Source: a virus | Taxonomy: Duplodnaviria > Caudoviricetes | Virus record (IMG/VR): IMGVR_UViG_3300043579_000163 | Span: 1-64,000 of that record | Direction: 5' to 3' (one strand) | DNA: 64,000 nucleotides | Shown here: one piece after another, positions 1 through 64,000 of the stretch | How positions within the stretch are numbered: position 1 is the stretch's first letter | How the letters are laid out: each line of letters opens with the position of its first letter | The notes under the pieces: model-generated | Databases searched by the model: none | What the model was told of the DNA's origin: nothing | What the model saw: only the letters and a program-made list of their open reading frames with translations | Translations under genes and position numbers: made by a program

Positions 1-469
1 GTGCTACGGGTGCTACGGGACCAACTGGCGTAAACGGCCAGGATGGGGTTGATGGCAACAACGGCGCCACGGGCCCGACAGGCGCAACTGGCGCGAGTGG
101 ACCGACGGGGCCAACCGGTCCCACAGGCGCCACCGGGCCAACAGGACCAACTGGCGCAACAGGCGCCACAGGACCAACAGGTCCAACAGGTCCAACAGGT
201 CCAACCGGCGTAAACGGCCAAGATGGGGTTGATGGCAACAACGGCGCCACCGGGCCAACAGGTGCTACGGGTGCTACGGGTGCTACGGGTGCTACGGGTG
301 CTACGGGTGCTACGGGTGCTACGGGTGCTACGGGTGCTACGGGTGCTACGGGTGCTACGGGACCAACTGGCGTAAACGGCCAGGATGGGGTTGATGGCAA
401 CAACGGCGCCACGGGCCCGACAGGCGCAACTGGCGCGAGTGGACCGACGGGGCCAACCGGTCCCACAGG
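1..469 (+). repeat. Direct repeat: 1-127 is identical to 343-469 (period 342 bp); a second near-identical block at about 479-571 recurs at about 596-688
   Basis: Direct sequence comparison within the collagen region. Confidence 0.9.
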
Positions 470-1679
470 ACCGACTGGCGTAAATGGCCAAGATGGTGTT
501 GATGGCAACAATGGCGCAACGGGGCCAACAGGTCCGACGGGTGCAACGGGCGCTTCTGGACCAACAGGCGCTTCGGGACCAACTGGACCAACTGGCGTAA
601 ATGGCCAAGATGGTGTTGATGGCAACAATGGCGCAACGGGGCCGACAGGTCCGACGGGTGCAACGGGCGCTTCTGGACCAACAGGCGCGAGCGGGCCCAC
701 AGGTCCAACGGGCCCAACCGGTGCGGGACAGGCGGCGGACGTTCAAACTTTCACCGGCCCCGGAACATGGAACAAACCGACAGGAGCGAAAAGCGTCACG
801 GTTATTTGCGTTGGGGGTGGGGCCGGGGGAGGTGGCGGGACCACCGTCACTGGAGCAACGGGCAAACGCTCGGGCGGCGCTGGTGGAGGCGGCGGAGCGC
901 GGATGCAGGTAAACTTTAATGCTGATAATTTGCCCACAAGCGTCGCTGTAACCGGGGGGGCCCCTGGGACGGGCGGCAGCGGTAGCGGCGCGGCCAGTGG
1001 CGTGAACGGGGGAGCTGGGGGGTTCTCTTCGTTTGGGGCATTTGTTTTAGCTGGGGGCGGTGGAGGCGGAAAAGGGGCAGCGTCCGGCGGCTCCTCGGGG
1101 GCATCCGGTATCGGCGGCGGTGGCGGCGGCACAGCCGGTGACGGGGCCGCAGGGACCGGCGCCACTCCAGTGGCCGGTGGCGCTCCGGGCACAGGTGCCC
1201 AAGCCTTCGCTTTTGGAGGACAAGGTGGACAGGGCGGAACGGGTGCCGGCGGGGTTGCCGAATACGGCGGCGGAGGGGGTGGAGGCGGGGGAAGTCCGGT
1301 TGGTGCCGGGGTTGGTCCCGGGGGGAGTTCTTTTTACGGAGCTGGCGGTGGAGGCGGAGGCGGAGCAGTTACCACCGGGGCGGGACAAGTGCAAGGCGAG
1401 GGTGGAGGGGCCTGTAATTCTTACACGTCCGGCGCAGCGGCCAACGGTGGCACAGTAGGCGGAGGTAACGGGGGTCCCGGGTCCGGTGCTGGAACCGGTT
1501 TTCTCTGCGGCCAAGGCGGCGGCGGTGGCGGGGCCAACACAGGCGCGGGGGGAGACGGCGGCAACGGCGGATTCCCTGGCGGGGGCGGGGGCGGTGGTGG
1601 TTCGTCCATCACGGGTCCCACGGGAGGCACTGGCGGAACTGGCGGCACAGGACAAGTAACCGTTATAACACATTTTTAA
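3..1679 (+). CDS. Collagen-like (Gly-X-Y) fibre protein with C-terminal glycine-rich domain, 5' truncated
   Basis: Frame 3 is open from base 3 ([27 protein letters not shown]...) through [27 protein letters not shown] into the listed 903..1679 ORF; about 240 codons of Gly-X-Y precede the Gly-rich domain. Confidence 0.85.
261..359 (+). repeat. Perfect 9-bp tandem repeat (GGTGCTACG)x11 encoding (Gly-Ala-Thr)11
   Basis: Counted directly in the sequence. Confidence 0.95.
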
Positions 1680-1716
1680 ACGGGGGCAAAACAGCCCTCA
1701 CAACCCAAGGAAAAAT

Positions 1717-2040
1717 ATGGCAGTATACACACCAAAAGAGCTACGTGTTCCGACGGCGCTCACCGCGACATACGCGGTCGTTTACACGGCAACCGCAGTA
1801 ACCGGCATCATGCGAACCTTCGCGTTCAATGTGCTGACCACAACGCACAATGCTTTTCTTGCCCGCGGCACGGGCGGAGAGGGCACCGTGATTGTGGAGA
1901 ACCAAGTCATCACCCCCGGAGTGCCCCTGACAGGAAACGGTTGGTGGGTCATCCCATCCGCCGGCACGCTAGAAGCGAAGGCCGATTCCATCGCGACCAA
2001 CGCACCGAACTTCGGCGCGTGGGGGTATGAATACGTCTAA
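1717..2040 (+). CDS. Small beta-rich virion-associated protein (hypothetical)
   Basis: 107 aa ORF directly after the fibre gene, Thr/Ala/Val-rich. Confidence 0.65.
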   Translation: MAVYTPKELRVPTALTATYAVVYTATAVTGIMRTFAFNVLTTTHNAFLARGTGGEGTVIVENQVITPGVPLTGNGWWVIPSAGTLEAKADSIATNAPNFGAWGYEYV

Positions 2041-2269
2041 GCCTCTCTTTTCGCCGCTATACACACGCGTCGTGCCGGGCACCCAGCTCGTCACGCGCGG
2101 CGTGTATGTTTACGAGTGCCCCCTGTGCAAAAACCGGTTCCGCTTCGATGACCGATACGAACCAATCTGCACGGGGCCCTCGGCGAACAGGGACGACCAC
2201 GCACCAGAGGTGATGCGGCTGATAAAAATCAGTCGAGCGTGTCCCAACCCTTTTCCCAGCGCGTCATGA
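2027..2269 (+). CDS. Small hypothetical protein with CPLC...C...H putative Zn-binding motif
   Basis: YECPLCKNRFRFDDRYEPICTGP...DDH; overlaps the upstream stop. Confidence 0.55.
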   Translation: MNTSKPLFSPLYTRVVPGTQLVTRGVYVYECPLCKNRFRFDDRYEPICTGPSANRDDHAPEVMRLIKISRACPNPFPSAS

Positions 2270-3332
2270 GACGCTCGAAGTAGCGCTGGTAGTCGTGGCG
2301 GAGGTTCCACATCGAGTATTTGTCGATGGCGCGAGTCAGGATATACTTCCTGTCCAGCCCCTCGACCTGCTTAACCGCGCGAACAAACTCTCCCAGGTAG
2401 GAGCAGCGAAAACCGGTTTTTCCCTGTTCGACGGTCTCGGTGAACCCGCCCCAGTCGGTCGAGATGACCGGCGTCCCGCAAAGCTGCGCCTCGACGGCCA
2501 CGCAGTTGAAGGGCTCGAGATAAAGCGTGGGCGTCATCACTGCTCGCGCCTTTGACATGACTTCATTGCGCTCCTCCCAATCCAGAGGACCCAGATACTC
2601 GCCTCCGTAAGACTTCACGCTGTCAAGAATACGCTGCCCCTCTTTCCCCTCACCGTGTCCGATGACCTTAAACGCAACGCCGGCTGCCTTCGCTGCTTCA
2701 CAAGCAAGATGGACTCCCTTTCTCTCCGTTAGACGCCCTACGTAAAGTAAGAAGTCCTCACTCTTTTTGTTGAACACAAATTGGTCGGGGTCAAAAAACA
2801 CGGGGATGACGGTGTCATAAAAGCGTCCATCACCTATGTTCTGTTTTCCGTAACATACGTGCATCCACGCGCGGCTCTCAAAGACCCGATGGTCGCAAAA
2901 GTTGCCCTCATATCCGATAGAATACTCCACCCCCATCAGGTCTGGATTGAAATCAAAGACCAGTTTTTGGCTGGCCCCGCCAATGGACAGCAGCAGGTCT
3001 CTCGGCTGCTTTCGGCGGGCAACCTCCGCCGCCGCACAGGCATTGCTGCGTTGCCAGAGAGGGCGCGTTTGGTCCATTACCACATGTTGATACTTACAGT
3101 TCCCCGCGGGGGCCGCTTCCAGCAGGGCCCGCCGTTCACGTTCCGAGATAATCTGCACAAACTCGTCGCAGGGGGCATCGCTACCCTCTGCTCCGTAGAG
3201 GATGACGTAGTGCCCCAGGGACTTCATCATCCTCGCGAAACGGTGGCCCGCTGCCGCGAAGCCGTCGAGGGAATAGTCCAGATTGACGGGAGCGTTGGGC
3301 AGGCCCAGGAGATGCATCCGTAGGGGCTTCAT
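2229..3332 (-). CDS. Glycosyltransferase family 4 (GT-B fold)
   Basis: FLLYVGRLTERKG and EPFNCVAVEAQLCGTPVISTDWGGFTETV (E-x7-E retaining GT motif). Confidence 0.9.
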   Translation of the reverse strand: MKPLRMHLLGLPNAPVNLDYSLDGFAAAGHRFARMMKSLGHYVILYGAEGSDAPCDEFVQIISERERRALLEAAPAGNCKYQHVVMDQTRPLWQRSNACAAAEVARRKQPRDLLLSIGGASQKLVFDFNPDLMGVEYSIGYEGNFCDHRVFESRAWMHVCYGKQNIGDGRFYDTVIPVFFDPDQFVFNKKSEDFLLYVGRLTERKGVHLACEAAKAAGVAFKVIGHGEGKEGQRILDSVKSYGGEYLGPLDWEERNEVMSKARAVMTPTLYLEPFNCVAVEAQLCGTPVISTDWGGFTETVEQGKTGFRCSYLGEFVRAVKQVEGLDRKYILTRAIDKYSMWNLRHDYQRYFERLMTRWEKGWDTLD

Positions 3333-3535
3333 GTCAGGACGACTCCCCTGTAGGTAAGCGCCAGAATGGCGGCTCCCGGCCTGTTCCTCTTGAAAATCAG
3401 CACGGCCTCATCAAAGGTGGCGGCGACCACTTTATCAAGAGGGCAGTTTTGGATGGACTCGTCGACGGTGGGGAGGGGCGACCTCGGGCCCGTGACAAAC
3501 TGGGGTTCTATATACCGGAATTCGTAGATGTTCAT
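3329..3535 (-). CDS. Hypothetical protein (start probably MNIYEF at 3535)
   Basis: Stop overlaps the GT4 start; weak promoter TTGCGA-17-TAGCTT upstream. Confidence 0.55.
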   Translation of the reverse strand: MNIYEFRYIEPQFVTGPRSPLPTVDESIQNCPLDKVVAATFDEAVLIFKRNRPGAAILALTYRGVVLT

Positions 3536-3585
3536 GGTCCGAGAAGCTAACACGGTCTGGACAAACTCGCAAACTTTACCCCGGG

Positions 3586-3617
3586 AAAAAGAAGGGCCCC
3601 GTCCTTGGGGCCTTTTG
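3586..3617. terminator. Putative bidirectional intrinsic terminator
   Basis: AAAAAGAAGGGCCCC-GTCCTT-GGGGCCTTTT: GC stem with one bulge, A-run on one side and T-run on the other. Confidence 0.5.
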
Positions 3618-3809
3618 TCGGTGGGACTTTTTGGCTCCGCGATTTGAAGTCCGCATTAGGAGGACCGCGAGCCGGATAAATTATTCTGGGGCGGGTTCCC
3701 GCCTCTTGTGTTTATGGAGCCGGTTGGCGCGGCACCAATCACACTTCCCGCCGGGCCGGCAGTGGACTTGTCGAGGCTCATCGGCGCTTTTGTTGACTGT
3801 CGATTAGGC

Positions 3810-4139
3810 TCATCGCATCTTCCTCGGTAAGAATTTCTCCGCTCTGGGTCCTACGCGTGCTGGAAAAGGAATCGTCGGAGTTCGCTCCAAAGGAGTGAAC
3901 AATCGAGAGGAATTCTCCGGCCCCCACGGAGATGTGTCCGTTCCGGAAGGACTTTCGCCAGCACTTGTAACCAAGAGCATCGATGGCGAATCATCCGCAA
4001 AATCCCAAAGCTCAGTGCGATGAATGATTCCCTGCCCATCAGGAGTAGAAAGCGTCCGGTCGAACATATCGACCTGAATGCCGTGAGCAACCAAGCGAAC
4101 TTCAACGGTAAGATGGGCGTATTTCGGAGGCTTTTTCAT
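3810..4139 (-). CDS. Hypothetical protein
   Basis: Start MKKPPK at 4139 overlaps the upstream stop (ATGA). Confidence 0.55.
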   Translation of the reverse strand: MKKPPKYAHLTVEVRLVAHGIQVDMFDRTLSTPDGQGIIHRTELWDFADDSPSMLLVTSAGESPSGTDTSPWGPENSSRLFTPLERTPTIPFPARVGPRAEKFLPRKMR

Positions 4140-4354
4140 CGGGTGATTGTTAAGAATCGGTTGCCAAGTGTAGGAAGATTGAAGATGTCCAGTTCGCTTC
4201 TCCAAAAATCAGAGCAAACGATCACAGTATGCCCTTCAAAGTCTTTGAGGCGCTCGTGCTGCCACCAAATGCCCGCATATTTGATGCGCCCGCCCTTCCT
4301 GATAATCCGCTCGCATTGGGCAATCTGGCCATCCAGTGCGCGCTTATCATTCAT
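4136..4354 (-). CDS. Hypothetical protein
   Basis: Start MNDKRAL at 4354 overlaps the end of the upstream gene; tight operon packing. Confidence 0.55.
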   Translation of the reverse strand: MNDKRALDGQIAQCERIIRKGGRIKYAGIWWQHERLKDFEGHTVIVCSDFWRSELDIFNLPTLGNRFLTITR

Positions 4355-4589
4355 CGCCGTTGTATCCCTTCCTGAAGTAGTCCTCGACGCACTCGCCATT
4401 GACCCAAACCTGCGCGTAACGAATCGGCTCGGAAGATTCGATGCGCTGCTGGTAATCGTCGGTCAGGTAGTACTTTGCCCGCTTCTTCGCTTCTGCGATT
4501 GTGTCGAACGAATCCACAATGTCGCACTGGTGATCGAGGACTTGGCTTTGAGTCTTCGCCGCTCTTACTTCGATTTGGTTTGCTTTCAT
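4347..4589 (-). CDS. Hypothetical protein (leaderless)
   Basis: ATG lies 6 nt after a TTGACA-16-TATTTT promoter. Confidence 0.7.
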   Translation of the reverse strand: MKANQIEVRAAKTQSQVLDHQCDIVDSFDTIAEAKKRAKYYLTDDYQQRIESSEPIRYAQVWVNGECVEDYFRKGYNGDE

Positions 4590-4595
4590 GGCCCT

Positions 4596-4623
4596 AAAAT
4601 ACCCAACAGTTAGCTATTGTCAA
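4596..4623 (-). promoter_or_regulatory. Class I sigma70-like promoter, leaderless
   Basis: TTGACA-16-TATTTT-6-ATG. Confidence 0.75.
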
Positions 4624-4733
4624 CAACAAAATGAAAAGACCCACTACCAGTTTTTGTATTTGCACGTTCTCATAAATTCAAGAGGGCCGGCGTTGGTTTC
4701 CACAGTCCGTGCCGCCGTCACCGGCCCTCAAAG

Positions 4734-4973
4734 TCAGGCAAGATTCAGGTCCACGTTGAAAAGGCAGAGCGCCAGCTTCTTATAAAGCGGAACGCGAATG
4801 TTCATCGCAGCGAGCACCGGGTCTAGCTTGTCCCAGGCGTAGAATTCGCCACAATACTTTCCGTCGACTTTCAAGATGGTTGATGTGCGGAACCCGACGG
4901 GCGCAGAGAGCATCACGCGGACCGGCTTTGCAGTTTTGAATTTCATATTCACGTCCTCACTGTCGCACGTCAC
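4734..4973 (-). CDS. Hypothetical protein
   Basis: GTG start overlaps the helicase stop; 79 aa. Confidence 0.55.
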   Translation of the reverse strand: MTCDSEDVNMKFKTAKPVRVMLSAPVGFRTSTILKVDGKYCGEFYAWDKLDPVLAAMNIRVPLYKKLALCLFNVDLNLA

Positions 4974-6604
4974 ACGCCCACAATCAAGGTCTTTTTTGCG
5001 CGCGTGACCGCGACGTAGAAAATGTTGGCCTCCTCCCCGTCCTTACCCTTGAAGCTGCTGTTGACCAAGCAGACCGTGTCCCACTCGAGCCCCTTGGCCT
5101 TGTGGACCGAGCTACAGACCACGGCGGGGGTCCGGTTGCCGCTGCTGTCCTGGAAAATCTCAGTGATGCGGGCCTCGACCTGGGAGACGTTCGTGCAGCC
5201 GTCGGCGATAGCCGTAAGCGTCGCGACTTGGTCCTGGACCAGCTCCACCTTGCTCTGGACGTGCTTCCCCCCGCCGGCCCGCGCGCGGGAGCACTGACGG
5301 TCACCCCACAGGGCCAGCTTGGACAGGAACTGGGGCACGCTCTTGGCCTTCAGCTTACGGACCATGCCCACAAGCTGCTGGCCGATGTCGCGGCCTTCCA
5401 CGCGGGCCGGTATCCCGCGGCGCAGCAGGCCCAGGCAGATGCCCATCAGCGGGGCGTTCAGGCGGCTCAGGACGGCGTCACCGGGGGCGAGCGTGGCAAC
5501 CGCGGCGTTCAAGGTCATCTCGACCACTTCTCCTTCCGGTGCGCTCGGGGCCGCGGTGTAGTCCTCCACGATGGTGTTGGCCAGGGCGACTACGCTTTTC
5601 GGGCAGCGGTAGGTCGTGGTGAGCCCCAGGGTGCCGGCGTTCAAGCGCTGGCGCATCAGGTGCATCCCGTCAGAAGCGGCTCCGCGGAACCCGTAGATGG
5701 CTTGGCGGTCGTCGCCCACGATGCAGATGCGGCCACCGGGCTTGCAGGAGCGTTCAGCCATCAAAAGCTGGGGCATGTTCATGTCCTGGGCCTCGTCGAC
5801 CACGACCAGGGAAAAGGTCGGCTTCACCCAGCCGGCGGCGACCGGGAGCCAGACCATGTCATTGAAGCTGATACGCGCGAAGGCATCCTTTTCCAGCGTG
5901 AGCCGGAGCACGTCAATCGCGAGCTGCGCCAGCTTGGCCGGCGGGAAGGCCAGCTCCAGCTCGTCCGGCGCGCAAATGTCTCTGGAATCCGCCAGCTCGA
6001 GGACCTCGTTCAGGTCGGGCACGTTCACGAAGCTGTTCTTGCAGAAGCCGACCAGCTTGACGACCTGGGTGACAATTTCCTCGGGCATCCCGGGGCTCAC
6101 GCGCTCGATGCGGTCGAACTCGACGTTGTCCTCGGGCTTCGCATCGGCCCACATGCGCTTGATGAAAAAGAAACCCAGGGAGTGCAGCGTCTTGACCTCA
6201 ACGCGGGCGTCGGTGATTTTCTCCTGCGCCTCAACCTGGTTCTTCTTGTTGAACACGGCGTAGAACAGGCGCCCGGCCTCGGGGGCGTGGTTGAAGGCCT
6301 CCTTGATGGTGGTGGTCTTGCCCGTGCCCGCGCGCGCTTGGACAACCATGTTGCCGGAGCCCTGTGCGAACCACTGGAAAATGTTGAGCTGCTCGTCGGA
6401 CCACGCGGGCTGGACATTGGTGCCGCTGTTCACGCGCGCCGTGGTGGTCCCCCTGCCAGAGACCAGCGCGAGGGCCTTCTCGGCGACCTCGGCCCGGACG
6501 GTCCAGCACTTCTTGACTCCATTCCACCGTGCGCCCAGGGCTTTGAGGGATTCCTTGACCGGATAGGTGTTTCCCGTAATCTCAACAAAAGCTGTTTCAC
6601 TCAT
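4970..6604 (-). CDS. UvrD/Rep-like superfamily 1 helicase with small N-terminal extra domain
   Basis: ARAGTGKTT (Walker A), VVVDEAQDM (Walker B), VGDDRQAIYGFRGA, TYRCPKSVV, SVHKAKGLEWD, EEANIFYVAVTRAK. Confidence 0.93.
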   Translation of the reverse strand: MSETAFVEITGNTYPVKESLKALGARWNGVKKCWTVRAEVAEKALALVSGRGTTTARVNSGTNVQPAWSDEQLNIFQWFAQGSGNMVVQARAGTGKTTTIKEAFNHAPEAGRLFYAVFNKKNQVEAQEKITDARVEVKTLHSLGFFFIKRMWADAKPEDNVEFDRIERVSPGMPEEIVTQVVKLVGFCKNSFVNVPDLNEVLELADSRDICAPDELELAFPPAKLAQLAIDVLRLTLEKDAFARISFNDMVWLPVAAGWVKPTFSLVVVDEAQDMNMPQLLMAERSCKPGGRICIVGDDRQAIYGFRGAASDGMHLMRQRLNAGTLGLTTTYRCPKSVVALANTIVEDYTAAPSAPEGEVVEMTLNAAVATLAPGDAVLSRLNAPLMGICLGLLRRGIPARVEGRDIGQQLVGMVRKLKAKSVPQFLSKLALWGDRQCSRARAGGGKHVQSKVELVQDQVATLTAIADGCTNVSQVEARITEIFQDSSGNRTPAVVCSSVHKAKGLEWDTVCLVNSSFKGKDGEEANIFYVAVTRAKKTLIVGV

Positions 6605-6610
6605 GCGGTT

Positions 6611-6638
6611 AATTTACCACGGGCGAGGCGGGTGTCAA
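6611..6638 (-). promoter_or_regulatory. Class I promoter, leaderless
   Basis: TTGACA-16-TAAATT-6-ATG; the 20-mer CGTGGTAAATTAACCGCATG is identical to the one at 7203-7222. Confidence 0.8.
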
Positions 6639-6642
6639 GGGC

Positions 6643-6846
6643 CTATTTCAATCGAGTTTTTGTCACCACACCAATCCGGAACCCGGGGCAGCCGGACAAG
6701 GCAAACCAAGTTCGCCCGTCGGGTGACGTGCAGCTCCGGCAGACCAAGAGCGCCGGGAACAGCGGCCCACCGCACTCACAGCGGTGCCGCTTCAGAAGCC
6801 GGCGCATGAAAAAGACGCGCCGGCAGGCCTTGCAAGCAGCGTTCAA
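6643..6846 (-). CDS. Small Cys-rich putative zinc-binding protein
   Basis: CKAC...CEC...CRSC; start overlaps the upstream stop. Confidence 0.5.
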   Translation of the reverse strand: MNAACKACRRVFFMRRLLKRHRCECGGPLFPALLVCRSCTSPDGRTWFALSGCPGFRIGVVTKTRLK

Positions 6847-7205
6847 AACGGGATTTCGTCGGTTTCAACCAACACGGCCTCGCGGGGTGCGCGCGCGAAG
6901 GGCCAGATTTCAATCCGCTCGTCGCCCAGCGGGTGGTGGTGCTTCGCAGCCTGCTCGGCCACCACGAGGCGGTCCGGCCCAAAGGCCAGGATGGTGCAGC
7001 GGTCACCAAGAACGGCGTCAGTGATGGGGCAATACTCTGGGGACCACTCCACCGCGACGTGCAGGCCGTCCTGGACCAGGGACAGGGCCCGAACCCGGTC
7101 GCCCCCATTGCGGCGCATCGAGGACGCCGCCGCGGCGCGCTGATAGTCGTTGGTGAACCCGTCGTTTTCCGCCTCCAGCTCATTGCGTTCTTGCTCGTTC
7201 ATCAT
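6843..7205 (-). CDS. Hypothetical acidic protein ending in DEIPF (leaderless)
   Basis: Promoter abuts the ATG; C-terminus ETDEIPF. Confidence 0.7.
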   Translation of the reverse strand: MMNEQERNELEAENDGFTNDYQRAAAASSMRRNGGDRVRALSLVQDGLHVAVEWSPEYCPITDAVLGDRCTILAFGPDRLVVAEQAAKHHHPLGDERIEIWPFARAPREAVLVETDEIPF

Positions 7206-7211
7206 GCGGTT

Positions 7212-7239
7212 AATTTACCACGGTTCCGGACCCCGTCAA
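7212..7239 (-). promoter_or_regulatory. Class I promoter, leaderless
   Basis: TTGACG-16-TAAATT-6-ATG. Confidence 0.8.
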
Positions 7240-7254
7240 GGGCAAAAAATAGGT

Positions 7255-7409
7255 TGGCATGGTGGGGGATTGAACCTCCTGGCGCACCTCGCGAAGCGCG
7301 CCCTCCACAATCCAGGCTCCGAATGCCGGGCGGCGTCATACGCCCCAGGGACCAACCCAGGGCTTTTGCAAAGCACCGTAGTCTCCCGACCTCCGCCTGT
7401 TACCGTGCC
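7255..7409 (-). ncRNA. Expanded tRNA-like RNA (155 nt)
   Basis: 5' GGCACGG pairs 3' CCATGCC-A (6/7); GGAGG-TTCAATC-CCCCA imperfect T-arm; about 120 nt multi-hairpin insert; flanked by T-runs. Confidence 0.5.
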
Positions 7410-7411
7410 AT

Positions 7412-7634
7412 AAAAATTGTCCTCGCCACAGTTTCGAACTGTGCCTTTCGAGACTTGCCCGACGTGCTACCAACCACACTCACGAGGTTGCTGACGGGTG
7501 ACGGTCCCCGGATTACACAGACACTGTCCCGGTTTCCCACTGTGGCGCATGGGCGGGGCTATTCTGTTCATCACCCTCGCTAACGCGTTACACTACGTCC
7601 TTCCATCTGGCTCCGTTACGAGCACTATCAGCAC
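7412..7634 (-). ncRNA. Putative structured non-coding RNA (about 220 nt)
   Basis: Own promoter with no ATG following; stems GTGCTG/TAGCAC, GGGTGA/TCACCC, CCTCG/CGAGG, CACAGTT/AACTGTG, GG-GAAA-CC; ends at a T-run. Confidence 0.55.
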
Positions 7635-7637
7635 CTC

Positions 7638-7665
7638 AACCTACCACACCAGGGCCCGGCGTCAA
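7638..7665 (-). promoter_or_regulatory. Class I promoter driving the non-coding region
   Basis: TTGACG-16-TAGGTT. Confidence 0.7.
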
Positions 7666-7940
7666 ATTCTTTTTCCAGCAATCGCAGTATGTCCCGGTTT
7701 CGATATACCCATCGCAGGAGCACCGACGAGGAGGCTCACCCGTTTTCGAGGGAGGAAAAGCCGGGTGAAACTCGTGGTAGCGCGTCTCTTCCGTTGCGTC
7801 CACCGCTGCCAGTAGTTGTAAGGGTCCGTATCGCCGTCACAACGCCAGTTCCAGCCGTTACTCTTCTCTCGCGTTACCCCAAGCATGAACACATTCGGGT
7901 GTTCCTTGGTATAGCGTCTCCGTTTGACTTGGTGCTTCAT
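7662..7940 (-). CDS. Hypothetical basic protein
   Basis: 92 aa ORF filling the gap between a terminator and a promoter. Confidence 0.5.
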   Translation of the reverse strand: MKHQVKRRRYTKEHPNVFMLGVTREKSNGWNWRCDGDTDPYNYWQRWTQRKRRATTSFTRLFLPRKRVSLLVGAPAMGISKPGHTAIAGKRI

Positions 7941-7972
7941 GAAAAGAAAACGGGCGGGTTCCCTCCCGCCCT
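7941..7972 (-). terminator. Intrinsic terminator
   Basis: Minus strand GGGCGGG-AGGGAA-CCCGCCC followed by GTTTTCTTTTC. Confidence 0.75.
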
Positions 7973-7991
7973 TACGCCGTCCGTGGGAATC

Positions 7992-8438
7992 TTAGTGGTT
8001 GCCCCCGCTCGGGTTGTTGATGTGCCCGGGAGGAACGAAGGTGCCGCCGCCAGCGCCGCCAGTTCCGTTTCCGCCAGTGCCCACCCCGCCGTTGCCACCA
8101 GTGCCGCCAAGGCCAACGCTCGTCGCTCCGCCGCCGGACTGCTCAACGTTGGTGTTGCTACGGGCCGGGCGCAGCACCGCTGCCGCGCCGACCAGACCGC
8201 CGGCATTCGCGACAGCCGGGACGAATCCAGGACCGCCCGCTCCATTCAGCACGACGAGTTCACCGGACTTGGTCAGCCGGCACACCGTCGTGGTGCTCGG
8301 GGCGAAGACGCCAGCCGTTTTGATGCGAATGATTTTGTCGCCGTTCGGAAGGGTGCCGATTTCTTTCACGCCGGCTTTCGCCAAGCTAACCGAGAGCAGC
8401 AGGGCTGCAATCGCCAACAGGTTTTTGATTTTGGTCAT
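7992..8438 (-). CDS. Exported protein with signal peptide and Gly-rich C-terminal half
   Basis: MTKIKNLLAIAALLLSVSLAKA signal peptide; GGTGGNGGVGTGG tail. Confidence 0.7.
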   Translation of the reverse strand: MTKIKNLLAIAALLLSVSLAKAGVKEIGTLPNGDKIIRIKTAGVFAPSTTTVCRLTKSGELVVLNGAGGPGFVPAVANAGGLVGAAAVLRPARSNTNVEQSGGGATSVGLGGTGGNGGVGTGGNGTGGAGGGTFVPPGHINNPSGGNH

Positions 8439-8479
8439 TGTGTTCGTAGGTTACACGAGACGACGGGTCCCGTCAAATT

Positions 8480-8911
8480 TCACTTCTGCTCCACGCCATT
8501 GATGCTGTGGTTGATTTTGTCCCAGGTCTCCGTGACCTTCCGACCGTGAGTCAAACGAGAGAATCTGTGCGTGTTCGGGTCGTATTCCTGCCAGTCCTTG
8601 GCCCAGGGGCCGCGGAAGGTGAGGACCCAGGTCGTGCCGAAGGAGAAGACGCGGTGAAATGTGTTCCGCAAGGTCCGCACAGGACGCAGACCTGAAAAGT
8701 GAGCTACGGCAGGGCCCTGAAGGAACTCTTCCCACAAGACTCCGCGCAGAACCCAGGACACGCTGTTAAAGGCGTGTGAGTGGAACGATTCGCGTGTGCC
8801 GTGCGTGAAGCGCAACAGCGCGACGCTGAACAGCCCCTTGATTTCACACAGCCAGAAGGCCGTGACGTTAGACTCAGGCCCACCGTCTTTTGATATAGAG
8901 AGGAGTTTCAT
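8480..8911 (-). CDS. Cupin-like protein
   Basis: FHSHAFNSVSWVLRGVLWEE ... TFHRV (HxH...E...H metal motif). Confidence 0.6.
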   Translation of the reverse strand: MKLLSISKDGGPESNVTAFWLCEIKGLFSVALLRFTHGTRESFHSHAFNSVSWVLRGVLWEEFLQGPAVAHFSGLRPVRTLRNTFHRVFSFGTTWVLTFRGPWAKDWQEYDPNTHRFSRLTHGRKVTETWDKINHSINGVEQK

Positions 8912-10143
8912 TGCTGTCCTGTGATGATGGTTTTCGGTTCCCCACGAAGCTCTCCGTCCGAGGGCAGGAACTTCTTGTAGAAGCCGCGGTCGAAAAACAT
9001 GTTGAATTCCGGTCGAACCCGAGTGATGGCTCCGGTCTTCGAGGACATCTTGAACTCGAGGATGACACCTCCGATTTCGTAGCGCAGGTGTTTAGTGCGC
9101 CCGAAAATGGTCTGCTCCTGGAATCCCGGCATCCCGATGATATGGACGTTCCGGTCGAAGCTGTAGCCGCTGACGTGATAGTGGCCCTGCACCAGAATGG
9201 CCGGCTTCTCGCCGCCCTGGAAGCTCTCCACCATCTTCTGGCCCTTGTAAGACCGCGCGTAAGCACTGCCGCCGCCCGGGTGCTGAATCTTCATGCGGTT
9301 CACGAACTCCCCGCAGCGCAGCTCGACGTCGGCCTCGACGTGCCCGATGTATTTCATGTCCTTCCGCCCGAGCCGCTCGCAGACCATCTGAAGATAGGCC
9401 CCGAAGTTGAAGCCCTCTTTCTGCCACCAGCCTTCGTGGTCGTTGCCGGTGATGAAGTGCGTTGTGACCCCGTCGCGTTTCGGATAATGGCGCGCGCAGT
9501 AGAGCGCCTGCCCGTCCACGCTGGTTTCGAAAACGCTGCCGCCGTTAATGCGGGGCACGTAGCCGTCGACGATGTTGCCAGCGTGGAAAACGTCGCGAAC
9601 TCCCTCGCGGGCGAACAGGTCATATTGAGCGTTGAGCGCGTCGAGCCTCTCTTCCCGGCAGCACAGATGCGTGTCGGCCACGAGCCCGATTTTCGTCCAG
9701 GCGTCGCCGTCGAAAACATCGAGCGGGATGCTGCCGAACTCCGTGGGGACCGTCTTGGCCTGCTCGATGAGCGGGTCCTGCTTCGCGGCCGCACCATCAG
9801 CGGGGCTGGGGGTCGGTGCGGGTTCCCCCGCCACTTGGACCACAGGACCCGGAGACGTGCAGACCGCCCACTCGCGACCGTTCCATTCCCTAGGCAAACC
9901 GTCGGGACCAACCCAGATGGGGTTTTCGGGACGCACGAAGTTAGGCATCTTCGCTGCCGGCCCTTTCGCGGAGGCGACCAGTTTTCTCGGCGCACGGAAA
10001 AGCAGACTCTCCGGTGCGAAGCGCTGACGGGCCCGGCGGATGGCGGGTTCGCTCACGCCAAAGAACGTAGCAAGGTGGTCATCCTCACACCCGTCTTTGA
10101 TTAGTTGCTTCAGGGTGACTCTATCCGTTTGTGTCCATTTCAT
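8908..10143 (-). CDS. Calcineurin-like metallophosphoesterase with N-terminal HTH
   Basis: VADTH, HAGNIVDG, TGNDHE, QHP, GHYH motifs; N-terminal LATFFGVSEPAIRR HTH-like segment. Confidence 0.85.
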   Translation of the reverse strand: MKWTQTDRVTLKQLIKDGCEDDHLATFFGVSEPAIRRARQRFAPESLLFRAPRKLVASAKGPAAKMPNFVRPENPIWVGPDGLPREWNGREWAVCTSPGPVVQVAGEPAPTPSPADGAAAKQDPLIEQAKTVPTEFGSIPLDVFDGDAWTKIGLVADTHLCCREERLDALNAQYDLFAREGVRDVFHAGNIVDGYVPRINGGSVFETSVDGQALYCARHYPKRDGVTTHFITGNDHEGWWQKEGFNFGAYLQMVCERLGRKDMKYIGHVEADVELRCGEFVNRMKIQHPGGGSAYARSYKGQKMVESFQGGEKPAILVQGHYHVSGYSFDRNVHIIGMPGFQEQTIFGRTKHLRYEIGGVILEFKMSSKTGAITRVRPEFNMFFDRGFYKKFLPSDGELRGEPKTIITGQQ

Positions 10144-10173
10144 TGGTGGTGTTCTTTTTGGGTTCGGGTTTAC

Positions 10174-10704
10174 TCACTTGGCGCTTCTCTTTGTTATGGT
10201 TATCGCCCACCGGAGCAAGTGTAAGGCATCCGCGCAGTTGTCGTCAACTATGGTGATTGCCGGAAAAAGTTTAGTTGCCTCCCGGACCATGAAGTCCTTG
10301 TCAGCCGCGCCGCTGCCCGTGGCAAGCTTTTTCAACGCGGTCACGGGGATGCAGTCCGTCTCGACATTGTGGATGTAGCAGAAAAGCCACACCGCGGCGC
10401 GGAAGCTGGACCAGAGCTGGGTCTGCATGGTGTAGCGAGAAAACTGCACGTCCTCGAACACCAGGAAGTCCACGGGATAGTTGACGAGGCCGGCGTCACA
10501 CTTGTGGTCCGCCCAAAGCAGACGAAGCCGCTGATACAGCGCAGGAATGCGCGGGTCCAGCCGGCGGTCTAGGCGCGCCTTGGCTGCGCGTTTTCTCTTG
10601 GCCTCGTCTTGCAAGAGCCACGAGCCCGCGGTAATCTTGCCGGCGGCATCCCGGTAGGCCCAGCCGGTCGTGGTTCCGAGGTCGAGTGCGAGGAGGGTCT
10701 TCAC
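10174..10704 (-). CDS. RuvC-like Holliday junction resolvase
   Basis: LLALDLGTTTGWA, FEDV, DDNCADAL acidic residues. Confidence 0.85.
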   Translation of the reverse strand: MKTLLALDLGTTTGWAYRDAAGKITAGSWLLQDEAKRKRAAKARLDRRLDPRIPALYQRLRLLWADHKCDAGLVNYPVDFLVFEDVQFSRYTMQTQLWSSFRAAVWLFCYIHNVETDCIPVTALKKLATGSGAADKDFMVREATKLFPAITIVDDNCADALHLLRWAITITKRSAK

Positions 10705-11408
10705 TTCGCCGCCCTCTTGAACCCCGCGCGCAGCTTCGCTACAATCTGTCCGTGCGCCGCGTGAACCGCCTGCCGGCTCACCTTGCGCTGCCGAGCAATG
10801 TCGGCCATGCTAATTTTCTCATCATAAATGAGCCGGAGCAGCTCCCTCTCGCCGACAGTGAGCTTGCAGCGGCACTTTTTTAGCATCGAGAGGTTCAGTC
10901 CCCGTTCTTCTTGCTCCATCACAATCTCGTCGGTCGACGGGGCTAGCTCGGCAATCTGGCGCTGCGTCTTCACGGGAAGGTGAGGCGGGTTTGTTCCTCG
11001 GTTATTGTCATGCTCCTCTTCCGTGTAGGGCGTGAAGCCGGGGAACTTGTCCGAGTGTGAGGAGGGCGTCACCGTGTTCTTAGACTTCCACAGACCGGCA
11101 ATGGCGCCGCGCAGAAAGGGCATCAGGTAGCGTGTGAAACGATTTCCCCGCTCCGGGTCGAACCTGTCGATGGCGTTCATCAGCGCGGCGTTCACGGCGG
11201 ATATCACTTCATCATCTGGAAGCCGGCCACGATTCTGGCGGCGAGCGAATCGTGCAGCGAACAGCAGATGGTTGTGGATAAGGAATTCACGAGCCGCTGT
11301 GTCGCCCTTTTTCGCCGCCACGAAAAGATTGCGTTCTTCTTCGGGAGTGGTGAGTTTGAAGCGGAGGTTTTCGTTTGCACGATAGTAGTTATTGCTGTTG
11401 GGTGTCAT
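10701..11408 (-). CDS. RNA polymerase sigma70-family sigma factor
   Basis: Region 1.2 LTTPEEERNLFVAAKKGDTAAREFLI, region 2 ALMNAIDRFDPERGNRFTRY, region 4 HTH ISMADIARQRKVSRQAV. Confidence 0.9.
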   Translation of the reverse strand: MTPNSNNYYRANENLRFKLTTPEEERNLFVAAKKGDTAAREFLIHNHLLFAARFARRQNRGRLPDDEVISAVNAALMNAIDRFDPERGNRFTRYLMPFLRGAIAGLWKSKNTVTPSSHSDKFPGFTPYTEEEHDNNRGTNPPHLPVKTQRQIAELAPSTDEIVMEQEERGLNLSMLKKCRCKLTVGERELLRLIYDEKISMADIARQRKVSRQAVHAAHGQIVAKLRAGFKRAAK

Positions 11409-13662
11409 TAGATTTCTGGTAAATGCTGTCCGTCCTTTGTTCAGGCACTTCCAGAACCGTGAGATTCTTCGGATAGTGTGTGCAGCGGTCGATTTCGTAT
11501 GTGCGAATCTTGGAGCCCTCGAGAATGCGAATCTTGAACTGCGAACTCTTGCTCAGGGTCATCAGGTCGCGCTTGATGCGGTCCAGGTCGAACTTGCGTA
11601 GAACCTCCGTGAGCCCCGGAACCTGCGCGAACTGTTGCCATAGGTCAAGCGCGCTGCCGGTCCACACGTTGGCGTCGGGGTTCGTCTTTGTGAAGTATTC
11701 GCGCATGAAGGCGTTCATCAGCTCCGCAGTGTTCGAGGCGCGGCTGCTCTGCTGGGCTGAGATGACCATGTATGGGTCGTGATAAGGCTTGATGCCCCCG
11801 AATCGCTCATCCCGGACGGCTGAGCTACGGCATTGCTCGGGGATTTCGTAATCCAGCAGGAAGCGACCGAACCAGGGCAACTCGCGGTCGAGGATGGTCT
11901 TCACCTCACCCCACCCGGGAAAAGATTTTGTCCGTTCTTTCGCCAGGAACATCATCACCTTGTCAGCCATTTCGGCGTCCATGTCGGGAGGCGTGAAAGA
12001 CGTGGAGTCCATGTTGCAGGTAATCACGGTTAGGGCGCAGTTCCCAATCACCGCGCCGATACGAAACTTTTCGTTGCACTCTTTGGAAGGGTTCGCGACA
12101 CTCTGTTTTACCTTCTCGCAAAACTTCCGCCACACTGGCGAGTTGGTTTCCATCGAGGTGTCGTCAACGGCGTGATACGCGTAATCGAAAAGCTGAGAGT
12201 TGAAGTTCGTTTCCCCGAGCAGGTGGGCCTTCGCCTCAGCGAAGCCTCCCAAAAGCCGGCCCATCACCTCACGGCTCTGGAAAGTTTTTCCGCATCCGAC
12301 AGGACCTCCGATGTAGAGAGCATGACCCGGGGTCAGGTTCCGGTTGTAACAGCCCTTGTAGGCCTTGCTTGCCCAGCTCAGGAAAAACGGGAGCTGGTCA
12401 GGCGTGGCGAAAAAGTTGTCATAGAGGTCCGAGAGGAACGGGAACTGTCCTTCGGGGCCCCAGATTGCTTTTCCCTCCGCCGGCTGGATTACGTCGCGCG
12501 TGTGAGTGTTAAGGTAGTAGTGACCGTTGAAAAAGATTTTGCCCTTGGGTTCTGAAAAGGCGAAGCTGGCGTGCGCCTTCACGCGTTGCTCATTGTGGAT
12601 GTAGGCGTATGCAGCCTCGACCTCAGAGAACCTCTCGCCCTTTTTCTTGCTGACCTCTCGCGACAGGCCGCGCATCACTACCAGCTCGGTCTGCACGTTG
12701 TCCTTGTTCAGGATGTCCCAGCGCCCGCTCTCCCTTTTTACCGCATAGTCCTTTCCGTCGAAGTAGACGTCCTTCACTGCCGTTCCAATTCGGTTCTGTT
12801 CAAACTGCTTCACCCAGTCTGCGCCCAGCAGCTCGGACCAGGACCACCAGCCCTTGCCCAACTGATTCGCATGATTGGAAAAGGTCTTCATGCCGTTGTC
12901 CATCACGATGGCGGACCTCTCCGAAGTTGAGCCATCGACCCAGAAGGTTGGTCCCTGCGCCCCCAGGGCGAAGTCTCCCTTCCATTCTTGGAAGCGGGGA
13001 TACTTGTCCTTGAGTTCTCGTAGACGTTCAGCCACCACGGGAATCGGGATGACAACGCCCGGTTCCATATCCTTCCATGAATACGAGCGACACAGCTTGA
13101 CCAGCCAGCCGACAACCAGAGCGTGCGGGATGGGGTTCGGGTTCACCTGACGCCATTGGCAACCATTCGCGTAATAGCGAGAGGGCTCCGTGTATCCAGA
13201 GTCCAGGTTGCTCAGCTCTTTAATCGGAAGGAAATCATGAATACTTTTTAGCAGGAAGACTGCAAAGTTTCGGGATGAGAGGAGAATGGGCACCTCGAAA
13301 ATCCAAACCAGCCGCCAGTTGCCGGACAGGGAACGCTCTACCCAGTTCGGCTTTATGTCCATGCGCGCGATTGCCGATTCGACTTCCTGTTCCGTGAACT
13401 TCGCGTCATAGTCACCCACGAAACACCGAAGCTCTCGCGGAGAGTTCGCACTGTCCTTTCCACCGGCCTCGCTCACGCGCGCGTTCTCGTTGATGGCAAC
13501 GAAGCCCGTGTAGAACATGAAGTCGGTTGCGGGTAAATTTGCCCAGGTCTCCCGGGCCGCCTTGTCTCCGAGACAATTCGGGGGAACTAGGTCAAGCTTG
13601 ATGAACTCCCAGGGGTTGCCTTCAAAGGTTTCGGTAGAGGAAAGGTTTTTGAGGTATCGCAT
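11389..13662 (-). CDS. Primase-helicase (N-terminal primase-like DxD domain, C-terminal SF3/D5-like NTPase)
   Basis: VGDYDA...RSLSGNWRLVW; YIGGPVGCGKT Walker A; HAVDD Walker B; adjacent to the DNA polymerase. Confidence 0.8.
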   Translation of the reverse strand: MRYLKNLSSTETFEGNPWEFIKLDLVPPNCLGDKAARETWANLPATDFMFYTGFVAINENARVSEAGGKDSANSPRELRCFVGDYDAKFTEQEVESAIARMDIKPNWVERSLSGNWRLVWIFEVPILLSSRNFAVFLLKSIHDFLPIKELSNLDSGYTEPSRYYANGCQWRQVNPNPIPHALVVGWLVKLCRSYSWKDMEPGVVIPIPVVAERLRELKDKYPRFQEWKGDFALGAQGPTFWVDGSTSERSAIVMDNGMKTFSNHANQLGKGWWSWSELLGADWVKQFEQNRIGTAVKDVYFDGKDYAVKRESGRWDILNKDNVQTELVVMRGLSREVSKKKGERFSEVEAAYAYIHNEQRVKAHASFAFSEPKGKIFFNGHYYLNTHTRDVIQPAEGKAIWGPEGQFPFLSDLYDNFFATPDQLPFFLSWASKAYKGCYNRNLTPGHALYIGGPVGCGKTFQSREVMGRLLGGFAEAKAHLLGETNFNSQLFDYAYHAVDDTSMETNSPVWRKFCEKVKQSVANPSKECNEKFRIGAVIGNCALTVITCNMDSTSFTPPDMDAEMADKVMMFLAKERTKSFPGWGEVKTILDRELPWFGRFLLDYEIPEQCRSSAVRDERFGGIKPYHDPYMVISAQQSSRASNTAELMNAFMREYFTKTNPDANVWTGSALDLWQQFAQVPGLTEVLRKFDLDRIKRDLMTLSKSSQFKIRILEGSKIRTYEIDRCTHYPKNLTVLEVPEQRTDSIYQKSNDTQQQ

Positions 13663-13702
13663 GCAGCCCCTAAGAGTATGTCACCTGTAGGCCTCTCGTC
13701 AA

Positions 13703-15709
13703 CTATTTCAAATAGTGGGGGACCTCTTTTGCTTCCGCGGTGAGCGGGCAGCCCTTCAACCACTCCGGGCACTGCGACATCACGTCTTGAACGTCCTTGG
13801 CCGACACTGACTGGTCAACCTCATTCACGGCCTCGTCATGCGCCGTGAACAACACCGTCCCATCACCAAAGTTTCGGTCCAGCTCTAGGCAGTGAAAACC
13901 AAAGACATCCCGGGCAATCGCCTGCACCATGTTTTCCGTGAGCATCCCTCCGTAGAACGGAACGCGCATCAGTCGGCCATTCTTGATTGCCTCGGCGCGG
14001 ACGCACAGCCGATTCCGCCATCCGCCCTTCTCTTCATCAAAATGCTTCACCCACTCGCGAGCCACCTTGCGGTAGTAGAGGGAACGACCGCTAGGGAGTT
14101 CAACGGAAAACTCTCCGTCCAGCACGCTGTCACGGTAGGCCTTGTCCAGATGCTTCCAGAGCGCAACAATTTTCGGGTTGTTGGCGCGGAACTCCTTCAC
14201 GCACTTCCTTGAAAAGGTTCCGTAGCCCGAGACCATCTTCGGTGTTCCGTCCTTGTTCAGGATTGGCTCCCCGTCCTCGTTGAGCACGGCGACGAACTCC
14301 GGGTCATCCTTGGTGACATCGCAGCGGGCTTGGTCCCAGGCCAGCTTGATGAACTTCTCCCAGGCGCACTGATAGCCGAGGCCGAGGACCTGCGCCTTGC
14401 TCAGCGCATACCTGTCCTTGTCCTGCTTTTTCATGTCGCCGCCGGTCCAGCCCATCTGTTGGCGCGCGAAGGCCTCGTAGGGAGACTGGCCGGAAGCCAT
14501 CATGTCCAACAACTCTTGGTTGCCGGTGACCCAGGCCAGCACGCGCGGCTCAATCTGGGAGAGGTCCGACACAATCATTTTCTTGCCGGGCCGCGGGATG
14601 AAAATGGAGCGGAGGTCGAGCGAGGCCGTGACAAATCCTGGCAATGGCTTCCCCTCATTCTGTGTCTTCTCAATCTCTTTCAGGCGGTCGGGCTCGTTGA
14701 TGAGGTAGCCCTTGTCGTCGCGATACAGCGGCTCCTTTCGGGGATTCTGCATGTTCACGCCGCCGTCGCCACTCCACCGTCCCGTGTGCGCCCCGAAATA
14801 CTTCAGACGAAACTGTAGGATTCCCTCGGGGGTGAGCCGCTCCTTGATGGTCTCGAGCGAGCCCAGGAAAAGGTTGATGCTCCTTCGCTTGGCGACGTTG
14901 GCCACCCACTCAAAACGGGGAGCATACAAAGCCTCCCACTCGTCAAAGGCCTCCTCGCCCTCGTGAGCCTTAACGGGAGGGGAGGGGATGCCCGATGCCC
15001 GGCACCGTTCCGCAATGGCTTTCGGGGACGTGGGCGCGTGGCCCTCTGCAATCCAGGGCAGCGTGGCCTCGCAGTCCTTTAGCATCGTGTGCGCCGTCTT
15101 AATGTAATCAACGAGCTTGGAAACATCGATTTGAATGCCGCGCTTTCCCTGGCGCGAGGTCTGGCGGGCGAGAGCCCTCTCAAACTCCGGCCACTTATCT
15201 CCATGCTTGACCCACAGCTCTCGCGTGGTAACCGCGTCCCTGCGCCCGTAGCGCACCATTTCATCCCACCATCCCTCGGCCTTAATCTGGTCCGCGGTCT
15301 TTCCGTTGGCCTTCGCGCGCGCGTGCTTGTCCAGCACAACGTCCAGAAGAAACTTAGCGGCCTCTTCAAGACTGCGGCGGTTACATAAATACGCCGACAT
15401 GTTCGCCGTGCAGAACCAATCCTTCGGATGGATTATCGGCGCGATGCCCAGTTCGACCTGACGCTCATATACCCCGCTATCAAAGTGTTCGTTGTGACTA
15501 ACCAGGGTGTTGTCATCCAGGGAGGACCAATTAAAGTCCCTCGGATGTCCTGCCCATGTCTCCGACTCATCGGCCACGGTTATCAGATAATTATCAAACC
15601 TCGGACTGTGCAGGTAGGCATAGTCGCCCATCTGCGTAATGGAAAAACCCCCGCCCTTCTTGGACTTGTGGTAAAAGGTTTCCGTGTCGAATCCGATAAT
15701 GCGATGCAT
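13703..15709 (-). CDS. polA: DNA polymerase family A with 3'-5' exonuclease
   Basis: GFDTET (ExoI), SDLSQIEPR (motif A), KAQVLGLGY (motif B), AHDE (motif C), FYGGMLTENMVQAIARD. Confidence 0.93.
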   Translation of the reverse strand: MHRIIGFDTETFYHKSKKGGGFSITQMGDYAYLHSPRFDNYLITVADESETWAGHPRDFNWSSLDDNTLVSHNEHFDSGVYERQVELGIAPIIHPKDWFCTANMSAYLCNRRSLEEAAKFLLDVVLDKHARAKANGKTADQIKAEGWWDEMVRYGRRDAVTTRELWVKHGDKWPEFERALARQTSRQGKRGIQIDVSKLVDYIKTAHTMLKDCEATLPWIAEGHAPTSPKAIAERCRASGIPSPPVKAHEGEEAFDEWEALYAPRFEWVANVAKRRSINLFLGSLETIKERLTPEGILQFRLKYFGAHTGRWSGDGGVNMQNPRKEPLYRDDKGYLINEPDRLKEIEKTQNEGKPLPGFVTASLDLRSIFIPRPGKKMIVSDLSQIEPRVLAWVTGNQELLDMMASGQSPYEAFARQQMGWTGGDMKKQDKDRYALSKAQVLGLGYQCAWEKFIKLAWDQARCDVTKDDPEFVAVLNEDGEPILNKDGTPKMVSGYGTFSRKCVKEFRANNPKIVALWKHLDKAYRDSVLDGEFSVELPSGRSLYYRKVAREWVKHFDEEKGGWRNRLCVRAEAIKNGRLMRVPFYGGMLTENMVQAIARDVFGFHCLELDRNFGDGTVLFTAHDEAVNEVDQSVSAKDVQDVMSQCPEWLKGCPLTAEAKEVPHYLK

Positions 15710-15713
15710 AAGA

Positions 15714-16049
15714 CTAAAGCGTGATTCCGCAGCTCGGGGTGCTTTGAACCTTGTTGCGAATGATTTTGCGAACCGCGGCCTCGAGACGCTTCTGTGCCGC
15801 CTCCGCGGCGAATCCGGGAATCAGGCGAAGGGAGACATACATCGGGTCGGGCTCCCCGTGCAGCGGCTCACGCACCTTGCTTTCGATTTGTCGAATCAGG
15901 CAATCGACCTCGGCCTCGATGTCGTCGAGAAATTCCTGGCTCACTCTCTTGAACTTGCCGGCTCGATGCGATTTGGAACAGGCCAACGCGTATTCCTTCA
16001 CGCTCGAGGCCACCGTCATGTTGGTTCTTTGATTATTCGTTTCGCTCAT
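15714..16049 (-). CDS. Putative histone-fold protein (phage/bacterial type) with central insertion
   Basis: MTVASSVKEYAL...KRVSQEFLDDIEAEV...AVRKIIRNKVQSTPSCGITL follows the helix1-RVS-helix2-helix3-GxTL pattern of prokaryotic histones (recalled). Confidence 0.5.
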   Translation of the reverse strand: MSETNNQRTNMTVASSVKEYALACSKSHRAGKFKRVSQEFLDDIEAEVDCLIRQIESKVREPLHGEPDPMYVSLRLIPGFAAEAAQKRLEAAVRKIIRNKVQSTPSCGITL

Positions 16050-16125
16050 AAAAGAAGCCCGGCGGAGGGTTCGCCGGGTGCGATTAAGCAAGCCAGCCAC
16101 ATTTTCCTTAATGCCGGGAAGGTCT

Positions 16126-16332
16126 TTAGTTAATTGTAACACAGCGCCAGGGACAGGTCAAACCAGAGAACCGCAGCTCTCCCCAGGCGAGTCGTTCCAT
16201 TTCGGAAAATGCGACCTCGCGCTTTGCCTCCCACTCACGCCGCACGTCGGCGGGCTGATTCAGGTCCAGGGCCATCTGCCAAGCCTCTTTCCAAGACTCG
16301 CGGGCGCGTTGATATTTTTCTGAAGGTGCCAT
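16126..16332 (-). CDS. Hypothetical protein
   Basis: 68 aa helical ORF. Confidence 0.5.
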   Translation of the reverse strand: MAPSEKYQRARESWKEAWQMALDLNQPADVRREWEAKREVAFSEMERLAWGELRFSGLTCPWRCVTIN

Positions 16333-16433
16333 GAAAGTAGCAGCCGATTCTGGGTTCTCCAGATTCCTTTTCCTGCTCGGCTTACACAGTATCGGGCCCA
16401 GCGTGCAGGCCTTTCCGCAAACTCGCCACGATG

Positions 16434-16469
16434 GAAAAAGGGCGAGTGGTTGATAAGGCCACCCGCCCC
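16434..16469 (-). terminator. Intrinsic terminator
   Basis: GGGCGGGTGG-loop-CCACTCGCCC followed by TTTTT. Confidence 0.85.
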
Positions 16470-16487
16470 AGTTGATACGGTGCTGAA

Positions 16488-17732
16488 TTAGCTGCCTGTG
16501 ATTTGCTTGATGAACGAGCGCAGTTCTTCGCTCGTCTTGGTGCCCGGCTTCAGGACCGTGACATAGGCCGTGTTGCCCGTGCTATAGGTCCTGAGCTTGG
16601 TGCCGCAGGTATATGTGAAGGACGTGTAGCCATTGGCGGCGAGATGCCCGGCCTTCTTGTCCTGTCGAATGACGGACGCGCCTTCAGTGAACAGCCCGCC
16701 CTTCATGTCGAGCGTGACCAAGGCCCATTGCTGGCCTTCGCAGAGGAACGGAAAGAAAATCCGGTCCTCGTCCTTCACGTCGTCCGGTTTGCGGACCAGA
16801 AACAACGCGGTGGAGAGAGTCTGAAACTCGCGCGAGGGGAGGCCCGCGGCTTTCTTTTCCCTGTGCTCCTTGAAGTTGAGCGTGCCGTTGGCGCGCGCGA
16901 CCTCTTGGAGTGAGTGAGCGAGGATGCCCTGCTCGTCAGAGCCATAGGCGACCTTCTCGACGTAACGGTCCTTGCGGAAGCCGATGACGACGAGCGTGAG
17001 AGGCGCACTGCCGGCCTTCACGAGCTGACCATCTTTCACCACTGGCGGCGTGTAGATGGCGATTTGGTCCTTGAGAACAATCTCGCCCAGGGAGAAGGAA
17101 ACAGCGAGGCTGCTGGACTTCTGGACGAGTTTGATTTTGGGGAACTTGATGTCGGCGAATCCGATGTTGTCCTCGTTGAAAGGAAAAGCGGATTGTGGCG
17201 CAGACACGGCGGAGCAAACAGGATTGCCCTGTTCGTCACAAGGGACCGTGGCTTCGGCCTGGGTTTGGGTTTCCGAGGCGGCTACTGGTTCCGTCGCGTC
17301 GACGGGGAGCCCGGGTTTGTTGAACGATACCTTACTCATTTGGTTTGTCTTTCGGTTTTGGTTGTGTTGTTCGAGATACGCAACGGCGCGCATCAAAATT
17401 TGGGGGTTATCCTTGAACCCGCCGAGAGCAGGATTGCACCTTCTGCATAGCATCCCACGCACCTTCCCAGATTTATGGTCATGGTCAATCTGAGGTGATT
17501 TCATTTTCTCCCCACATATCGCACACTTCCCCTGCTGAGCGCAAATCAGAGTCTCATAGTCCTCCAAGGTCATGCCGTAATAGTGCTTAAGGTTGGCCTT
17601 CCGGGAAAGAAGCGCACTTCTAGTGGGGTTGGCCATTCGCCACAAAAGGTTATTCTTGACGAGCACGGTCTTGTTCTTAAGACGGTGTCGCTTGACTGCG
17701 TCTCTATGAGACTGCTTCTGTTTTTCAGTCAT
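16488..17732 (-). CDS. Endonuclease VII-type HNH domain (aa 1-131) fused in frame to a putative ssDNA-binding/recombination protein (internal start at 17339)
   Basis: YGMTLEDY...CAIC...IDHDHKSGKVRGMLCRRCN; second domain DIKFPKIKLVQKSS lies between the DUF2800-like gene and PolA, where SSBs usually sit. Confidence 0.75.
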   Translation of the reverse strand: MTEKQKQSHRDAVKRHRLKNKTVLVKNNLLWRMANPTRSALLSRKANLKHYYGMTLEDYETLICAQQGKCAICGEKMKSPQIDHDHKSGKVRGMLCRRCNPALGGFKDNPQILMRAVAYLEQHNQNRKTNQMSKVSFNKPGLPVDATEPVAASETQTQAEATVPCDEQGNPVCSAVSAPQSAFPFNEDNIGFADIKFPKIKLVQKSSSLAVSFSLGEIVLKDQIAIYTPPVVKDGQLVKAGSAPLTLVVIGFRKDRYVEKVAYGSDEQGILAHSLQEVARANGTLNFKEHREKKAAGLPSREFQTLSTALFLVRKPDDVKDEDRIFFPFLCEGQQWALVTLDMKGGLFTEGASVIRQDKKAGHLAANGYTSFTYTCGTKLRTYSTGNTAYVTVLKPGTKTSEELRSFIKQITGS

Positions 17733-18928
17733 CGACTTGCAGTCTTTCCACTGTCTTTGTCCGTCGCCATACGCAACACGGAAAAGGGGTTGCCCATCTC
17801 CGCTGCGCCCTCAGCAACTAGCGCGGCCCGGAAGGCGTCCGAGGATTTCTCCTTCTGCCCGCGGGGGGCGACCAGCTCAATTAACTTATCCAACGGTGTG
17901 AGTGTAATGTCGTAGAGAGCCTCGATTTTCTCGGCGTGTTCCGGCGGCACGAAACGCTTGGCAATCTCACCCACCTTCTTGGCGCTCTTGATGCTCAAGC
18001 GCTGCTGTGGGACCAGCACGTAGCCGTCGGGAATGAACTCCTCGTCGTTGAGGGCCTTCTGCGTCGCGTTCTTGCGGAAGCTCTCTGCCCACAGCTTGAC
18101 CACCTGCGCCAGCTTCATGCCGGCGGAAACCTGCACGGGGTCCTCGAGCGTCACGGTGTTGATGTCATCGGGCACCACGAGCGGCGCATATTTGCGGCCT
18201 ACCTGGATGGCTAGCTCTGCGACCTTGGGGCAACGACCAACCAGCGAACAGAAAAGACAAGTGCCAACCGTGGCCCGCGCCATAGAGAAATCCTCAGGAT
18301 TCTTGCCTGCCTCAATGGCTCGAGCAACCACGGTCCGCACTCTAAGGAGAAACGCATCGGGAACCGAGATGTCAAAAGTGTGAGAAGATTCATGGTCAAT
18401 GTGGGGTTGGAAAAACAGGACACGGCACGAGCGGAGTTTTGGATACCGTCTCTTCAGGCCCAGCATGTAGCTGATTCCCTGCAGGTTGTCCTCGGCGTTG
18501 GTAACGGCGTTGCGCCCGAACTTCCAGTCGATGATTTCCGCGTGAGTCTCGTCGGCGGAGACGATGCCCAGGTCCAGGTAGCCGGCAGTGGTGCCCACAA
18601 AGGGGACCTGCGCGGGCTTCCCGTCGAGGACTATATTTGTCCACACGCTCTCGTCGTCAATGGGCAGATATACTTCTTTCAGGACCGTCGCGCCAAACCC
18701 GAAGGCGGCGATGTGCTCGCTTGCCATCTCCTTGCACTGGGCCACGACCATCGCCTTGTAGTCGGGGATGCGGTTGTCGTCCTCTTCGGACTCGACGGCA
18801 TTGTGTTGCAGGGTCCCCATGATGGAGGCCTCGTTTTCCGACTGCGTGGGGTGATACTTGGGACAGGCTTCCCTGCACTGAAGGGTCGAGGGGGAGTAAG
18901 GATGGTGGACTCGGTCCTGGGCACTCAT
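17729..18928 (-). CDS. PD-(D/E)XK nuclease, DUF2800/Cas4-like
   Basis: YSPSTLQCREACP, GTLQH, YLDLG...IIDWKFG, LQGISY, CLFCSLVGRCP. Confidence 0.85.
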   Translation of the reverse strand: MSAQDRVHHPYSPSTLQCREACPKYHPTQSENEASIMGTLQHNAVESEEDDNRIPDYKAMVVAQCKEMASEHIAAFGFGATVLKEVYLPIDDESVWTNIVLDGKPAQVPFVGTTAGYLDLGIVSADETHAEIIDWKFGRNAVTNAEDNLQGISYMLGLKRRYPKLRSCRVLFFQPHIDHESSHTFDISVPDAFLLRVRTVVARAIEAGKNPEDFSMARATVGTCLFCSLVGRCPKVAELAIQVGRKYAPLVVPDDINTVTLEDPVQVSAGMKLAQVVKLWAESFRKNATQKALNDEEFIPDGYVLVPQQRLSIKSAKKVGEIAKRFVPPEHAEKIEALYDITLTPLDKLIELVAPRGQKEKSSDAFRAALVAEGAAEMGNPFSVLRMATDKDSGKTASR

Positions 18929-18989
18929 GTTTGTCTTGGTAGCAACGTCTAGTTGTTCTGCTCAATAAGTGTGAACAAGGGGACGTTTG

Positions 18990-19217
18990 TCAAAGACGAG
19001 CCCGCTGAAAAAATAGAGTCTTCAGGGCCTCAAAAGCACCCTCTTTATCCAAGTCAAGGCAGCCCCTGTCCCCTATCAGCACCCACTCCTCCCGGACCTC
19101 AAGCGGTTTCTCCAGGTCTCTAGTTAGGTTGCAGTGAAGCCAGTCATAGTCCCCGAAAACATTAAGGTTGTTGTCGACAGGATAAGGGACCTTCAAATTT
19201 CGTGTTTGTGTTGGCAT
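18990..19217 (-). CDS. Hypothetical protein
   Basis: 75 aa ORF in operon context. Confidence 0.45.
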   Translation of the reverse strand: MPTQTRNLKVPYPVDNNLNVFGDYDWLHCNLTRDLEKPLEVREEWVLIGDRGCLDLDKEGAFEALKTLFFQRARL

Positions 19218-19218
19218 A

Positions 19219-19380
19219 TCAGTGCTTGTAAAGAAAGGTGACCGTCGCCGTGATTGCCAGCGCGCTGAGCCAGTAGCACACGTCCGCCGGCTTCCGCTCC
19301 ACGCCCCAGCGGAGCGCGTTGAGGAGATACAGCGACATGATGATGTAGTTGAAAAGCTTTGGGTCGAGGAAAAATTTCAC
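19219..19380 (-). CDS. Small membrane protein (GTG start at 19380)
   Basis: Two hydrophobic segments: LFNYIIMSLYLLNAL and VCYWLSALAITATVTFL. Confidence 0.6.
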   Translation of the reverse strand: MKFFLDPKLFNYIIMSLYLLNALRWGVERKPADVCYWLSALAITATVTFLYKH

Positions 19381-19607
19381 GAGGCAGTTCCTCCCCGTTT
19401 CTCCTTGGCCGGAAGCCGCGGTGCCGGGACCAACCCGGAGGTGAGACCGCGCTTGGCACATTCCTCGCGGAAAGCTTCCGTGTCGGGCCTCCCGTCAGGA
19501 CCCCAAAGGGTCCGCATGATTTCACGTCCGCTGGTTCCTACCTTTCCTTTTTTCATGATGGTGGACTGTAGAGCAGCTGAGAAGTCGACGGAAAATATAT
19601 CATTCAT
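19377..19607 (-). CDS. Hypothetical protein
   Basis: Stop overlaps the downstream GTG. Confidence 0.5.
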   Translation of the reverse strand: MNDIFSVDFSAALQSTIMKKGKVGTSGREIMRTLWGPDGRPDTEAFREECAKRGLTSGLVPAPRLPAKEKRGGTAS

Positions 19608-19641
19608 AGCACGCAGTTGTTAACGCCGGTTCGTATTCCGA

Positions 19642-19809
19642 CTACTTTTTGTTTCTGGGTTTAAAGTTTGGGTCGTGTTTGATTGCGGCCAGCAGTTGCC
19701 GTTGATTCTCGGCCTTCTCCGGCGTGGTGTCTTTGGCGAGCACGCGCCCGGTGTCCTTGTTGTAGACCCGGACATGCCCCTTCTTCAGTTTTCTAGTTCC
19801 GTATGGCAT
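19642..19809 (-). CDS. Small basic protein, 55 aa (not in ORF track)
   Basis: MPYGTRKLKKGHVRVYNKDTGRVLAKDTTPEKAENQRQLLAAIKHDPNFKPRNKK, translated by hand; resembles a recalled viral small-protein family. Confidence 0.65.
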   Translation of the reverse strand: MPYGTRKLKKGHVRVYNKDTGRVLAKDTTPEKAENQRQLLAAIKHDPNFKPRNKK

Positions 19810-20084
19810 TTTGTGTGGGATGGTGGTTGTGGTTTATGTAGCGGCACCAACCATTCCGTCTTGAGACGGTCCACGGCTGCGCCGCAAAGCCAACCCTCTC
19901 GCCAGAGCCTCTTGATTTTGTAGGCGTATCGGTGGAAGGCTGGACAATTTTCGAATCGAACTCCGCGACCTTGGTCATCGAAGCCCTGTGCCCAATGGTC
20001 GAAAACCTGCTGCTGACCCTTGTTCAAGGCCAGCTCGGGGTTGTCGGTGACGGTGAGTCTCTTGTTCTCTTCGCTTAGTTTCAT
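19785..20084 (-). CDS. Hypothetical protein (start probably MKLSEENK)
   Basis: This start fits just after the upstream 56-aa ORF. Confidence 0.5.
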   Translation of the reverse strand: MKLSEENKRLTVTDNPELALNKGQQQVFDHWAQGFDDQGRGVRFENCPAFHRYAYKIKRLWREGWLCGAAVDRLKTEWLVPLHKPQPPSHTKCHTELEN

Positions 20085-20091
20085 ATATGGC

Positions 20092-20262
20092 TTAGCCTCC
20101 ACCGTAACTAAAGAATCCCTTGGGCTCTGTGACATCTTCAGGCTCCTGGTTCAGGTCCGCGTGGTCATACCCCAGCTTTTCGGCAATCAGCCGTCGCGCC
20201 TCTTCCTTATTCGGAGCGAGTGCAAACATGACATCCTCCCAAACGTAAAGTTTTAATTTCAT
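20092..20262 (-). CDS. Small protein, 56 aa (not in ORF track)
   Basis: MKLKLYVWEDVMFALAPNKEEARRLIAEKLG...YGGG; ATGA overlap with the helicase stop. Confidence 0.65.
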   Translation of the reverse strand: MKLKLYVWEDVMFALAPNKEEARRLIAEKLGYDHADLNQEPEDVTEPKGFFSYGGG

Positions 20263-21746
20263 AACACCGAGAAGATATCAGACAGTTCATGCTCCGTCAA
20301 ATGGAGATTTGAGGCGAACAGGTCCCCGTCGTTCAGCGCGTCCTGCTGGTTCAGGCGGGTCACCAGTCGGCGATGCACGTTCTCCTCGCGCGTCCCGGCG
20401 GCTAGAACCACTCGGTAGAGCGACTTGCTTTTTGCTCCGATGCGCGGCAGCCGTCCGAAGACTTGTCGTATGTTAACGGCCGATGAACAAGGCGAAACGT
20501 AGCCAATGCGAGGCGCGTCACCAACAGAGTCGTGCAAAGAAATACAGATGCCACCAGCAGCAGAATTAGCGACAAGCCTGCGGTCGCGGCCAGCTTGAAA
20601 AGAGTCGATGCAATGTTGCCGGCGCTTCTGGCCGGCGGGCCCGACTTGCGAGCCGTCGATGCGGCAGTCCGTCTTGAGTCGCTTGCAGAGTTCATCCAAG
20701 GTTTGGGTGAAGGTCACGAAGTTGACCACGCTGTAGCCCTGGTCGTTCGCGTCCTCGGTGAGTTGCACAAAGATGGGGACCTTCAGCAGCTCGATTTCTT
20801 GGAGAGCGCGGAGGATTTCCGTCAGGTGCGTCTTCTTATCCGACGCGGCCTTGTCATGCAGCGCTCGGATTGAGTCATCCATCTGTTCATAGAGCCTGTC
20901 GATTGCCCGGCCCTCGTTCAGGTCGTAAAGTTCCGCGGTGATTTGACACTCGGGGAAGTCGGGCAGGTCCCTGGTCCTGATTCGTATTCCGTGCTCGGGG
21001 AAAATCTCTTCATTGAGCCGGGCCATCACGCGCTTGCGGTCCTCCTCCTTGCCGGCGAAGTAGAGACCGCCATGCGGTGAGGGCCTACAGTTCCAGCGGC
21101 GGACCCAGGTCCAGAAGCGCAGTCCCTCGTCCAGCTCGTGTAGCCCCAGCGTGTAGCCCAGGGCCTTGAAGTCGAGCGGGCTGTCTCCGGCGGTGGCCGA
21201 GAGCCCAATCACGCGTAGGCCCTGCCGGCGCGCGGCAATCAACATCTCCGCGTTGAGCGAGTCAGTGGCCTTACAGCGGTGGACCTCGTCGAACACGGCG
21301 GACTTGACCTCGGGGTGGAAAACGAAACGCCCGTAGTTGTGCGGGACGGACTTTGTCTCAACGCAGTGAACCGGCCCGTAGGGGCAGCGGGGCGTGTCCT
21401 CTTCCACCCAGCACTGGCATTGAGTGCATTTCAGGCGTGACTTGAGGGGACCTGTCTTGGGAAACTGCCATCGACCGAAAGGCGTTCGTCCGCCCCTAAG
21501 CATCTCGTAGCCAATGACATCGAACTCGACCCCCAGGTGCTCCCCGGCGCGCAGCCAGCCGGGCCTCGCGACATCGGGGCAAACCACCAGCGTGGGCAGG
21601 TTCAGCTCCCGCAGCACGGCACCGGCCACATAAGATTTCCCAGTTCCCATGTCGGAGCCGTCGAGCGCGGCCCCGTAGCGCTTGATGCACGCAAGCAGGT
21701 GCTCCGCGGCTGGTCCCTGGTGGGGCTTCAGCCCGGCGGCGTTCAT
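20259..21746 (-). CDS. Superfamily 2 (SNF2/DEAH-like) helicase
   Basis: DMGTGKS, VFDEVH, GLSATAG, QVFGRLPR. Confidence 0.88.
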   Translation of the reverse strand: MNAAGLKPHQGPAAEHLLACIKRYGAALDGSDMGTGKSYVAGAVLRELNLPTLVVCPDVARPGWLRAGEHLGVEFDVIGYEMLRGGRTPFGRWQFPKTGPLKSRLKCTQCQCWVEEDTPRCPYGPVHCVETKSVPHNYGRFVFHPEVKSAVFDEVHRCKATDSLNAEMLIAARRQGLRVIGLSATAGDSPLDFKALGYTLGLHELDEGLRFWTWVRRWNCRPSPHGGLYFAGKEEDRKRVMARLNEEIFPEHGIRIRTRDLPDFPECQITAELYDLNEGRAIDRLYEQMDDSIRALHDKAASDKKTHLTEILRALQEIELLKVPIFVQLTEDANDQGYSVVNFVTFTQTLDELCKRLKTDCRIDGSQVGPAGQKRRQHCIDSFQAGRDRRLVANSAAGGICISLHDSVGDAPRIGYVSPCSSAVNIRQVFGRLPRIGAKSKSLYRVVLAAGTREENVHRRLVTRLNQQDALNDGDLFASNLHLTEHELSDIFSVL

Positions 21747-22322
21747 TCACAGATTGATTTTGAGAACCTTCACGGAGCCCAAGCACAGCAGACCATCAAC
21801 AGGAACGATGCGCCCGTTCTGCGGCTCGAGGAAAAACCACTGACCGTCGTTGCGGCGAATCGTAATCATCGCATGGTAAGCCAGTGGGACGGCATCTTCT
21901 CCCGGAAAAATTTCTGAGATGTCTCCCTCGAGTCGAACGTAGGCCACGGCGACCGTGAGCCCCACCTCAGCTTTGAAGTGTCTAAGGGCCCAGACATCCG
22001 CCCAATACTTGAACTCGCGGGCGAAGTTATCACAATCCCAGGCCTCACTGACATACGGGGTCCACTCCTTGTGGGCGAGGGCGAAGGCAACCATCGAATC
22101 AATTTGCGTCTGAGTCGGAGAAATGTAGTAGGCATCCTCAGGACCGAGCAACAGATTTGATTCAGCATCTTCATTGGGCATCTGCCATAGCAGACATTCT
22201 CCGACGGTTGCAGATAGGTCTCTCCAGTAGATGACGGTTGTGCGGTCGTGGGTTTCGTTGTCAGCTTGTGCGGTTCCGAGCAGGGTTATTGCGAGCAGAA
22301 GACTCGCGATTAGTTTTTTCAA
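21747..22322 (-). CDS. Exported papain/transglutaminase-like cysteine-protease-fold protein
   Basis: Signal peptide; WDCDNFA...YHAM...WFFLEPQNG (Cys-His-Glu pattern like the MOA agglutinin C-terminal domain). Confidence 0.65.
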   Translation of the reverse strand: MKKLIASLLLAITLLGTAQADNETHDRTTVIYWRDLSATVGECLLWQMPNEDAESNLLLGPEDAYYISPTQTQIDSMVAFALAHKEWTPYVSEAWDCDNFAREFKYWADVWALRHFKAEVGLTVAVAYVRLEGDISEIFPGEDAVPLAYHAMITIRRNDGQWFFLEPQNGRIVPVDGLLCLGSVKVLKINL

Positions 22323-22950
22323 ACTGGTTTATCCAGCCTTTCAACACGCGGGGTGAATGTCGCAGGAGATAGTGATTTCGGACCAAAGACTGGTCCTGAA
22401 GTAAATTGCTGATTTCGGGCCGGGTCAGCAGGTGACCCTTGAACCAATGCAGCCACTCGCGGTCCGTTGCGGTGGCGGGAACATGTCCGCTATCAATGGC
22501 GTGGTGCTTGAACTCGAGCATCTCTCCTGAGAGGCGAGTGCGGAGCAAATAGAACCATTCGGGTTCGATGAACAGGGAAAACTTGTCGGCCCAACAGATG
22601 TCAGACGGGGCCTCGCCGTTATCGCGCGCCAGGGAGCCGCTGTGAAATATGCATCGGTGCGCGGCCTCGGCCCCGATGAGGCAAGAAGAGAATTCTTTGT
22701 TGCCTCGCAGCCTACTCCACCAGTATACAAGCTTGCCTACGAGCTGAGCGCCCAGTAAAGGATGAAGCTTGCCCTCCTTGCCGTCGATGTCTCCGCGGCC
22801 CCAGTAGCCAACGTCATGAAAGACAATACAGAGCCATCCGACCAAGTCGGGCCACTGGCGGAAAAGCTTTCGGTATGCGAGCGCGACGGTTAAAGGGTGC
22901 CACAGAAACTGATGGCAGCCAAACAGCAATGACTTGGTTCCGATTTTCAC
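22261..22950 (-). CDS. HD-domain-like phosphohydrolase
   Basis: H...FHDVGYWG...H...FHS...WADK. Confidence 0.6.
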   Translation of the reverse strand: MKIGTKSLLFGCHQFLWHPLTVALAYRKLFRQWPDLVGWLCIVFHDVGYWGRGDIDGKEGKLHPLLGAQLVGKLVYWWSRLRGNKEFSSCLIGAEAAHRCIFHSGSLARDNGEAPSDICWADKFSLFIEPEWFYLLRTRLSGEMLEFKHHAIDSGHVPATATDREWLHWFKGHLLTRPEISNLLQDQSLVRNHYLLRHSPRVLKGWINQFEKTNRESSARNNPARNRTS

Positions 22951-23492
22951 TGTGCGAAGGCGTAGAATCTCGACTGCCGGAAAAGCTCCACGGTCTCGTT
23001 CGTTTTCTTCAGAGGGAGAAGATTATTCACGGCCCACTCGAAAAGCTTGGCGTGATATTGCTCGAGAGTCCCGTCGTTGAGAAGCACTTCATCACAGTCC
23101 TCGGGCCCGTAGGTCACCGTGGGGTCCACGGGGATTCCAGGCCTGTCAATCCAGATGATGCGGTCAAACAGGCCTTCAGCCTTGACGGCCTGAATCTCCT
23201 TGATGTCGCGCAGGCCGGCGGCGATGTCTCCGGACTCCACAACTAGGCGCGCGAGGAAGCATTGGTCCGTGGTGCGGATGAAATCCAATTCTTGCTTCCA
23301 CAGCTCGCGGTTCTTGCGCCTCTCTTCCCATGCTTGGCAGGGATGCACCCCGAGCACGCGGGCCATATGAGGCAGGCCTGCCCAAGAGAAGCTTCCAGCG
23401 TAGCGGAGCTGCGTGACGCGGCCTAGGAAAATTGCCCCGGCGTCTTTCCCTGCCCTCCCGAAACCACAGAACAAAATCTTTTTATAATTCAT
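22947..23492 (-). CDS. Deoxynucleotide monophosphate kinase-like P-loop protein
   Basis: ILFCGFGRAGKD, GLRDIKEI, IWIDRPG. Confidence 0.8.
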   Translation of the reverse strand: MNYKKILFCGFGRAGKDAGAIFLGRVTQLRYAGSFSWAGLPHMARVLGVHPCQAWEERRKNRELWKQELDFIRTTDQCFLARLVVESGDIAAGLRDIKEIQAVKAEGLFDRIIWIDRPGIPVDPTVTYGPEDCDEVLLNDGTLEQYHAKLFEWAVNNLLPLKKTNETVELFRQSRFYAFAQ

Positions 23493-23497
23493 CGCGT

Positions 23498-23704
23498 TTA
23501 ATCTTTCCGGAAGAGTGATTTAATTTTGGGTAGCAGGTCTTCACGGTGATGTGAAAGGGCTAACCAAATTAAGAACCACTCCGAACTAGACCATGCCGGT
23601 CCTTGGGTGGTCCCAAGACGATACCCTGGGGGTTCTCCCTCGGGACAAATCTCTTTCCTGATGTCTGCTGGGGTTCGTAGGGCATGAGTGACGGGAGGTG
23701 CCAT
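23498..23704 (-). CDS. Hypothetical protein
   Basis: ORF in operon context. Confidence 0.4.
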   Translation of the reverse strand: MAPPVTHALRTPADIRKEICPEGEPPGYRLGTTQGPAWSSSEWFLIWLALSHHREDLLPKIKSLFRKD

Positions 23705-23780
23705 TCGATTTGGAGGTCGTGACTCTCCGCGAACGACCGGAAATAGTCGGTCCGGTATTCGCTAAGCTGTGGGGAGGTTA

Positions 23781-23966
23781 TCACGACGGGTTGTTGGGTT
23801 CGGTAACTGGGACACGGCACTCAAGTTCGCAGAGCTGGGATTGGGCGAGCAAAACGATTTCACGAAGCTGGGGCAGCGTGAGCCCCCTCACAAACATAGT
23901 GTTCGGCATCATCGTCTCTTGAACGGAGACGGTGCGAAGAATTTCGCGGATTTGCTCCAGGGTCAT
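23781..23966 (-). CDS. Hypothetical protein
   Basis: ATGA overlap with the upstream ORF. Confidence 0.5.
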   Translation of the reverse strand: MTLEQIREILRTVSVQETMMPNTMFVRGLTLPQLREIVLLAQSQLCELECRVPVTEPNNPS

Positions 23967-24403
23967 AGGGGGTTTTCCTCTCGCGACTTGGTTCGGAATT
24001 CAATCTCCGTCTGGATGCGCGCGAAGCACATCAGGGTGTAGTCGTGCAGGGGCCGATACTTGCCGGCGGTATAACTTTCTGAGCGCGCAATCAGGTGCTT
24101 GAGATGCGAGGACACACGAGCAGCCTGCTTAAGCCGGCGAATCAACTGATGGAAAGTGAGCGTGCCCAGCTTCTCGATGTATTTCTCGTCCCGATTCCGA
24201 GGTGCTTGGCGCGCGAGATACTTCTTGGAGCGTCGGCGAGCCGCGACCTTGCGCTCGTGGTTGGTGGCTTTCGTCTTCGGGTCGAACAGGTCCTTCTCGA
24301 CTTCAAGACAAAGGTCAGGGTCCCTAACGTCGGTATCAGTGGATGAGTTGTTCATTTGATTGGTTCGTTTACTAGCGCCACAATATACGCACATGTCGAG
24401 CAC
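23963..24403 (-). CDS. Hypothetical basic protein (start uncertain)
   Basis: ORF in operon context. Confidence 0.5.
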   Translation of the reverse strand: MLDMCVYCGASKRTNQMNNSSTDTDVRDPDLCLEVEKDLFDPKTKATNHERKVAARRRSKKYLARQAPRNRDEKYIEKLGTLTFHQLIRRLKQAARVSSHLKHLIARSESYTAGKYRPLHDYTLMCFARIQTEIEFRTKSREENPL

Positions 24404-24555
24404 AGGTCAAACTTCACCCCGTCATCCCGACAGATTGTATGGCGGTTTGTTCGAACCTTGTTGCCATTCGCCGCGATATAGTCCACACAATCAAATTCTG
24501 GGCCAGCGATTTCCACACCATGCAGAGGGCAGAATTTGTTGCAGCAAAACTTCAC
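24352..24555 (-). CDS. Small Cys-rich hypothetical protein
   Basis: CCNKFCPLH...CSTC; ATGA-type overlap. Confidence 0.5.
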   Translation of the reverse strand: MKFCCNKFCPLHGVEIAGPEFDCVDYIAANGNKVRTNRHTICRDDGVKFDLCSTCAYIVALVNEPIK

Positions 24556-25214
24556 TTAACGGGGGCCTTATCGGCTTCGGGAGTCTTCGCAACCTTCGGA
24601 GCCTTAGGGGCGGGCAGGTGCTCGGGCGGAGTGAACACCGGTGCGGTTACGCGTTTAGGTGCCGGGGGAGTCTTGCGCGGCCCCTGGGGCAGCTCTTGCG
24701 GGTGCTTCTTCAACCGTAGAGCCAGCTCGCGGCTCTCGCTGCCGAGGATTTCCTGGATGATGGTGGGCAGGTTTTCCACGGGAATGCTGGCGTTAACCTG
24801 ATTGGAAAATCGCGTTGCGTTCCGCGTCATGCGGTCCTTGAGGGTCAGTCCGACCATGCCCTTGTCCTGCAGGTAGCGCAGCAACACGTCGTGGGCTGCG
24901 CCTTCGAAGAACACCGTGCCAATCTCGCGGAAGGCCTCCGCGCCGGTTCCGTCGGCGGTCGGGGTCTCGATGAAAAGCTGGCGCAGGGTCATGCCCGGAT
25001 AGGGGTTCAAAAACTGAGGGGCGTCCTCGCGGGTCTCGATACAAGAGCCGGTCCTCCGCGCCTCCCCGGGGAGCAGCTTGGGAAACTGCTTCTTCAGCTC
25101 GAGGTAGAGATTGTCATAGTCTCGCTTGGCAATGCCAGTGAGCGGGGCTTCAACGGTGACAGTTTCCGGCACTCCGGGAACCCGATAGAATCCAACGATG
25201 AAAGAGAGGGGCAT
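24552..25214 (-). CDS. Hypothetical protein with Pro/Lys-rich tail
   Basis: 220 aa ORF. Confidence 0.65.
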   Translation of the reverse strand: MPLSFIVGFYRVPGVPETVTVEAPLTGIAKRDYDNLYLELKKQFPKLLPGEARRTGSCIETREDAPQFLNPYPGMTLRQLFIETPTADGTGAEAFREIGTVFFEGAAHDVLLRYLQDKGMVGLTLKDRMTRNATRFSNQVNASIPVENLPTIIQEILGSESRELALRLKKHPQELPQGPRKTPPAPKRVTAPVFTPPEHLPAPKAPKVAKTPEADKAPVK

Positions 25215-25219
25215 GGTTT

Positions 25220-25321
25220 TTAGGTTTGGTTTTGTCCCGCGTTAAGACGGGCCTTTGTTCGGGATGCAGCGGGGTTCTCCCGCCTCCATTTTCGTTGGGC
25301 CAGCGCATGAGCCTTGGGCAT
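25220..25321 (-). pseudogene. 33-aa ORF resembling the basic N-terminus of the HNH genes (possible remnant)
   Basis: MPKAHALAQRKWRRENPAASRTKARLNAGQNQT with its own class II promoter; compare WRKAHPED and WRMANPTR in the Endo VII ORFs. Confidence 0.3.
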
Positions 25322-25327
25322 AACAAC

Positions 25328-25357
25328 AAAGAAGTTTGGCTCCAGGCGGGATGTCAA
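25328..25357 (-). promoter_or_regulatory. Class II promoter candidate
   Basis: TTGACA-16-ACTTCTTT-6-ATG. Confidence 0.45.
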
Positions 25358-25809
25358 CGAGATTCTTGGATGGTCTTCATCCACGCCGGGGCCGGCGCAA
25401 AAAGGTCCGCCATCTTCCGGGGGGCCTGCCTCTCATGGTCGTCATTGCACATCCAGCACATCGTGTAAAAGTCCCCGCTAATTCGATTGACGCAGCCCCA
25501 GTCGGTTTTTCCCGCCACCAATCGCGGCGCCTGCCGGTCGTTGTCCATGAAGTAAAACTTGCCCTCCCACTGGAACAACACGGCGGCATGGTGACTACGT
25601 AGTCCACCCATCTGTTGCCACCCGTAGACGATGCGGTGCGCCGGAATTCCCTGCTTTTGCAGCATCCTTAGCGCGTCCCGGCTGAATGGGTCACAGTGCA
25701 TCCTCACCATGTAGTCCGGAAGGTGTTTAAACGACGGTGGAGGAGCGGATAGAGCGGCCCAGGTGGACGCCGCGCACAACAGCCAGATGAAAAATAGTTT
25801 TAGTTTCAT
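25354..25809 (-). CDS. Exported transglutaminase-like (Cys-His-Asp) protein
   Basis: Signal peptide MKLKLFFIWLLCAASTWA; HCDPFS...HHAAVLF...FYFMDN. Confidence 0.6.
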   Translation of the reverse strand: MKLKLFFIWLLCAASTWAALSAPPPSFKHLPDYMVRMHCDPFSRDALRMLQKQGIPAHRIVYGWQQMGGLRSHHAAVLFQWEGKFYFMDNDRQAPRLVAGKTDWGCVNRISGDFYTMCWMCNDDHERQAPRKMADLFAPAPAWMKTIQESR

Positions 25810-25828
25810 AAAAGTTTTGATTGGTTGG

Positions 25829-26017
25829 TCACCAGCGATACCCGGGACGATTGCAAGGCGCTATGTATTCCGTAACCGAGACGATGCTCTCCACCATCGC
25901 GGACCCGTGCCGCGCGCGGACCACCGCGATTGCCTCTTCCACGTCATGGCCTGGCACGTTGATGTCGTTGAATCGAATCCTCCCCTTGCTCCAAACCACG
26001 TCGAATTTTTTGTTCAT
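25829..26017 (-). CDS. Hypothetical protein
   Basis: Tightly packed small ORF. Confidence 0.55.
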   Translation of the reverse strand: MNKKFDVVWSKGRIRFNDINVPGHDVEEAIAVVRARHGSAMVESIVSVTEYIAPCNRPGYRW

Positions 26018-26020
26018 GAG

Positions 26021-26260
26021 TTAACGTCGCACAGGTTGAGTTGGTGTCAAGAGAAGCCCGCCATACACCGACTTGTGGTTGTTGTAGCTGGTGTTCCGGA
26101 TGCCGTCATTGCAGCGATCAGGCGTGCAGAACCCGCGCCAGCGGTAGGCCTCGCGACCATCCGCAAGCGTCTCGCTCCAGATGTCGCACACCACAAACCT
26201 GTGCCCTTGGATGTTTACGGTCTGGCCCAGGTGGTAAGGGAATCGCAGGAAGTCTTTCAT
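26021..26260 (-). CDS. Hypothetical protein
   Basis: Tightly packed small ORF. Confidence 0.55.
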   Translation of the reverse strand: MKDFLRFPYHLGQTVNIQGHRFVVCDIWSETLADGREAYRWRGFCTPDRCNDGIRNTSYNNHKSVYGGLLLTPTQPVRR

Positions 26261-26268
26261 GAGGCCCC

Positions 26269-26631
26269 TCAGCGGAGATACGCCGTGAACAGTCCCCCGC
26301 CGTTGTTGATGAACGCACCGTTCCAGAGGTTCGACACGTCGCCCTTGCGGATGTTACCTCGAGCACCCTTGGCCGGCGTGGCCCAGCCGGCGCACTTCAG
26401 GATGTTGCCGTTGGTCAGGTCGATAAACCCGAAGGCATGGCGGGTTCGGTCGTTAATCTTCGCGACGAGGCGGGCATACTTCTTGCCGACCGTGAAGGCG
26501 ATGGTTTCCCAGTTCAGCTCGCAATCGGGATACGCGGCGCGCAGGCCAGCGTTGTGGCGGGCCGACACGGCGGCGACGAAGGCCTCGAGTTCAGCTTTGG
26601 TGACGACTTGGCTTTGAATGATTTCGCTCAT
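26269..26631 (-). CDS. Conserved phage hypothetical protein (leaderless, start 26631)
   Basis: GKKYARLV...AFGFIDLTNGNILKCAGWATPAKGARGNI matches a widespread phage family pattern (recalled); promoter abuts the ATG. Confidence 0.75.
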   Translation of the reverse strand: MSEIIQSQVVTKAELEAFVAAVSARHNAGLRAAYPDCELNWETIAFTVGKKYARLVAKINDRTRHAFGFIDLTNGNILKCAGWATPAKGARGNIRKGDVSNLWNGAFINNGGGLFTAYLR

Positions 26632-26636
26632 GGGTG

Positions 26637-26664
26637 AATGTGCCACAGGTTGGCGAGAGTGCAA
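26637..26664 (-). promoter_or_regulatory. Class I promoter, leaderless
   Basis: TTGCAC-16-CACATT-5-ATG. Confidence 0.65.
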
Positions 26665-26673
26665 GAAAAAATT

Positions 26674-27027
26674 TCAAGTATTCGCGGGCTGCCTGATGGG
26701 CCTTGTGGGTTCGGTCTCGGCTTCAATCTCAGACTCGCGCTCCAGCTCCGCCTGTTTCTCCGCGTCTTCCGCAACCCGTAGGCGGCGCTCCAACTCGTCT
26801 TTTCCGAGAATCTCCTCAAGGGTTTTGGCTTTCATGGGTGAATGTGCCCCCTCGGCCTCTTCAACCGCCCGGGTGACCCGAAAGGCCTTGGACAGGCTGT
26901 CCTGCATGATGCCGGCCCGGCACGGGTCAAGCCGGTCTTGAATCTTGACGCTGTCGGCGGCGCATCTGGCGAACCAAGCGGCGTCCCCGGGATTGGCGAA
27001 GTAAAGGGTGACGGTGTGGGTGTTCAT
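26674..27027 (-). CDS. Hypothetical protein (start MNTHTV), possibly chimeric
   Basis: Contains an internal copy of the -10 box/start module at 26832-26848. Confidence 0.55.
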   Translation of the reverse strand: MNTHTVTLYFANPGDAAWFARCAADSVKIQDRLDPCRAGIMQDSLSKAFRVTRAVEEAEGAHSPMKAKTLEEILGKDELERRLRVAEDAEKQAELERESEIEAETEPTRPIRQPANT

Positions 27028-27032
27028 GGGAT

Positions 27033-27284
27033 TCAGGAGATGACGAAAAACTTGGAGTCCGCGGGAAACAACGTGAGCCGGGAGGCCCACTCAGCACGGG
27101 GCACGACGGCATGACGCACGGGACACACGGGTTTGAAGCAGCCGATGGGGGCCAAGCTAAGATACCTGACCCGAAGGAAATCGCTGGCGACCTCAACCAC
27201 GGTCGCGCTATAGCTGTCTCCGTTAAGGTCCTTGAACACAACAGATGCCCCGATGTCCTTCTTAGTGAACTGGTGTTTTCTCAT
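27033..27284 (-). CDS. Hypothetical protein (leaderless, start MRKHQF)
   Basis: ATG lies 6 nt after TATGTT. Confidence 0.7.
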   Translation of the reverse strand: MRKHQFTKKDIGASVVFKDLNGDSYSATVVEVASDFLRVRYLSLAPIGCFKPVCPVRHAVVPRAEWASRLTLFPADSKFFVIS

Positions 27285-27290
27285 GCCGAC

Positions 27291-27318
27291 AACATACCAC
27301 CGCGCCGGCACAGGGCAA
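27291..27318 (-). promoter_or_regulatory. Class I promoter, leaderless
   Basis: TTGCCC-16-TATGTT-6-ATG. Confidence 0.65.
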
Positions 27319-27679
27319 GTCCGTATTTCTACGGTTTGTCGGACCCGGGCGCTACGGTATCGTCCAGCATTTCCTCTAGGCGCTTCGCAATGTCGCGCTG
27401 CACCTCACCGCTGGTGTTTTCCCACAGGGAGTCGAAGCCCGGCAAATCGTGGAAAAGCTTTGCGATTATTTTCTTGGCGAGCCTCTTTGATTCGCTCACA
27501 GCAGTCCGTTCTCTTCGAGATATTTTTTGATGAGCAGCACGAGGGCCAGTATTAGAAGAAGTGTTATCCAGTTCATCATTGTATGATTTTGTTAAGGAGA
27601 TAAAGGAAAAGGAAGATTAGAATAACTACTGATAACCAATCAGGCAGTGTTCCCCGTGGTGAACGAGTGTGCGCCCAGC

Positions 27680-27892
27680 TCATTGTTTTTTCAACTTGAG
27701 GTCGGCGTTCCAATATACGCGCCCAACCTCGGTGCATTCTTTGTTTTCACACCACAGCGCGCAGTCTCCATCCCACCAAATACCTTCCTTGCATTTGGCG
27801 CACAGAACCTTTTTCAACTGCCTGGCTCGGGGCTCGACATCTTCGTCGAGTCCCTTCGGTGGCTGTGGTTGAAAGGGTCCCTCGGAACTCAT
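27680..27892 (-). CDS. Small zinc-ribbon-like protein
   Basis: CAKC...CENKEC. Confidence 0.55.
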   Translation of the reverse strand: MSSEGPFQPQPPKGLDEDVEPRARQLKKVLCAKCKEGIWWDGDCALWCENKECTEVGRVYWNADLKLKKQ

Positions 27893-28027
27893 TTCCGTTT
27901 CAGGTCCACCAGAAGCTCGATAAGCGAACGTATGCGGGTCTCGACGGAGAGGACCCAGAAACCCCCTGCGGAAAAACCCAAGAGGATTATGGCCGCTTGT
28001 AGTATTTGTTCGATTGTCTCAGTCATA

Positions 28028-28210
28028 TTACGAGTATTTTTTGATGAGCTTGTTGCCCATCTTCACGAATTTCACCCCACCTGTGAATTTGATTTTGCTG
28101 AAATGCTTGACGTAAGCGCTTCGGTTGGTGGTGCGGTCCGCGCTTCCTTTCCCAGGTCCACTGACCCCGAAGTCGCGACTGTTTCCCTTTGCTCCAGTTT
28201 TGTATGCCAT
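28028..28210 (-). CDS. Small basic hypothetical protein
   Basis: GKGSADRTTNRSAYVKHFSKI resembles a recalled phage small-protein pattern. Confidence 0.55.
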   Translation of the reverse strand: MAYKTGAKGNSRDFGVSGPGKGSADRTTNRSAYVKHFSKIKFTGGVKFVKMGNKLIKKYS

Positions 28211-28284
28211 AAATTATTTCGGTCTCCGTTCGTTGAACCAGTCCTGACCACGCCTCACAAAGTTTTTCTCGATGGGCTTCATGT

Positions 28285-28551
28285 TTACAAATTGGATAGG
28301 GTGACCTTTTCCTCGGGTCGCATCTGTCTCCAGACACCCGGAGCCTTACAGCTCGTTAACGAGCCGCTGAACTCACCAACTTTCCACACATCACCCGGCC
28401 CAGCGCGAAGCACGATGCCCATGGATTCGGACAGGAAAAGGAACACCAATTCTCCCCGGATATGGCCTGGGCCACTATATTCCATCAGGACGGGGTAGGT
28501 AATAGGGGTTTCAGATGTGGGTGGTGGTGGCGAAAAGACTTCAATTTTCAT
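28285..28551 (-). CDS. Hypothetical protein (leaderless or short leader)
   Basis: TTGACA-18-TAAATT-7-ATG upstream. Confidence 0.65.
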   Translation of the reverse strand: MKIEVFSPPPPTSETPITYPVLMEYSGPGHIRGELVFLFLSESMGIVLRAGPGDVWKVGEFSGSLTSCKAPGVWRQMRPEEKVTLSNL

Positions 28552-28558
28552 AATTTTG

Positions 28559-28588
28559 AATTTACAGCAGGTGATGGGTTAATGTCAA
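28559..28588 (-). promoter_or_regulatory. Class I promoter
   Basis: TTGACA-18-TAAATT. Confidence 0.6.
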
Positions 28589-28600
28589 CTCTGTAGACCT

Positions 28601-29077
28601 TCACTTCTTGGGAAGAACAACGGGAGAAAAAACCGCCGCCGCCCCACCCGCTGCTTCACCCGCTAATCTGGCGGTTTCCATCTCCTTCTGGCACTTGAAA
28701 AGGAAGTTCACCCCGTCGCACAGCATCTGGGCAACCTCCGCCTGACGGCACGTTGCAAAAAAGCCGGGCTTCGGTTCCTTGGTCGCGTCCCCTTCCAGGT
28801 TCACGCAGACCACAAAGATGCCGGGCCGCGTTGGGTTGGTGACCCACTCGCAGATGAGCCCACTCACAGGGAACGGGTAAAAGCGTTGCTGCTTCGCTTC
28901 CTGATGCAACTGTTCCTCACTCACTTCCTTCTCAGGCTGCTTGGAATAATCAGCGCCTTGCACCACGACCTTGTTGGAGGCGTGCTGCTTGAACTGGTTC
29001 TTGATGTTCTCGATGTTGCTCGCGGTGGGCAACAGAGGGCGCGTAGTTCTACGTTTTGGTGGTGTGGGTTTTTTCAT
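28601..29077 (-). CDS. Hypothetical protein
   Basis: 158 aa ORF. Confidence 0.6.
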   Translation of the reverse strand: MKKPTPPKRRTTRPLLPTASNIENIKNQFKQHASNKVVVQGADYSKQPEKEVSEEQLHQEAKQQRFYPFPVSGLICEWVTNPTRPGIFVVCVNLEGDATKEPKPGFFATCRQAEVAQMLCDGVNFLFKCQKEMETARLAGEAAGGAAAVFSPVVLPKK

Positions 29078-29252
29078 AGTTAAAACTTTCCGAGCTTGAT
29101 GCGCCGGATTTCGGTTTTGATTTTGGCAATGGCGCGCTGACGCGCTCGGACGTTGAGGTGTGAGGTCCTGATGTATTCCTTCATCTCGGCGATGCGCTTG
29201 TCCAGCAGGATTTGCTTGTTGGTCCAGGGTTGCTTGGGTGTGGTGGGCATAG

Positions 29253-30281
29253 CTATGACACGTTGGATTGGTAGTGCATCGGTGTGCCGCTATCGCTGTC
29301 GGGGATAGCCGGCGGACGGCTGTTGGTTAACGTGTTCAGGGCGGACTCGAGTTGCGCCTGCTCTTTATCCATGTCTTGCAGAAGTCCAGATATACTGGAA
29401 TGCGCCTGTATGCCTGACTGAATCACGGTGTTCAGGCCCATCACACGGCCAGCAAACTTGCCGGCGAGACACTCAGGCTTGCGTGCGTCACGAATGCTGG
29501 TGTAATACTTGAGCAGGGTTTTCAGGCGATCCTCCATCCCCCGTGTGTTCGCCTCGAATTGCTCCAGCTCTCGCTGTGCTGCTCGCACCTGTTGCACCCA
29601 TACGAAAAGGGCGCGACTGGGTAGCTTCTTTGCGGCCTTCTCCCACTCATCCAGGTCCAGCTCGGGCTTGTGTGCATCACGATGTTGCAGCAGCTTGGCC
29701 TGATGCTCATTGATGAAGTCCACCAGCTCGTGTGTCCACCGTGATTCATCCTCCAGCTCGGCAAGCGGGTCTCTCTGTGCGAAATGCGCCGCTTCAATAA
29801 AGGCCTCGTAGGTCCCGTGTGACCAGGGAATTTCGAGGAAATACTTCCTTCGGAGGACCAGCTTCCAAAAATCACATTCAACAGCCGCCTCCGCCTTGTC
29901 CTTGAATCCAGTGGCCAGTGGAAAACGCCGCTTGGTGTTCGAGTCCTCACTCAGCTTGACCCTCATGCGCGTGTCGCTCGGGTCTTGCGGCGTGTAGCCG
30001 TAGCAGTCCGCGTTGAACACACCGACGGGACGACCGAACACGCTCGGGTCCTTGAACACATCGGAGCTGACGGAAAAGCGGAAGTGGTGTGGTGTGTTGC
30101 CAACCGCGACGGAGTAGTAAACGTGACGGAACTGTGAGGATACCGGCAGGTCTCGAGAGTTGAGTTTACTTTGCACGTCCCAAATATATGTGACCGAGGT
30201 GCTCCACGTCAACTTATGGAGACAGTTAATTCCGGAGAGGGCGGCATCGCACTTAACCTCCGCGAGGCAGGGTAGGGACAT
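29253..30281 (-). CDS. Hypothetical protein with C-terminal coiled coil; first gene of the leftward arm
   Basis: 342 aa; start codon lies inside the left arm of the inverted repeat. Confidence 0.6.
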   Translation of the reverse strand: MSLPCLAEVKCDAALSGINCLHKLTWSTSVTYIWDVQSKLNSRDLPVSSQFRHVYYSVAVGNTPHHFRFSVSSDVFKDPSVFGRPVGVFNADCYGYTPQDPSDTRMRVKLSEDSNTKRRFPLATGFKDKAEAAVECDFWKLVLRRKYFLEIPWSHGTYEAFIEAAHFAQRDPLAELEDESRWTHELVDFINEHQAKLLQHRDAHKPELDLDEWEKAAKKLPSRALFVWVQQVRAAQRELEQFEANTRGMEDRLKTLLKYYTSIRDARKPECLAGKFAGRVMGLNTVIQSGIQAHSSISGLLQDMDKEQAQLESALNTLTNSRPPAIPDSDSGTPMHYQSNVS

Positions 30282-30387
30282 AAGAACGACGTCAGTAAAC
30301 AGTCTTTATTTTTCTATATACATACTATACGCTATTGTGACTAAAATATAATACATACAGGTAGAAGAGTGACGTGGTTCTTATGTC
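30277..30387. repeat. 18-bp inverted repeat (1 mismatch) around a 75-bp AT-rich core at the strand switch
   Basis: GACATAAGAACGACGTCA (30277-30294) versus TGACGTGGTTCTTATGTC (30370-30387). Confidence 0.85.
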
Positions 30388-30488
30388 TCACCCCTCGGTT
30401 TTGGCGCCTGGACTCTCGGACCCCAGGACATACGGGACGGTAGTTGAGGCTTGCGCCCTTTTAATTTTGGACAGCGAAAAGTTGGGCG

Positions 30489-30519
30489 TTGACATAAGTC
30501 CAGGATAGAGACCCTCTTG
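30489..30519 (+). promoter_or_regulatory. Class II promoter candidate
   Basis: TTGACA-16-ACCCTCTTG-5-GTG. Confidence 0.5.
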
Positions 30520-30524
30520 AGATA

Positions 30525-30713
30525 GTGAACGAACCGACATCAGGTCCTCAAGACATACCGGAGGACCACGAGGCGAACCTCTTCAGCGGTGCCAGCGAGA
30601 AGGCCAAGCAGCTTTTCACCGAGTCGAAGCGCGTGAGACGTGCCGCCGAGCGCCGGCTGTGGTGGCAACAGAACAAACCGAAGGGGCCACCACCCGAAGG
30701 AGAGTCGCAGTGA
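30525..30713 (+). CDS. Hypothetical protein
   Basis: Follows the promoter; stop overlaps the next GTG. Confidence 0.55.
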   Translation: MNEPTSGPQDIPEDHEANLFSGASEKAKQLFTESKRVRRAAERRLWWQQNKPKGPPPEGESQ

Positions 30714-31369
30714 GCCGCATCATCGACAAGAACAAGGTGGACGTGAGTCAGTGTTTCCTGGCCTTCATGACCTTCGTTGGTGACGTGGACCGGACAGCGG
30801 CTGCACTGGACCTCGAGCCCAAGCAGGTGCGAGAGCTTGCGGAAGCCGAGGGCTGGGCCGACAAGCTGCGGCGCGTGTCGCTGATGTCCAAGAGTGGCCG
30901 GCCCGGCGACTTCGAACGCGCGACCAACAGGGCCCTGTGCTTCGTGCAGGCTCAGTGCATCCGACAGCAGCTCAACAGGCTGCTGACCGAGGTGACCAAC
31001 ATGAGTGTTGAGGACCTGATGAGCCGGGCAAGCGTGCGGACCAGAGACGGAGCAATGCAGTTGAGCGCCAAGTTTTTCGTGGATATGACAGGAGCCGCAG
31101 AGGCCTGTCACCGTATGTCTTACATCGCATTGGGCGACACCATCACCGAACGGACCGAGTCTGAAGGCGGAAGCGGCAAGGGCCCGAACACCAATGACCT
31201 GCACTCGGCCATCATCGCGCACCTATCAGACCCATCACAGCAGCTTGGACCAGTCACCGATAAGCTTGTGGCTGAGGCGAATGAAGAAGTTCAGAGGCGC
31301 AATGCCGTAACTCCACACTTCGCGGACTCAGTAGAAGCACCTACCGAGGCAGAAGCTGCCGAGCAGTGA
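30710..31369 (+). CDS. Probable terminase small subunit (N-terminal HTH)
   Basis: VDRTAAALDLEPKQVRELAEAEGW HTH-like segment, helical body, acidic tail; first large gene of the late arm. Confidence 0.45.
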   Translation: MSRIIDKNKVDVSQCFLAFMTFVGDVDRTAAALDLEPKQVRELAEAEGWADKLRRVSLMSKSGRPGDFERATNRALCFVQAQCIRQQLNRLLTEVTNMSVEDLMSRASVRTRDGAMQLSAKFFVDMTGAAEACHRMSYIALGDTITERTESEGGSGKGPNTNDLHSAIIAHLSDPSQQLGPVTDKLVAEANEEVQRRNAVTPHFADSVEAPTEAEAAEQ

Positions 31370-31681
31370 GCGAGCATCGAGCGCGTGAAAATCACGCATC
31401 GGCTGGTCCAGCGACCCAATTGAGGCGTGAAAGTTGGGTATTAGTTCCCAGTCCAGTTCGTCCCGAAGACAGTGAGTCTGCAGGTCCTTGAGACATACGG
31501 ACTTATCCGTTCAAAAGAAAGCCCACACTCCGAACGCAAGACCTCGAGGCCAACTGGGCAAGGATTTCCGAGTAGAAAACGACCCCCCACCCACGGGGAC
31601 ATACCGGGGGGCGAAGCTCGCTCAGCGGTCAGACGGCTAAAAAATCTTCCCTCTATGTGACCTAAGAGCCCGTTTTTCTCA

Positions 31682-31713
31682 TTGACAAGAAGGCAGAGCG
31701 CCACACCCTCTTG
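31682..31713 (+). promoter_or_regulatory. Promoter candidate (fits both classes)
   Basis: TTGACA-16-CACCCT-6-ATG, or TTGACA-17-ACCCTCTTG. Confidence 0.6.
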
Positions 31714-31715
31714 CC

Positions 31716-32297
31716 ATGCGAAAAAACTCGTTCAGGGTAGTCCGGGACACCCCGGAGAAGCTCGGCATGACCCAGGAGCAGTGGGACAGCCCGGCGGAGG
31801 TCCAGAAGCGCCACGACCGTTGGAACGCGCGTCGACAGGCCCGGATGTTTCAGAGGTCCAAGGCCGCTGCTGCCGGCATGACTTGGGAGCAGTGGCAAGA
31901 ACACAAAAAAGTCCTGCGTGAAATGCCTAAGTCCTCGCACGCGGAATACCTCCGGTCCTACCGCGCCACTCCGCGGGGTAAAGCCGTGTTCGACCGGGCC
32001 GCGAAGAAAGCAATGGAAAAAAATCGGCGGGAGTATTCCCTCTTGAAGGCGGGGCAGCCCTGTCAAGACTGCGGCGGGTGTTTTCATTCCCATGCTATGG
32101 AGTGGGACCACCGGGACGGGGAAATAAAGTCCTTCAGCATTTCCTACATGGGGCGAGAAGGGCGGGTTGGGAGAGAACTTCTCGCCATAGAGATTGCAAA
32201 GTGCGACCTCGTGTGCTCTAACTGCCACCGCGCCCGAACGGCGCGCAGACGCCAGGGCTTGCCGGCGGTGCTACCGGCCCCCGAATACGAAATCTGA
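31716..32297 (+). CDS. HNH endonuclease
   Basis: CQDCG...MEWDH...KCDLVCSNCHRART. Confidence 0.85.
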   Translation: MRKNSFRVVRDTPEKLGMTQEQWDSPAEVQKRHDRWNARRQARMFQRSKAAAAGMTWEQWQEHKKVLREMPKSSHAEYLRSYRATPRGKAVFDRAAKKAMEKNRREYSLLKAGQPCQDCGGCFHSHAMEWDHRDGEIKSFSISYMGREGRVGRELLAIEIAKCDLVCSNCHRARTARRRQGLPAVLPAPEYEI

Positions 32298-32307
32298 CGC
32301 GGCCCCC

Positions 32308-32335
32308 TTGACACCCGGCGCCGGCATGGCACATT
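32308..32335 (+). promoter_or_regulatory. Class I promoter, leaderless
   Basis: TTGACA-16-CACATT-6-ATG. Confidence 0.75.
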
Positions 32336-32341
32336 GCCGGC

Positions 32342-32539
32342 ATGATTATCTATCAACTCAAGCACCCTAACCGGACCTGGGTATGCTCCTGGGGCCCCTG
32401 TGTCCTGGGAGAGACCCCCTCCCACTCGCAGTGGCAGCGTCTTTCCTCGCGCCGGGAAGCGAGGCAGTTCGCGCGCTGCATGAGAAACAACGGCATGGAC
32501 ATACAGCGCGCCATAAGGGAATACTGTTGCTTCCCTTGA
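32342..32539 (+). CDS. Hypothetical protein (leaderless)
   Basis: Promoter abuts the ATG. Confidence 0.65.
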   Translation: MIIYQLKHPNRTWVCSWGPCVLGETPSHSQWQRLSSRREARQFARCMRNNGMDIQRAIREYCCFP

Positions 32540-32564
32540 CATCCCGAAGCCCCTATGCCACATT
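32536..32564 (+). promoter_or_regulatory. Class I promoter, leaderless
   Basis: TTGACA-17-CACATT-6-ATG. Confidence 0.75.
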
Positions 32565-32570
32565 GCCCCC

Positions 32571-33410
32571 ATGAATATCACTGAACCAATCGTCAGAAAG
32601 CTTATCGAAACCGTCGATGCCGGCTTGTGCCGCGGTATCGGAAAACCCAACCCTGGTGAAATGTGCGTGGAGGCTGCGGTGTGCTACGCTCTCGGTCTGC
32701 CGCACGGTGACAACCCGGGCTGCGTAGCGGAATCGGTGCGTCGCGCAAAGATTCGACTAAATGACGCCCCCTGGTCTAGCCCCCGGGCCCGGGCGGCGGG
32801 ACTGCGTGCAGTTGCCGTTGCCCAACTGGGAAGCAAGGGCGTTATCGACGCACGGCGTTTTTGTGCCGTGTATGCCGAACTCACCATTCGCCGGGTGGTC
32901 CCGATAGCGCTACGGGCAGCGGGTCTCCCGGACTATGCCCTGCGCTGCGAGACCGAAGGCACCCAAGACTCCGCAGCCGCCGCCGCCTACGCCGCCTCCG
33001 CTGCCGCCTCCGCCGACGCCTACGCCGCCTCCTCCGCCGCCGCCTACGCCGCCTCCGCTGCCGCCTCCTCCGCCGACTGCGCCTACGCCTCCTCCTACGC
33101 CGCCTACGCCGCCGCCTACGCCGCCGCCGACTGCGCCTACGCCGACTGCGCCGCCTACGCCGACTGCGCCGCCTACGCCTCCTCCTACGCCGCCTACGCC
33201 GCCTGCGCCTCCTCCCCCGTTGCCAACGCCTCCTCCGCCGCCTCCGCCCACGCCGCCCACGCCGCCCACGCCGCCTTCTCCGACACGGATGCCCTTCTCA
33301 CCATCGCCGCGGAATGCATGCTTGAGGCCCTCAAGGCAGTTGAGTCCCCTGGCTGCAAATTCCTACACCTGCTTGACACCCCCAAAAACTGTGGCACCTT
33401 ACCAGTATGA
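32571..33410 (+). CDS. Phage protein with Ala/Tyr/Ser low-complexity repeat region
   Basis: Globular N-terminus (MCVEAAVCYALGLPHGDNPGCV...LND) followed by about 105 codons that are nearly all NNC. Confidence 0.8.
   Translation: MNITEPIVRKLIETVDAGLCRGIGKPNPGEMCVEAAVCYALGLPHGDNPGCVAESVRRAKIRLNDAPWSSPRARAAGLRAVAVAQLGSKGVIDARRFCAVYAELTIRRVVPIALRAAGLPDYALRCETEGTQDSAAAAAYAASAAASADAYAASSAAAYAASAAASSADCAYASSYAAYAAAYAAADCAYADCAAYADCAAYASSYAAYAACASSPVANASSAASAHAAHAAHAAFSDTDALLTIAAECMLEALKAVESPGCKFLHLLDTPKNCGTLPV
33373..33400 (+). promoter_or_regulatory. Class I promoter, leaderless
   Basis: TTGACA-16-CACCTT-6-ATG. Confidence 0.7.
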
Positions 33411-33601
33411 TTGATTACGCCGCCTTGAACTGCTGGGACCAAGCCAGCCCCCCGGCCATGGGGGCTCCACTCACCTGGAGCCTGGGACCAGTGCGTGCCC
33501 TGCCCTTGCCGCCTGCGCCTACGCCCACGCATGACATTCTCTGCAATATTGTGAACACTTGTGAACACTGCCCTGGTGTGCTGACGTATGATAACCATTG
33601 A
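33407..33601 (+). CDS. Hypothetical protein (leaderless)
   Basis: Promoter abuts the ATG. Confidence 0.55.
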   Translation: MIDYAALNCWDQASPPAMGAPLTWSLGPVRALPLPPAPTPTHDILCNIVNTCEHCPGVLTYDNH

Positions 33602-33770
33602 ACGAACAGACACCTTCATCGCCGGCACCACGATGTTCCGGGTGACCCCAGGTCCTTGGCTCCGCAAACGCGGAGTGATTTTCGGGCCATGGTGCCACTC
33701 GCGCCGAACCGCCGTGCTGATGTGGATTGCGAACGTGTCCGACTGCCACGATTTTCACCCGGGCCTATGA
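33588..33770 (+). CDS. Hypothetical protein
   Basis: Stop overlaps the recombinase ATG. Confidence 0.55.
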   Translation: MITIERTDTFIAGTTMFRVTPGPWLRKRGVIFGPWCHSRRTAVLMWIANVSDCHDFHPGL

Positions 33771-34480
33771 AAGTTTTCGCCTACCTGCGGGTCAGCACCT
33801 CAGCGCAACTCGACGGAGGGGGGTTCGAACGCCAGCTCGACACCATTAAGGTTCTCTGTGCTGCGCGTGGGTGGACTATCGCGCGCACCTTCAGGGACCA
33901 GCAGAGTGGATGCACTGAGTTCGATGACCGCTCGGGACTGCATGAAATTCTGTCCCTGGCCGGAGAGGGCAGCGCGCTTGGGATTGATACCGTCATCGTG
34001 GAGAACGCTTCTCGCGTGGCGCGTGACCTGATGGTGCAGGAGATTTTTCTGTGCGAATGCCGCAAGAGGGGCATCAAGGTTTACGCGGCGGACTGTGGCG
34101 AGGAGCTGGTCATGGACGGCGCAGACCCCTCGCGCGTGATGATTCGCCAAATTTTGGGCGCGGTGTCACAGTATGAAAAGGCCATGACTGTCCTGAAGCT
34201 CCAAGCGGGACGGCGCAAGAAGGCCCGTGAAACGGGCAGGCCTTGCGGGGGCCCCAAACAATACGGGACCACCGCAGGTGAACGCGCAATTCTCACCGAC
34301 ATTAAGATGCGCCGACGCCAGGGTAAAACCTTTCAGGAGATTGCCAACGAGATGCGTGAAATTGGGTATCCCGCGCCCCGTGGCGGATATTGGCACCGCT
34401 CCACGGTCTGGACAATACTGACTCGGGATGCGGAACGGAAAGCGGCGCAGAACCGATTTGACCAAGACAACGACCAATGA
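33767..34480 (+). CDS. Serine recombinase (resolvase/invertase catalytic domain plus short C-terminal recombinase HTH)
   Basis: MKVFAYLRVSTSAQ (catalytic Ser), IVENASRVARD, C-terminal TFQEIANEM...GGYWHRSTVWTIL. Confidence 0.9.
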   Translation: MKVFAYLRVSTSAQLDGGGFERQLDTIKVLCAARGWTIARTFRDQQSGCTEFDDRSGLHEILSLAGEGSALGIDTVIVENASRVARDLMVQEIFLCECRKRGIKVYAADCGEELVMDGADPSRVMIRQILGAVSQYEKAMTVLKLQAGRRKKARETGRPCGGPKQYGTTAGERAILTDIKMRRRQGKTFQEIANEMREIGYPAPRGGYWHRSTVWTILTRDAERKAAQNRFDQDNDQ

Positions 34481-34698
34481 ACGAGATTTTTAGCATGGCA
34501 CCAACGCGCCTCGACGAACGCCCTCGCAAAATTATTTTGCGGAATGCGATGTATTTGCTCAAGGCCAAATACCGTCGGTATCCCGCCCGGGTTTTGGTCG
34601 CAGCCCTCACCGGGTTCGGCTGCACCAACTCAATAGAAGTTTGTCTGGAACTTGGCATTGACCCGGACCAACCCTTCAAAGAGTTCTCAAGAGAGTGA
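34477..34698 (+). CDS. Hypothetical protein
   Basis: ATGA overlap; GFGCTNSIEVCLELGIDPD. Confidence 0.6.
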   Translation: MNEIFSMAPTRLDERPRKIILRNAMYLLKAKYRRYPARVLVAALTGFGCTNSIEVCLELGIDPDQPFKEFSRE

Positions 34699-35056
34699 AA
34701 AATTGAAAAATAGGGACAAACAGCTCTGGGCCTATGTATGCACGGTGTTAGACAACACCGCGACACGTTTTGGGTTCCCGCTCCCAGACATCCGGCCCAT
34801 CAAGAAGAAGTGGGGCGGAAACTATGTGGGCTCTTGCTCGAAGCGCAATGTTCTCCGCATCGCCCTTCGCGATTGCGACGGAAAGTTGGTGGAGCCTTAT
34901 CAGCTCATAGACACGATAGCGCACGAACTTGCTCATCTTCGTTCGCAGAAGCACGGGGCACTGTGGTTCCACTGCCACATCCTGGTTTTGACGCATCTCT
35001 CGAACGTCGGGGTCTACGAGGACCTTCGACGAATTATGAAAGGCAAGACCACATGA
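34652..35056 (+). CDS. SprT/WLM-like zinc metallopeptidase (start uncertain, probably about 34703)
   Basis: DTIAHELAHLRSQKHGALW (HExxH...H). Confidence 0.7.
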   Translation: MALTRTNPSKSSQESEKLKNRDKQLWAYVCTVLDNTATRFGFPLPDIRPIKKKWGGNYVGSCSKRNVLRIALRDCDGKLVEPYQLIDTIAHELAHLRSQKHGALWFHCHILVLTHLSNVGVYEDLRRIMKGKTT

Positions 35057-35280
35057 AAAAAGACACCGCCCAACAAATCGAGCGAGAGTTCGACCGAATG
35101 TGCCGGACAAATCACCTGTTCAAGGAATACGTGGCCCTGCACCCTGACAGCTCGATGGATGAGCTATTGGCCGGCTGGGCGTGGGTTCAGAAGCTGATGG
35201 AAAAAGTTATCCAGCGCACCATTCGGGACTTGACGGGACCTCCGCCACCGCCTAAGTTGAGTCTGCAAAGAGACAGATAA
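35053..35280 (+). CDS. Hypothetical protein
   Basis: Start MKKDTAQQ overlaps the upstream stop. Confidence 0.55.
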   Translation: MKKDTAQQIEREFDRMCRTNHLFKEYVALHPDSSMDELLAGWAWVQKLMEKVIQRTIRDLTGPPPPPKLSLQRDR

Positions 35281-35285
35281 ACCCT

Positions 35286-35561
35286 ATGAACACAAGAATC
35301 CTAACTGCCCCCAATGGCTCGCTGATGCGCGCCGCGCACATCGTCTCGGTATCCCCGCTGTTTGAATCGGACGTGCTTGGCACAGATGCCTTCGCAGTTT
35401 ATACCGTGGGCAGCGAGGAGCCCTTTGTGTTCTGCGCCCCCGACCAGGGCGGGGGGCCAAAGAGTGCTGAACGGCGAAAGAGAGAAACCGCCGAGCTGCA
35501 CCAGCAGTTCATTAATCAATGGATTGTGTCCCTGGACAACACAACATATCTAAAAAACTAA
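35286..35561 (+). CDS. Hypothetical protein
   Basis: Tightly packed ORF. Confidence 0.55.
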   Translation: MNTRILTAPNGSLMRAAHIVSVSPLFESDVLGTDAFAVYTVGSEEPFVFCAPDQGGGPKSAERRKRETAELHQQFINQWIVSLDNTTYLKN

Positions 35562-35571
35562 GCAAGGTCCC

Positions 35572-35766
35572 ATGAACCCTGAATCTCTGAAACCTCTCCC
35601 CCTTGGTCTGCCCTCGGCTTTTGTACGGGCCGAACCTGGAAAGCCAACACCCACTCTCGTGCTCGCGGAAATCCTTCGAATAGCCGCGGAACCAAGGTGC
35701 ATAAACCCGACGGAGAAACTTATTTTTGATGGCCAAGGTCGAGTGGCGAACCGAAGGCGTTACTGA
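35572..35766 (+). CDS. Hypothetical protein
   Basis: Tightly packed ORF. Confidence 0.45.
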   Translation: MNPESLKPLPLGLPSAFVRAEPGKPTPTLVLAEILRIAAEPRCINPTEKLIFDGQGRVANRRRY

Positions 35767-35878
35767 TATGTTCTCTCTTGCAACAATCCAGCGTCTAAAT
35801 AACACCGTCGAATTGCGAAAAGCGAAACGTCGGGCGCGCGCACTGAATGCGAAGAATAAAAAGAGCCCAGTCCTTAAG

Positions 35879-35908
35879 TTGACAAGGGGCCCTTGAGCGA
35901 GATATGTT
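35879..35908 (+). promoter_or_regulatory. Sigma70-like promoter for the RNA cluster
   Basis: TTGACA-18-TATGTT, no ATG-led gene follows. Confidence 0.6.
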
Positions 35909-35921
35909 CAGGTGTTAGAAA

Positions 35922-35934
35922 TGTTCTTTGAAAA
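35922..35934 (+). promoter_or_regulatory. boxA-like antitermination element
   Basis: TGTTCTTTGAAAA, matching the rRNA-operon boxA consensus of many bacteria, about 15 nt after the -10 box. Confidence 0.6.
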
Positions 35935-36003
35935 AGGTTGTTCCTTTGTGGCCAACCCGCTGTGTAACAACTCAGCCGCCAGGGCCGCGATAGGGTCCAC
36001 CAA

Positions 36004-36126
36004 TTTCTCCGAGTGTCTTACCGAATGGTGGGAATCTGCCGCAGAGCTATGCGGGCCCACCATAGAGGGAATGGAAGCACACCGCCTCAAAAGGCGTTAG
36101 TCCGGGTTCGAGTCCCGGGGAGAGGA
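36004..36126 (+). ncRNA. Expanded tRNA-like RNA (123 nt), degenerate CAA anticodon arm
   Basis: TTTCTCC pairs GGAGAGG-A (7/7 with 2 G-U); perfect T-arm CCGGG-TTCGAGT-CCCGG; 52-nt hairpin insert after the 5' acceptor strand. Confidence 0.55.
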
Positions 36127-36127
36127 A

Positions 36128-36736
36128 CAGACCCGAGCAGGTCATATAAAAGGCTCGATGTCGAGACGGGGTTTCGCGAAGTTGCAGTTCTCCTGCACCC
36201 GAAAGGACGCATGGCCCCGCACCAGCTCGACTATTGTGCGAGGGACTAGGATGGTCCCCGCCACATTTTTTGTGACCTGACGCAACAACTCTTCCTGGAC
36301 CCAGGTTGAAAAGAATAGAGGAAAGGTTAAATGCCCTACGGACGGTCTCCAATTTTGACGCGACTCCGAACAACAGGCCGCAGGACCCCCAGGGAGGCCA
36401 CGGCAAGCGGGGAGGAACACGGGGGCGCGCCAGCCGGCGAATGGCTCAAAGTCCGAGAGGGCTACCGGGAGCCCGCCAATCTGAACTACGGTTCAGAGCC
36501 CAGTCGAACTGGCGTAACCAACCCCCGCTTACTTTTGATGGGCTCGTCGTCTAAGAAAGGACACCGGCTAAATATCCATCACTGGACTCGAAGCTGCGCC
36601 TTAAACAGACCGCTTCGACCAAACCAACTTCTCCGGGGAGAGCGGGGTTTCGGCCCTGAAGTAACGGCGTCTTAAGCGCACGTGGAATAACGCCCCGGAA
36701 ATTTTGCGGTAGAGGCCACAGAAAAGCCAAACCGCT
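36128..36736 (+). ncRNA. Hairpin-dense putative structured RNA(s), several modules separated by T-runs
   Basis: Stems GTCGAG/CTCGAC, AAGCGGGG/CCCCGCTT, TCCGGGG/CCCCGGA; tetraloops TACG, TTCG, GAGA, GAAA; no convincing ORF. Confidence 0.6.
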
Positions 36737-36738
36737 GC

Positions 36739-36811
36739 GCCGCCGTGATGCCTGGGGCCAACTGGAACTCCAAATCCCGGTGGGAGGGTTCAATCCCCTC
36801 CGGTGGTGCCA
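36739..36811 (+). tRNA. trnW: tRNA-Trp(CCA) with shortened D-arm and encoded CCA end
   Basis: GCCGCCG/CGGTGGT acceptor, G73, CCA; anticodon loop CTCCAAA; perfect T-arm GAGGG-TTCAATC-CCCTC; 73 nt. Confidence 0.75.
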
Positions 36812-36818
36812 TTTTTAT

Positions 36819-36941
36819 GTTCCCTGGGCCGGGGGAAAATGCCCGGTTCGATAGCAGGGTGCTCGCGGTGAGATATCTAGCCGCGGGAACTGGAAGGGTA
36901 AAGACCAGCGACCCGAAGCCGTTCAAATCGGCGGGGGAACA
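36819..36941 (+). ncRNA. Expanded tRNA-like RNA (123 nt) with three-way-junction insert
   Basis: GTTCCCT pairs GGGGAAC-A (7/7); GCCG-TTCAAAT-CGGC T-arm; GCCGGG/CCCGGT hairpin; GGGT/ACCC stem enclosing two hairpins. Confidence 0.55.
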
Positions 36942-36950
36942 GCCCTTTTC

Positions 36951-37505
36951 ATGGACAACGAGTTCAGTAAGGCCCTGGTGCCAACCGAATGCATCTCTTA
37001 CCCTCGGTCGGGCCATCATGCGCTGGTGGACCTACTGCGTGCCTACTTTGGCGAGGGATTCGTTTACGGCGAGATTTACCGGGAGCCAACCGCAGTTCTG
37101 GGCAGCCTCTTTCCCCCGGTGAACTACCAGAAAAATCACGACTTCGACCTGCTGACCCCCGTGGACGCCGCGCGCAACTATCTCGTGCAGGTCCGCAACC
37201 CGCTCGAGTCCATCGAGAGCTGGGAGACCTTTGACCGGCGCGTGGGCCACACCCCAGACACCGCCGAGGCCCGGCTCGATTTCTGGAACGCCTTCGTGAA
37301 GAAGTGGGTCTTCGGGGAGGTCCCGAACCGACTGGTGGTCTGGTATGAGGACCTTGTGGGCGCCCCCGTGGAGACCTGCACCGCGGTGATTCAGTTCTTG
37401 ACCCGCACCCAGAACGTCGACATGGACCTTCTCGCGAGGTCCCTGGCCCTCCGTCCCCTGGCTCGCCGCCGCCCGCACGTTCCCCGCCGCTACCTGAAGG
37501 CCTGA
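36951..37505 (+). CDS. PAPS-dependent sulfotransferase
   Basis: SYPRSGHH (5'-PSB loop), VRNPLESIES (3'-PB), VWYEDLV. Confidence 0.8.
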   Translation: MDNEFSKALVPTECISYPRSGHHALVDLLRAYFGEGFVYGEIYREPTAVLGSLFPPVNYQKNHDFDLLTPVDAARNYLVQVRNPLESIESWETFDRRVGHTPDTAEARLDFWNAFVKKWVFGEVPNRLVVWYEDLVGAPVETCTAVIQFLTRTQNVDMDLLARSLALRPLARRRPHVPRRYLKA

Positions 37506-37515
37506 TTTTCCCAGG

Positions 37516-37545
37516 TTGACATTCGCCGACCCGTGGGACTTCTTG
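37516..37545 (+). promoter_or_regulatory. Class II promoter candidate
   Basis: TTGACA-16-ACTTCTTG-8-ATG. Confidence 0.5.
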
Positions 37546-37553
37546 AGGCAGTT

Positions 37554-37742
37554 ATGCCAAAAGAACAGACCGCGTTTGACCCCCGCTCCTTCCAGGACGA
37601 GGAAAAATACCGTGCCAAGGAGATGGGCGCTGGCGCATCCAGCAACCCTTCCGGCCCCGACCCATCCACCAAGGCCCCTGGCAAGTTCAACGTGGATTAC
37701 GACACTGCGAAGCAGGGCTTCGTGACTAATACCAAGGTTTAA
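37554..37742 (+). CDS. Small hypothetical protein (start MPKEQ)
   Basis: Follows the promoter. Confidence 0.55.
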   Translation: MPKEQTAFDPRSFQDEEKYRAKEMGAGASSNPSGPDPSTKAPGKFNVDYDTAKQGFVTNTKV

Positions 37743-37751
37743 GCCCGTCCC

Positions 37752-38723
37752 ATGAGCCGTGCAATCGTGGTCTGCGGGGCGTCTGGTTTTGTTGGGCGCG
37801 CCTTCATTGAGTTCCTCGTCAAGCGGGGGCACAAGAACATTCGCGCTATTGCCCGGACTGTGGAAAGCGGGTTGAATCACGAACGCTGCCCGAAGCGGCC
37901 CGAGGTTAATTGGCAGGCGGGCGACTTGCGAGACCCAGCGGTTGCGCTCGAGGTTTGCAGGGACGCCGAAATGGTATTCAACCTCGCGGCCCAGGTCGGC
38001 GGCATCGGCTATATCGGAAAGCACGACGTTGACTGCCTGCTATCCTCCCTCATCAACACGAATCTCCTGCGCGCGTGCGAGGTGAACAAGGTGGGCCGAT
38101 ACTTTTTTGCGTCGTCTTCTTGCGTCTATCCCGACGGGGGAGCCATGCGCGAGAGCAACGCTCTCCCGGCTAATCCAGGGACCGGATATGGCTGGGAGAA
38201 AATTTTCAGTGAGCAGATGTGCCTCGCCTTCGACAAGGAGCGGCGCGTCCCATGCAGTATCGCACGGTTCCACACGCTCTACGGTCCCGGAGACATAAGG
38301 CCGGGCGGACGCGAGCACGTCATCGAGGCTCTCTGCAAAAAAGTCATCGCTGCCAAGCTGAGCGGCATTCACGAGATTTCTATTTGGGGGACGGGGGAGC
38401 AAACCCGAAGCTTCCTTTACGTCGACGACTGCGTGGAAGGGATGTATAAACTGGCCTGCTCGGGCGTCACAGGCCCCGTCAATCTGAGCAGCTCCGAGTC
38501 CGCCTCCGTGAATCAACTGGTGGACATTTTGGAGGACATCTCCTGCGTGAAGCTAGAACGGTTTTATAATAAGTCCGCCCCCTCAGGTGTCATCCATAAG
38601 ATGACCGAAAACACGGCGCTTCGCGCCGCTTTAGCCTGGGAGCCGATGACTCCTCTGCGGACGGGTCTAGAGAGAACCTACAACGACATTTGGTCTCGTG
38701 CCGTATGCAAGCCCAGCAACTGA
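37752..38723 (+). CDS. NAD-dependent epimerase, GDP-mannose 3',5'-epimerase-like
   Basis: GASGFVG, NLAAQVGGIGYI, ASSSCVYP, YGWEK (YxxxK), RFHTLYGP, IWGTGEQTRSFLYVDDC. Confidence 0.88.
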   Translation: MSRAIVVCGASGFVGRAFIEFLVKRGHKNIRAIARTVESGLNHERCPKRPEVNWQAGDLRDPAVALEVCRDAEMVFNLAAQVGGIGYIGKHDVDCLLSSLINTNLLRACEVNKVGRYFFASSSCVYPDGGAMRESNALPANPGTGYGWEKIFSEQMCLAFDKERRVPCSIARFHTLYGPGDIRPGGREHVIEALCKKVIAAKLSGIHEISIWGTGEQTRSFLYVDDCVEGMYKLACSGVTGPVNLSSSESASVNQLVDILEDISCVKLERFYNKSAPSGVIHKMTENTALRAALAWEPMTPLRTGLERTYNDIWSRAVCKPSN

Positions 38724-39433
38724 ACCCCCACACGTTGGTGAGTTGCCACGGGTATTATGGAGATTCCGCGCAGATTCGTCAGATGCTTCGTTATCAAGAA
38801 CACCACCAATGTCCTTTGATAATTGTGTCTCCTGTGGACTCCAAGATTGAGCGAGTGGGGCCACACATTTGTCGCTTCGCCGGGAAGAAACAATATATCG
38901 GCCAGCTCTCGCTGGACCGACAGTTCGCCCAGCTCCGGGTGCTGCTGGAGTATCCGTTCGAGTTTTTCCTCGCCAACGATTCCGACTCGCTCTGCATCGC
39001 ACCGAAGATTCCCGAGTATCTCTACCAGGACTCACACAATTTCTGGTCCAACGAGGTGAGCGACTTGATGCATCAGCGCAAGCCCGGCTACAAGTGGCCA
39101 CGCCTCGCGTTTCAGCCTCCATACTTTTTCTCCCGGTCCATCCTTGAGCGATTGGTGAAAACTGAGGGCACCTTCGAGACTGACATGCAGACTCCATTCA
39201 TTGATTGGCTGATGATGGCAGTCTGCATGGCTGGCGACATCCCGCACAAAAACTACCGCGACGGAATTAGCTGCCCGACCTCGGACAATCACAGCCGTCG
39301 GCACATGTGCAACCATATCATCCAGCGCGGAGCGGTGATGCTGCACTCTGTAAAGACCGCGACTGCTTTGCAGGATATAGTTTCCGCCCGGCACCAGTTC
39401 AACCGCGTCCGCGGGAACGGGATTAAGCTGTGA
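38705..39433 (+). CDS. Putative GT-A glycosyltransferase-like protein
   Basis: FFLANDSDSL (DxD after a beta strand); lies between the epimerase and terminase. Confidence 0.5.
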   Translation: MQAQQLNPHTLVSCHGYYGDSAQIRQMLRYQEHHQCPLIIVSPVDSKIERVGPHICRFAGKKQYIGQLSLDRQFAQLRVLLEYPFEFFLANDSDSLCIAPKIPEYLYQDSHNFWSNEVSDLMHQRKPGYKWPRLAFQPPYFFSRSILERLVKTEGTFETDMQTPFIDWLMMAVCMAGDIPHKNYRDGISCPTSDNHSRRHMCNHIIQRGAVMLHSVKTATALQDIVSARHQFNRVRGNGIKL

Positions 39434-39434
39434 C

Positions 39435-41324
39435 ATGGGCTCCATCGCCGCGGAAACCAAACTCCTGATTGACCAAGTGGCTGAACTCCTTCACAAGGAG
39501 CAGCCCATCGAGGCCGCGCGCCTGCTTATCAAGAACGCGGGCCGCACCGACAAGGTTGACACCAAGACGGAGGCCTACGCCGCCCTCACGCCTCTTCTCC
39601 ACTACTGTCTGAACAACGGGGGCATGGTCGAGGCCGCGCAGTTGCTGTGGAGCCCCACGCTTTTCACGCCCAAGCCGGAATCCACCCAGCGCGTGTGGAG
39701 GTCCTTCGACACCGATGACTTCATACTGCTAATGGGGGCTGCCTCCATGTCGAAGTCGTATTCGATGGGCGTTCGCCTAATGCTCGAGTGGATTCGCGAC
39801 CCGCAGTTCACTACGGTCCAGGTCATTGGCCCCTCTGAGAATCACCTTGAAGACAACCTTTTCTCACACCTCGTTGAACTCCACCGAAGCTCCACCATCC
39901 CGCTGCCCGGGGTGGTCGGGAAACTTTTCATCGGCGTTGACCCCAGAAAGCGCCGCGGCGCAATACGGGGAGTTGTGGTTCCACTGGGAAAGAAGTCCGC
40001 AGGACGAATCCAAGGAACAAAGCGATTCAACCGCACCAAACCTCACCCCATTTTCGGAACTCTTAGCCGGATGTTCGTGTTCCTTGATGAAATGGTGAAC
40101 ATCCCCAAGGGGATTTGGAAGGACATCGACAACGTGCTGGCCAACGCCCAGGGTGACCACGGGCTGAAGGTCATAGGCGCGTTCAACCCGACCGACCCGC
40201 AGGACGAGGTGGGCCGACGGTGCGAGCCGAAGGGCGGATGGGCGGGCTTCGACGCGGACCGCGACTTCGACTGGACATCAACCCGAAATTGGCGTGTGGT
40301 TCGACTCGATGCGAAATACTCCGAGAACGTCCAGGAGGGAAGAAAGGTTTTTGAGGGGCTGCAAACTAAGGAGGGGTTCAAACTTATTATCAGCAACTCG
40401 GGTGGCTCGGACTCCCCCGGATACTGGACAATGGCGCGTGGCTGCTTCCCTCCGACGGGAGTAACGATGGCGATTATCCCCGGAGGGATGCTCAACAAGT
40501 TCAAGGCCGAATTCATCTGGCTCGAGACCCCGGAGGAAGCTGCCGGAATTGACATGGCGCTTCAGGGAAAGGACTGCGCCTATTTTGCCAAGGGCAAGTT
40601 CGGCGTGGCCTCGGGGATAAAGCTCCCACCCACGCTCGAGGCTCCCAACGGCATCACTGTCTTCTTCAAGAATCGTTCGGGGAACAACACACCGCGGTGG
40701 GCCCTCCAGCTCGAGGCGATTTTCAAGTTGCCGAAGGGCGATACGCAGCAGATGGCGGAGACGGTGGTGAAACTCTGTAAGCAGCTTTTCGTAAAGCCCG
40801 GTTGGGTCTGCATGGACCGCACGGGGAATGGGCAGGGCGTCTTCGATATCGTGAAATACATCTGGTCCTCCGAGGTCCAGGGAGTGAACTATTCCGAGAA
40901 GGCCTCCGACCGAAAAATCATGGTCGAGGACACGAAGACCCCCGAGGAACTTTACGACCGAGTGCAGACGGAGCTGTGGTTCCTGATGCGGAAGATGATT
41001 GAGTTTGATTACGCGAAGGCGCTTCCGTCGATGGACCTGACGGAACTCATTCCGCAGCTTTCCACGCGCTGGTTTCGTGCGACAGGAAAAATCTCCAAGG
41101 TGGAGACTAAGGAAGACTACCGGCTGCGGAATCAAGCGCTGTCCCCCGACGAGGCAGACGCGGTGTCGTTGCTTTTCCTGGGGGCGAGGAACGCAGCGCA
41201 GGTCACCTTCGGGATGACGCCAGAGAACACTTCAGCAGACGGCTACGACGAGGACGACACGTCCGACAGTTATCGCGTGGACATCACAAACAGATTCGAG
41301 TCCCTCCCGGACGACAATTACTGA
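39435..41324 (+). CDS. terL: Terminase large subunit
   Basis: LMGAASMSKS (Walker A variant), VFLDEM (Walker B), GAFNP, nuclease AGIDMA, MDRTGNG, SPDEADA. Confidence 0.88.
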   Translation: MGSIAAETKLLIDQVAELLHKEQPIEAARLLIKNAGRTDKVDTKTEAYAALTPLLHYCLNNGGMVEAAQLLWSPTLFTPKPESTQRVWRSFDTDDFILLMGAASMSKSYSMGVRLMLEWIRDPQFTTVQVIGPSENHLEDNLFSHLVELHRSSTIPLPGVVGKLFIGVDPRKRRGAIRGVVVPLGKKSAGRIQGTKRFNRTKPHPIFGTLSRMFVFLDEMVNIPKGIWKDIDNVLANAQGDHGLKVIGAFNPTDPQDEVGRRCEPKGGWAGFDADRDFDWTSTRNWRVVRLDAKYSENVQEGRKVFEGLQTKEGFKLIISNSGGSDSPGYWTMARGCFPPTGVTMAIIPGGMLNKFKAEFIWLETPEEAAGIDMALQGKDCAYFAKGKFGVASGIKLPPTLEAPNGITVFFKNRSGNNTPRWALQLEAIFKLPKGDTQQMAETVVKLCKQLFVKPGWVCMDRTGNGQGVFDIVKYIWSSEVQGVNYSEKASDRKIMVEDTKTPEELYDRVQTELWFLMRKMIEFDYAKALPSMDLTELIPQLSTRWFRATGKISKVETKEDYRLRNQALSPDEADAVSLLFLGARNAAQVTFGMTPENTSADGYDEDDTSDSYRVDITNRFESLPDDNY

Positions 41325-41325
41325 T

Positions 41326-41904
41326 ATGCCCCTCACGATGAATCCTAATCTTTGGCCGGATGGCGGATGGCATTTTAAAGACGCCGAGGGCACAAAACAC
41401 AAAGCCAGCAGCTTCCCCGCTCTGGTGAAGCTCGTAATCGAATACCGTCAGCGGCGCGCGCAGGATGTTGGAAATCCTACGCTAGAGATTTTGACGCAGC
41501 TATGTGGAAGAAACCCAGGCTTTTGTAAGAACACCAGCGGGCCCAGTCCGATTCCCGATAGCCCAGACGGAAATCTCATGGCCAAAATTTTGTCTTTCAT
41601 GGGCTGGCTTATTCAGGAAAAGCGCCTTGGGCACATCCGACTGATTGACCGCAACGTCGCGCTCGCGCGCGCGAACATCTGCGCGCGGTGCCCGCGCCAG
41701 CGAAGTCTTCCGACAAGCTGCGGGAGCTGCAAGGCCAGCGTCGCCACCAGCCGCCGGGGCATCCTCGACGGGCAGGACCCGGTCCACGCGGGCATTTCGG
41801 TGTGTGGCGCCCTCAACGAGGACGTTTGCACCGTGGTCCACCTCGCGGTTCCTCAGCGTCAGGACGCGAGTTTGCCGGCGGAGTGCTGGCGGAGGAACTG
41901 CTGA
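41326..41904 (+). CDS. Cys-rich hypothetical protein
   Basis: RANICARCP...CGSC...CGAL...CWR. Confidence 0.65.
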   Translation: MPLTMNPNLWPDGGWHFKDAEGTKHKASSFPALVKLVIEYRQRRAQDVGNPTLEILTQLCGRNPGFCKNTSGPSPIPDSPDGNLMAKILSFMGWLIQEKRLGHIRLIDRNVALARANICARCPRQRSLPTSCGSCKASVATSRRGILDGQDPVHAGISVCGALNEDVCTVVHLAVPQRQDASLPAECWRRNC

Positions 41905-42134
41905 TGGTCCTCCCGAACCCATTCCTAGCCGTCGCCGCCCTCTTCCGGGTGGCCCGCGCCTACTGGCGCTCTGACCCCTTCTTCGCATCGGGCCGACTCG
42001 TGGCCAAGCGGCGGAAAATCTGCAACGGTTGCTTCCACCGGGACCCGGGGAGCGACCAGTGTCGCCTCTGCACCTGCTTTTTGGGCTTAAAAACCGGCCT
42101 GACTACTGAAAAATGCCCGATTGACCGTTGGTAA
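41904..42134 (+). CDS. Small Cys-rich protein (DUF6171-like pattern; start 41904)
   Basis: RRKICNGC...CRLCTCFLGLKT...CPIDRW; TGATG overlap. Confidence 0.65.
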   Translation: MVLPNPFLAVAALFRVARAYWRSDPFFASGRLVAKRRKICNGCFHRDPGSDQCRLCTCFLGLKTGLTTEKCPIDRW

Positions 42135-42158
42135 AACACCCAACCTATTGCTTTAGCT

Positions 42159-44294
42159 ATGCCAACGATTCCTTCGACTTCGATGAACACCTCCACAGAG
42201 GGCTACGGTGGGGACACGCAGGGCGCAGTAAGCCCCCCAGACATTTCTTCCAGCCTGAAACCTCGAAACCGCGCCATCAAGAACGTGACGCAGGCGAAGA
42301 ACATTATCACTTCGATGGAGGTAAACAACCGACACCGGAATATCAAGAACGCCCGCATCATGGCGAAGTATAATTCCGAGCGGCCATACACGCACGACGC
42401 CCTGAAGCAGGACGGGCTGGACTGGAAAAGCAACTTCACCACGAAACCGCTGCCGATGCTCATCGACAAGGTAGCCCCGAGGTTCGTTTTGTCGGTTCAG
42501 TCGATGAAATACCTGACGAACTCCCACTTTCCCGACGACCTGCCCGGCGCGGATAAGAAAACGGAGGCCTTTCGGCGCGAAATCACAAACTTGGTCCGCC
42601 AGAAGCCGGGTTGGAACAATCTTCTGACAGAAGTGGCTCAGGAAAATGCACTTTTTGGATTCTGCGCCGTCGGATGGCTCAATCGCTTCGAGTGGTTCCC
42701 AAAATTTCAGCGCCAGGACGAGTTTTTCGTCCCCACGGGCACCAAACAACACTCGGACAACGCGCAAATCGTCGTCCTGAAGGAAAAATACCTGATTCAC
42801 GAGCTTTTCGGACTGATTTCGGACCAGGAAGCCGCGGAAGTCGCCGGCTGGGACATCAAGGAGACGGTTTCGGCCATCAACGCCGCAGTTCCTGAAGACC
42901 GGCGCGCGCAATATGCGAATTGGGAACGAATTTACGAGGACCTGATTCGCGAGAGCAATGTTGGCATCTCTCACGAGCAAGGCGCGCGTGTTATCGAAAC
43001 GTGGCACTTGCTGGCTCGAGAAACCACGGGCAAGGTCACGCATTATATTTACGGCGCAACCTCGTTCAAGGAACTTTACTGCAAAGAGGACAAGTTCGAC
43101 AACATGTCGGACGCCACCTCCTTCTATTCTTTCCAGCACGGTAACGGGACCATGCACGGTTCGAAGGGAATCGGTAGAGAGATTTATTCTCTCGCCGCGA
43201 TGCTGGACCGCACTCGCAATGAAGTCGCGGACCGGCTGAACCTCAGCGGAAAGTTAGTCATCCAAGGCGACGAGAAGGCGCTGAAAAAATTCCGCATGAG
43301 CGTGGTAGGCAACACGATTCTCATCGGAAAGGGCTATGAAGTCCTGGACCGAAAAATTAACGGCGAGGTAGAGCCATTCCTACAGCTCGACCAGTTCCTC
43401 ACCAGCTTGCTTGACCAGATTGCCGGAGCAACTACGCCACGCGTTTTCGAGGGCGAGCGCGTCACCAAGGCCCAGGTGGACTTCTTCGCGCAACGGGAGG
43501 GAGAATCCAAGGACAACATCATCGGACGATTCTTGAATCAGTTCGCCGACATGATGACGACCATTCAGAAGAGGGCTTGCGACCCGAACACGAATGAGGC
43601 TGACGCCCTCGATATGCAGCGTCGGCTTTTGCTAGTGGTGTCCAGGGAGGAGCTTGACTTCATCGCCAATCAGCGAGTCGCCGAAACGGTCCGAGACTAC
43701 ACTGACCTCGAGCGTCAGCAAATCATCCTCATCGCGCAGGAAGCCCGCGGCAACCCGCTCTATAACCAAAAGGAAATTGAACGTCGAAAACTCACCGCGC
43801 AGATTGATGAAGAGTTCGCCAATGCAGTGCTATTGCCCGACAACGATCCCACTGTGCAGGCTGAACAGAGTCGACAACAGATGTTAGAGTTGGACCTGAT
43901 TACGAGACACGCAACTCAGATTCCCGTTTCTCCACGGGATGACCACATGATTCACTTGCAGCTCACGGTGCCGGCGCTCGAAGCAACCGCTCAGGCGGTG
44001 GTCCAGGACCCCTCACAGGTCGAGACGCTCAAAGCCCTCCTCGCGCACGCGACCGCCCATTTCCAATTGGCGACGCAGGCCGGAATCGACAAGACCGAAC
44101 TCGCCCCCATTGGGGACTTATTGAACCAACTTACGAAAGCGCTACCTGAACTCGAGGCCAATGCCCAAGAGCACGCAGCGACCGCTCAGCAGACCGCCGG
44201 CAACCAACTCGCCGCGACGGTAGACCAAACCGGAGGGCTCCCTGACATCCAATCCGGGGCGGCTCCGCAACTCCAACCATCCGCCGTGCAATGA
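42159..44294 (+). CDS. Portal protein (probable)
   Basis: 711 aa, helical C-terminus, located between terminase and scaffold/capsid genes. Confidence 0.65.
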   Translation: MPTIPSTSMNTSTEGYGGDTQGAVSPPDISSSLKPRNRAIKNVTQAKNIITSMEVNNRHRNIKNARIMAKYNSERPYTHDALKQDGLDWKSNFTTKPLPMLIDKVAPRFVLSVQSMKYLTNSHFPDDLPGADKKTEAFRREITNLVRQKPGWNNLLTEVAQENALFGFCAVGWLNRFEWFPKFQRQDEFFVPTGTKQHSDNAQIVVLKEKYLIHELFGLISDQEAAEVAGWDIKETVSAINAAVPEDRRAQYANWERIYEDLIRESNVGISHEQGARVIETWHLLARETTGKVTHYIYGATSFKELYCKEDKFDNMSDATSFYSFQHGNGTMHGSKGIGREIYSLAAMLDRTRNEVADRLNLSGKLVIQGDEKALKKFRMSVVGNTILIGKGYEVLDRKINGEVEPFLQLDQFLTSLLDQIAGATTPRVFEGERVTKAQVDFFAQREGESKDNIIGRFLNQFADMMTTIQKRACDPNTNEADALDMQRRLLLVVSREELDFIANQRVAETVRDYTDLERQQIILIAQEARGNPLYNQKEIERRKLTAQIDEEFANAVLLPDNDPTVQAEQSRQQMLELDLITRHATQIPVSPRDDHMIHLQLTVPALEATAQAVVQDPSQVETLKALLAHATAHFQLATQAGIDKTELAPIGDLLNQLTKALPELEANAQEHAATAQQTAGNQLAATVDQTGGLPDIQSGAAPQLQPSAVQ

Positions 44295-44635
44295 TTATCC
44301 TCACCCCGAAGACTGTCGAGTGGACCTCTGAAGACGCCGCGCGTCTGAAAGATTTCCTCAACTCCCCAACGGGGAGCCGCGTGTTGCAGTTCCTCGCAAT
44401 GGGCTCGCCAGACCTGTTGGACGGGGCGCACAAAAACAAAACGCTCGTGGCCTCCGGCGCGCTCGCTGGATATCAGGACGCCATCAACACGATTTTCAAG
44501 TTGACCTACGAGAACCCGAACGCGCCCGTGGTCCCCGACGTGGTCTCCGAAAATTACAAATCCCTGGATGATGACTCCGCCTGGGTTGAGGAAGACAAGA
44601 CAGTTGACAAATCGAAGAATCCCACAACCTCTTGA
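44291..44635 (+). CDS. Hypothetical head-module protein
   Basis: ATGA overlap with the portal stop. Confidence 0.65.
   Translation: MIILTPKTVEWTSEDAARLKDFLNSPTGSRVLQFLAMGSPDLLDGAHKNKTLVASGALAGYQDAINTIFKLTYENPNAPVVPDVVSENYKSLDDDSAWVEEDKTVDKSKNPTTS
44604..44634 (+). promoter_or_regulatory. Class II promoter candidate
   Basis: TTGACA-17-ACCTCTTG; shares AGAATCCCACAAC with the promoter at 48020. Confidence 0.55.
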
Positions 44636-44660
44636 ATGCAGTTAAACTACGAACCGTGCT

Positions 44661-45926
44661 ATGCCCGACACCAATCCACCTGAACTCTCGACTATCCCTC
44701 CGGGGGTAAGTATCACCAACGACCCCAAGGACGCCGTCGACACAGGCGCAGCTTTGGACGCTCTTTTCAAACCAATCGACGAACCCGCGGCCACGCCGCC
44801 CGCGGTGTCTGACCCGGCTGTCCCGGCTGCCCCGGCTGCCCCGGTGCTGCCCGGATTGCCGACGGCTTCTATTCCCCCGGTCACACCGCCCATCACCCCC
44901 GAGCCCACCAAGGACGAGTTTGACGCTGTCCAGCTCCCGCCTCACACCAAGTCGGAGGTGTCGCAGTCGTTCGACAATCTCAAGAAGGCCTCCCGAGACC
45001 GCGTCGCCGCGGTCCAAAAGGAGCGCGAGGAACTCGCTGCCAAGGTCAAGGAATTGGAGACCCGCCCCGCCGTTGACCCAAAGCTCGAAGCCGAGTTGAA
45101 AGAGCTTCGTGAGTTTCGCCAGAAGATGGATGTGGAGGCCGACCCGACCTTCAAGGAATACATCGAGGAGAGCAAGGCCAACGAGGATTCTATCTTGACC
45201 AAGTTGAAAGAGGCCGGTGCATCAGAGGACGCCCTCACGAAGATGAAAGCCATCGGGTCTAAGGACCTCGATTGGGAAATCATCCTGGAAAAATTGCCGC
45301 CGGTCACCCGCCGTTATGTTGAGAACAAGCTGGCCGTAAACGAGGACCTGCACGACCAGCGCACTCGCGCCCTAGAGAACGCGAAGAAGAACGCCTCAGA
45401 ATTTCTGGCCGACCGGGAGAAGCAAAGCACACAGAGCGAGCTGGCTCATTACGCCAAGTCGGAGGAGCATTTCAACAAGGTGTCCGTCCAGCTTCCATGG
45501 TTCAAGCTCCAAAAGGCGGAGGCCACAGCGACGGCCGAGCAGAAAGCCACCATCGAAGCGGAGAACAAGTTCTACCTCGCGACGCACGACCAAGTCAAGA
45601 AGATGCTGGCGGACCCATCTCCCGAAATGCGCTCCATCGCTGCTCTGGGATACGCTCAGATGCTGCGACTTCAAGCCGAGATTCCCGCGCTTCAAGCAGA
45701 GCACGAGGCCGAGAAGAAGGGGCTCAGTGAGAAAATCACGAAGCTCGAGGCCCAGCTCAAGGAGAAGGAGGAATTCATCGCCCGCGTGAAGGGTGCATCG
45801 CGCACCAGCCTGCGGGACGGAAGTGCCCCCTCCAATCCCGGCGCCGCAGCCAGCCAGCCAACTTTCGGTGAACACGGCAACGTCGCAATCGACCGCCTGC
45901 GCGCCGAACAACTGGCCGGCTCATGA
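44661..45926 (+). CDS. Probable capsid scaffolding protein
   Basis: Pro/Ala-rich N-terminus, long acidic coiled coils, upstream of the capsid gene. Confidence 0.6.
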   Translation: MPDTNPPELSTIPPGVSITNDPKDAVDTGAALDALFKPIDEPAATPPAVSDPAVPAAPAAPVLPGLPTASIPPVTPPITPEPTKDEFDAVQLPPHTKSEVSQSFDNLKKASRDRVAAVQKEREELAAKVKELETRPAVDPKLEAELKELREFRQKMDVEADPTFKEYIEESKANEDSILTKLKEAGASEDALTKMKAIGSKDLDWEIILEKLPPVTRRYVENKLAVNEDLHDQRTRALENAKKNASEFLADREKQSTQSELAHYAKSEEHFNKVSVQLPWFKLQKAEATATAEQKATIEAENKFYLATHDQVKKMLADPSPEMRSIAALGYAQMLRLQAEIPALQAEHEAEKKGLSEKITKLEAQLKEKEEFIARVKGASRTSLRDGSAPSNPGAAASQPTFGEHGNVAIDRLRAEQLAGS

Positions 45927-46753
45927 ACACCACCCTCCACGAGGGGAAACAGGTTGAAATTCTCTTGCCCTGGTATCGGGAGGTTGCTCCGCAAGTTGCG
46001 TTCAGCGTCATGCGGCTCATGGACAAGGGGCGCATTGGCGTCCGCGCGCGCTGGGGAGACGCAGCCGTGTGGCACGTTCGCAACGTCCTGGCGGAAGAGT
46101 TTCTTCGCTCTGGTGTTGAGTGGTCTTTTTGGGTGGATGGTGATGAAATCCTTCCTCATGGGGATGCGAAGTTTTTTAATGCTCTCACTCAGCAGCGCCT
46201 TCCTGATGCTTTTGCCGGGCTTAATGTCATTGACCGACTATTGTCTCATGGCAAAACTCTCGTTGGTGGTGTGTATTGGGGGCGTCACCCAAACAGTAAG
46301 CCGATTTATGCGGAGGCGATGACCTCCGAACGCGAGGACGCTTACGCGCGCAAGGGTCCGTATGACCTCATCAAACCGACTGCATGGGTTGGCTTCGGTG
46401 CCGTGCTTGTTCATCGCTCTGTTTTCCTCGACATCGAGAAGCGCTATCCTCACCTGGGACGAAAGGCGGATGGCACGGGATGCAATTTTTTCTCACCGAA
46501 CGAGCAGGACATTCGCCGCAGCTTCGACGGGTTCGGGTCCATCCTGAAGGAGAGCCTCGACGCGAACACCAAGCTGGCGAAGCTTCAGGCTCACTACGAA
46601 AACACGGTGCGCCAAGCGTCGCGTCTGCCGGTTGGAGCTGGTGAGGACGTCTCGTTCTGCCAGCGCGCGGCGGACTGCGGTCACGTTCCGCACGTCGACA
46701 TGGCGCTCTACTGCGGGCATCTCGGGGACCGCTGCTACGGAAGGTTGACGTGA
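45923..46753 (+). CDS. Glycosyltransferase family 2-like
   Basis: RNVLAEEFL...FWVDGD (DxD), VGFGAVLVHRSVF, GEDVSFC. Confidence 0.8.
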   Translation: MNTTLHEGKQVEILLPWYREVAPQVAFSVMRLMDKGRIGVRARWGDAAVWHVRNVLAEEFLRSGVEWSFWVDGDEILPHGDAKFFNALTQQRLPDAFAGLNVIDRLLSHGKTLVGGVYWGRHPNSKPIYAEAMTSEREDAYARKGPYDLIKPTAWVGFGAVLVHRSVFLDIEKRYPHLGRKADGTGCNFFSPNEQDIRRSFDGFGSILKESLDANTKLAKLQAHYENTVRQASRLPVGAGEDVSFCQRAADCGHVPHVDMALYCGHLGDRCYGRLT

Positions 46754-47541
46754 ACAAAATCCTGCTCGCCCTCCAGTTCTGGGAAAACGACAAGGCTGAC
46801 GCCATGCGGATGGCGAGGTTCGTCGCGGATTTGGAGCCGCAGCACTGCGCTCAGGCGGACTTCCTTTTTGCTGCGCGCTTCGATTGCAAGCTTGACCCCG
46901 CGACAGTGGCCCACGTATCGAAGCGATTCAACACCTTCACCTTCATCAACCGGCATCGGCGCGCTGAGGGCTGGCCCTTCGGGTGCAACGAGCTGTTTTT
47001 CGGCACGGTGGACCACGTCTACACCCAGATTGAAGCCAAGAGGATGCCCCAATACAAGGCCATCTTCACCTTCGAAGCGGACGGCAACCCCATGTCGCCC
47101 GACTGGATTGCCCGACTGCACTCCGAGTGGGACCGGCTCCACGCCAAGGGCGCGAACATGGTGGGGGCGATGATTCCCCCGGGACCGCCGGAAACGGACG
47201 GCAAGCACATCAATGGCAACTGTCTCGTCTCGGCGGAAAAAGAATACCTGCACTGGATTGCCCGCAAAATCGGCGGGTGCCGGCCAACCGCAGGGTGGGA
47301 TTGGGTCCTGGCCCCGCGGTTCAAGGAGCAGGGCTGGGCGAACTGCCCGGGGATTCGAAGCTTCTGGCGCTCACCGGCCATGCCCCCCGAGGTGTTCCAA
47401 CGTCTTCGGAGAGAAGGGGTTTTCTTTGTTCACGGGGTCAAGGACGATTCAATCATCCGGCATGTTCGGGAGAGCCTGACCCCTCCACCCCTCCCCGCGT
47501 CGGAGTCGGTCCTTTCCAAGGCCCTCAATTTCCTGGGTTGA
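46750..47541 (+). CDS. Putative glycosyltransferase-like protein
   Basis: Coupled to the GT2 gene; FTFEAD, HINGN, WDW pattern. Confidence 0.45.
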   Translation: MNKILLALQFWENDKADAMRMARFVADLEPQHCAQADFLFAARFDCKLDPATVAHVSKRFNTFTFINRHRRAEGWPFGCNELFFGTVDHVYTQIEAKRMPQYKAIFTFEADGNPMSPDWIARLHSEWDRLHAKGANMVGAMIPPGPPETDGKHINGNCLVSAEKEYLHWIARKIGGCRPTAGWDWVLAPRFKEQGWANCPGIRSFWRSPAMPPEVFQRLRREGVFFVHGVKDDSIIRHVRESLTPPPLPASESVLSKALNFLG

Positions 47542-47542
47542 G

Positions 47543-47571
47543 TAGACACACCCGAGAAGCCCTGATAGGTT
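47543..47571 (+). promoter_or_regulatory. Class I-like promoter, leaderless
   Basis: TAGACA-17-TAGGTT-5-GTG. Confidence 0.55.
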
Positions 47572-47576
47572 TAGGC

Positions 47577-48023
47577 GTGAAGACGTGCAATACATGCGGC
47601 GTAGAAAAGCCACTGACCGAGTTTTACAAGGACACCCACAACAACGGGGGCGTCCGGCACCGGTGCCGGGATTGTGAGAGGGTAGTCCGTTCCTCCGAGG
47701 ACGCCAAGCAGCGGCAGCGTGAGGCGACGGCAAGGTGGCGTAAGGCCCACCCCGAAGACAATAAAAAGTCTTCCAAGAACACGAAATTGAAGCAGGCATA
47801 CGGGATTTCCCTTTCCGACTATCAGGCGATGGTGGAAAAGCAGAAGGGCAAATGTGCTATCTGCGGAGATAAAGTCGCGCTTCATGTTGACCATGACCAC
47901 GAAACCGGCAAGGTCCGGGAATTGCTTTGTTGTCATTGTAACAAGGGCTTAAGTGGTTTCAAAGATTCCCCTCTCCTGACGGAAAAGGGCACCCGCTACC
48001 TGCTGCGTCACGTTCTGGGTTGA
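47577..48023 (+). CDS. Endonuclease VII-type HNH endonuclease (GTG start 47577)
   Basis: CNTC...CRDC; YGISLSDY...CAIC...HVDHDHETGKVRELLCCHCN. Confidence 0.88.
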   Translation: MKTCNTCGVEKPLTEFYKDTHNNGGVRHRCRDCERVVRSSEDAKQRQREATARWRKAHPEDNKKSSKNTKLKQAYGISLSDYQAMVEKQKGKCAICGDKVALHVDHDHETGKVRELLCCHCNKGLSGFKDSPLLTEKGTRYLLRHVLG

Positions 48024-48050
48024 CAAAACCCAGAATCCCACAACTCTCTT
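48020..48050 (+). promoter_or_regulatory. Class II promoter candidate for the capsid gene
   Basis: TTGACA-17-ACTCTCTT. Confidence 0.55.
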
Positions 48051-48059
48051 CCCTTGACC

Positions 48060-48249
48060 ATACTCGTGACTGGTCACCACGACAGAGCCTAATTCCTTGG
48101 TTGGCTCGACAAGGCGGCTTCAACTCCCCCGAAAGAGTTGGAAAAGTCCCACGACTTAACTCGTGGAAAATTGTTGAGCTAAACCATCACCCTCTCGGGT
48201 GAATCAAATAGAAAGTTCTCGGACGAAAGTCCTTGATAGATAGGAACAT
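48060..48249 (+). promoter_or_regulatory. Structured 5' leader of the major capsid gene
   Basis: Hairpins GAGCC/GGCTC, CAACTC/GAGTTG, CCACGA/TCGTGG, TCACCC/GGGTGA, GGAC-GAAA-GTCC. Confidence 0.45.
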
Positions 48250-49530
48250 ATGGGTGACTGCATCACTCCGGCACAAGTAAGTGATATCGCACAAAAAGAC
48301 ACGCAGCGTCTAGTGGGTGCGATTGCCAAAACTCTCGCTGCGAACGCGCCATTCATGAACGTCATCGGCGGCGGGGTTTTCCCCTCCGGCGTGTCTGACG
48401 AAATTCGCACGAGCGTGCAGCTTCAGGCTGCTCCTGGCGATTCTCTGGCCCTGCCCGAGTTCGTCTGCGACACTGACCTCTGCGGGACTCAAGGCCATCA
48501 GGACCTGACCGACGCCATCAACTTCGTCAGCAAGCTCGAATCGAAACGTGGTTTCGGTCCGCGCGTCTGCGTAAAGAAAGGCTACGCGGCCTTCAAGACC
48601 AGCTATCTGGCTTCCGAAGACTCGCTGAAGAAACTGGTCACCCAGTATATTAACTCTGACATCCGGGCTCAGCTCTACCTGCGCTCCGCGTCGAAGTTCA
48701 CCGCCGTCGCCGGCTACGATTTCAACTCGCTGTTTACCGGCGGGACTGAGACCGACATCGGTGTGAAGTTCGCCCCGCTCCTGCCCACTGGGCCGATGAG
48801 CTTCAAGGCGCTTCACTACATCGCCCGCTACATCAAGGAGAACCTGTTCGCCGAGATGTTCGATGCTGGCGACAAGGGCAGCCCGCACTTCCGCGTCATC
48901 GCGTCGGCGGACCAGATTGAGTTGTTCCGCGCCGAATCCGGCGTGAAGGACATCCTTCAGTCCTACGTCACGGGTGGCTACAAGCAGGGGGAACTCTCCC
49001 TGGCCGGCTACTCCTGGGAAACCGCTCCCGCTTACCGAGGTCTCGCCTTCGGTATCGACCAACGCCCTCTGCGCGCTACCGGCTTCAAGGCCAATGGCAC
49101 GCTGAACCTCGTGGACCCTGTGACTATCGTCACTAACGCCACGAAGAACACCGCCTACGCCAAGCCGAATCCGAGCTGGCTGACCGCGGATTACGAGGTT
49201 TTGTTCCTCCTGGCCGACATGAGCTTCGAGCGCTTGGTGCCCGAACGCTACGTCGGTGAAGGTTCGTTCAAGTTCGCGCCCCAGCTTTACATGGGCGAAC
49301 TCGAGTGGCACTATCAAATCGACAATGACTGTAACGTCTACGGCGATTTCGGGTGGCACAAATATCAAATCATCCGCGCATACAAGCCCATCCGGCCCCA
49401 GTTCGTGGTTCCGATTCTGTATCGCCGATGCACCGCTGACCTCGGTCTGCCGGATTGCGCCGTGCCTTCCAGCTCCAGCTTCACTGGCTCTGACGAGTTC
49501 ACCACGGTCGGTGTGACCTGCGAGGCCTAA
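48250..49530 (+). CDS. Major capsid protein (probable)
   Basis: 426 aa, strongly C-ending codon bias, downstream of the scaffold-like gene, followed by a strong terminator. Confidence 0.75.
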   Translation: MGDCITPAQVSDIAQKDTQRLVGAIAKTLAANAPFMNVIGGGVFPSGVSDEIRTSVQLQAAPGDSLALPEFVCDTDLCGTQGHQDLTDAINFVSKLESKRGFGPRVCVKKGYAAFKTSYLASEDSLKKLVTQYINSDIRAQLYLRSASKFTAVAGYDFNSLFTGGTETDIGVKFAPLLPTGPMSFKALHYIARYIKENLFAEMFDAGDKGSPHFRVIASADQIELFRAESGVKDILQSYVTGGYKQGELSLAGYSWETAPAYRGLAFGIDQRPLRATGFKANGTLNLVDPVTIVTNATKNTAYAKPNPSWLTADYEVLFLLADMSFERLVPERYVGEGSFKFAPQLYMGELEWHYQIDNDCNVYGDFGWHKYQIIRAYKPIRPQFVVPILYRRCTADLGLPDCAVPSSSSFTGSDEFTTVGVTCEA

Positions 49531-49537
49531 CCAATCT

Positions 49538-49581
49538 GAGAGGCGGGCCGGGATAAACTCCGGCCCCCTCTCGACTTTTTT
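49538..49581 (+). terminator. Intrinsic terminator after the capsid gene
   Basis: GAGAGG-C-GGGCCGG/CCGGCCC-CCTCTC stem followed by a T-run. Confidence 0.85.
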
Positions 49582-49584
49582 GTT

Positions 49585-49791
49585 ATGGCTGAATTTGTTG
49601 AACATGGGCTGCACGACCAGGAATGGCCGACGCTGGCGAAAGCCGCGAATAACCTTTTCTCGTTGAATCTGTCGCCCTACGACGAACCGCCTCAGGTTCT
49701 CGTCGCGGTCCTTACGTCCTTGGGCGTGGCCGCAAAAACCACGGAAACCCTCGATAGCTTGCTAGTCAAGCTTCTCGCGCGAGTTTCTTAA
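49585..49791 (+). CDS. Small virion-associated hypothetical protein
   Basis: 68 aa, between two terminators. Confidence 0.55.
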   Translation: MAEFVEHGLHDQEWPTLAKAANNLFSLNLSPYDEPPQVLVAVLTSLGVAAKTTETLDSLLVKLLARVS

Positions 49792-49837
49792 CACTGTCGG
49801 CGTTGCTTTGCACGCAGTAGCGCCGGTTCGTAGGAGA

Positions 49838-49868
49838 GGGTTGCGGACACACTCCGCAGCCCTTTTTT
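49838..49868 (+). terminator. Intrinsic terminator
   Basis: GGGTTGCGGA-CACAC-TCCGCAGCCC followed by TTTTTT. Confidence 0.85.
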
Positions 49869-49873
49869 GTTCG

Positions 49874-49903
49874 TTGACGGAAGTAATTAAGCCGGACTTA
49901 TTG
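49874..49903 (+). promoter_or_regulatory. Class II promoter candidate
   Basis: TTGACG-16-ACTTATTG-7-ATG, immediately after the terminator. Confidence 0.5.
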
Positions 49904-49910
49904 AAAGAAT

Positions 49911-50075
49911 ATGTTCACTGACCCAACACCGGTGTGGGGTGACTCCGACAACGTCCTTCTACAGAAAATCTGTCAGGTTACAAACGACCTGCTGTCGGGA
50001 ATCCATCCACCGCAGCCGGGAGATTCGGACAACAACCTCCTTTTCAAAATTGCAAACCTTTTCAATCGTAACTAA
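49911..50075 (+). CDS. 54-aa peptide with two GDSDNxLLxKI repeats (not in ORF track)
   Basis: MFTDPTPVWGDSDNVLLQKICQVTNDLLSGIHPPQPGDSDNNLLFKIANLFNRN, translated by hand. Confidence 0.7.
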   Translation: MFTDPTPVWGDSDNVLLQKICQVTNDLLSGIHPPQPGDSDNNLLFKIANLFNRN

Positions 50076-50077
50076 TC

Positions 50078-50794
50078 ATGGACACCAATCCTAAACTTGG
50101 CGACTCGGACAATACACTTCTCTTCAAAATTGCAGAGGTTCTTTTGTCAGGCTCCTTCGGAGGGGGCATCACACAAGCCGGAGCGGACGCCCGGTATGTT
50201 CTCAAGTCCGGAGACACGGTCACAGGCGCGCTTATCCTCAACAGCACCCTCAGCGTGGGGGCAGACACGGTAGACAATGGATTTTTGGTTGTCGACCCAG
50301 ACGCCGCCGCCCCAATCATGCTGACTCGGCATGTGGCCGACAATGCTCCGGCGATTCTTCGGGTCCAGAAGAAGGGGACCACAGGTAGTGTTAATGGCGC
50401 GGTAGCGAACAACGATAACCTCGCTCGTGTTGATTTCTATGCCTGGGATGGTTCAGGGTTTTTCCCAGGCGCCGTGTTTCAGTTGGTGGCTAACCAAGCC
50501 TGGACCGGCTCTGCACACGGAGGCCGGCTTTCGGTCAATGTAGTTGCTAATGGGGCTACGTCCACAACCGAGATGCTTCGATTTACCTCGGCGGCTATGG
50601 ACTTACGTAACAGCGCGGTCCTCCAATCTGGGGGCACTCAAGTTGTAAGCTCACGAAAGACTGGGTGGACTGCAGCGACTGGAACGGCAACGCGGACCAC
50701 GTTCGACACCGCTACTGTCACTACGGAGTTGCTGGCTCAGAGAGTCAAGGCCCTGCTCGACGACCTTATTTCTCACGGTCTTATCGGAGCATAA
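50078..50794 (+). CDS. Fibre/decoration protein with C-terminal trimerisation-like motif
   Basis: N-terminal GDSDNTLLFKI; C-terminal QVVSSRKTGWTAATGTATR...LAQRVKALLDDLISHGLIG, a motif typical of phage fibres (recalled). Confidence 0.65.
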   Translation: MDTNPKLGDSDNTLLFKIAEVLLSGSFGGGITQAGADARYVLKSGDTVTGALILNSTLSVGADTVDNGFLVVDPDAAAPIMLTRHVADNAPAILRVQKKGTTGSVNGAVANNDNLARVDFYAWDGSGFFPGAVFQLVANQAWTGSAHGGRLSVNVVANGATSTTEMLRFTSAAMDLRNSAVLQSGGTQVVSSRKTGWTAATGTATRTTFDTATVTTELLAQRVKALLDDLISHGLIGA

Positions 50795-51042
50795 TGCAAA
50801 TTCCCGACAACATCAAGGTCTCTGTGGCCGGTGTTCTTGGAGTGGCAACGCCCGCCTCGAACTGGTTCTTGGACCTGGGGACGCCCATTCTGAATTTCCT
50901 CCTTCTGGTTGCTCAGTTGGCGGTCGCCTCTGTCACCGCAATTTACATCTACGCCAAGTGGCGGAACTTGAAGGGCGACAAGGGCGACAAGGGCGACAAG
51001 GGCGAAAAAGGCGACCGAGGTGATCGAGGAGTTTCGAAATGA
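50794..51042 (+). CDS. Holin-like membrane protein with collagen-like tail (start 50794)
   Basis: Hydrophobic ILNFLLLVAQLAVASVTAIYIYA, then KGDKGDKGDKGEKGDRGDRG. Confidence 0.5.
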   Translation: MQIPDNIKVSVAGVLGVATPASNWFLDLGTPILNFLLLVAQLAVASVTAIYIYAKWRNLKGDKGDKGDKGEKGDRGDRGVSK

Positions 51043-51584
51043 AGATTCTGTTCGCATCTCTTCTCATCGCCGCCACCTTGTGTGGTTGCATGATGCCGCT
51101 CAAGCCCGGCGGCGCGTCATACGTTCGCCCCGACGGCTCTGCGGTTAGCGTCCATCAATCGGAGAATCCGAAGACGGACACGGTGCAGGACTACAAACGC
51201 GTGACCGACGCACAGGGAGCCATAACCGAAGAGGTCCACACAAAAATCGGCGCGGCCCAGAAGGACGTGGCGCGCGAGGTGGCCGCGAAGCTCGGGTCCA
51301 TGCGTGGAATTATGTGGGTTGGCGTTCTGGTCTTCCTGTTCGGCGCAGCGAGCTTTGTCTATCCGCCCCTTAAGCTGATTGTGGCCAGTGTCACCACCAG
51401 CATGGTGATTACTGCTGCGGGACTGCTCTTGATGGTCCTTCCGACCCTCATCGTAGGAAATGAACTCCTGATTCTGGCGGGCTGTCTCGGCGTGGCCGGG
51501 TTTTATGTCTTCGCCATCCGACATGGAAAACTTCAAGGGTTCGTCGACGCAAACAAAGACGGCGTAGATGACCGAAAGCAATAA
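51039..51584 (+). CDS. Lipoprotein with C-terminal transmembrane helices (spanin-like candidate)
   Basis: MKILFASLLIAATLCG-C lipobox; three hydrophobic segments near the C-terminus. Confidence 0.6.
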   Translation: MKILFASLLIAATLCGCMMPLKPGGASYVRPDGSAVSVHQSENPKTDTVQDYKRVTDAQGAITEEVHTKIGAAQKDVAREVAAKLGSMRGIMWVGVLVFLFGAASFVYPPLKLIVASVTTSMVITAAGLLLMVLPTLIVGNELLILAGCLGVAGFYVFAIRHGKLQGFVDANKDGVDDRKQ

Positions 51585-52723
51585 TGAGCTGCAATAGCTG
51601 TAATCAATCTGGGTGCTCCGGGAACTGTCAGGGCGATTCCTGCACGGACGCCGGACGCTGCACCAACCGTTGCACTCCCTGCAATACCAACTGCGACGCT
51701 AATAGCGCAGCCTGCGAAACCCTGCCTAGTGCCCTAGAGAATTTCATCCGCTCGTTCTTCGGGCCGGGTCTTGTCCGGACTGAAGTTAATGGTCAGGTCC
51801 GCTGGATTCTGCCCTGTGACCTGGACACCGGCATTCCTGGAAATCCCAAGGGCGACGACGAGGGCCTAGCCTGTTATTTCAAGCGGCTTTTCGAGGATGG
51901 ACTTGTAGGACTCGCCGGCCCCCAGGGCGCGACGGGTGCAACTGGTGAAGTGGGGCACAATGCATACACCGTGGCGACTTCGGCCTTCAATCCGCCGGGC
52001 GTCGGCCAGTCTGTGCAGTTCAGTTTCATCCCGAGCCCGGTGGTCTCGGTCGGTCAGACCATTTTTATTCCAGGTTCAGGCTGGTATATTATCACAGACG
52101 TTTTTCAGTCCTCGGTTATCTTTGCTACGTTGCTCGAGGCCATCCCCTCGCCACTGGCGGTGATTCCCCCCGGGACACTTGTGCTCCCCGTAGGACCGCG
52201 AGGTCTCAGCATCACGGGGCCTCAGGGTCTCCAAGGTGCGAAGGGCGACACGGGGGCTCAGGGCGCAACCGGCGCGACGGGTTCACCGGGGGCTACCGGC
52301 GCAACTGGGCCGGCTGGGGCGACAGCCACCAACACGAACGCAAAGGTCATCCCCTCAGGTTCGGATTATGAGCTTACCAACGCGTATGCTCACGTCGTCT
52401 TCGGAACCAGCGAACTAGACACCACTCTCGCCACCGCGGGAACTTATCTTTTCTTTGTGACGCTGTTCGGGTCCAACGGAACTGGAGGGGCGCGGCAATG
52501 GAGTTTCAAGCTGGTGAACCAGAGCACCGCTACGGACATTGACGACTCACAATACAGCGTAGAAATTCCTGCCACCTCAAGCACGAATATTACTTGGCCC
52601 GTGCTGGTGACCACGTCCGTCGATGGTCACGTCATCGAAGTGCAGGGCTTGTCCGCCCTTGGGGGAGCTACAGAAACCATTGTCGCTCTCGACTCCCGGA
52701 TTGTGTATGTCAAATTATCATGA
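51584..52723 (+). CDS. Collagen-like fibre protein with Cys-rich N-terminus
   Basis: 10 Cys in the first 44 aa; GPQGLQGAKGDTGAQGATGATG; beta-rich C-terminal domain. Confidence 0.75.
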   Translation: MSCNSCNQSGCSGNCQGDSCTDAGRCTNRCTPCNTNCDANSAACETLPSALENFIRSFFGPGLVRTEVNGQVRWILPCDLDTGIPGNPKGDDEGLACYFKRLFEDGLVGLAGPQGATGATGEVGHNAYTVATSAFNPPGVGQSVQFSFIPSPVVSVGQTIFIPGSGWYIITDVFQSSVIFATLLEAIPSPLAVIPPGTLVLPVGPRGLSITGPQGLQGAKGDTGAQGATGATGSPGATGATGPAGATATNTNAKVIPSGSDYELTNAYAHVVFGTSELDTTLATAGTYLFFVTLFGSNGTGGARQWSFKLVNQSTATDIDDSQYSVEIPATSSTNITWPVLVTTSVDGHVIEVQGLSALGGATETIVALDSRIVYVKLS

Positions 52724-52959
52724 ACAAGGATTGTCGTAATCAGAATCCGGTAATTCGTGACCCGAATCTTGGCGATTGTTGTCCGCCTGTGGCTGGGATG
52801 AAGCGCCTTGATAAGGTGCCGCGCACATTACCACGCCGACGGAATAACACCGCCTGTGAAGAAGTTTTGCAGGATGAGGCGGGGTTCGCAATCTTGGATG
52901 AGGCCACTGGGAGTTTTATCCACGACGACCTGAAGGAAAATCCCCTCTGTCCGACTTGA
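52720..52959 (+). CDS. Small hypothetical protein (start MNKDC)
   Basis: ATGA overlap. Confidence 0.6.
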   Translation: MNKDCRNQNPVIRDPNLGDCCPPVAGMKRLDKVPRTLPRRRNNTACEEVLQDEAGFAILDEATGSFIHDDLKENPLCPT

Positions 52960-52963
52960 GTTT

Positions 52964-54412
52964 ATGTCTAAAGTTTCCGATTACGTAGCGGCAACAGAGT
53001 CCGTCACGCCGAACGGTGGCTGGCTTTTTATTGCCGAGCTGCAGGACGACGGTTCCTACATCACGAAGAAAATTGCCCCACATAACGTGGGCGCTGTGGG
53101 TCCAGCCGGCCAGCAGGGTTTACAGGGTGAGCCCGGTGGAGCGGGAGCGCAGGGCGAGCAAGGCTTGCAGGGAAATCCTGGACCAGCGGGGACGGCAGGG
53201 ACTAACGGGACCAACGGGACCAACGGAACCAACGGGACCAACGGAACGGACTCTCAGGTAACCCGCGCCTCTACGGACTCTGTCGCAGTGGGGGCAGGCT
53301 CGAAGACCTTCAACTATACCGTCGCAGCCACCAACCTAGGCTGGGCTATCGGAACTCGATTACGCGCGGCCAGCGCGGGCACACCCGCGAACTACGTTGA
53401 GGGTCTCGTCACCGCGGTGAACAACACCCAGGTGACCATTAGCTCCGATAACTTCGGGGGCGCGGGCTCTAGCGCGGACTGGAATATCACGATTGCCGGT
53501 GACAAGGGTTCGACTGGTGCAACGGGCGCGGCTGGTGCAAATGGGATGGATGCTTTTCAGATTGCAGACGGATGGGCTATCGAAACATTCGACGATTACT
53601 CCGCGGGAGCGCTTGCTACTCCCAATAGAGGCGTGGGCTGGGGCGCGGACGGCTCAATTTCTGGCGGGACCATCGTTTCTCGTAACATCGCGAACGGTAA
53701 GACGGAAAATCGCCTCGAGCTGAACAACGGCGAATACATTCGTCAGTTCTACTTCGGTAGTGAGTGGCACCGAATCCAGATTGCAATCATCTGGAGATTC
53801 ACTGGCTCCGGTAACTTCACCGCCAGCGGGTCAGTGGGGCTTTGTAACGGCGCGAACTTCCGCGGGTTCAACTCAGCGAACTGCGACAATTTTCTTGGCA
53901 TCTATTATGACCCGGCTGGTCCTACGACCTGGACGGACACCGCGGAAACGGCTTGCAACTCTTACCTGCAAGGCGTCAGCACCCGCTGGGCGACTCGTCG
54001 CGTTAACACCACCACGGACCGGGGCGGTGGCTCTGGCTCTGATGGTCGTCGTCATTCCCGGACCGAAGAGTATAGGTCAATTCTCTTGCTCGAAATTTCT
54101 CGTCCTGTCGCTGCTACCGTGGGAACCGCCGTGACGTATTCCACCGCGATGCGCTCGACCAATATCGACCGAATCAACTTCTCCCTGTCAAAACATGTCA
54201 TCACAGACATGTTGGTTGAGGCTAATGGAACGCTGGGTGGCCAGACGGACTGGGCAACTGTCTCCGGCAACACCACTGCTCCGGCTGGAACGGTCACCAA
54301 CTCGTGGAGCTTTGACGAAAGCACTGGAGTTTTAGACTCCCTCAACATAAACTGGGACGACACCACTCACCTGATGGAAATTGCAGCCATCGCTGTTCGA
54401 AAGGTCTATTAA
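52964..54412 (+). CDS. Collagen-like tail fibre / receptor-binding protein
   Basis: GPAGQQGLQGEPG...(GTN)n Gly-X-Y tract, then beta-rich domains. Confidence 0.8.
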   Translation: MSKVSDYVAATESVTPNGGWLFIAELQDDGSYITKKIAPHNVGAVGPAGQQGLQGEPGGAGAQGEQGLQGNPGPAGTAGTNGTNGTNGTNGTNGTDSQVTRASTDSVAVGAGSKTFNYTVAATNLGWAIGTRLRAASAGTPANYVEGLVTAVNNTQVTISSDNFGGAGSSADWNITIAGDKGSTGATGAAGANGMDAFQIADGWAIETFDDYSAGALATPNRGVGWGADGSISGGTIVSRNIANGKTENRLELNNGEYIRQFYFGSEWHRIQIAIIWRFTGSGNFTASGSVGLCNGANFRGFNSANCDNFLGIYYDPAGPTTWTDTAETACNSYLQGVSTRWATRRVNTTTDRGGGSGSDGRRHSRTEEYRSILLLEISRPVAATVGTAVTYSTAMRSTNIDRINFSLSKHVITDMLVEANGTLGGQTDWATVSGNTTAPAGTVTNSWSFDESTGVLDSLNINWDDTTHLMEIAAIAVRKVY

Positions 54413-54416
54413 TACA

Positions 54417-54725
54417 ATGACACCAATTATCCCAACCGCAACGGAGCACAAACTCCAGATTGACCAACGTCGTCTAATAATCAACGCCGCCGCCGGCACA
54501 GCGGACCCGGCCACAACTCGGGCGTTGCTTTTTGGCCTGTTGCATTCAATCCAGGACGAACTAGCACGGGCCCTGGACAATGATGAATTCATTGGTAGCT
54601 CCGTAGTGGTTAATGTTGACGCCGCCATCCTGGCTTTGCCTACAGCAGTTCGTGTCCGGAACCTTTTGGTCGCGCTCGGCTATACGGTGAACCTAACCGG
54701 AAATACCGCAACTATCTCCTGGTAA
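54417..54725 (+). CDS. Hypothetical virion protein (start MTPIIP)
   Basis: Operon context. Confidence 0.6.
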   Translation: MTPIIPTATEHKLQIDQRRLIINAAAGTADPATTRALLFGLLHSIQDELARALDNDEFIGSSVVVNVDAAILALPTAVRVRNLLVALGYTVNLTGNTATISW

Positions 54726-54730
54726 CTTTT

Positions 54731-55051
54731 ATGCCCGACTATCCAATTGATTTAGGAAAGGAAATGAGCGGACCCATTGAGGGCATGCCGTCTCCCCCCT
54801 CCGAGCGGAAGGAATACTACCCGTGTCTTTATCTGGACTGGGACGACAAATATAACCTGCCCGCGTCCGGGGAAATGACCGTCCGTTTCCGCAAGAAAAG
54901 TGAGACCACTCGAGAGGGCGACCGCGGCACCTCTCAAACGGTGGAACTCGACATCGAGTCAATTCTCTACGTCGAGCCCGACAAGGTCAGCAAGAAAGAC
55001 CGTGAGAACGGAAGCGAAGCGCTCGACAAGTATAAAGAGGAGCTTGACTGA
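54731..55051 (+). CDS. Hypothetical acidic protein
   Basis: Operon context. Confidence 0.6.
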   Translation: MPDYPIDLGKEMSGPIEGMPSPPSERKEYYPCLYLDWDDKYNLPASGEMTVRFRKKSETTREGDRGTSQTVELDIESILYVEPDKVSKKDRENGSEALDKYKEELD

Positions 55052-56010
55052 TGTTTTTGGTCAAAGAAATCTGGTCCGAGGCCAAGAAGATTTTCCGCCA
55101 CTGCGATGAAACGCAGCTCTACGAGAAAATCGGAGACTCCTACGAGCTGCTCGCCTCCAAGGGAGAGATTGATGCCCTCGTGGGCTACGTGGATATCTGC
55201 GTCGACGGGGCGCAGTGCATCACGCTCCCGCGCGAGGTGGAGACTGTCCTTGCCCTGAACGTGGACGGGCATCCGACCATTGGCCGGAACCCGCTGCACA
55301 CTTTTCATCTGAACGGGCCGGGGGACTTCATAACACTCTGCCGAGCCTGGACCGATATCGGGAACTTCCCGACATACCGCGACCTCCCGTGCCCCGGAAA
55401 GCTCGTAGCCTACCTGGACAGCGCGGAGGACGAGGGCAAGGAATTGCGCGTGTTCGGTCATGATAGTCAGAACCGCCCACTCCGAACCCAGGTTGGCGAC
55501 ACCTGGAGCGATGGCTATTTGGTGCCCACGGTTTTTGGGTTTGCTTTACCGGATGTTAACGCGCCGACCATCAGCCGAATTAGTGCCATAGTCAAGGCCA
55601 ACACGGTCGGCGACGTGCGGCTCTCGACCTTCGACAACTCGTCCACGGTGAACAGCACCACGGGCACGTTGCTCGGAATCTTCGAGCCCAACGAAACGAA
55701 GCCCATGTATCGGCGAATCAAACTGGGCCGTTCTGCGTGTTGGGTCCGTATCTGTTACCGCAAACGCAGCTACCGTCTTTTTAGTCAATACGACCGAATC
55801 AATCTACACTCTCGTCTCGCACTGGTTCTCGCGATGCGCGCAATCCGGTTCTATGATGACACGGACATCGCGAACGCAACGACCTACGAGGCCCACGCGG
55901 TTCGCATCCTCACGGAGAAAGAATCAAGCCTGGAAGGGCCCGCGCTCACGCCGATTCAGGTAGACGACCGCAACAGCATCAAGAACCCGGGCTACGATGA
56001 GGTCGAATAA
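55051..56010 (+). CDS. Probable tail adaptor (tail tubular protein A-like)
   Basis: Directly upstream of the large nozzle-like gene; size and position. Confidence 0.55.
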   Translation: MFLVKEIWSEAKKIFRHCDETQLYEKIGDSYELLASKGEIDALVGYVDICVDGAQCITLPREVETVLALNVDGHPTIGRNPLHTFHLNGPGDFITLCRAWTDIGNFPTYRDLPCPGKLVAYLDSAEDEGKELRVFGHDSQNRPLRTQVGDTWSDGYLVPTVFGFALPDVNAPTISRISAIVKANTVGDVRLSTFDNSSTVNSTTGTLLGIFEPNETKPMYRRIKLGRSACWVRICYRKRSYRLFSQYDRINLHSRLALVLAMRAIRFYDDTDIANATTYEAHAVRILTEKESSLEGPALTPIQVDDRNSIKNPGYDEVE

Positions 56011-58019
56011 TGGCAACCGCAACCTTTCTTGAAGACGGGGACGTTGAATTTTCCGCCGGGATGGACTCGAACCTCCACCCGATTAAACTATCCCCCGGGA
56101 AATACGCGCGCGGCGAGAACATCGTCAACCGCGGTGGAATCGTGCAGTGCCGACCCGGATATCGGTGCCTGACCGCGCTCGCCGAAGGTCGCCTTCAAGG
56201 ATTTGCTCTTTTTAAACCGAAGGTCGGGGCTGAACAATTGGTTTTCATGGTCGACGGGCTGCTTTACGTCGCGGACTACCCGTTTAATACCGCCCGACCT
56301 CTCGGTGATGTCCTTTTTTCATCTTCAGCTCGGCAGGCCTATTTCGCCCTGGTAGAGCAGGCGGTCGAGCAGAACTCTGCTGGCTCTCTCACCCTAATCA
56401 CGCCGAAAAACTTGCTTGTGATTCAGGACGGAGGCTTCACCCCGCCGGCAATTTATGACGGAACTCGCGTCACCCAGTCCCGAGGATTCGGGGCCATCCC
56501 GATGGGTGGGCCCATGCGTTGGGTTGGAGACCGTCTCTGGGTTGGGCGCGGCGGTGAGCTTTTTGCGTCCGACATCAATAACCCGGTGTCTTTTATCGAG
56601 GACGTTTATCTCGCTACCGTGCGGGCCTTCGTGCTCCCGGGCGAAATCACGGCACTGGCGCGCAATCCATCTTCTGACATCGCGCAACTGCTCGTTTTCA
56701 CTGAAACGTCCACCACGCTTATTCAGGCCGGCATCCGCGACCGGACACAGTGGCCACTTACTCCAGACATGCAGAGGGAAATCCTGCCGAAGATTGGGTG
56801 TAAGAGCCAGCGGTCCGTGCTCGACCAATCCGGCATGTTGTGGTGGTATTCTGCCAATGGATTCGTCTCCTTAGACTCCGCCATCAACAGCAAGATTTCT
56901 AGCCGCCTTCCCTATCGGGACAATGAGATGGTGGAGAGCAAGAGTCGTCTCTCAGAAGACCTCTCGGGTGTCGCTGCGGGCACCTTCGAAAACTACATTC
57001 TATTAAGTGTGCCCTACGGGGGCATCTTTAATCGACATACATGGGTAATCGACAGTGCCATAAGTCAGAATTATCTCGAGGACCAACCGCCTACCTGGAA
57101 TAGTTTCTGGACAGGGACGCGCCCCGTGGAGTGGATTACCACGGAAATTCACGGGAAGCAGAGGGTGTTCTACATCTCGCCCGACTATGACGGGGTCAAC
57201 CGACTGTGGGAGGCCTTCTGGCCCGACCGACGTGATGAGGGCTGCCCGATTTCGTGGTGGTTCGAGACGCGCGGCTACTTCGGTCCCCCCGGAGCAGTGT
57301 TGACTCGAAAATCTTTTCGCTACGCAGACGTGCAGCTATCCGAGATGGTAGGGGATGTTGACATTGGCATTTTCTGGGCCGGCGCGCGGCGCGGGAAATA
57401 CAAGAAAATTTTCTCTCAGCGGTTGCGGGCTACGGAGGGCTGTTTTCGGCCCGACATGGTTATAACCATGAACACGAAAATCTTCGCGTTCAAAAAGCAG
57501 TCGCGCATGGTCCGAACTGAGGATGCAAAAGACCTCATAGAAAACCAAACCGAAAGTTCCTGCGGGGTTGAGTCTCCGTGGTCCGAGTTTTTTGATGAGG
57601 CCTTTCAGATTTTGGTGGCGGGAAGTGGTCCGTGCGCCGTCGACTCCGTGCGAATCCTTTATGAGCCCCCCGTCTCTCGGGATGACCTGCTCCGAACGGA
57701 TAATTGTGAGAACGAGACGGAAAGCAACGTTGTCCGATTCGATGGTGCCGCCGCGGAGTCCTCCGACAGCACTGCGGATGCGCAGGAGGCCCTGTCCCAC
57801 GACATCCTCGAGTTCACATCACTGCGCTCGACCGCGGTGACAAACCAAGGTTTCACCGAGGTAGCTGCCGGCGAGGGTCGGAGCATTATTTCTCAGGATG
57901 ACGCTGACAAAATTGCCCTTCGCGTTGCCGAGCGGAAGGCGTCCCACAAAATCGAGGCCGACCTGCCCCTGATTGTGAGCCTTGGCGCTGCCGCCAACGA
58001 AGCCAAGTCCAATGAATAA
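56010..58019 (+). CDS. Probable tail nozzle/stabilisation protein (tubular protein B / P22 gp10-like)
   Basis: 669 aa beta-rich; N-terminal FSAGMDSNLHP...ENIVNRGGIVQCRPG typical of short-tail hub proteins (recalled). Confidence 0.6.
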   Translation: MATATFLEDGDVEFSAGMDSNLHPIKLSPGKYARGENIVNRGGIVQCRPGYRCLTALAEGRLQGFALFKPKVGAEQLVFMVDGLLYVADYPFNTARPLGDVLFSSSARQAYFALVEQAVEQNSAGSLTLITPKNLLVIQDGGFTPPAIYDGTRVTQSRGFGAIPMGGPMRWVGDRLWVGRGGELFASDINNPVSFIEDVYLATVRAFVLPGEITALARNPSSDIAQLLVFTETSTTLIQAGIRDRTQWPLTPDMQREILPKIGCKSQRSVLDQSGMLWWYSANGFVSLDSAINSKISSRLPYRDNEMVESKSRLSEDLSGVAAGTFENYILLSVPYGGIFNRHTWVIDSAISQNYLEDQPPTWNSFWTGTRPVEWITTEIHGKQRVFYISPDYDGVNRLWEAFWPDRRDEGCPISWWFETRGYFGPPGAVLTRKSFRYADVQLSEMVGDVDIGIFWAGARRGKYKKIFSQRLRATEGCFRPDMVITMNTKIFAFKKQSRMVRTEDAKDLIENQTESSCGVESPWSEFFDEAFQILVAGSGPCAVDSVRILYEPPVSRDDLLRTDNCENETESNVVRFDGAAAESSDSTADAQEALSHDILEFTSLRSTAVTNQGFTEVAAGEGRSIISQDDADKIALRVAERKASHKIEADLPLIVSLGAAANEAKSNE

Positions 58020-58425
58020 CCTCAACTCACTTCGTCCGGTCACCCGCCGAGCCGTGTCTCTGTTCTACAAGAGCCCCGGAATCTGCGAGCTGCCCGTGCC
58101 CCTTAGCGGGTCTGGACAGTCGGCGGCTGCCAATATCTCAATCGAGCCCGTTACCCGGAAGGCGGGGCCCGACAGCCTTGAAGCAATCATAGTTGGGTCG
58201 GACGTTTCTCTGAACTGGCCGGAGTTGAGCTACGCGTTTGCCTACGCGGTTTACCGAAGCACCTCCCCTGAGGGGCCGTTCACACTCCTTACCTCCAATT
58301 TGGGGGAAAACTCCTACGTGGACGTGGGTCTCGCGCCGGGAGAATACTGGTGGAAAGTCACAGCCATCGAACCCGACTTTGGGGAAACCTTTCCCAGCCC
58401 CCTGGCTTCGGCAACAGTCAGTTGA
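58012..58425 (+). CDS. Fibronectin III-like virion protein
   Basis: VSLNWP...YAVYRS...YVDVGLAPGEYWWKVTA. Confidence 0.7.
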   Translation: MNNLNSLRPVTRRAVSLFYKSPGICELPVPLSGSGQSAAANISIEPVTRKAGPDSLEAIIVGSDVSLNWPELSYAFAYAVYRSTSPEGPFTLLTSNLGENSYVDVGLAPGEYWWKVTAIEPDFGETFPSPLASATVS

Positions 58426-58452
58426 CAAAGCCCTGATGTAACGAACCTTTTA
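58422..58452 (+). promoter_or_regulatory. Class II promoter candidate
   Basis: TTGACA-17-ACCTTTTA-6-ATG. Confidence 0.5.
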
Positions 58453-58458
58453 TCCAGC

Positions 58459-59526
58459 ATGTTGTTCACTACAAATCTCGTAATCGTTTCTTCCCAATTG
58501 CCTCCGGATTTTTCCGGCAATCCGCAGGAGCTGATGGAGGCGATGGTGGAGCGCATGTCCATCCAGTCCCCGCAGGGAACCAGTTTTTTCGTCGTCGGGG
58601 ACGCCGAGCCCAGTTCCAATGTGGGCCCGTGGGTGAACACCTCAGGCGGGGTAGGGGCGTGGTATGTGTTCGACATCAATCAGGGTAAATACGTCCCCAT
58701 TGATATCAGCCCTTCCTTAAACCTTTTCGTCGTAGGCCCGGACAACCCGGGGACGCCGCAGCCCACGGACCCGACCCTCTGGCTTCGCACCTTCGAGACC
58801 CGCGCCATCGGCTGGTATGGATGGGACGGCACCGAGTGGCGCGCGCTGGTCAACCCGCCCCCGAGCGGACCCACAGCCTCTCGCCCCACGAACCCCGTAG
58901 ACCTCGAGCAGTTCTGGGACACTGACATCAACGTCCTCATCCACTGGGAACGCGGAGCATGGCGCACAGTTTCAGGAAGCCCCGGGGACATTAAGTTCGT
59001 TGCCCAGGCGATTCTTTCGGACGCGCTGGAATTCAATCCAGGATGGCAATACGTCGGCCAGGACGACCAGAGCCTGCGCGGAAAAATCTTTGCAGTAGCT
59101 ACACAGGACCAAACCGCTGGCGGCACGAGCGTTTTTGCCACTGACTCTGGAATCACCCCCAGGGATGCGGGAGAACAGGACGGCGCAGAAACGGTCACGC
59201 TGACCTCGGCGAACATCGAACAGCACACGCATTTAATCGGTCACGCGACGGCTCTCAACTCCGGAAACACTGTTCAGCTCCATCGGGGAAAGGACTCCGA
59301 GACTATCAATATCCCTCCAGTTGTCCCACCGAATTATTTCGAAGTGAACGGCGACGGGGCCTCTAATGGGACCAAGCTAGGCACCGCGGGGGATGGTCCC
59401 GCAGGGACACAGTTAATCACCAGCCGTCAGCTCTCTCTGGCCGACTGGGAAGACTATACTGGCGTTGCCACCCCACACGCCAATATCCAGCCGTCCGTTT
59501 GGCTCTGGGCCCTCGTAAAGCTCTAG
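58459..59526 (+). CDS. Tail fibre/collar-domain protein
   Basis: SGSPGDIKF...GEQDGAETVTLTSANIEQHTH...HANIQPSV collar and receptor-tip motifs. Confidence 0.7.
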   Translation: MLFTTNLVIVSSQLPPDFSGNPQELMEAMVERMSIQSPQGTSFFVVGDAEPSSNVGPWVNTSGGVGAWYVFDINQGKYVPIDISPSLNLFVVGPDNPGTPQPTDPTLWLRTFETRAIGWYGWDGTEWRALVNPPPSGPTASRPTNPVDLEQFWDTDINVLIHWERGAWRTVSGSPGDIKFVAQAILSDALEFNPGWQYVGQDDQSLRGKIFAVATQDQTAGGTSVFATDSGITPRDAGEQDGAETVTLTSANIEQHTHLIGHATALNSGNTVQLHRGKDSETINIPPVVPPNYFEVNGDGASNGTKLGTAGDGPAGTQLITSRQLSLADWEDYTGVATPHANIQPSVWLWALVKL

Positions 59527-59530
59527 GACC

Positions 59531-60121
59531 ATGAACCAAATCTCCGTCCAGATTCTCGACGATTTTCTCCCCTGTCCGGAGAACTTCCGACTTGACGCCC
59601 TTAGCCGGCGATTCTATAGCATCCGAGGACCCGACGGTGAAAAGTATCAAAATGTTCACGTTTTCCCCTCTGATGAATTCGAACCCGAAATGTCTGCACG
59701 CCTGGGACGACGTGTCTCTATCGACCACTGTTTCCTCCGCCTTAATCCGAACGGGGACAATCACCGGATTCATGCGGACATCGCCCATTCCCCTTACGCT
59801 TTCGTGCTCTATCTCAACGCACCCGAGCAATGTCGAGGCGGCACCGCCTTCTGGCGCTATCGTAAGTATGGTTGGCCCTCGTTCCCGGAGATTGATGCAA
59901 TCAAACGTATGGGAAAGTCACCAGTCCGCGTGGCTGAAGAAATACTCGCCAACCACGAGGACCTTTCGAAGTGGGAACAAATCCACCTCGTGGATATGAA
60001 GTTTAACCGGATGATAGTTTATCCGACTAAGCAATTTCACAGTCGCTGGCCCCTCGAGGGCTGGGGTGCTGGTGCGTCTGAGTCCCGTCTCGTCGCCGTT
60101 GGATTTTTTGGAGTGGAATAA
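59531..60121 (+). CDS. 2OG-Fe(II) dioxygenase (DUF6445-like)
   Basis: IHADI (HxD), FVLYLN, GGTAFW, FNRMIVY...FHS, RLVAVGFF. Confidence 0.8.
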   Translation: MNQISVQILDDFLPCPENFRLDALSRRFYSIRGPDGEKYQNVHVFPSDEFEPEMSARLGRRVSIDHCFLRLNPNGDNHRIHADIAHSPYAFVLYLNAPEQCRGGTAFWRYRKYGWPSFPEIDAIKRMGKSPVRVAEEILANHEDLSKWEQIHLVDMKFNRMIVYPTKQFHSRWPLEGWGAGASESRLVAVGFFGVE

Positions 60122-60579
60122 TGCAGCTCATTGAACTCAACGCCAGTAACCTTAACCTCACGTTCCCGATTGGTCACGCCTTCTCGAAGGAAGCGGGGCG
60201 CAAACCTTTTCGTGATGACGTGTTCTCGCAGCTCTGGCAGAACCTGCTCGAAAGTGGGCTCGGGAAAATTTACGCTCTGGTTGAATACGAAACTGAGCCG
60301 CAGGAATTCCGAGCGATTGCACTTCTGGGTGCCACGTTCTTGCAAGACCCGTTTTCTGGTGAGTTGACCGCGGCGGAACATTTTTGGTATGTGCTTCCGG
60401 AGCACCGCAAGAGCGGAGTGGGCCTCCAGTTGTTAGACCGGTTCGAAGCAGATGCGAAAGCAAAGGGATGCGCGCAGGTAGTGATGGTTCACTTCATGCA
60501 CCTAGGTCCTGGCTTGCAGAGGCTGTATGAGTCAAGAGGCTACAAGGCCTTAGAGCAAACATATAAGAAGGAGATTTAA
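60121..60579 (+). CDS. GNAT acetyltransferase
   Basis: WYVLPEHRKSGVGLQLL (motif A), LQRLYESRGY. Confidence 0.85.
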   Translation: MQLIELNASNLNLTFPIGHAFSKEAGRKPFRDDVFSQLWQNLLESGLGKIYALVEYETEPQEFRAIALLGATFLQDPFSGELTAAEHFWYVLPEHRKSGVGLQLLDRFEADAKAKGCAQVVMVHFMHLGPGLQRLYESRGYKALEQTYKKEI

Positions 60580-60580
60580 T

Positions 60581-61039
60581 GTGAATAAGACATGTTTAAA
60601 GTGCAAGTGTGAAAAACCGATTGAGCTTTTCCGTTGGGTGAATTCCCACGGCAGACGAGTCAGGAATTCCCGATGTCAAGGTTGCTTCAATGAAACTCGG
60701 AGAAACCGGAGAATGGATGACGAGTTTAGAGAAACGCTCAACGCCAAGCGCCGAGACTCGGGGGAACGCGAAACAGCACAAAAACTATTCACTAAACGGC
60801 GACGGATGCTAGACCTGCTGAAAGCGGAGCGGGGCTGTTATATTTGTGGCGGAATGCTCCCTGCGGAATGTTTGGATTGGGACCACCTTCCCGGCAAGGA
60901 TAAACTATTTTCATTGGGGACAGAGGGTCCCCGACTCAGCATAGAGACGCTTTCTGAGGAGTTGGGCAAATGTCAGGTTCTTTGCTCCAACTGTCATCGA
61001 ACCCTGACCAAACAACGTAAGTGCTTGGAGGACAAGTAG
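60581..61039 (+). CDS. HNH endonuclease
   Basis: CLKC...CQGC; CYICG...LDWDH...KCQVLCSNCHRTLT. Confidence 0.85.
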   Translation: MNKTCLKCKCEKPIELFRWVNSHGRRVRNSRCQGCFNETRRNRRMDDEFRETLNAKRRDSGERETAQKLFTKRRRMLDLLKAERGCYICGGMLPAECLDWDHLPGKDKLFSLGTEGPRLSIETLSEELGKCQVLCSNCHRTLTKQRKCLEDK

Positions 61040-62059
61040 ATGGCAGTAATAACCAGCATCGTGGTGGCAGGAGTTGCCGCTGCATCTGCCGCAGGCGCAG
61101 CAGCCGCAAAGAAACACGCCGCCGACAAGGCCGCACACGCTCAGAGCGTCGCTCTGAAGGGAGAGAAGAAAATCCTCGGAGAGGAACTCGGTTACAGCCG
61201 CGTTAACCAGCAGGCCGTGGACGCCGAGCGCGCGCGGGCCAAAGAGCGCATTCGGATGCAGGAGGAAATTGACCCGGAGCTGGCGCAACTTCGGAAGTTG
61301 GGCAAGCAACAGCTCTTGGAAGAAGCGCAGAAGCCGGGCGCGAGCCGCGAGTCCGTCCAGGTTGCCAAGCAACTTTTCACGGAGAACATCCAGCCCGACA
61401 AAGGTCTTGAGCAGCTAAAGGACCAAATCATCAGCAAGGCGCAGGCTAAGCTGTCCCAGGGCGCAACGCTGCCCCCAGAATTTCAGGCGGAGTTGGTCCG
61501 TGCCGGTGTGAGCCAGGGCGCACAAGCTGGGTTAAAACCGACACAAAGCACTGTGGGAGGTCGGCTATATCAGGCATTAGGCAGCGCAGGCGTTGCCCTC
61601 GAAGCGCAGCGGAATCAGGAAGCACAGAATCTCGCGCAGACTGCGTCGGGGCTTCAGGAGTCCCGTGCGAAAATTCTATCATCCATTTTCCCGACCATCA
61701 GCCAAAGCGAGCAGTCGCAGCGTCAGATAGCTGCCGGCAATTTCGGCGTCGGAGAGGCCACTCTTCCACAGGGCGGCTTGACTGGAGCGGAGGCGGCGAA
61801 CCTGCAAATCAATCGTGGTAACACGCTGTTGAAAATTCGTGGTCAACAAGGCCAAGTGAAGGCGCAGCAAGCCTTGGCTGCTGGTGAAGCGAACGCGGCA
61901 TATATCAAGGCCGGCGGACAATTTGTCTCGGGCGCGCTCGGCGCTTTCGGGGGAGGTGGGGTCGGTGGCATGAACGTCGGGGGCGGAGAAGGAGGCACCG
62001 CCGCCTTTCAAGGCACCTCGGCTCAAGGTCTCGCCAATCTTCGGAATCAATATAGCTAA
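61040..62059 (+). CDS. Internal virion/DNA ejection protein (probable)
   Basis: N-terminal hydrophobic Ala/Gly helix, Gln/Ala-rich coiled coil, after the GNAT gene. Confidence 0.6.
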   Translation: MAVITSIVVAGVAAASAAGAAAAKKHAADKAAHAQSVALKGEKKILGEELGYSRVNQQAVDAERARAKERIRMQEEIDPELAQLRKLGKQQLLEEAQKPGASRESVQVAKQLFTENIQPDKGLEQLKDQIISKAQAKLSQGATLPPEFQAELVRAGVSQGAQAGLKPTQSTVGGRLYQALGSAGVALEAQRNQEAQNLAQTASGLQESRAKILSSIFPTISQSEQSQRQIAAGNFGVGEATLPQGGLTGAEAANLQINRGNTLLKIRGQQGQVKAQQALAAGEANAAYIKAGGQFVSGALGAFGGGGVGGMNVGGGEGGTAAFQGTSAQGLANLRNQYS

Positions 62060-62062
62060 TTT

Positions 62063-63472
62063 ATGCCCGGCATCGCAGAATTACAACCGGTTCAGATTCA
62101 GGCCAACTCGGTTGGAGCCGTCACCAATCCAAACGTGGACACATCCTCTCTGGGAGTTCTCCCAGAGTTCAAGGACTTCATGGACGCATACCGGCAGGGA
62201 GTCATCACCGCCGAGGACATCAGGAAGCGCGAGATTGTCGGCACTACCGGCTACGAAGCGGAGCGTGCGCAGAACGTCGCGGCCAAGAGCGGTGCGGAGC
62301 AGATGAATCTCGACGTAAACGAAATCCGTCCGATTCAACGAGAGCTGGCGAAGGCTACCGCGCAGGGCGGCGTGGAACAGCAGACTCTGCTGAACCAGAT
62401 GAACAGCCAGGACCCGAACATCGCATTGCCCGCGCAGGAAGCTTTCCACAAACGGCAGGACCAACTTGCGGCCATCAAAGTTTTCGGCACCGCAACTCCG
62501 AAGCTCGAAATCAATGCGGAGGTGAAGCCCGAACCCTTCGACGAGTGGGTGAACCGTCAGGCAAACGCTTTTCAGGGGACCCCCGATGCTCGCGCAGTTT
62601 ACGAAACGCAGCTCCGTCTCGCAGGAGAAAAAGGTGATGAGTATCAGTCCGCTGTCTCTGCGGCAAAAAGTCGCACGCGTAATCTGGAGCCCGGGACGCC
62701 CGAGTATGACCTGGAGCTATCTCGACGTGTCGACAAATCACTCACGCTTTCCCAGCATCGGGCAATTCAGCTTGAGGCTCTGAAGGAATTCAGCAAGGCC
62801 CAGGGCAAGGCTGCCGGCGAGGCTCCGGCGGAAGCCGTGAAGAACCAGACCGCTGCCGCCAAGGACCTGCGGACCTCTTTCAACGGGGTCAAGGAAATCG
62901 ACGACTTCGCGAAGGTGAACTCGGCCTACAGCGGCATTCTGGCGTTGACGGACCCGACGATTCCCTCGAGCCCACTACGCGACCAGGGCGTCATTTATCA
63001 ATGGATGAAGCTGCTAGACCCCAGTTCGACAGTTCGAGAAGGGGAGTATGCCAGCGTAAAAAACGCGAGGGGGGTCCCAGAGAAAATCCGCAACTGGTGG
63101 AACCAGACCTTGTCGGGAGAAATCCTTACCCCAGGACAGCGCAAGGAGCTGCGAGAGGCCGCTGCTCCCGTGTGGCAGTCTCACGTCCCCGCTTCGCGAA
63201 TCAAGCAATACACGGAACTCGAACGCTCTGCTGGTCTTTCTCCCGGGACCGTGGTCCCGATTGAATACCGCGCGGCTGTCGAAGCAACCACTCAGCCCGT
63301 CCCCAGCACCGCCGCGCGGGTGGGCTCTCAGGCGCCGCGCCCGACCGTTGAGGACCAGAATGCAGCACCGACCGTTGCCACACCCGCAGATGCTCAGAAT
63401 CTTCCTCCCACGGTTCAATTCTTCAAGGACCCGAATGGTGTTCTTCGGGTCAACCCAAATTACACCCCTTGA
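62063..63472 (+). CDS. Internal virion/DNA ejection protein (probable)
   Basis: Helical Gln/Ala-rich; KLLDPSSTVREGEY motif seen in podovirus ejection proteins (recalled). Confidence 0.6.
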   Translation: MPGIAELQPVQIQANSVGAVTNPNVDTSSLGVLPEFKDFMDAYRQGVITAEDIRKREIVGTTGYEAERAQNVAAKSGAEQMNLDVNEIRPIQRELAKATAQGGVEQQTLLNQMNSQDPNIALPAQEAFHKRQDQLAAIKVFGTATPKLEINAEVKPEPFDEWVNRQANAFQGTPDARAVYETQLRLAGEKGDEYQSAVSAAKSRTRNLEPGTPEYDLELSRRVDKSLTLSQHRAIQLEALKEFSKAQGKAAGEAPAEAVKNQTAAAKDLRTSFNGVKEIDDFAKVNSAYSGILALTDPTIPSSPLRDQGVIYQWMKLLDPSSTVREGEYASVKNARGVPEKIRNWWNQTLSGEILTPGQRKELREAAAPVWQSHVPASRIKQYTELERSAGLSPGTVVPIEYRAAVEATTQPVPSTAARVGSQAPRPTVEDQNAAPTVATPADAQNLPPTVQFFKDPNGVLRVNPNYTP

Positions 63473-63497
63473 CGGGGGGCCCATGTTGAACTAATTT
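63469..63497 (+). promoter_or_regulatory. Class I-like promoter, leaderless
   Basis: TTGACG-17-TAATTT-5-ATG. Confidence 0.6.
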
Positions 63498-63502
63498 AGG
63501 CA

Positions 63503-63808
63503 ATGACAATGCTATTTGCTGTTCTTTTTGTTCTGGCCTTCTATTCGCAGATTCTGGCGGGCTTAGACCGCCTTACCGCGGATTTGGAGGCGTCCCTCCT
63601 GCTCCTGTGCCAGTTCCTTTGGACACTCTTAAAGTGGGGTGTCATGGGCGTGGCCTTATTCTTCCTCGGTAGGTATTTTTACCTATACTGGACAGGGATT
63701 GTCGGGATGGCTTTTTTCATACTGGCCCTCTCTGTTCCAGGATTTTTTATTTTCAGGCTCTTAAGGTGGGTTCGGGGTGAGGATTACTGGCCCAAAAGCT
63801 ATGTCTGA
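63503..63808 (+). CDS. Multi-pass small membrane protein
   Basis: Three to four hydrophobic segments; own promoter (possible superinfection-exclusion-type gene). Confidence 0.65.
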   Translation: MTMLFAVLFVLAFYSQILAGLDRLTADLEASLLLLCQFLWTLLKWGVMGVALFFLGRYFYLYWTGIVGMAFFILALSVPGFFIFRLLRWVRGEDYWPKSYV

Positions 63809-64000
63809 AAAGGAAAAATTAAAATCTTTCCGAGCCGACTTCATTCGATTCATTCGAGGGTTGAAATCCGAAAATCCCTGCCCTGACTGTGGTGGGGTGT
63901 TTCATCCCGTTTGTATGGATTTTGACCACGTTCGAGGAACTAAAAAATTTATTCTCTCAGAAGGGTGTCACCGTTCAATGGACGAAATTCGGGAGGAACT
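63801..64000 (+). CDS. HNH endonuclease, 3' truncated (not in ORF track)
   Basis: MSEKEKLK...NPCPDCGGVFHPVCMDFDHVRGTKKF, same type as 31716 and 60581. Confidence 0.8.
   Translation, partial: MSEKEKLKSFRADFIRFIRGLKSENPCPDCGGVFHPVCMDFDHVRGTKKFILSEGCHRSMDEIREE

Follow-up and report, generated by a model that had tools for sequence, protein, structure and literature searches.

A short noncoding gap among the replication genes of a soil phage contains a 155-nt element, here termed TLS2 (positions 7255-7409, minus strand), which we regard, with somewhat better than even confidence, as a real RNA unit, though an orphan one, within a phage operon whose products are irregular tRNA-like RNAs that do not decode. 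What the evidence supports is that TLS2 is an acceptor plus T-loop mimic without an anticodon, situated in a noncoding unit that looks transcribed. The case for it is carried by genomic context. All positions refer to the window, which is the whole 64-kb stretch of DNA analyzed and represents the first 64 kb of a 72.8-kb IMG/VR virus genome. That record is rated complete, and the source is a soil phage; the GC content of the window is 58%.

A noncoding gap among replication genes

Around TLS2 the minus strand carries the following genes, most of which form a replication module:

4970-6604, minus strand: UvrD-type helicase, replication module
6843-7205, minus strand: o120, a conserved gene and the downstream neighbor of RNA operon 1
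8908-10143, minus strand: metallophosphatase-like protein, replication module
10701-11408, minus strand: sigma-70-type factor, replication module
11389-13662, minus strand: DUF5906 primase-helicase, replication module
13703-15709, minus strand: family A DNA polymerase (PolA), replication module

TLS2 sits in a 456-nt noncoding gap (7206-7661), between a doubtful 92-codon ORF and o120. The genuine genes of this phage have GC3 values of 0.70-0.87 and GC2 values of 0.41-0.46. For the ORFs that overlap TLS2 the corresponding values are 0.62-0.64 and 0.53-0.57, and the coding signature is absent from both strands of 7206-7661. A public gene caller placed no gene in this interval on the identical contig L041. 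A protein-coding reading of the gap, on either strand, was ruled out by GC3 and the stop patterns.

Some features just upstream are worth recording. Two ORFs of 92 and 102 codons in 7662-8245 (minus strand) are without the coding GC3/GC2 signature, and the 92-codon ORF is uncalled on the identical public contig. A strong terminator (7971-7952, minus strand), followed by ~280 nt that are probably noncoding, lies upstream of the operon 1 promoter.

The phage encodes no CCA-adding enzyme. A helicase-profile search of GTDB genomes found no host or prophage relatives, a search with the Trp-like 3′ half was equally negative, and looking up the sigma factor in a protein atlas gave no usable host clue.

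Organization of RNA operon 1

Read on the minus strand, the gap comprises a promoter, a leader, a first tRNA-like unit (TLS1), a UUUUUAU spacer, TLS2, and a U-run, after which the promoter of o120 begins:

7638-7665, minus strand: operon 1 promoter read from sequence, TTGACG, a 16-nt spacer, and a TG-extended TAGGTT
7489-7632, minus strand: leader RNA of ~145 nt, with no tRNA-like features and no credible ORF (GC3, stop-rich frames)
7419-7488, minus strand: TLS1, a 70-nt near-cloverleaf tRNA-like unit, called by neither ARAGORN nor Rfam
7255-7409, minus strand: TLS2, a 155-nt irregular tRNA-like RNA running from G7409 to A7255, the last unit of operon 1
7244-7249, minus strand: U-run ending operon 1, missed by the terminator scanner
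7212-7239, minus strand: o120's own promoter, TTGACG-16-TAAATT with TG, separate from operon 1

The operon 1 promoter scores under the threshold of the consensus scanner. It shares the layout TTGACR-N-GTGGTAAATT with the o120 and helicase promoters, and the same layout is found in the operon promoters of two related phages (L003 and L002, described below). TLS1 has an acceptor with six of seven pairs, a D arm (UGUG/CACG, loop GUUGGUAG), a perfect T arm (CACAG-UUCGAAA-CUGUG), and an “anticodon” loop of only 5 nt on a 5-bp stem. TLS2 begins exactly after the UUUUUAU spacer that lies 3′ of TLS1. A preliminary description of the element, made before this analysis, had noted T-runs on both sides of it, and these are indeed found at 7416-7412 and 7249-7244. 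The downstream run begins 6 nt past the closing stem, and for that reason it would be weak as an intrinsic terminator.

The ATG of o120 lies 6 nt past its -10 box, so the o120 mRNA is probably leaderless. An identical 22-nt string (GTGGTAAATTAACCGCATGA..) precedes both o120 (7202-7223) and the helicase gene (6601-6622) on the minus strand. More generally, the phage appears to use leaderless mRNAs from promoters of the class TTGACR-N-TGGTAAATT, a layout that relatives share.

Sequence anatomy and predicted fold of TLS2

Every string quoted in the preliminary description is present on the minus strand. The acceptor that it proposed (GGCACGG/CCATGCC-A) brings together 7409-7403 and 7262-7256, with the discriminator A at 7255. 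It is present, but with only six of seven pairs, as there is a C5·A68 mismatch that had gone unmentioned. The ensemble probability of this closing stem is 0.99, and U8-A9 follow directly after its 5′ strand. The T-loop TTCAATC, at 7274-7268, was read correctly. It agrees with the consensus G53-UUCRANY-C61 (G-UUCAAUC-C, 7275-7267), with 5 + 7 = 12 nt before the A discriminator, and belongs to a hairpin at 7279-7263. In the canonical register, however, the T stem (GGAGG/CCCCA) forms only three of five pairs, and the minimum-energy fold moves it to GG.GG/CC.CC with a 6-nt loop.

Between these elements, the proposed long-range stem of CAGGC (7399-7395) and GCCTG (7317-7313) was recovered with an ensemble pairing probability of 0.98; it closes a 77-nt body. 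The hairpin GGCGCGC/GTGCGCC at 7302-7281 also held up (probability 0.95), and it folds as 9 bp with a CGCG loop. This was not so for the three inner hairpins (GGTC-GGGA-GACT, GCTTT/AAAGC, and GGCGT/ACGCC), whose ensemble probabilities are 0.002-0.008 and in place of which the energy model favors a single long irregular hairpin. The suggestion that a multibranched domain replaces the D and anticodon arms is right about the missing arms, but a multibranched body is energetically disfavored. The favored fold of TLS2 contains neither a D arm nor a 7-nt anticodon loop, and the hairpin of the sole 7-nt anticodon-loop candidate (AUUCGGA) has an ensemble probability near 0. With no D arm and no such loop, the RNA would be unable to decode.

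The stability of the fold as a whole is at chance level (z = -0.76; folds of equal or greater stability were obtained for 44 of 200 shuffles). A search for antisense targets within the phage returned only chance-level matches of 12-16 nt.

Comparison with known RNA families

Rfam gives no match to TLS2, whether at the gathering score or at E values up to 10; the tRNA and tRNA-Sec models in particular are silent even at E = 10. ARAGORN calls no genes in the window, and none with introns allowed at the default threshold. Its tRNA, intron, tmRNA, and mitochondrial modes return nothing credible for TLS2. Identity as a tRNA was rejected given the T stem with three of five pairs, the absent D arm, and the silence of ARAGORN and Rfam. 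A tRNA carrying a single insertion or intron was rejected as well, because an exhaustive deletion scan gives no ARAGORN call for TLS2. The same single-deletion scan does convert two tRNA-like RNAs of the relative L003 (L003_A and L003_C) into ARAGORN tRNAs.

The preliminary description had set the element apart from tmRNA, and we agree. C3-G70, read from the sequence, stands in place of the tmRNA G3-U70; the translations of TLS2 include no tag-like ORF; and there is no tag frame, no resume codon, and no ARAGORN or Rfam tmRNA match. It is not a YrlA RNA either, as there is no Ro60/TROVE gene, the topology is different, and Rfam reports no match. The phage genome lacks a TROVE domain by a search in which control genomes gave matches, and the ends of TLS2 form an acceptor-like stem plus discriminator, not a Ro-binding helix.

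A second RNA operon and the rarity of the tRNA-like combination

The window contains a sister operon, whose main features are as follows:

35879-36950, plus strand: RNA operon 2, promoter TTGACA-18-TATGTT followed by ~1 kb without a credible ORF
36004-36126, plus strand: tRNA-like unit
36739-36808, plus strand: Trp-like unit with CCA encoded
36819-36941, plus strand: tRNA-like unit, the second match of the composite scan described below

Operon 2 is made up of about eight units parted by short U-runs. In both operons several irregular tRNA-shaped units are found per transcription unit, as in irregular tRNA polycistrons. It has mosaic homologues in three relatives (L026-L028), in which units have been added, lost, or moved at the U-run borders. 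The L026 homologue opens with a normal tRNA-Met(CAT) called by ARAGORN (L026:1423-1493, plus strand) that is absent from the window; by this first unit, the operons go back to tRNA operons. Sister units that keep the top half of a tRNA, have lost the anticodon, and have an enlarged body adopt a tRNA-like fold as their free minimum-energy structure.

Strict T-loop motifs (GTTCRANYC) occur 16 times in 128 kb, four of them within the two RNA operons, an enrichment of ~20-fold. We also scanned for a composite pattern that combines the strict T-loop, a T stem of at least three of five pairs, an acceptor of at least six of seven pairs, and T-runs at both ends. This yielded two matches in the window, TLS2 and 36819-36941, each the last unit of an ORF-free operon. 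For a random 64-kb sequence the expected number is 0.02, and of 200 such sequences 3 gave a match at all. The tRNA-like combination in TLS2 is thus rarer than chance, by criteria that were fixed only after the element had been seen.

One module of operon 2 is not tRNA-like. Its core (36127-36275, plus strand; L026:1690-1850; L027:2436-2590) is highly conserved in the three phages and forms two hairpins with compensatory double changes (UGCAG/CUGCA vs. CGCGG/CCGCG, and GGGAC/GUCCC vs. GGGAGC/GCUCCC). From this comparison the module is a real structured RNA without a family assignment. More broadly, the RNA operons encode structured RNAs that are under selection. A serine-recombinase-type integrase/invertase gene (33656-34480, plus strand; PHROG integrase 2e-30) is located ~1.4 kb upstream of operon 2.

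The locus in related phages

As relatives we considered 24 IMG/VR contigs whose helicase is 50-82% identical to that of the window. What lies between the metallophosphatase-like and helicase genes is hypervariable among them. In L003, whose helicase is 82% identical, a promoter and three tRNA-like RNAs (L003_A, L003_B, and L003_C; 185, 102, and 99 nt) occupy the same position, upstream of the o120 homologue. All three have perfect T arms, acceptors with six or seven of seven pairs, and enlarged middles. CCA is encoded in L003_A and L003_B, and L003_C, directly upstream of the o120 homologue, scores 43 bits on the Rfam tRNA model. L002 has an analogous RNA operon at the same position. By comparison, five other relatives (L004, L017, L024, L034, and L038) have no RNA operon there and only protein genes.

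TLS2 itself is without a diverged homologue in the 24 + 7 + 3 + 5 related loci or in pattern scans of IMG/VR. BLASTN and nhmmer searches with 7206-7661 found no match in the 24 helicase-linked relatives, and BLASTN against seven operon-2 relatives found one 16-nt match only (E 0.65). BLASTN of the RNA locus against L051, L061, and the INPHARED phages likewise gave no match. Exact and gapped pattern scans of IMG/VR (T arm plus acceptor, the whole-unit frame, and TLS1) gave 0 matches, and none of the diverged o120-homologue loci from IMG/VR, JGI metagenomes, and a protein collection carries a TLS2-related RNA.

Two haplotypes of the locus

The exact o120 protein is found on 17 public contigs, 10 of which are covered by the haplotype comparison. 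L041 is identical to the window (haplotype I). The other nine contigs (L042-L050) represent a commoner form, haplotype II, and are mutually identical across the RNA locus (182 nt from promoter to U-run). Three segments of the locus can be distinguished:

7391-7632, minus strand: 242-nt block found in haplotype I only, with GAGGT direct repeats at its borders (alignment of L041 with L042)
7370-7390, minus strand: 21-nt diverged segment, with nine differences between the haplotypes
7255-7369, minus strand: 115-nt TLS2 core, 100% identical in 10 of 10 contigs, both haplotypes

By BLAST, haplotype II matches the window at 100% only from 7369 downward. The promoter is kept in haplotype II with three changes, and the U-run is kept in both. 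Besides the leader and TLS1, the 242-nt block includes 19 nt from the 5′ end of TLS2, among them the acceptor 5′ strand and CAGGC. Within the diverged segment, a change from UUU to AGG swaps the potential hairpin GCUUU/AAAGC for CAGGGC-AAAA-GCCCUG in haplotype II. Haplotype II is therefore predicted to specify a single RNA of ~120-140 nt, with a short private 5′ end and the identical 115-nt core. Lacking the acceptor 5′ strand and CAGGC, haplotype II must give the shared core another fold, and the 155-nt form may be a recent recombinant. Haplotype II has two possible 5′ strands of its own, GGCAGGG and GGUGUCG, and either one makes six of seven pairs with the unchanged 3′ strand. The presence of alternative closing strands in both haplotypes is suggestive of selection for closure, short of proof.

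At one position of haplotype II there is a gene for a 150-residue signal-peptide protein (L042:1769-2221, plus strand), with homologues in L004 and L024 (MxxIKxLL...GVKxIxTLPNGDxIIRIKTAGVF). The window has a doubtful 148-codon ORF and noncoding DNA at the corresponding position.

What TLS2 may be

We read TLS2 as the closing cistron of a short noncoding operon with a promoter of its own, set in the variable region between the replication genes. Its paired ends would stack on the T-loop hairpin, giving the upper half of a tRNA, and the remainder would consist of the 77-nt irregular hairpin plus the 9-bp hairpin, the latter at the position of a class II variable arm. Host tRNA-processing enzymes might then read this half-tRNA module. 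Cleavage by RNase P behind the AU-rich spacer would leave G7409 as the 5′ terminus, and trimming of the other end would stop at A7255, to which CCA would be attached. The presumed outcome is release of a stable RNA of ~155 nt, a non-decoding tRNA mimic comparable to RNA1 of phage T5 and other anticodon-less look-alikes. Its most likely role would be to bind or divert a tRNA-recognizing host factor in phage-host conflict. What the analysis demonstrates directly is how the sequence is built, its noncoding setting, the class of its promoter, the sister units, the two-haplotype structure, and that TLS2 belongs with none of tRNA, tmRNA, and Y RNA. Transcription, processing, and stability are inferred, as is the decoy role, which is our best guess.

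Several observations lead to this reading of TLS2 as a genuine unit: the noncoding gap, the spacer and U-run borders, the closing stem (0.99), the T-loop enrichment, and the composite rarity. It also draws on the operons of L003 and L002, the tRNA-Met of L026, the compensatory changes in operon 2, and the precedents of T5 RNA1 and the soil polycistrons (see below). Counted against it are the imperfect stems, the z value of -0.76, the failure of any single deletion to yield a tRNA, the gap in haplotype II, and the lack of a diverged homologue. A rival reading makes TLS2 a decay remnant, that is, a class II-type phage tRNA gene that lost its D arm and anticodon loop by mutation and recombination and persists without function in a transcribed spacer. 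We think this unlikely, although it is the likeliest of the rival readings: there are A·C mismatches in both the acceptor and T stems (the latter at three of five pairs), the fold is no more stable than shuffled sequence, an internal recombination breakpoint at 7369/7370 makes TLS2 a chimera whose 5′ end is missing from the commoner haplotype, there are no homologues elsewhere, and five relatives manage without an RNA operon at this position. However, both haplotypes have retained the 115-nt core, the promoter, and the U-run, and in each of them the common 3′ strand has a 5′ partner with which it forms six of seven pairs. Moreover, the plan of a kept top half and an enlarged body recurs in sister units and in the stable T5 RNA1, and simple decay leaves structured inserts of 50-150 nt unexplained.

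The z value, the post hoc composite criteria, and the lack of ensemble support for the inner hairpins could also mean that the likeness is accidental, with the stem and T-loop being incidental features of the 3′ part of an ordinary phage small RNA or of a terminator region. This seems quite improbable to us, as the composite pattern was found twice where 0.02 was expected (in both cases in the last unit of an ORF-free operon), T-loop motifs are ~20-fold enriched in the two operons, the adjacent upstream unit TLS1 is a near-cloverleaf, and the positional counterpart in L003 matches the Rfam tRNA model. Least probable, and in our opinion very doubtful, is a working irregular tRNA of the allo-tRNA type that is charged and used in translation or another aminoacyl transfer. 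Such a molecule can be drawn with an 8/4 branch, an extra loop after the acceptor, a D-like hairpin with a UUGGUC loop, an anticodon arm (CCCGGC-AUUCGGA-GCCUGG, anticodon UCG), a long variable arm, and a T arm. The 8/4 reading has 10 of 12 pairs, compared with 9 of 12 for 7/5; the 9-bp hairpin directly before the T arm resembles a class II V-arm; the 7-nt loop AUUCGGA can be drawn with U33 and R37; and features of this kind have been described for irregular soil tRNAs (PMC5389517, PMC7609411). Yet, relative to the minimum-energy fold, the multi-stem model costs 20.5 kcal/mol in haplotype I and 10.7 kcal/mol in haplotype II, and its anticodon-like hairpin has an ensemble probability near 0 in the former and of at most 0.16 in the latter. 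No identity elements were recognized, and ARAGORN and the Rfam tRNA and tRNA-Sec models are, as noted, silent.

A wider and rather speculative proposal may also be made, to which we give a low probability: that both operons, together with those of relatives, are a fast-shuffling toolkit of tRNA-scaffolded RNAs serving as decoys or inhibitors against host defenses that target tRNAs. In each unit, a private body would be joined to no more than the features that RNase P, the CCA enzyme, and elbow-binding proteins recognize. Near-identical genomes would exchange units in whole or in part, haplotypes I and II and the operon 2 mosaic being examples. Were this true, the “acidobacterial” irregular tRNA polycistrons of soil would be largely phage transcripts.

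Relation to known tRNA mimics and significance

Ever since T4 and T5, phage tRNA clusters have been known to include non-decoding tRNA look-alikes with no assigned function. Among them, the closest in architecture to TLS2 is RNA1 of T5 (AY543070, 30501-30644), annotated as “tRNA-like stable RNA with unknown functions” in a tRNA region that has further stable RNAs (RNAI, RNAIII, and RNA2H). Both are phage-encoded, lie among tRNA or tRNA-like genes, and are of similar length (144 nt in T5, 155 nt for TLS2), and both have a closing stem, an enlarged body in place of the anticodon arm, and a long hairpin beside the T arm. TLS2 may be placed with T5 RNA1 in that it belongs to a tRNA-like cluster and keeps the acceptor and T-loop while a larger non-decoding body replaces the anticodon arm, “T5 RNA1 type” being a descriptive group and not a curated family. 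The T5 RNA folds into an acceptor, a D arm, an enlarged anticodon arm, a long variable-arm hairpin, and a perfect T arm. Unlike TLS2 it thus has a D arm and clean stems, and its z value is -1.78 (vs. -0.76). The two share no sequence similarity, and the T5 host is an enterobacterium, whereas the TLS2 phage is from soil. The status of a stable RNA is stated in the T5 record, whereas for TLS2 it is a prediction.

In mascRNA, from the 3′ end of MALAT1, a tRNA-shaped module recruits RNase P and tRNA end-processing enzymes and so defines RNA ends. That system is eukaryotic and its tRNA-like piece is a by-product, whereas the tRNA-like piece of TLS2 would be part of the mature RNA. Like tmRNA, TLS2 has an acceptor and T arm without a normal anticodon arm and a large body between them; it differs by C3-G70, by the missing tag frame, and by being about half the usual tmRNA size. 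YrlA RNAs resemble it as non-decoding RNAs with a tRNA-like T-loop module, some of which are phage-encoded, but in YrlA the two termini pair to make the helix that binds Ro60, and the tRNA-like part is placed internally (Chen et al. 2014, PMC4201824).

Metatranscriptomes of forest and peat soil contain polycistrons of irregular, allo-tRNA-like tRNAs (Mukai et al. 2017, PMC5389517; reviewed in Krahn et al. 2020, PMC7609411). Typical of these tRNAs are an 8/4 branch, a long V-arm, one more loop between the acceptor and D stem, and pair disruptions; they appear to be unused in translation, and were attributed to Acidobacteria and linked to toxin-antitoxin loci (PMC5389517, PMC7609411). The Mukai type has a 12-bp acceptor branch, 8/4 or 9/3, with a long V-arm (PMC5389517). 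Compared by description only, TLS2 shares with them soil origin, polycistronic organization, pair disruptions, and a doubtful use in translation. Its 9-bp hairpin may correspond to their V-arm, and 8/4 suits its pairing slightly better than 7/5, but its carrier is a phage and it lacks the anticodon loop that theirs retain. The idea that the element represents a new class of tRNA mimic is thus not borne out, because the same architecture occurs in T5 RNA1, in the sister units, and in relatives, and fits the description of the irregular soil polycistrons.

Taken alone, TLS2 would be a modest addition. The locus does add an example from an uncultured soil phage of non-decoding tRNA look-alikes with dedicated phage-type promoters; its units form modules, and phages that are otherwise alike carry different ones. 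The locus also makes it conceivable that the irregular tRNA polycistrons published from soil metatranscriptomes are phage-borne. The two haplotypes, 100% identical downstream and different in the leader, TLS1, and the 5′ closing strand of TLS2, are a ready-made comparison for what tRNA-like closure does.

A tRNA-like fold within a helicase gene

In two of the relatives, a 107-nt tRNA-like fold occurs inside the helicase ORF itself (L009:4964-5070 and L011:4886-4992, plus strand), in the low-complexity linker that joins the N-terminal domain to the helicase core. The fold combines a 7/7 acceptor and a perfect T arm with a long hairpin in the middle, and its T stem changes in a compensatory way between the two phages (GAAGG/CCUUC vs. 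GAGGG/CCCUC).

Follow-up and report, generated by a model that had tools for sequence, protein, structure and literature searches.

A tRNA gene carrying a D-loop hairpin insert, and other aberrant tRNA-like elements, at two loci of a soil phage

Results

tRNA-like elements at two phage loci

The window, meaning the whole stretch of DNA analyzed here, covers 64 kb of a complete 72.8-kb phage from soil (IMG/VR). In the window, neither ARAGORN with its default settings nor Rfam with gathering thresholds gave a match; Rfam with E-value thresholds gave only a 22.5-bit match to the tRNA-Sec model (36737-36809) and the bare T arm of E1. By standard annotation the phage has neither tRNAs nor any known RNA family, although tRNA-derived and other structured RNAs are encoded in about 1.5 kb of promoter-driven DNA. 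The features of the two loci are as follows.

Locus B, 35898-36950, plus strand: tRNA island of the phage lineage
35879-35908, plus: sigma-70-like promoter of the locus B array, TTGACA-18-TATGTT
35935-35936, plus: site of a tRNA-Met(CAU) gene of 81 nt in close relatives, absent here
35959-36002, plus: ACCA module, 44 nt; GCTG/CAGC hairpin, CGCCA linker, GGGCC-GCGATAG-GGTCC hairpin, ACCA
36004-36126, plus: E1, tRNA-derived gene with no CCA encoded
36018-36066, plus: D-loop insert of E1, 49 nt; hairpin AUGGUGGG/CCCACCAU around CCGCA/UGCGG
36160-36231, plus: conserved structured RNA 3' of E1; stems GTCGAG/CTCGAC and CGGGG/CCCCG, inner hairpin
36298-36909, plus: 612-nt block: large RNA module, Trp-like tRNA, and E3 without its 3' quarter
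36736-36811, plus: compact aberrant Trp-like tRNA; anticodon CCA, degenerate D arm, encoded CCA
36811-36819, plus: junction 9-mer ATTTTTATG linking the Trp-like gene to E3, which has U at position -1 and G at +1
36819-36941, plus: E3, 123-nt element with tRNA-like closure
7665-7638, minus: promoter-like site before locus A, TTGACG-N16-TAGGTT
7488-7419, minus: compact tRNA-like cloverleaf, 70 nt; 6-bp acceptor, perfect T arm
7409-7417, minus: second copy of the 9-mer, linking the compact tRNA-like gene to EA
7409-7255, minus: EA, 155-nt element with weak tRNA-like ends

E1 is a tRNA with an insert in its D loop

E1 contains a 7-bp acceptor stem (TTTCTCC/GGAGAGG, including 2 G-U pairs), a discriminator A, and the T arm CCGGG-TTCGAGT-CCCGG with a 5/5 T stem, acceptor and T arm both being without mismatch. 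The initial annotation had described E1, E3, and EA as RNAs in which the D/anticodon half of a tRNA is replaced by unrelated folded domains. For E1 this is wrong, because it retains a D stem (GUGU/GCAC) with the D-loop GG, a variable loop of 5 nt, and an arm resembling that of the anticodon. E1 thus resembles the tRNAs of RF00005 in acceptor, D stem, D-loop GG, variable loop, T arm, and discriminator, but differs from them in falling below every detection threshold, in its 60-nt D loop, which exceeds the normal-size D arm of RF00005 and ARAGORN, and in its aberrant anticodon arm, which lacks the 7-nt loop of these models and reads CGCC-UCAAAA-GGCG (4 bp, 6-nt loop) or, alternatively, forms a mismatched stem with an 8-nt loop. 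To our knowledge, tRNA expansions affect the variable arm rather than the D loop.

E1 lies under the thresholds of both programs and passes the ARAGORN default solely after in-silico loss of 36018-36066, which results in the call of a 74-nt tRNA of Leu(CAA) type with an 8-nt anticodon loop, 'caaa'. Calls from 114 deletion variants of E1 gave the anticodon 'caaa' in 113 cases and 'caa' in 1, and there were 0 calls from 8 control segments. The 3' half of E1 matches phage tRNA-Leu(CAA) genes, and its fold (z = -2.2) closes the acceptor in the MFE structure. The view of E1 as a tRNA top half with an extra folded domain is borne out by the T arm, the acceptor, and the post-deletion call, with more of the tRNA retained than the top half. 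These data indicate that E1 is clearly a tRNA with a 49-base hairpin insert. A tRNA bearing a group I intron, as defined by an insert in the anticodon loop, a length of about 200 nt or more, and a P3-P9 core, was considered for E1 and rejected, the insert being 49 nt in the D loop and without an Rfam intron match.

E1 is identical in the close relative L063 and 99% identical in L002, where the single substitution breaks a base pair of the insert; the neighboring spacer (36127-36159) is replaced, with a 17-nt indel, in relatives. E1, E3, and EA show no covariation, their copies being near-identical or lacking altogether. RNA contigs from two metatranscriptomes of two studies span 36017-36245 and 36017-36167, both bridging E1 and the conserved downstream RNA and both reading through the predicted 3' end of E1. 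RNA-contig coverage was restricted to these two spans within the 1.4 kb compared. Both RNA contigs begin at 36017, 13 nt inside E1, whereas DNA contigs extend further, a weak hint of either an abundant RNA without the 5' acceptor strand or a reverse-transcription stop.

E1 lies in a variable tRNA island

The promoter at 35879-35908 matches at 10/12 positions, with 0.5 such sites expected in shuffles, and is conserved in L002. Together with the conserved RNA at 36160-36231, it places E1 in a promoter-driven non-coding array, as had been proposed. The corresponding positions in relatives are occupied by real or aberrant tRNA genes, namely those for Met, Phe(GAA, 43 bits), and Arg(UCU) and an Ala-like one. 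The tRNA-Met gene, inserted as 81 nt between 35935 and 35936 in the X5/X6 contigs, is also present in L063 and L002.

Directly followed by ATTT, the ACCA module lies immediately 5' of E1 and is present in about 20 distinct, unrelated phage contigs (IMG/VR). Its top four pairs, A73, and the CCA at the helix end equal those of phage tRNA-Ala, including G1-C72, G2-C71, and the third-pair G3.U70, although the invariance of these bases is partly by construction because the search patterns fixed most of them. Identical top four pairs are found in the phages' own tRNA-Ala genes (L032, L028, and L010), and in two copies of the module the fourth pair is U-A instead of C-G. The upstream stem forms in 20/20 copies with 9 different sequences, compared to 1-5/20 when the register is slid.

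The conserved RNA at 36160-36231 was found in 5 lineages, with two base pairs of the inner hairpin changing on both sides, has a fold z of -2.5, and shares an RNA contig with E1. It follows an ordinary tRNA-Arg in L010 and a different module in L011, indicating that its pairing with E1 is not fixed. A hairpin and then a T run lie at about 36233-36275. Further downstream, the 612-nt block is missing in the near-identical relative L063, and DNA contigs X5/X6 carry the joint 36297>36910; the deletion joint coincides with a 5-nt microhomology. Within this block, the Trp-like gene scores 22.5 bits (below threshold), is recognized by ARAGORN only with a relaxed threshold, gives a strict acceptor/T-arm match, and differs from L002 by one substitution. 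This gene and the minus-strand gene at 7488-7419 are compact tRNA-like genes additional to the three elements of the initial annotation.

E3 has a 7-bp acceptor (GTTCCCT/GGGGAAC, including 1 G-U) with discriminator A, and a T stem of 4 bp plus an A.G mismatch (4/5) with the loop TTCAAAT at 36922-36928. The acceptor is closed in its MFE fold (z = -2.6). No recognizable D or anticodon arm was found in E3, and the ARAGORN deletion scan yields mixed anticodons. Its end lies 9 nt before the ATG of the ORF 36951-37505. Three quarters of E3 are lost with the 612-nt block in L063, and no homologue was found in the exact-probe search or by BLAST against all fetched loci; E3 is lineage-specific or dispensable, and L063 also dispenses with the Trp-like gene. 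We regard it as a plausible second element.

Locus A contains a weak candidate

In EA, the acceptor GGCACGG/CCATGCC contains a C.A mismatch (6/7) and is followed by discriminator A, and the T stem GGAGG/CCCCA forms 3/5 pairs around the loop TTCAATC. The fold is no better than shuffles (z = +0.28), and the MFE structure is without the acceptor. In-silico deletions resulted in 3 ARAGORN calls, and a consistent anticodon arm is absent from EA. The gene at 7488-7419 has a normal D arm with GG and an anticodon arm whose loop is just 5 nt; it lacks an Rfam match at E up to 10 and a homologue by exact probe or BLAST against the fetched loci. Dedicated promoters had been claimed for both loci, and that of locus B stands; the site at 7665-7638 was found by regex and is not listed by the consensus scan. 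Three minus-strand genes have a promoter 6 nt ahead of the ATG, with -35 elements at 7239, 6638, and 4623. Locus A is missing from G001, the closest complete relative (80% identical).

The elements do not form a single family

The 7-bp acceptor with discriminator is formed at 7/7, 7/7, and 6/7 positions in E1, E3, and EA, and the 5-bp T stem with its 7-nt TTCRANN loop at 5/5, 4/5, and 3/5. We scanned the 72.8-kb genome for such closures and compared the results with shuffles. A strict pattern, consisting of a perfect T stem and a fully paired acceptor, gave 2 matches versus 0.33 in shuffles: E1 and the Trp-like gene that ends at 36808, both of them in locus B. With the E3-grade pattern there were 8 matches versus 2.6 expected, and with a pattern allowing at most one T-stem and at most one acceptor mismatch there were 16 versus 14.9. 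On pairing alone, EA is not above chance, because EA has 2 T-stem mismatches and this stricter pattern is already at chance level. The acceptor, discriminator A, and T loop attributed to all three RNAs are literally present at the stated coordinates; EA is a weak candidate with tRNA features at chance level.

The inserts of E1, E3, and EA have no common sequence and are not co-conserved. The third acceptor pair is U-A in E1 and E3 and C-G in EA, the G3.U70 alanine mark being absent from all three. The one link between loci A and B is the 9-mer ATTTTTATG, present in 2 copies in 64 kb versus 0.22 expected, both at equivalent junctions. Three exact probes (E3, 7488-7419, and E1) recovered nothing except copies of E1, and BLAST of E3, EA, and 7488-7419 against all fetched loci gave no match. 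The claim of one family or system at two loci is not supported, because the inserts are unrelated to each other, co-conservation is lacking, and the 612-nt block and locus A are absent in relatives.

A scan of other phage tRNA arrays gave 26 T arms whose closure spans 95-230 nt, versus 1.6 in shuffles, and 100-145-nt RNAs with a canonical acceptor and T arm as their closure recur there. Certain of these long units are scored as tRNA by Rfam, for example those of 129 nt in L027 and 118 nt in L052.

Discussion

The initial annotation is confirmed in part as an observation, its features being present in the sequence, and its interpretation, a family of RNAs using the tRNA top half as a scaffold for cargo domains, is partly supported. 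The odd genes look like components of a fast-changing phage tRNA/small-RNA operon rather than a single designed family of cargo RNAs. The explanation we prefer, which could as easily prove wrong as right, is that these are accessory, quickly reshuffled tRNA/small-RNA operons whose units are exchanged cassettes and not a homologous family. Each locus would have a sigma-70-type promoter of its own and yield a multi-unit precursor. E1 would be a phage Leu(CAA)-type tRNA gene that gained a 49-nt D-loop hairpin and a slipped anticodon arm, and due to these changes most likely no longer decodes. Its intact acceptor/T-arm stack would still direct an RNase P 5' cut, 3' trimming, and CCA addition, and by such processing E1 would accumulate as a stable tRNA-like RNA; at minimum it may act as punctuation in the precursor and define where the conserved downstream RNA has its 5' end. 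E3 would be a second, lineage-specific, dispensable unit in the same style, with a 3' cut predicted to give the next gene a leader of 9 nt, in keeping with the leaderless-type promoters elsewhere in the phage. EA is probably no working tRNA mimic. Cassettes may be swapped at conserved U-rich boundaries; their exchange is seen directly in the presence or absence of the 81-nt tRNA-Met and the 612-nt block and in the differing modules after the same junction.

A less probable explanation, although one to be taken seriously, is neutral decay, by which the elements would be dying tRNA genes or debris, with no function of their own, in an island under loss. Such loss is visible in the tRNA-Met already gone from this phage, in the near-identical phage without the 612-nt block (most of E3 and the Trp-like gene), and in G001 without locus A; the defective anticodon loops of E1 and 7488-7419, the degenerate Trp-like D arm, the singleton status of E3, EA, and 7488-7419, and the chance-level features of EA are also in keeping with decay. 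E1 itself fits poorly, however, with its acceptor and T arm free of mismatch, its 99-100% conservation while flanking spacers are replaced, its position behind a strong conserved promoter, and its being the sole part of the locus in two RNA libraries; units of the same long architecture recur, moreover, in unrelated phages.

Tentatively, and we would sooner expect this to be wrong than right, phage tRNA islands harbor non-decoding RNAs of a recurrent class, not yet described, in which the acceptor end is all that is kept of a tRNA. The class may take one form in which the full acceptor/T-arm stack closes 30-80-nt inserts (E1, E3, and the 100-145-nt units of L019, L020, L023, L032, and L054), and another in which a 44-nt module with a G1-G2-G3.U70/A73/CCA hairpin is kept near base-for-base in about 20 unrelated phage contigs. 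Its members may have evolved as ligands of acceptor-end readers, for example AlaRS or LeuRS, EF-Tu, RNase P, the CCA enzyme, or toxins directed at acceptor stems.

We consider it distinctly unlikely that the elements are purposeful mimics, with the tRNA top half scaffolding interchangeable domains or presenting an acceptor end to host factors; putative targets would be synthetases, EF-Tu, the CCA enzyme, or tRNA-targeting defense toxins. Two tRNA-like genes of one phage do keep the top half with shortened anticodon loops, the module 5' of E1 reproduces G1-C72, G2-C71, G3.U70, C4-G69, A73, and CCA of tRNA-Ala, phage tRNA arrays repeatedly contain RNAs of 100-145 nt with an acceptor/T-arm closure, and E3 and EA have a unique junction in common. 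But no insert is conserved or covarying, E3 and EA are lineage-specific or dispensable, E1, E3, and EA are without the G3.U70 alanine mark, and no partner protein gene was recognized in a scan of 20 of the genome's ORFs. The proposed role as decoy for anticodon nucleases is disfavored for E1 and 7488-7419, because such a decoy needs an intact anticodon loop and theirs are damaged (6 or 8 nt, and 5 nt, respectively).

Least probable of all is that E1 represents the 5' domain of an RNA that extends over about 230-260 nt, from 36017 to about 36270, and includes 36160-36231, its T-arm-like hairpin then being merely an internal T-loop motif: the RNA contigs of two studies that start at 36017, one unbroken to 36245, and the hairpin and T run at about 36233-36275 are consistent with this, but contigs do not reveal RNA ends, species of about 120 nt are lost from libraries, the conserved RNA follows tRNA-Arg in L010 and another module in L011, and the 5' strand of E1 is fully paired and conserved in relatives.

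Returning to the exchanged-cassette explanation, E1-type units, if processed like tRNAs, would be natural counterparts of the engineered 'tRNA scaffold' and would open the study of how phage small-RNA cassettes are built and exchanged. The ACCA hairpin copies the alanine identity set across unrelated phages, which predicts charging or binding by AlaRS. Both points bear on a 50-year-old question, the role of the non-tRNA RNAs in phage tRNA clusters such as T4 RNAC and RNAD. If decay alone is at work, the locus records rapid turnover of a tRNA island, with 81-nt and 612-nt indels between near-identical genomes.

T4 RNAC and RNAD, earlier called species 1 and 2, are about 120-140 nt in size. They are like E1 in their position in a tRNA operon, and this size would match, with RNA presence weakly shared; they differ in belonging to another phage group, and E1 is demonstrably a tRNA plus insert. 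These small stable RNAs come from the phage tRNA region and their roles are still unknown (PMC3014915; PMC9697503).

tmRNA resembles E1 in having a large domain inserted within an acceptor stem/T-arm closure, but E1, E3, and EA are without G3.U70, a tag reading frame, or pseudoknots, and no tmRNA was found in the window by ARAGORN (default) or Rfam. A phage-encoded tmRNA (106.8 bits) is present in another array, L057. A tRNA-like fold that recruits RNase P/RNase Z and stabilizes or releases an attached RNA is the principle of mascRNA/MALAT1, of gammaherpesvirus tRNA-miRNA units, and of the engineered 'tRNA scaffold'. E1 may share this concept, its processing being predicted; those systems are, however, eukaryotic or engineered, and the scaffold cargo replaces the anticodon stem. 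YrlA, a bacterial Y RNA, likewise has a tRNA-like domain within a modular non-coding RNA, but there the RNA ends form a Ro-binding stem, the tRNA-like part is internal, and the RNA is paired with an rsr gene; this identity was rejected because Rfam gave no match and a scan of 20 of the genome's ORFs gave no TROVE domain. GOLLD and ROOL are large ornate RNAs that also adjoin phage tRNA genes, but the modules here are much smaller and have no Rfam match in the window. A GOLLD copy is present in L023, an array bearing the ACCA module.

Two non-coding loci of the phage genome

The whole virus record comprises 72,818 bases and is rated complete in IMG/VR. Proteins encoded in the window include a family A DNA polymerase, a UvrD-type helicase, a primase-like protein and a collagen-repeat protein, and nothing in the window was called by ARAGORN at default settings or by Rfam at gathering thresholds. 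Credible ORFs are absent from two stretches, locus A and locus B; no match to locus B was found in the phage GenBank collection. The features considered are as follows:

35898-36950, plus strand: locus B, no credible ORF, promoter at 35879-35908 in front
about 7661-7206, minus strand: locus A, no credible ORF, TTGACG-N16-TAGGTT at 7665-7638 in front
36004-36126, plus strand: element E1, locus B
36819-36941, plus strand: element E3, locus B
7409-7255, minus strand: element EA, locus A
35959-36002, plus strand: 44-nt module directly 5' of E1 (the ACCA module)
36160-36231, plus strand: conserved structured RNA of 72 nt, common to five phage lineages
36736-36811, plus strand: compact tRNA-like gene, anticodon CCA, 22.5 bits with the tRNA-Sec model, found by ARAGORN at relaxed threshold only
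7488-7419, minus strand: compact tRNA-like gene, a 70-nt cloverleaf with normal D and T arms and an anticodon loop of 5 nt

Other assignments within locus B were rejected. An RBS-like GAGGAAAGG precedes ORF 36331-36675, but in the close relative L002 a deletion removes the start region of this ORF while the remainder is conserved; a reading of 36300-36570 as RNase P RNA or two-piece tmRNA was unsupported by Rfam or ARAGORN. A serine recombinase fragment of 274 aa (33656-34480), with a Resolvase N-terminal domain and the start of a Recombinase domain, is encoded 1.4 kb upstream of locus B and falls short of the usual length of large serine integrases; no support was found for tRNA-like 3' ends serving as attP cores. 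Elsewhere, minus-strand promoters of the form TTGAC(A/G)-N16-17-TA(A/T)(A/T)TT, with -35 elements at 7239, 6638 and 4623, have an ATG 6 nt past the -10 element (TAAATT-aaccgc-ATG at two genes, TATTTT-agggcc-ATG at the third), a spacing that implies leaderless mRNAs. ORF 36951 likewise lacks a Shine-Dalgarno sequence.

Acceptor and T-arm structure of the three elements

The genome was scanned for T arms in which a perfect 5-bp stem encloses TTCRANN and the next 7 nt pair with a strand 60-220 nt upstream. In this strictest form the pattern matched only E1 and the gene that ends at 36808, two occurrences compared to 0.33 in shuffled sequence. At the grade of E3, which has one T-stem mismatch, 8 were found versus 2.6 expected. 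In EA the T stem contains two mismatches and the acceptor one, and a grade stricter than this already gave 16 matches versus 14.9 expected. Predicted folding ranks the elements in agreement with the pattern scan: E1 folds at -48.9 kcal/mol (z = -2.2) with a four-way cloverleaf as its minimum free energy structure, E3 has z = -2.6 with the acceptor closed, and EA has z = +0.28 and its acceptor fails to form. The initial annotation had proposed that all three RNAs retain the top half of a tRNA; the scan and the folding confirm this for E1, make it plausible for E3 and leave it weak for EA.

E1 is a tRNA carrying an insert in its D region

Removal of 36018-36066 from E1 in silico leaves a 74-nt tRNA that is recognized by ARAGORN at default settings, with a D stem GUGU/GCAC, the GG of the D loop retained, and 'caaa' as the anticodon in a loop of 8 nt. 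An ARAGORN call was obtained from 114 deletion variants of E1 (113 'caaa', one 'caa'), as compared to none from eight random control segments. A pattern built from the E1 anticodon loop and T arm recovers ordinary phage tRNA-Leu(CAA) genes of 74-78 nt, which are similar to E1 in their 3' halves. Relative to these genes, one base is missing from the 5' strand of the E1 anticodon stem, with the consequence that the E1 arm folds with 4 bp and a 6-nt loop. The ARAGORN call after removal of the insert, together with the likeness to phage tRNA-Leu(CAA), indicates that E1 is a tRNA carrying an insert, and not a top half whose D/anticodon half has been replaced, as had been supposed. E1 is 99% identical in L002 and 100% identical in L063, another close relative, with the adjoining spacer replaced; pattern scans of IMG/VR and JGI metagenomes recovered near-identical copies only.

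Evidence at the RNA level comes from two sediment metatranscriptomes of different studies, in which contigs span 36017-36245 and 36017-36167. The contigs were drawn from runs containing the locus, and 1.4 kb was compared. E1 and the conserved RNA at 36160-36231 are thereby shown to lie on one molecule. The restriction of the contigs to the E1 region fits a stable RNA; the remaining part of the 1.4 kb, flanking genes included, has no cover, which proves nothing about that part. Both RNA contigs begin at 36017, 13 nt inside E1, where DNA contigs run on. This shared start hints weakly at an RNA end or at a stop in reverse transcription, and we count it against the simple model of E1.

The ACCA module and the conserved RNA flanking E1

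The 44-nt module consists in order of a hairpin, a CG-led linker of 5-6 nt, a hairpin GGGYC...RUCC, ACCA, and AUUU. A 21-nt pattern derived from it matched 23 IMG/VR stretches, mostly within tRNA arrays of unrelated phages, and the module is nearly invariant across about 20 unrelated IMG/VR phage contigs. Among the fetched phage loci it is found in L010, L011, L013, L016-L020, L023-L028 and L030-L032. The upstream stem is paired in 20 of 20 distinct copies, which have nine different sequences, compared to 1-5 of 20 in a register-slid control. The terminal hairpin corresponds to G1-C72, G2-C71, G3.U70, C4-G69, A73 and CCA of the tRNA-Ala(UGC) genes often located about 60 nt upstream (L032, L028, L027, L010), and the alanine identity set, with G3.U70 and A73, is thus copied in the module. 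The invariance of these bases is partly by construction, since most of them were fixed in the search patterns. The module is absent from Rfam. Nine matches to its pattern in bacterial and archaeal genomes can be attributed to chance (roughly 9 expected), lack the upstream GG and hairpin, and lie in coding-like sequence; they therefore give no clue to the host. In the conserved RNA at 36160-36231, which has no Rfam match, two base pairs of the inner hairpin are altered on both sides in a compensatory manner. One of the phage contigs with the ACCA module also carries a GOLLD RNA (L023:7121-7512, minus strand, 167.6 bits).

Cassette turnover and the junctions of E3 and EA

Relatives of locus B were obtained via the downstream gene and via the conserved RNA pattern. 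Their locus B islands contain tRNA genes:

L002, L010, L011, L013: aberrant tRNA-Met(CAU)
L010: tRNA-Arg(UCU) and an Ala-like gene
L011: tRNA-Phe(GAA), 43 bits in Rfam

The tRNA-Met(CAU) genes have a D stem of 3-4 bp with a tiny loop, an anticodon stem of 6 bp and a U1-A72 pair, and fall below the Rfam tRNA threshold. Modules occur in shuffled order among the genomes, and very close relatives are separated by whole-cassette differences. An 81-nt tRNA-Met at 35935/35936 is present in L063, L002 and DNA contigs of close relatives (X5/X6) and absent in the window; 36298-36909 is missing from L063 and X5/X6, with 5 nt of microhomology at the joint. An alignment with MAFFT had suggested 35940-35965 as a remnant of the tRNA-Met, but L063 and X5/X6 show the gene to be cleanly absent, and the stretch is a separate hairpin.

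The exact-pattern probes of public collections covered E3 and the compact gene at 7488-7419 in IMG/VR and E1 in metagenomes. No counterpart of E3 was found in L002, IMG/VR or any fetched locus, only its last 32 nt remaining in L063, and the compact gene had no IMG/VR match. A DNA search of five related virus records with locus A gave nothing meaningful, the flanking protein (6843-7205) is without a relative in IMG/VR, and the closest complete relative (G001) lacks locus A, having about 330 nt of unrelated sequence between the helicase and the upstream gene.

The 9-mer ATTTTTATG occurs exactly twice in the 64 kb (0.22 expected), each copy with a compact tRNA-like gene on one side and the initial G of E3 or EA on the other. 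Both elements thereby have G at +1 preceded by U at -1, the context preferred by RNase P. Its ATG was rejected as a start codon: the frame in locus A has 3 codons only, and that in locus B runs into the conserved ORF 36951 in a different reading frame. The presence of the 9-mer at both junctions speaks in favor of a common design of E3 and EA. In one relative, the sequence beyond this junction (after 36819) belongs to a different module.

The loci are best read as an accessory operon encoding small RNAs, tRNA-derived and others, in which the units are cassettes with tRNA-style ends. Acceptor-end mimicry may be a function. The earlier proposals of a single family of scaffolded cargo RNAs and of decoys for anticodon nucleases found no support. 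The nearest precedent is given by RNAC and RNAD, unexplained RNAs of the T4 tRNA region (PMC3014915, PMC9697503). Our literature search turned up no account of the ACCA module or of phage tRNAs with an expanded D loop, which is not proof of absence.

Expanded tRNA-style RNAs in other phage arrays

A scan of array loci from unrelated phages (312 kb) gave 26 T arms with perfect acceptor closure at 95-230 nt, compared to 1.6 in shuffles. Seventeen of the 26 lacked a closure of normal length, and 12 of these 17 are not ARAGORN tRNAs. RNAs with perfect acceptor and T arm not called by ARAGORN are:

L019:8730-8850: G3.U70, A73, CCA
L020:4873-5001 and 1051-1175 (minus strand)
L023:1166-1295, minus strand
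L032:7867-8010
L054, about 9470-9577
L059, about 11160-11260 and 11900-12010

Some of the 12 are tRNAs with giant variable regions, such as those of 129 nt in L020 (Leu CAA) and L027; Rfam tRNA scores were 39 bits for L027 and 43 bits for L052 (118 nt). Another is a phage tmRNA inside a tRNA array (L057:5869-6137, 106.8 bits). RNAs of L019 (121 nt) and L020 (125 nt) have no recognizable anticodon arm, that of L032 (144 nt) gave few and inconsistent calls, and that of L023 (130 nt) gave mixed anticodon calls. The RNAs listed above are 100-145 nt long and include tRNAs with giant variable or anticodon-region inserts as well as others without an anticodon arm. The excess of closures and the mixed identities of the 12 indicate that expanded RNAs with tRNA-style acceptor/T-arm closure recur in phage arrays and are heterogeneous. 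The D-region insert of E1 is one variant among them, and L023 looks similar.

A phage tRNA-like gene of about 93 nt, also not called by ARAGORN, was observed in three loci (L051, L056, L060). It ends in ...CCTCTCCGCCA. Its acceptor stem has 9 bp (GCGGAGAGG/CCTCTCCGC) and its T stem is short, an arrangement similar to the 8/4 or 9/3 layout of allo-tRNA.

Follow-up and report, generated by a model that had tools for sequence, protein, structure and literature searches.

A phage locus that probably encodes an array of separate small structured RNAs among aberrant tRNA look-alikes

Does a hairpin-rich stretch of 609 nt (36128-36736) in a phage genome encode one large ornate RNA or a series of small ones? 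In this study, the stretch was analysed within the window, i.e., the 64,000 nt that form the first 64 kb of a 72,818-bp IMG/VR virus record rated complete by CheckV, and its surroundings were compared with about a dozen distinct related arrays from viral and metagenomic contigs. The stretch is probably the middle of a phage "RNA operon" composed of separate small folded RNAs and odd tRNA look-alikes. The evidence comes from two motifs with compensatory base changes, from a layout with one promoter and tRNA-like punctuation, and from the turnover of the modules between relatives.

The locus and its layout

The phage carries ORFs for a DNA polymerase, a helicase, an exonuclease, endonuclease VII and tail-fibre-like proteins. 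A host could not be assigned because the DNA polymerase is only about 25% identical to that of any cultured phage, and a blastn search of cultured phages gave no match. About 1.05 kb without a convincing gene extend from small plus-strand ORFs that end near 35870 to an ORF that starts at 36951, and the stretch forms the centre of the non-coding plus-strand array in this interval (about 35909-36950). A serine recombinase gene (33656-34480) lies 1.4 kb upstream, and a gene for an NAD-dependent sugar epimerase lies downstream. Chance ORFs of 78-119 aa cross this interval; Pfam and PHROG searches with these ORFs gave no family above threshold, and 1- and 2-nt indels in the sequences of the relatives break their frames. 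The features of the array are listed below.

35879-35908, plus strand: sigma-70-like promoter of the array (TTGACA, 18 nt, TATGTT; 10 of 12 positions match)
35945-36003, plus strand: module X, outside the stretch; variable hairpin, T-arm-like hairpin, 4-bp microhelix, ACCA, U-run
36004-36129, plus strand: module B, tRNA-like, left flank; 7-bp acceptor stem and canonical T arm, fold z = -2.2
36160-36231, plus strand: M1, 72-nt RNA with a three-way junction; 12 distinct homologues, covariation
36238-36271, plus strand: M1t, GC-rich hairpin 3' of M1; ends in CCA (36261-36263), then a U6 run
36272-36356, plus strand: module Z; 4-bp closing stem, one unpaired nucleotide, CCA (36349-36351), U-run
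36357-36404, plus strand: conserved leader of M2; common to L002 and L059, partly to L003, L021 and L033
36405-36536, plus strand: M2, multi-helix RNA followed by a U-run; structured part 36405-36530, z = -3.0, covariation
36537-36626, plus strand: module V, apparent chimera; blastn breakpoints at 36568/36569
36627-36705, plus strand: module U; 7-bp stem (36632-36638/36693-36699) round two hairpins, then a U-run
36706-36736, plus strand: leader hairpin 5' of the Trp-like tRNA; 97% identity with L002, absent in L016, z = -1.8
36739-36811, plus strand: aberrant tRNA-Trp(CCA)-like gene, right flank; reported by ARAGORN as 36736-36811 at a lowered threshold only
36819-36941, plus strand: last module, tRNA-like; acceptor stem, T arm and folded insert, z = -2.6

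The promoter is the sole promoter-like site in 35500-37200, and transcription is predicted to start near 35914. All related arrays consist of a promoter, a short leader and a string of short same-strand units. The -35/-10 arrangement is kept ahead of the array in L002, L011, L021, L033, L035 and L059, where it takes the form TTGACA, 16-18 nt and a TATGTT-like hexamer. No plus-strand terminator was scored within the array. Encoded CCA is found at 36003, 36263, 36351 and 36811, and the base after each U-run is usually G. The combination of CCA, at most 2 nt and TTT occurs four times in the 1036-nt array versus 23 times in the whole 72.8-kb genome (about 12-fold enrichment), and over 11 arrays it was counted 36 times in the forward and 4 times in the reverse direction. 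These separators, (N)CCA and a U-run followed by G, look like processing sites of tRNA precursors. In the window and in L033, the array continues directly into the next ORF with no new promoter in between, while a fresh promoter is located 3' of the array in L011, L021, L035 and L059. With a single promoter, no internal terminators, CCA ends and U-rich spacers, the predicted unit is laid out as a polycistronic tRNA-type precursor.

A preliminary description had placed the stretch inside a tRNA cluster, a placement that has to be amended. tRNA look-alikes flank the stretch, and M1, Z, M2, V and U sit between the tRNA-like module B and the Trp-like gene, but ARAGORN at default settings detected no tRNA in the whole genome and only the borderline Trp(CCA)-like gene emerged at a lowered threshold. 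Inside 36128-36736, neither ARAGORN nor the Rfam tRNA model detected anything, and ARAGORN with the -m option and a lowered threshold gave no tmRNA. In the Trp-like gene, the D loop has only 3 nt, the anticodon stem contains an A.C mismatch and the CCA is encoded; the Rfam score of this gene (22.5 bits) is under the gathering score. In its L016 counterpart the T stem is changed compensatorily, and the changes in the acceptor stem keep pairing. Module B harbors a large folded insert in place of the D and anticodon region; in the L016 homologue, acceptor pairs and insert hairpins change compensatorily and the supposed anticodon loop becomes a 4-nt loop. The 3' part of the last module is common to L021 and L024. 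To these look-alikes (module B, the Trp-like gene and the last module) the relatives add Met, Ala, Arg and Phe forms, including true or near-true tRNAs (Phe, 43 bits; Arg(UCU), 29.4 bits; Met(CAU), marginal). Apart from such tRNAs, the Rfam search of the relatives gave nothing.

Two covarying motifs and their neighbours

The pairings that the preliminary description had listed for three modules (36160-36231, 36405-36530 with its 8-bp closing stem and three hairpins, and 36632-36699 with a stem round a UUCG-type hairpin) are all present in the sequence, as are its CCA ends at 36263 and 36351 and the T-runs between units. In folding tests, M2 stood out (z = -3.0), but for the whole 609 nt z was -1.3 (plus strand) and -0.3 (minus strand), and most modules were not clearly better than shuffled sequences. 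Thermodynamics alone is weak evidence here, and the support beyond chance comes from comparison. Rfam 15 gave no match at gathering score over the window, and its search of 35500-37100 at E <= 10 gave none in the stretch.

M1 is composed of helix P1, the invariant helices P2 and P2b, the variable hairpin P3 and the GAAA-capped P4. Two helices (36160-36165/36226-36231 and 36167-36171/36215-36219) surround a hairpin at 36183-36197 and a GAAA-looped stem of 2 bp at 36199-36206, and a conserved bulge of 5-6 nt contains ACCA. The fold of M1 as such is unremarkable (z = -1.3). In a MAFFT alignment of 10 distinct copies, identity per column was 92% and P3 was compensatory at four of its five pairs. 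With all 12 copies on the covariance model, an alignment that was itself fitted to the model and gave the best statistics, 99.2% of the cells were paired and 10 of 21 pairs were compensatory (P1, 4/6; P3, 5/5; P4, 1/2). None of 500 shuffles reached the observed values, and slid controls paired at only about 35%. In the distant L059 and L061, P1 and P4 are fully re-paired with different bases. The one-sided changes in M1 are U-A to U.G and C-G to U.G; since they give G.U pairs on the plus strand only, the RNA is assigned to that strand. P2, P2b, the internal loop between them and the ACCA-containing bulge are unchanged in all copies; most homologues were found by core patterns, which inflates the apparent invariance of the core, and positions outside the search patterns are likewise invariant.

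M1 is near-invariant among phages that share no more than 60-95% identity in the neighbouring protein, and it is the only invariant and always-present member of the related arrays. The M1 model found one copy per array and none in the 23 loci collected through module X; therefore, M1 marks one clade of phages of about 70 kb. A scan of bacterial genomes with the M1 pattern gave chance matches within coding sequence only and thus no prophage or host clue. The hairpin M1t follows M1, and its homologues in L002, L003, L016, L035 and L059 have different yet complementary stems. The CCA of M1t is not conserved; the spacer of 4-6 nt ahead of its U-run is conserved, and because of this spacer M1t has no terminator score.

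M2 consists of an 8-bp closing stem (36405-36412/36523-36530) with three hairpins inside. RNAalifold on four type-a copies returned the outer stem, the three hairpins and an inner two-part helix, and nine of the 37 pairs of this consensus were compensatory; in the 5' domain, which could be compared over six sequences, this applied to 7 of 20 pairs. The interior of M2 occurs in at least four unrelated versions, one of which (L059) holds a T-arm-like hairpin, within an outer stem that, like the leader, all relatives retain. No covariation was seen in the alignment of the type-b interior. Neither M1 nor M2 has an acceptor/T-arm mimic of its own, M1 is not directly bounded by U-runs, and both topologies are nested junctions rather than cloverleaves. 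M1 and M2 are new conserved RNA motifs.

The remaining modules of the stretch differ from M1 and M2 in the support that they receive. Module Z folds no better than shuffles (z = +1.3), and its sole homologue, in L021 (85% identity), shows one compensatory pair. V (fold z = -0.9) looks like a recombination chimera: up to 36568 (about 33 nt) it aligns with the beginning of a tRNA-like module present in L002 and L035, and its 3' part (36569-36622, 54 nt) corresponds to the end of another module of L002. The hairpins of U include one of the UUCG type (z = -1.3), and no homologue of U was found in any of the collected related loci. Part of the stretch, namely U without a homologue and the scar-like V, may be non-functional debris.

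Modular turnover and alternative explanations

Relatives were sought with the downstream 184-aa ORF, two M1 core patterns, a pattern for module X and the M2 scaffold, which gave the arrays L002, L003, L009, L011, L015/L018, L016, L021, L024, L033, L035 and L059/L061. A search with the upstream 180-aa ORF found no relatives. In L005-L008 (60% protein identity), glycosyltransferase genes and not an array are located upstream of the shared ORF. The order of the modules differs between the window and L002, whose adjoining protein is 95% identical, and the neighbours of M1 are entirely different in L009, L011, L015 and L033. Z is common only to L021, and U is unique to the window. Over 3.3 kb, the contig L024 and the window show 98-100% identity, but 612 nt located between 5-bp repeats (36298-36302 and 36910-36914) are missing from L024. 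M2, V, U and the Trp-like gene are thereby lost entirely, and Z and the last module for the most part. M1 is retained in L024, which additionally has an 81-nt Met-tRNA-like gene at 35935/35936. As read from these comparisons, the modules are independent units that are gained, lost and reordered between relatives. The speed of this turnover resembles that of accessory or counter-defence loci.

Four other explanations were weighed. First, most of the stretch could be debris, that is a decaying tRNA cluster with recombination fragments in which only the tRNA-like genes matter. The fusion of two modules in V at 36568/36569, the orphan U, the poor fold of Z and the tRNA-like genes, which themselves score under gathering thresholds, are in line with such decay, and the strain with the 612-nt deletion suggests that most of the stretch is dispensable. 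However, M1 is near-invariant and covarying and M2 covaries, whereas debris would not keep compensatory pairs. As an explanation of the stretch at large, decay is unlikely.

Second, M1, alone or together with its hairpin and U-run, could act in cis, for example as a riboswitch aptamer or a put-like antiterminator, with the rest of the stretch as leader RNA; it would then control read-through of the array into the sulfotransferase, glycosyltransferase and head genes that lie downstream. In its conservation M1 resembles an aptamer, with invariant junctions and inner helices (an invariant core, as in riboswitches) and covarying outer helices P1, P3 and P4; a hairpin and a U-run always follow it, and in two arrays (the window and L033) the next ORF is entered without a new promoter. 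However, the distance between M1 and the promoter is 170-300 nt, and M1 is preceded by tRNA-like genes and followed by several modules. The hairpin/U-run has the 4-6-nt spacer and no terminator score, and is followed by RNA modules and not by an ORF. Moreover, the arrays with a fresh promoter behind them (L011, L021, L035, L059) do not fit control of read-through, and no known riboswitch family matches. We regard a cis-acting role of this kind as quite unlikely.

Third, the preliminary description had offered two readings, one large ornate RNA with an embedded tRNA or a polycistron of new small RNAs. The former would be a single RNA of about 600 nt or more, similar to GOLLD or ROOL and possibly forming a multimeric particle. 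GOLLD and ROOL are large RNAs dense in GNRA- and UNCG-type hairpins that are found near tRNAs in phages (bioRxiv 10.1101/2024.12.08.627333). The array resembles them in its association with a phage, its many tetraloop-capped helices of the GNRA and UNCG types and its position near tRNAs, given the tRNA-like flanks here and the true tRNAs in the arrays of relatives; the lack of internal terminators would also suit a long transcript. Unlike GOLLD and ROOL, the array has no covariance-model match (no Rfam family at E <= 10, large-RNA models included) and no conserved colinear or long-range architecture, and its parts are independently mobile. The fold of the whole stretch (z = -1.3) does not speak for one ornate structure, and M1 is found among entirely different neighbours. 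A single folded RNA of 600 nt is excluded by the reordering, swapping and absence of modules in relatives and by the near-identical strain that lacks 612 nt, so that we consider this reading very improbable. The polycistron of new small RNAs fared better, with M1 and M2 upheld by covariation and by the single promoter, the punctuation and the absence of terminators, while for Z, V and U it is no more than plausible.

Finally, a DNA-level element (replication origin, pac site or recombination hotspot) or a small-protein coding region, suggested by the many GC-rich inverted repeats, the nearby serine recombinase gene and the crossing ORFs, is largely refuted and hardly credible, as the covarying pairs include G.U, which can form on one strand only, the punctuation is strand-specific and the ORFs have neither a family above threshold nor frames that survive the 1-2-nt indels. 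The reading as an array of separate small structured RNAs, taken as a whole and apart from any function, is fairly likely.

Processing, known counterparts and possible roles

In an array of this kind, one sigma-70-like promoter would drive a string of independent small RNA genes as a plus-strand unit of about 1.05 kb. Two kinds of genes would be included, aberrant tRNA look-alikes on the one hand and non-tRNA RNAs (M1 with its hairpin, Z, M2, V and U) on the other hand. Cleavage by RNase P is favoured by a U at position -1 and a G at +1, A/U-rich trailers are cut by RNase E, and exonucleases trim to an encoded CCA. Because the layout is that of a polycistronic tRNA precursor, we infer that host tRNA-maturation enzymes would dice the transcript into stable small RNAs, with RNase P cutting at the U/G junctions and RNase E or Z together with 3' exonucleases trimming at CCA/U-run. 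The same machinery would serve the non-tRNA modules, which would thereby be freed; for M1 and M2, release as separate molecules is deduced only from the processing of their neighbours. Like bacterial and phage polycistronic tRNA precursors, the array has one promoter, no internal terminators, encoded CCA, A/U-rich spacers and a G at the start of the next unit. Unlike in these precursors, no unit in 36128-36736 is a cloverleaf with an anticodon loop, and transcription and processing are here predicted from sequence.

That tRNA clusters of phages contain additional small stable RNAs, such as RNAs C and D of T4, has been known for 50 years. In T4, rnaC (139 nt) and rnaD (119 nt) are located directly 3' of tRNA-Arg within the tRNA cluster. 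These RNAs (species 1 and 2) share with the array that they are same-strand non-tRNA RNAs abutting tRNA genes; rnaC has a canonical T arm beside the closing stem and ends in ACA, as does module B, and rnaD ends in CCA, as do Z and the M1 hairpin. In contrast to T4, the non-tRNA modules outnumber the tRNAs here, the tRNAs are aberrant, the content varies between close relatives, and M1 and M2 are without a tRNA-like terminus. The array is not similar in sequence to these T4 RNAs, and a search of the T4 tRNA region with the M1 model and filters off found nothing (best match 7.5 bits). By analogy, the closest known counterpart is the T4 tRNA cluster with RNAs C and D, of which the array would be a more extreme form. 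The function of the T4 RNAs is still unknown (PMC9697503). Theta (minimal HDV-like) ribozymes are also small, abut phage tRNA genes and take part in end maturation (PMC10879173). The known self-cleaving ribozymes (hammerhead, twister, pistol, hatchet, HDV-like) gave no Rfam match at E <= 10 in this region. A theta/HDV-like fold for M1 was considered and rejected in a check by eye only, in which the helix order of the nested double pseudoknot could not be fitted.

According to one proposal, tRNAs encoded by phages counter defences that target tRNAs (PMC10264068). It is tempting to speculate that the array supplies accessory RNAs that would act on host translation or on tRNA-directed systems, either as a supply or as decoys against defences that target tRNAs. 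Such an accessory or anti-defence function is our best guess, held with low confidence and much less certain than the reading as an array. M1, being invariant and always present, would have a sequence-specific binding role. It may be a ligand- or protein-binding element, a decoy for RNase P or the ribosome that displays an internal ACCA, or a catalytic RNA. The other cargo RNAs of this phage 'RNA toolbox', released by host tRNA-processing enzymes, may act against tRNA-directed defences or on translation. A search of this phage for a CCA-adding enzyme, Ro60/TROVE and RtcB found none of these proteins encoded.

Module X is widespread; 23 distinct copies were present in 29 viral contigs, some of which are 123 and 205 kb long. 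Its second hairpin often has a T-loop-like loop of 7 nt and was found with about 10 different Watson-Crick stems, which were counted by script as MAFFT left this hairpin unaligned. The microhelix consists of G-C, G-C, G.U and C-G followed by ACCA. Ten copies were ascertained independently of the X pattern, and 9 of them retain G.U as the third pair; in L035 the fourth pair is changed compensatorily, and in L059 the third pair is G-C. The series G1-C72, G2-C71, G3.U70, A73 and CCA is the alanine identity signature recognized by AlaRS. This identity set is used by AlaRS on minihelices and on tmRNA. With its T-arm-like hairpin, microhelix and CCA, X resembles mimics of the tRNA end (the tRNA-like domain of tmRNA, minihelix substrates of AlaRS, YrlA and plant-virus tRNA-like structures). 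It differs from them in that it has only 54-62 nt, an acceptor-like helix in the form of a closed hairpin and no tag ORF, and the phage is without Ro60. M1 and M2 are not of the type of tRNA-end mimics. X may serve as a minihelix scaffold that accepts alanine and is widespread among uncultured phages. M1 as a new functional RNA class, a fast-evolving RNA toolbox and an alanine-accepting X minihelix, taken jointly, form a tentative picture that we consider possible rather than probable.

The phage clade described here takes the arrangement of T4 much further, with most of the cluster made of non-tRNA or tRNA-mimic RNA, M1 held almost invariant, and other motifs replaced at a rate like that of anti-defence genes. 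Should processing of the RNase P type release these RNAs, and should they act on host tRNA enzymes or on tRNA-targeting immunity, they would constitute a new layer of phage counter-defence made of RNA. At least two well-supported motifs (M1 and M2) and the widespread minihelix X are added to the unexplained structured RNAs, and the sizes of all three suit direct biochemical tests.

Exchange within the outer stem of M2

The 8-bp outer stem of the multi-helix RNA M2 (window 36405-36530) is retained together with its leader, and the RNA enclosed by it is swapped for at least four unrelated interiors. Stem and leader are kept around an exchanged interior in the following related contigs:

L059:2865-3003, minus strand, M2 stem with exchanged interior
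L003:3698-3790, M2 stem with exchanged interior
L009:4148-4239, M2 stem with exchanged interior

On sequence comparison, the outer stem appears as if it were a holder of exchangeable inserts. In contig L018 it has decayed and carries two mismatches. M2 is also crossed by a 114-aa reading frame, which starts at the ATG of the following element:

Window 36316-36333, Shine-Dalgarno-like purine run and ATG, the run being strong and 5 nt upstream of the ATG

The ATG and the following six codons are common to the window and L021, with divergence beyond them. The frame is deleted in strain L024, and no protein family was found for it.

Fusion, gain and loss of modules

At window 36568/36569, a breakpoint joins two tRNA-like modules that stand apart in L002, one contributing its 5' half and the other its 3' end. 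Judged from the sequences, this breakpoint looks like a scar of inter-module recombination. L024, which originates from a different metagenome, is 98-100% identical to the window. It harbors an extra Met(CAU)-tRNA-like gene (L024:2547-2627) without equivalent in the window (insertion point 35935/35936), and it lacks 612 nt between direct repeats of 5 bp (junction L024:2990-2994 vs window 36298-36914), a deletion by which most of the region 36128-36736 is lost and the three-way-junction RNA M1 is retained.

Module X and aberrant tRNA-like genes

Window 35945-36003, with copies in L036-L058, module X, a 54-62-nt RNA
Window 36739-36811, tRNA-like gene
L002:1423-1493, tRNA-like gene
L011:5320-5391, tRNA-like gene
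L009:3370-3448, tRNA-like gene

Module X ends 3' in a 4-bp microhelix with G.U as third pair, followed by A and CCA, which we take to be a signature of the AlaRS type. Upstream of the microhelix lies a T-arm-like hairpin, for which the copies show many compensatory variants. The module is widespread: 29 viral contigs, among them some of 123 and 205 kb, contain 23 distinct copies of it. In this phage clade, the tRNA-like genes were missed or scored low by ARAGORN and Rfam because their D loops comprise only 3 nt and, in several, the T loop also carries G where the universal U55 is expected. Neither program calls a further gene present in relatives, which is Ala(UGC)-like and has G3.U70.

Neighboring loci and phage T4

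The ORF directly 3' of the array (window 36951-37505) shows 58-95% identity in all relatives found via this ORF; in more distant ones, its homolog is preceded by glycosyltransferase genes instead of the RNA array. In phage T4, the RNAs compared lie at:

L063:1409-1672, rnaC and rnaD of phage T4

rnaC folds much better than shuffled sequences (z = -4.6), possesses a canonical T arm immediately 5' of the closing-stem 3' strand and terminates in ACA, and rnaD terminates in CCA. A second non-coding locus of the window (7255-7665, minus strand) lies behind a predicted promoter; its 3' end comprises a T arm, an acceptor-like 3' strand and a U-run, and it resembles the tRNA-like module B and the last module of the array.
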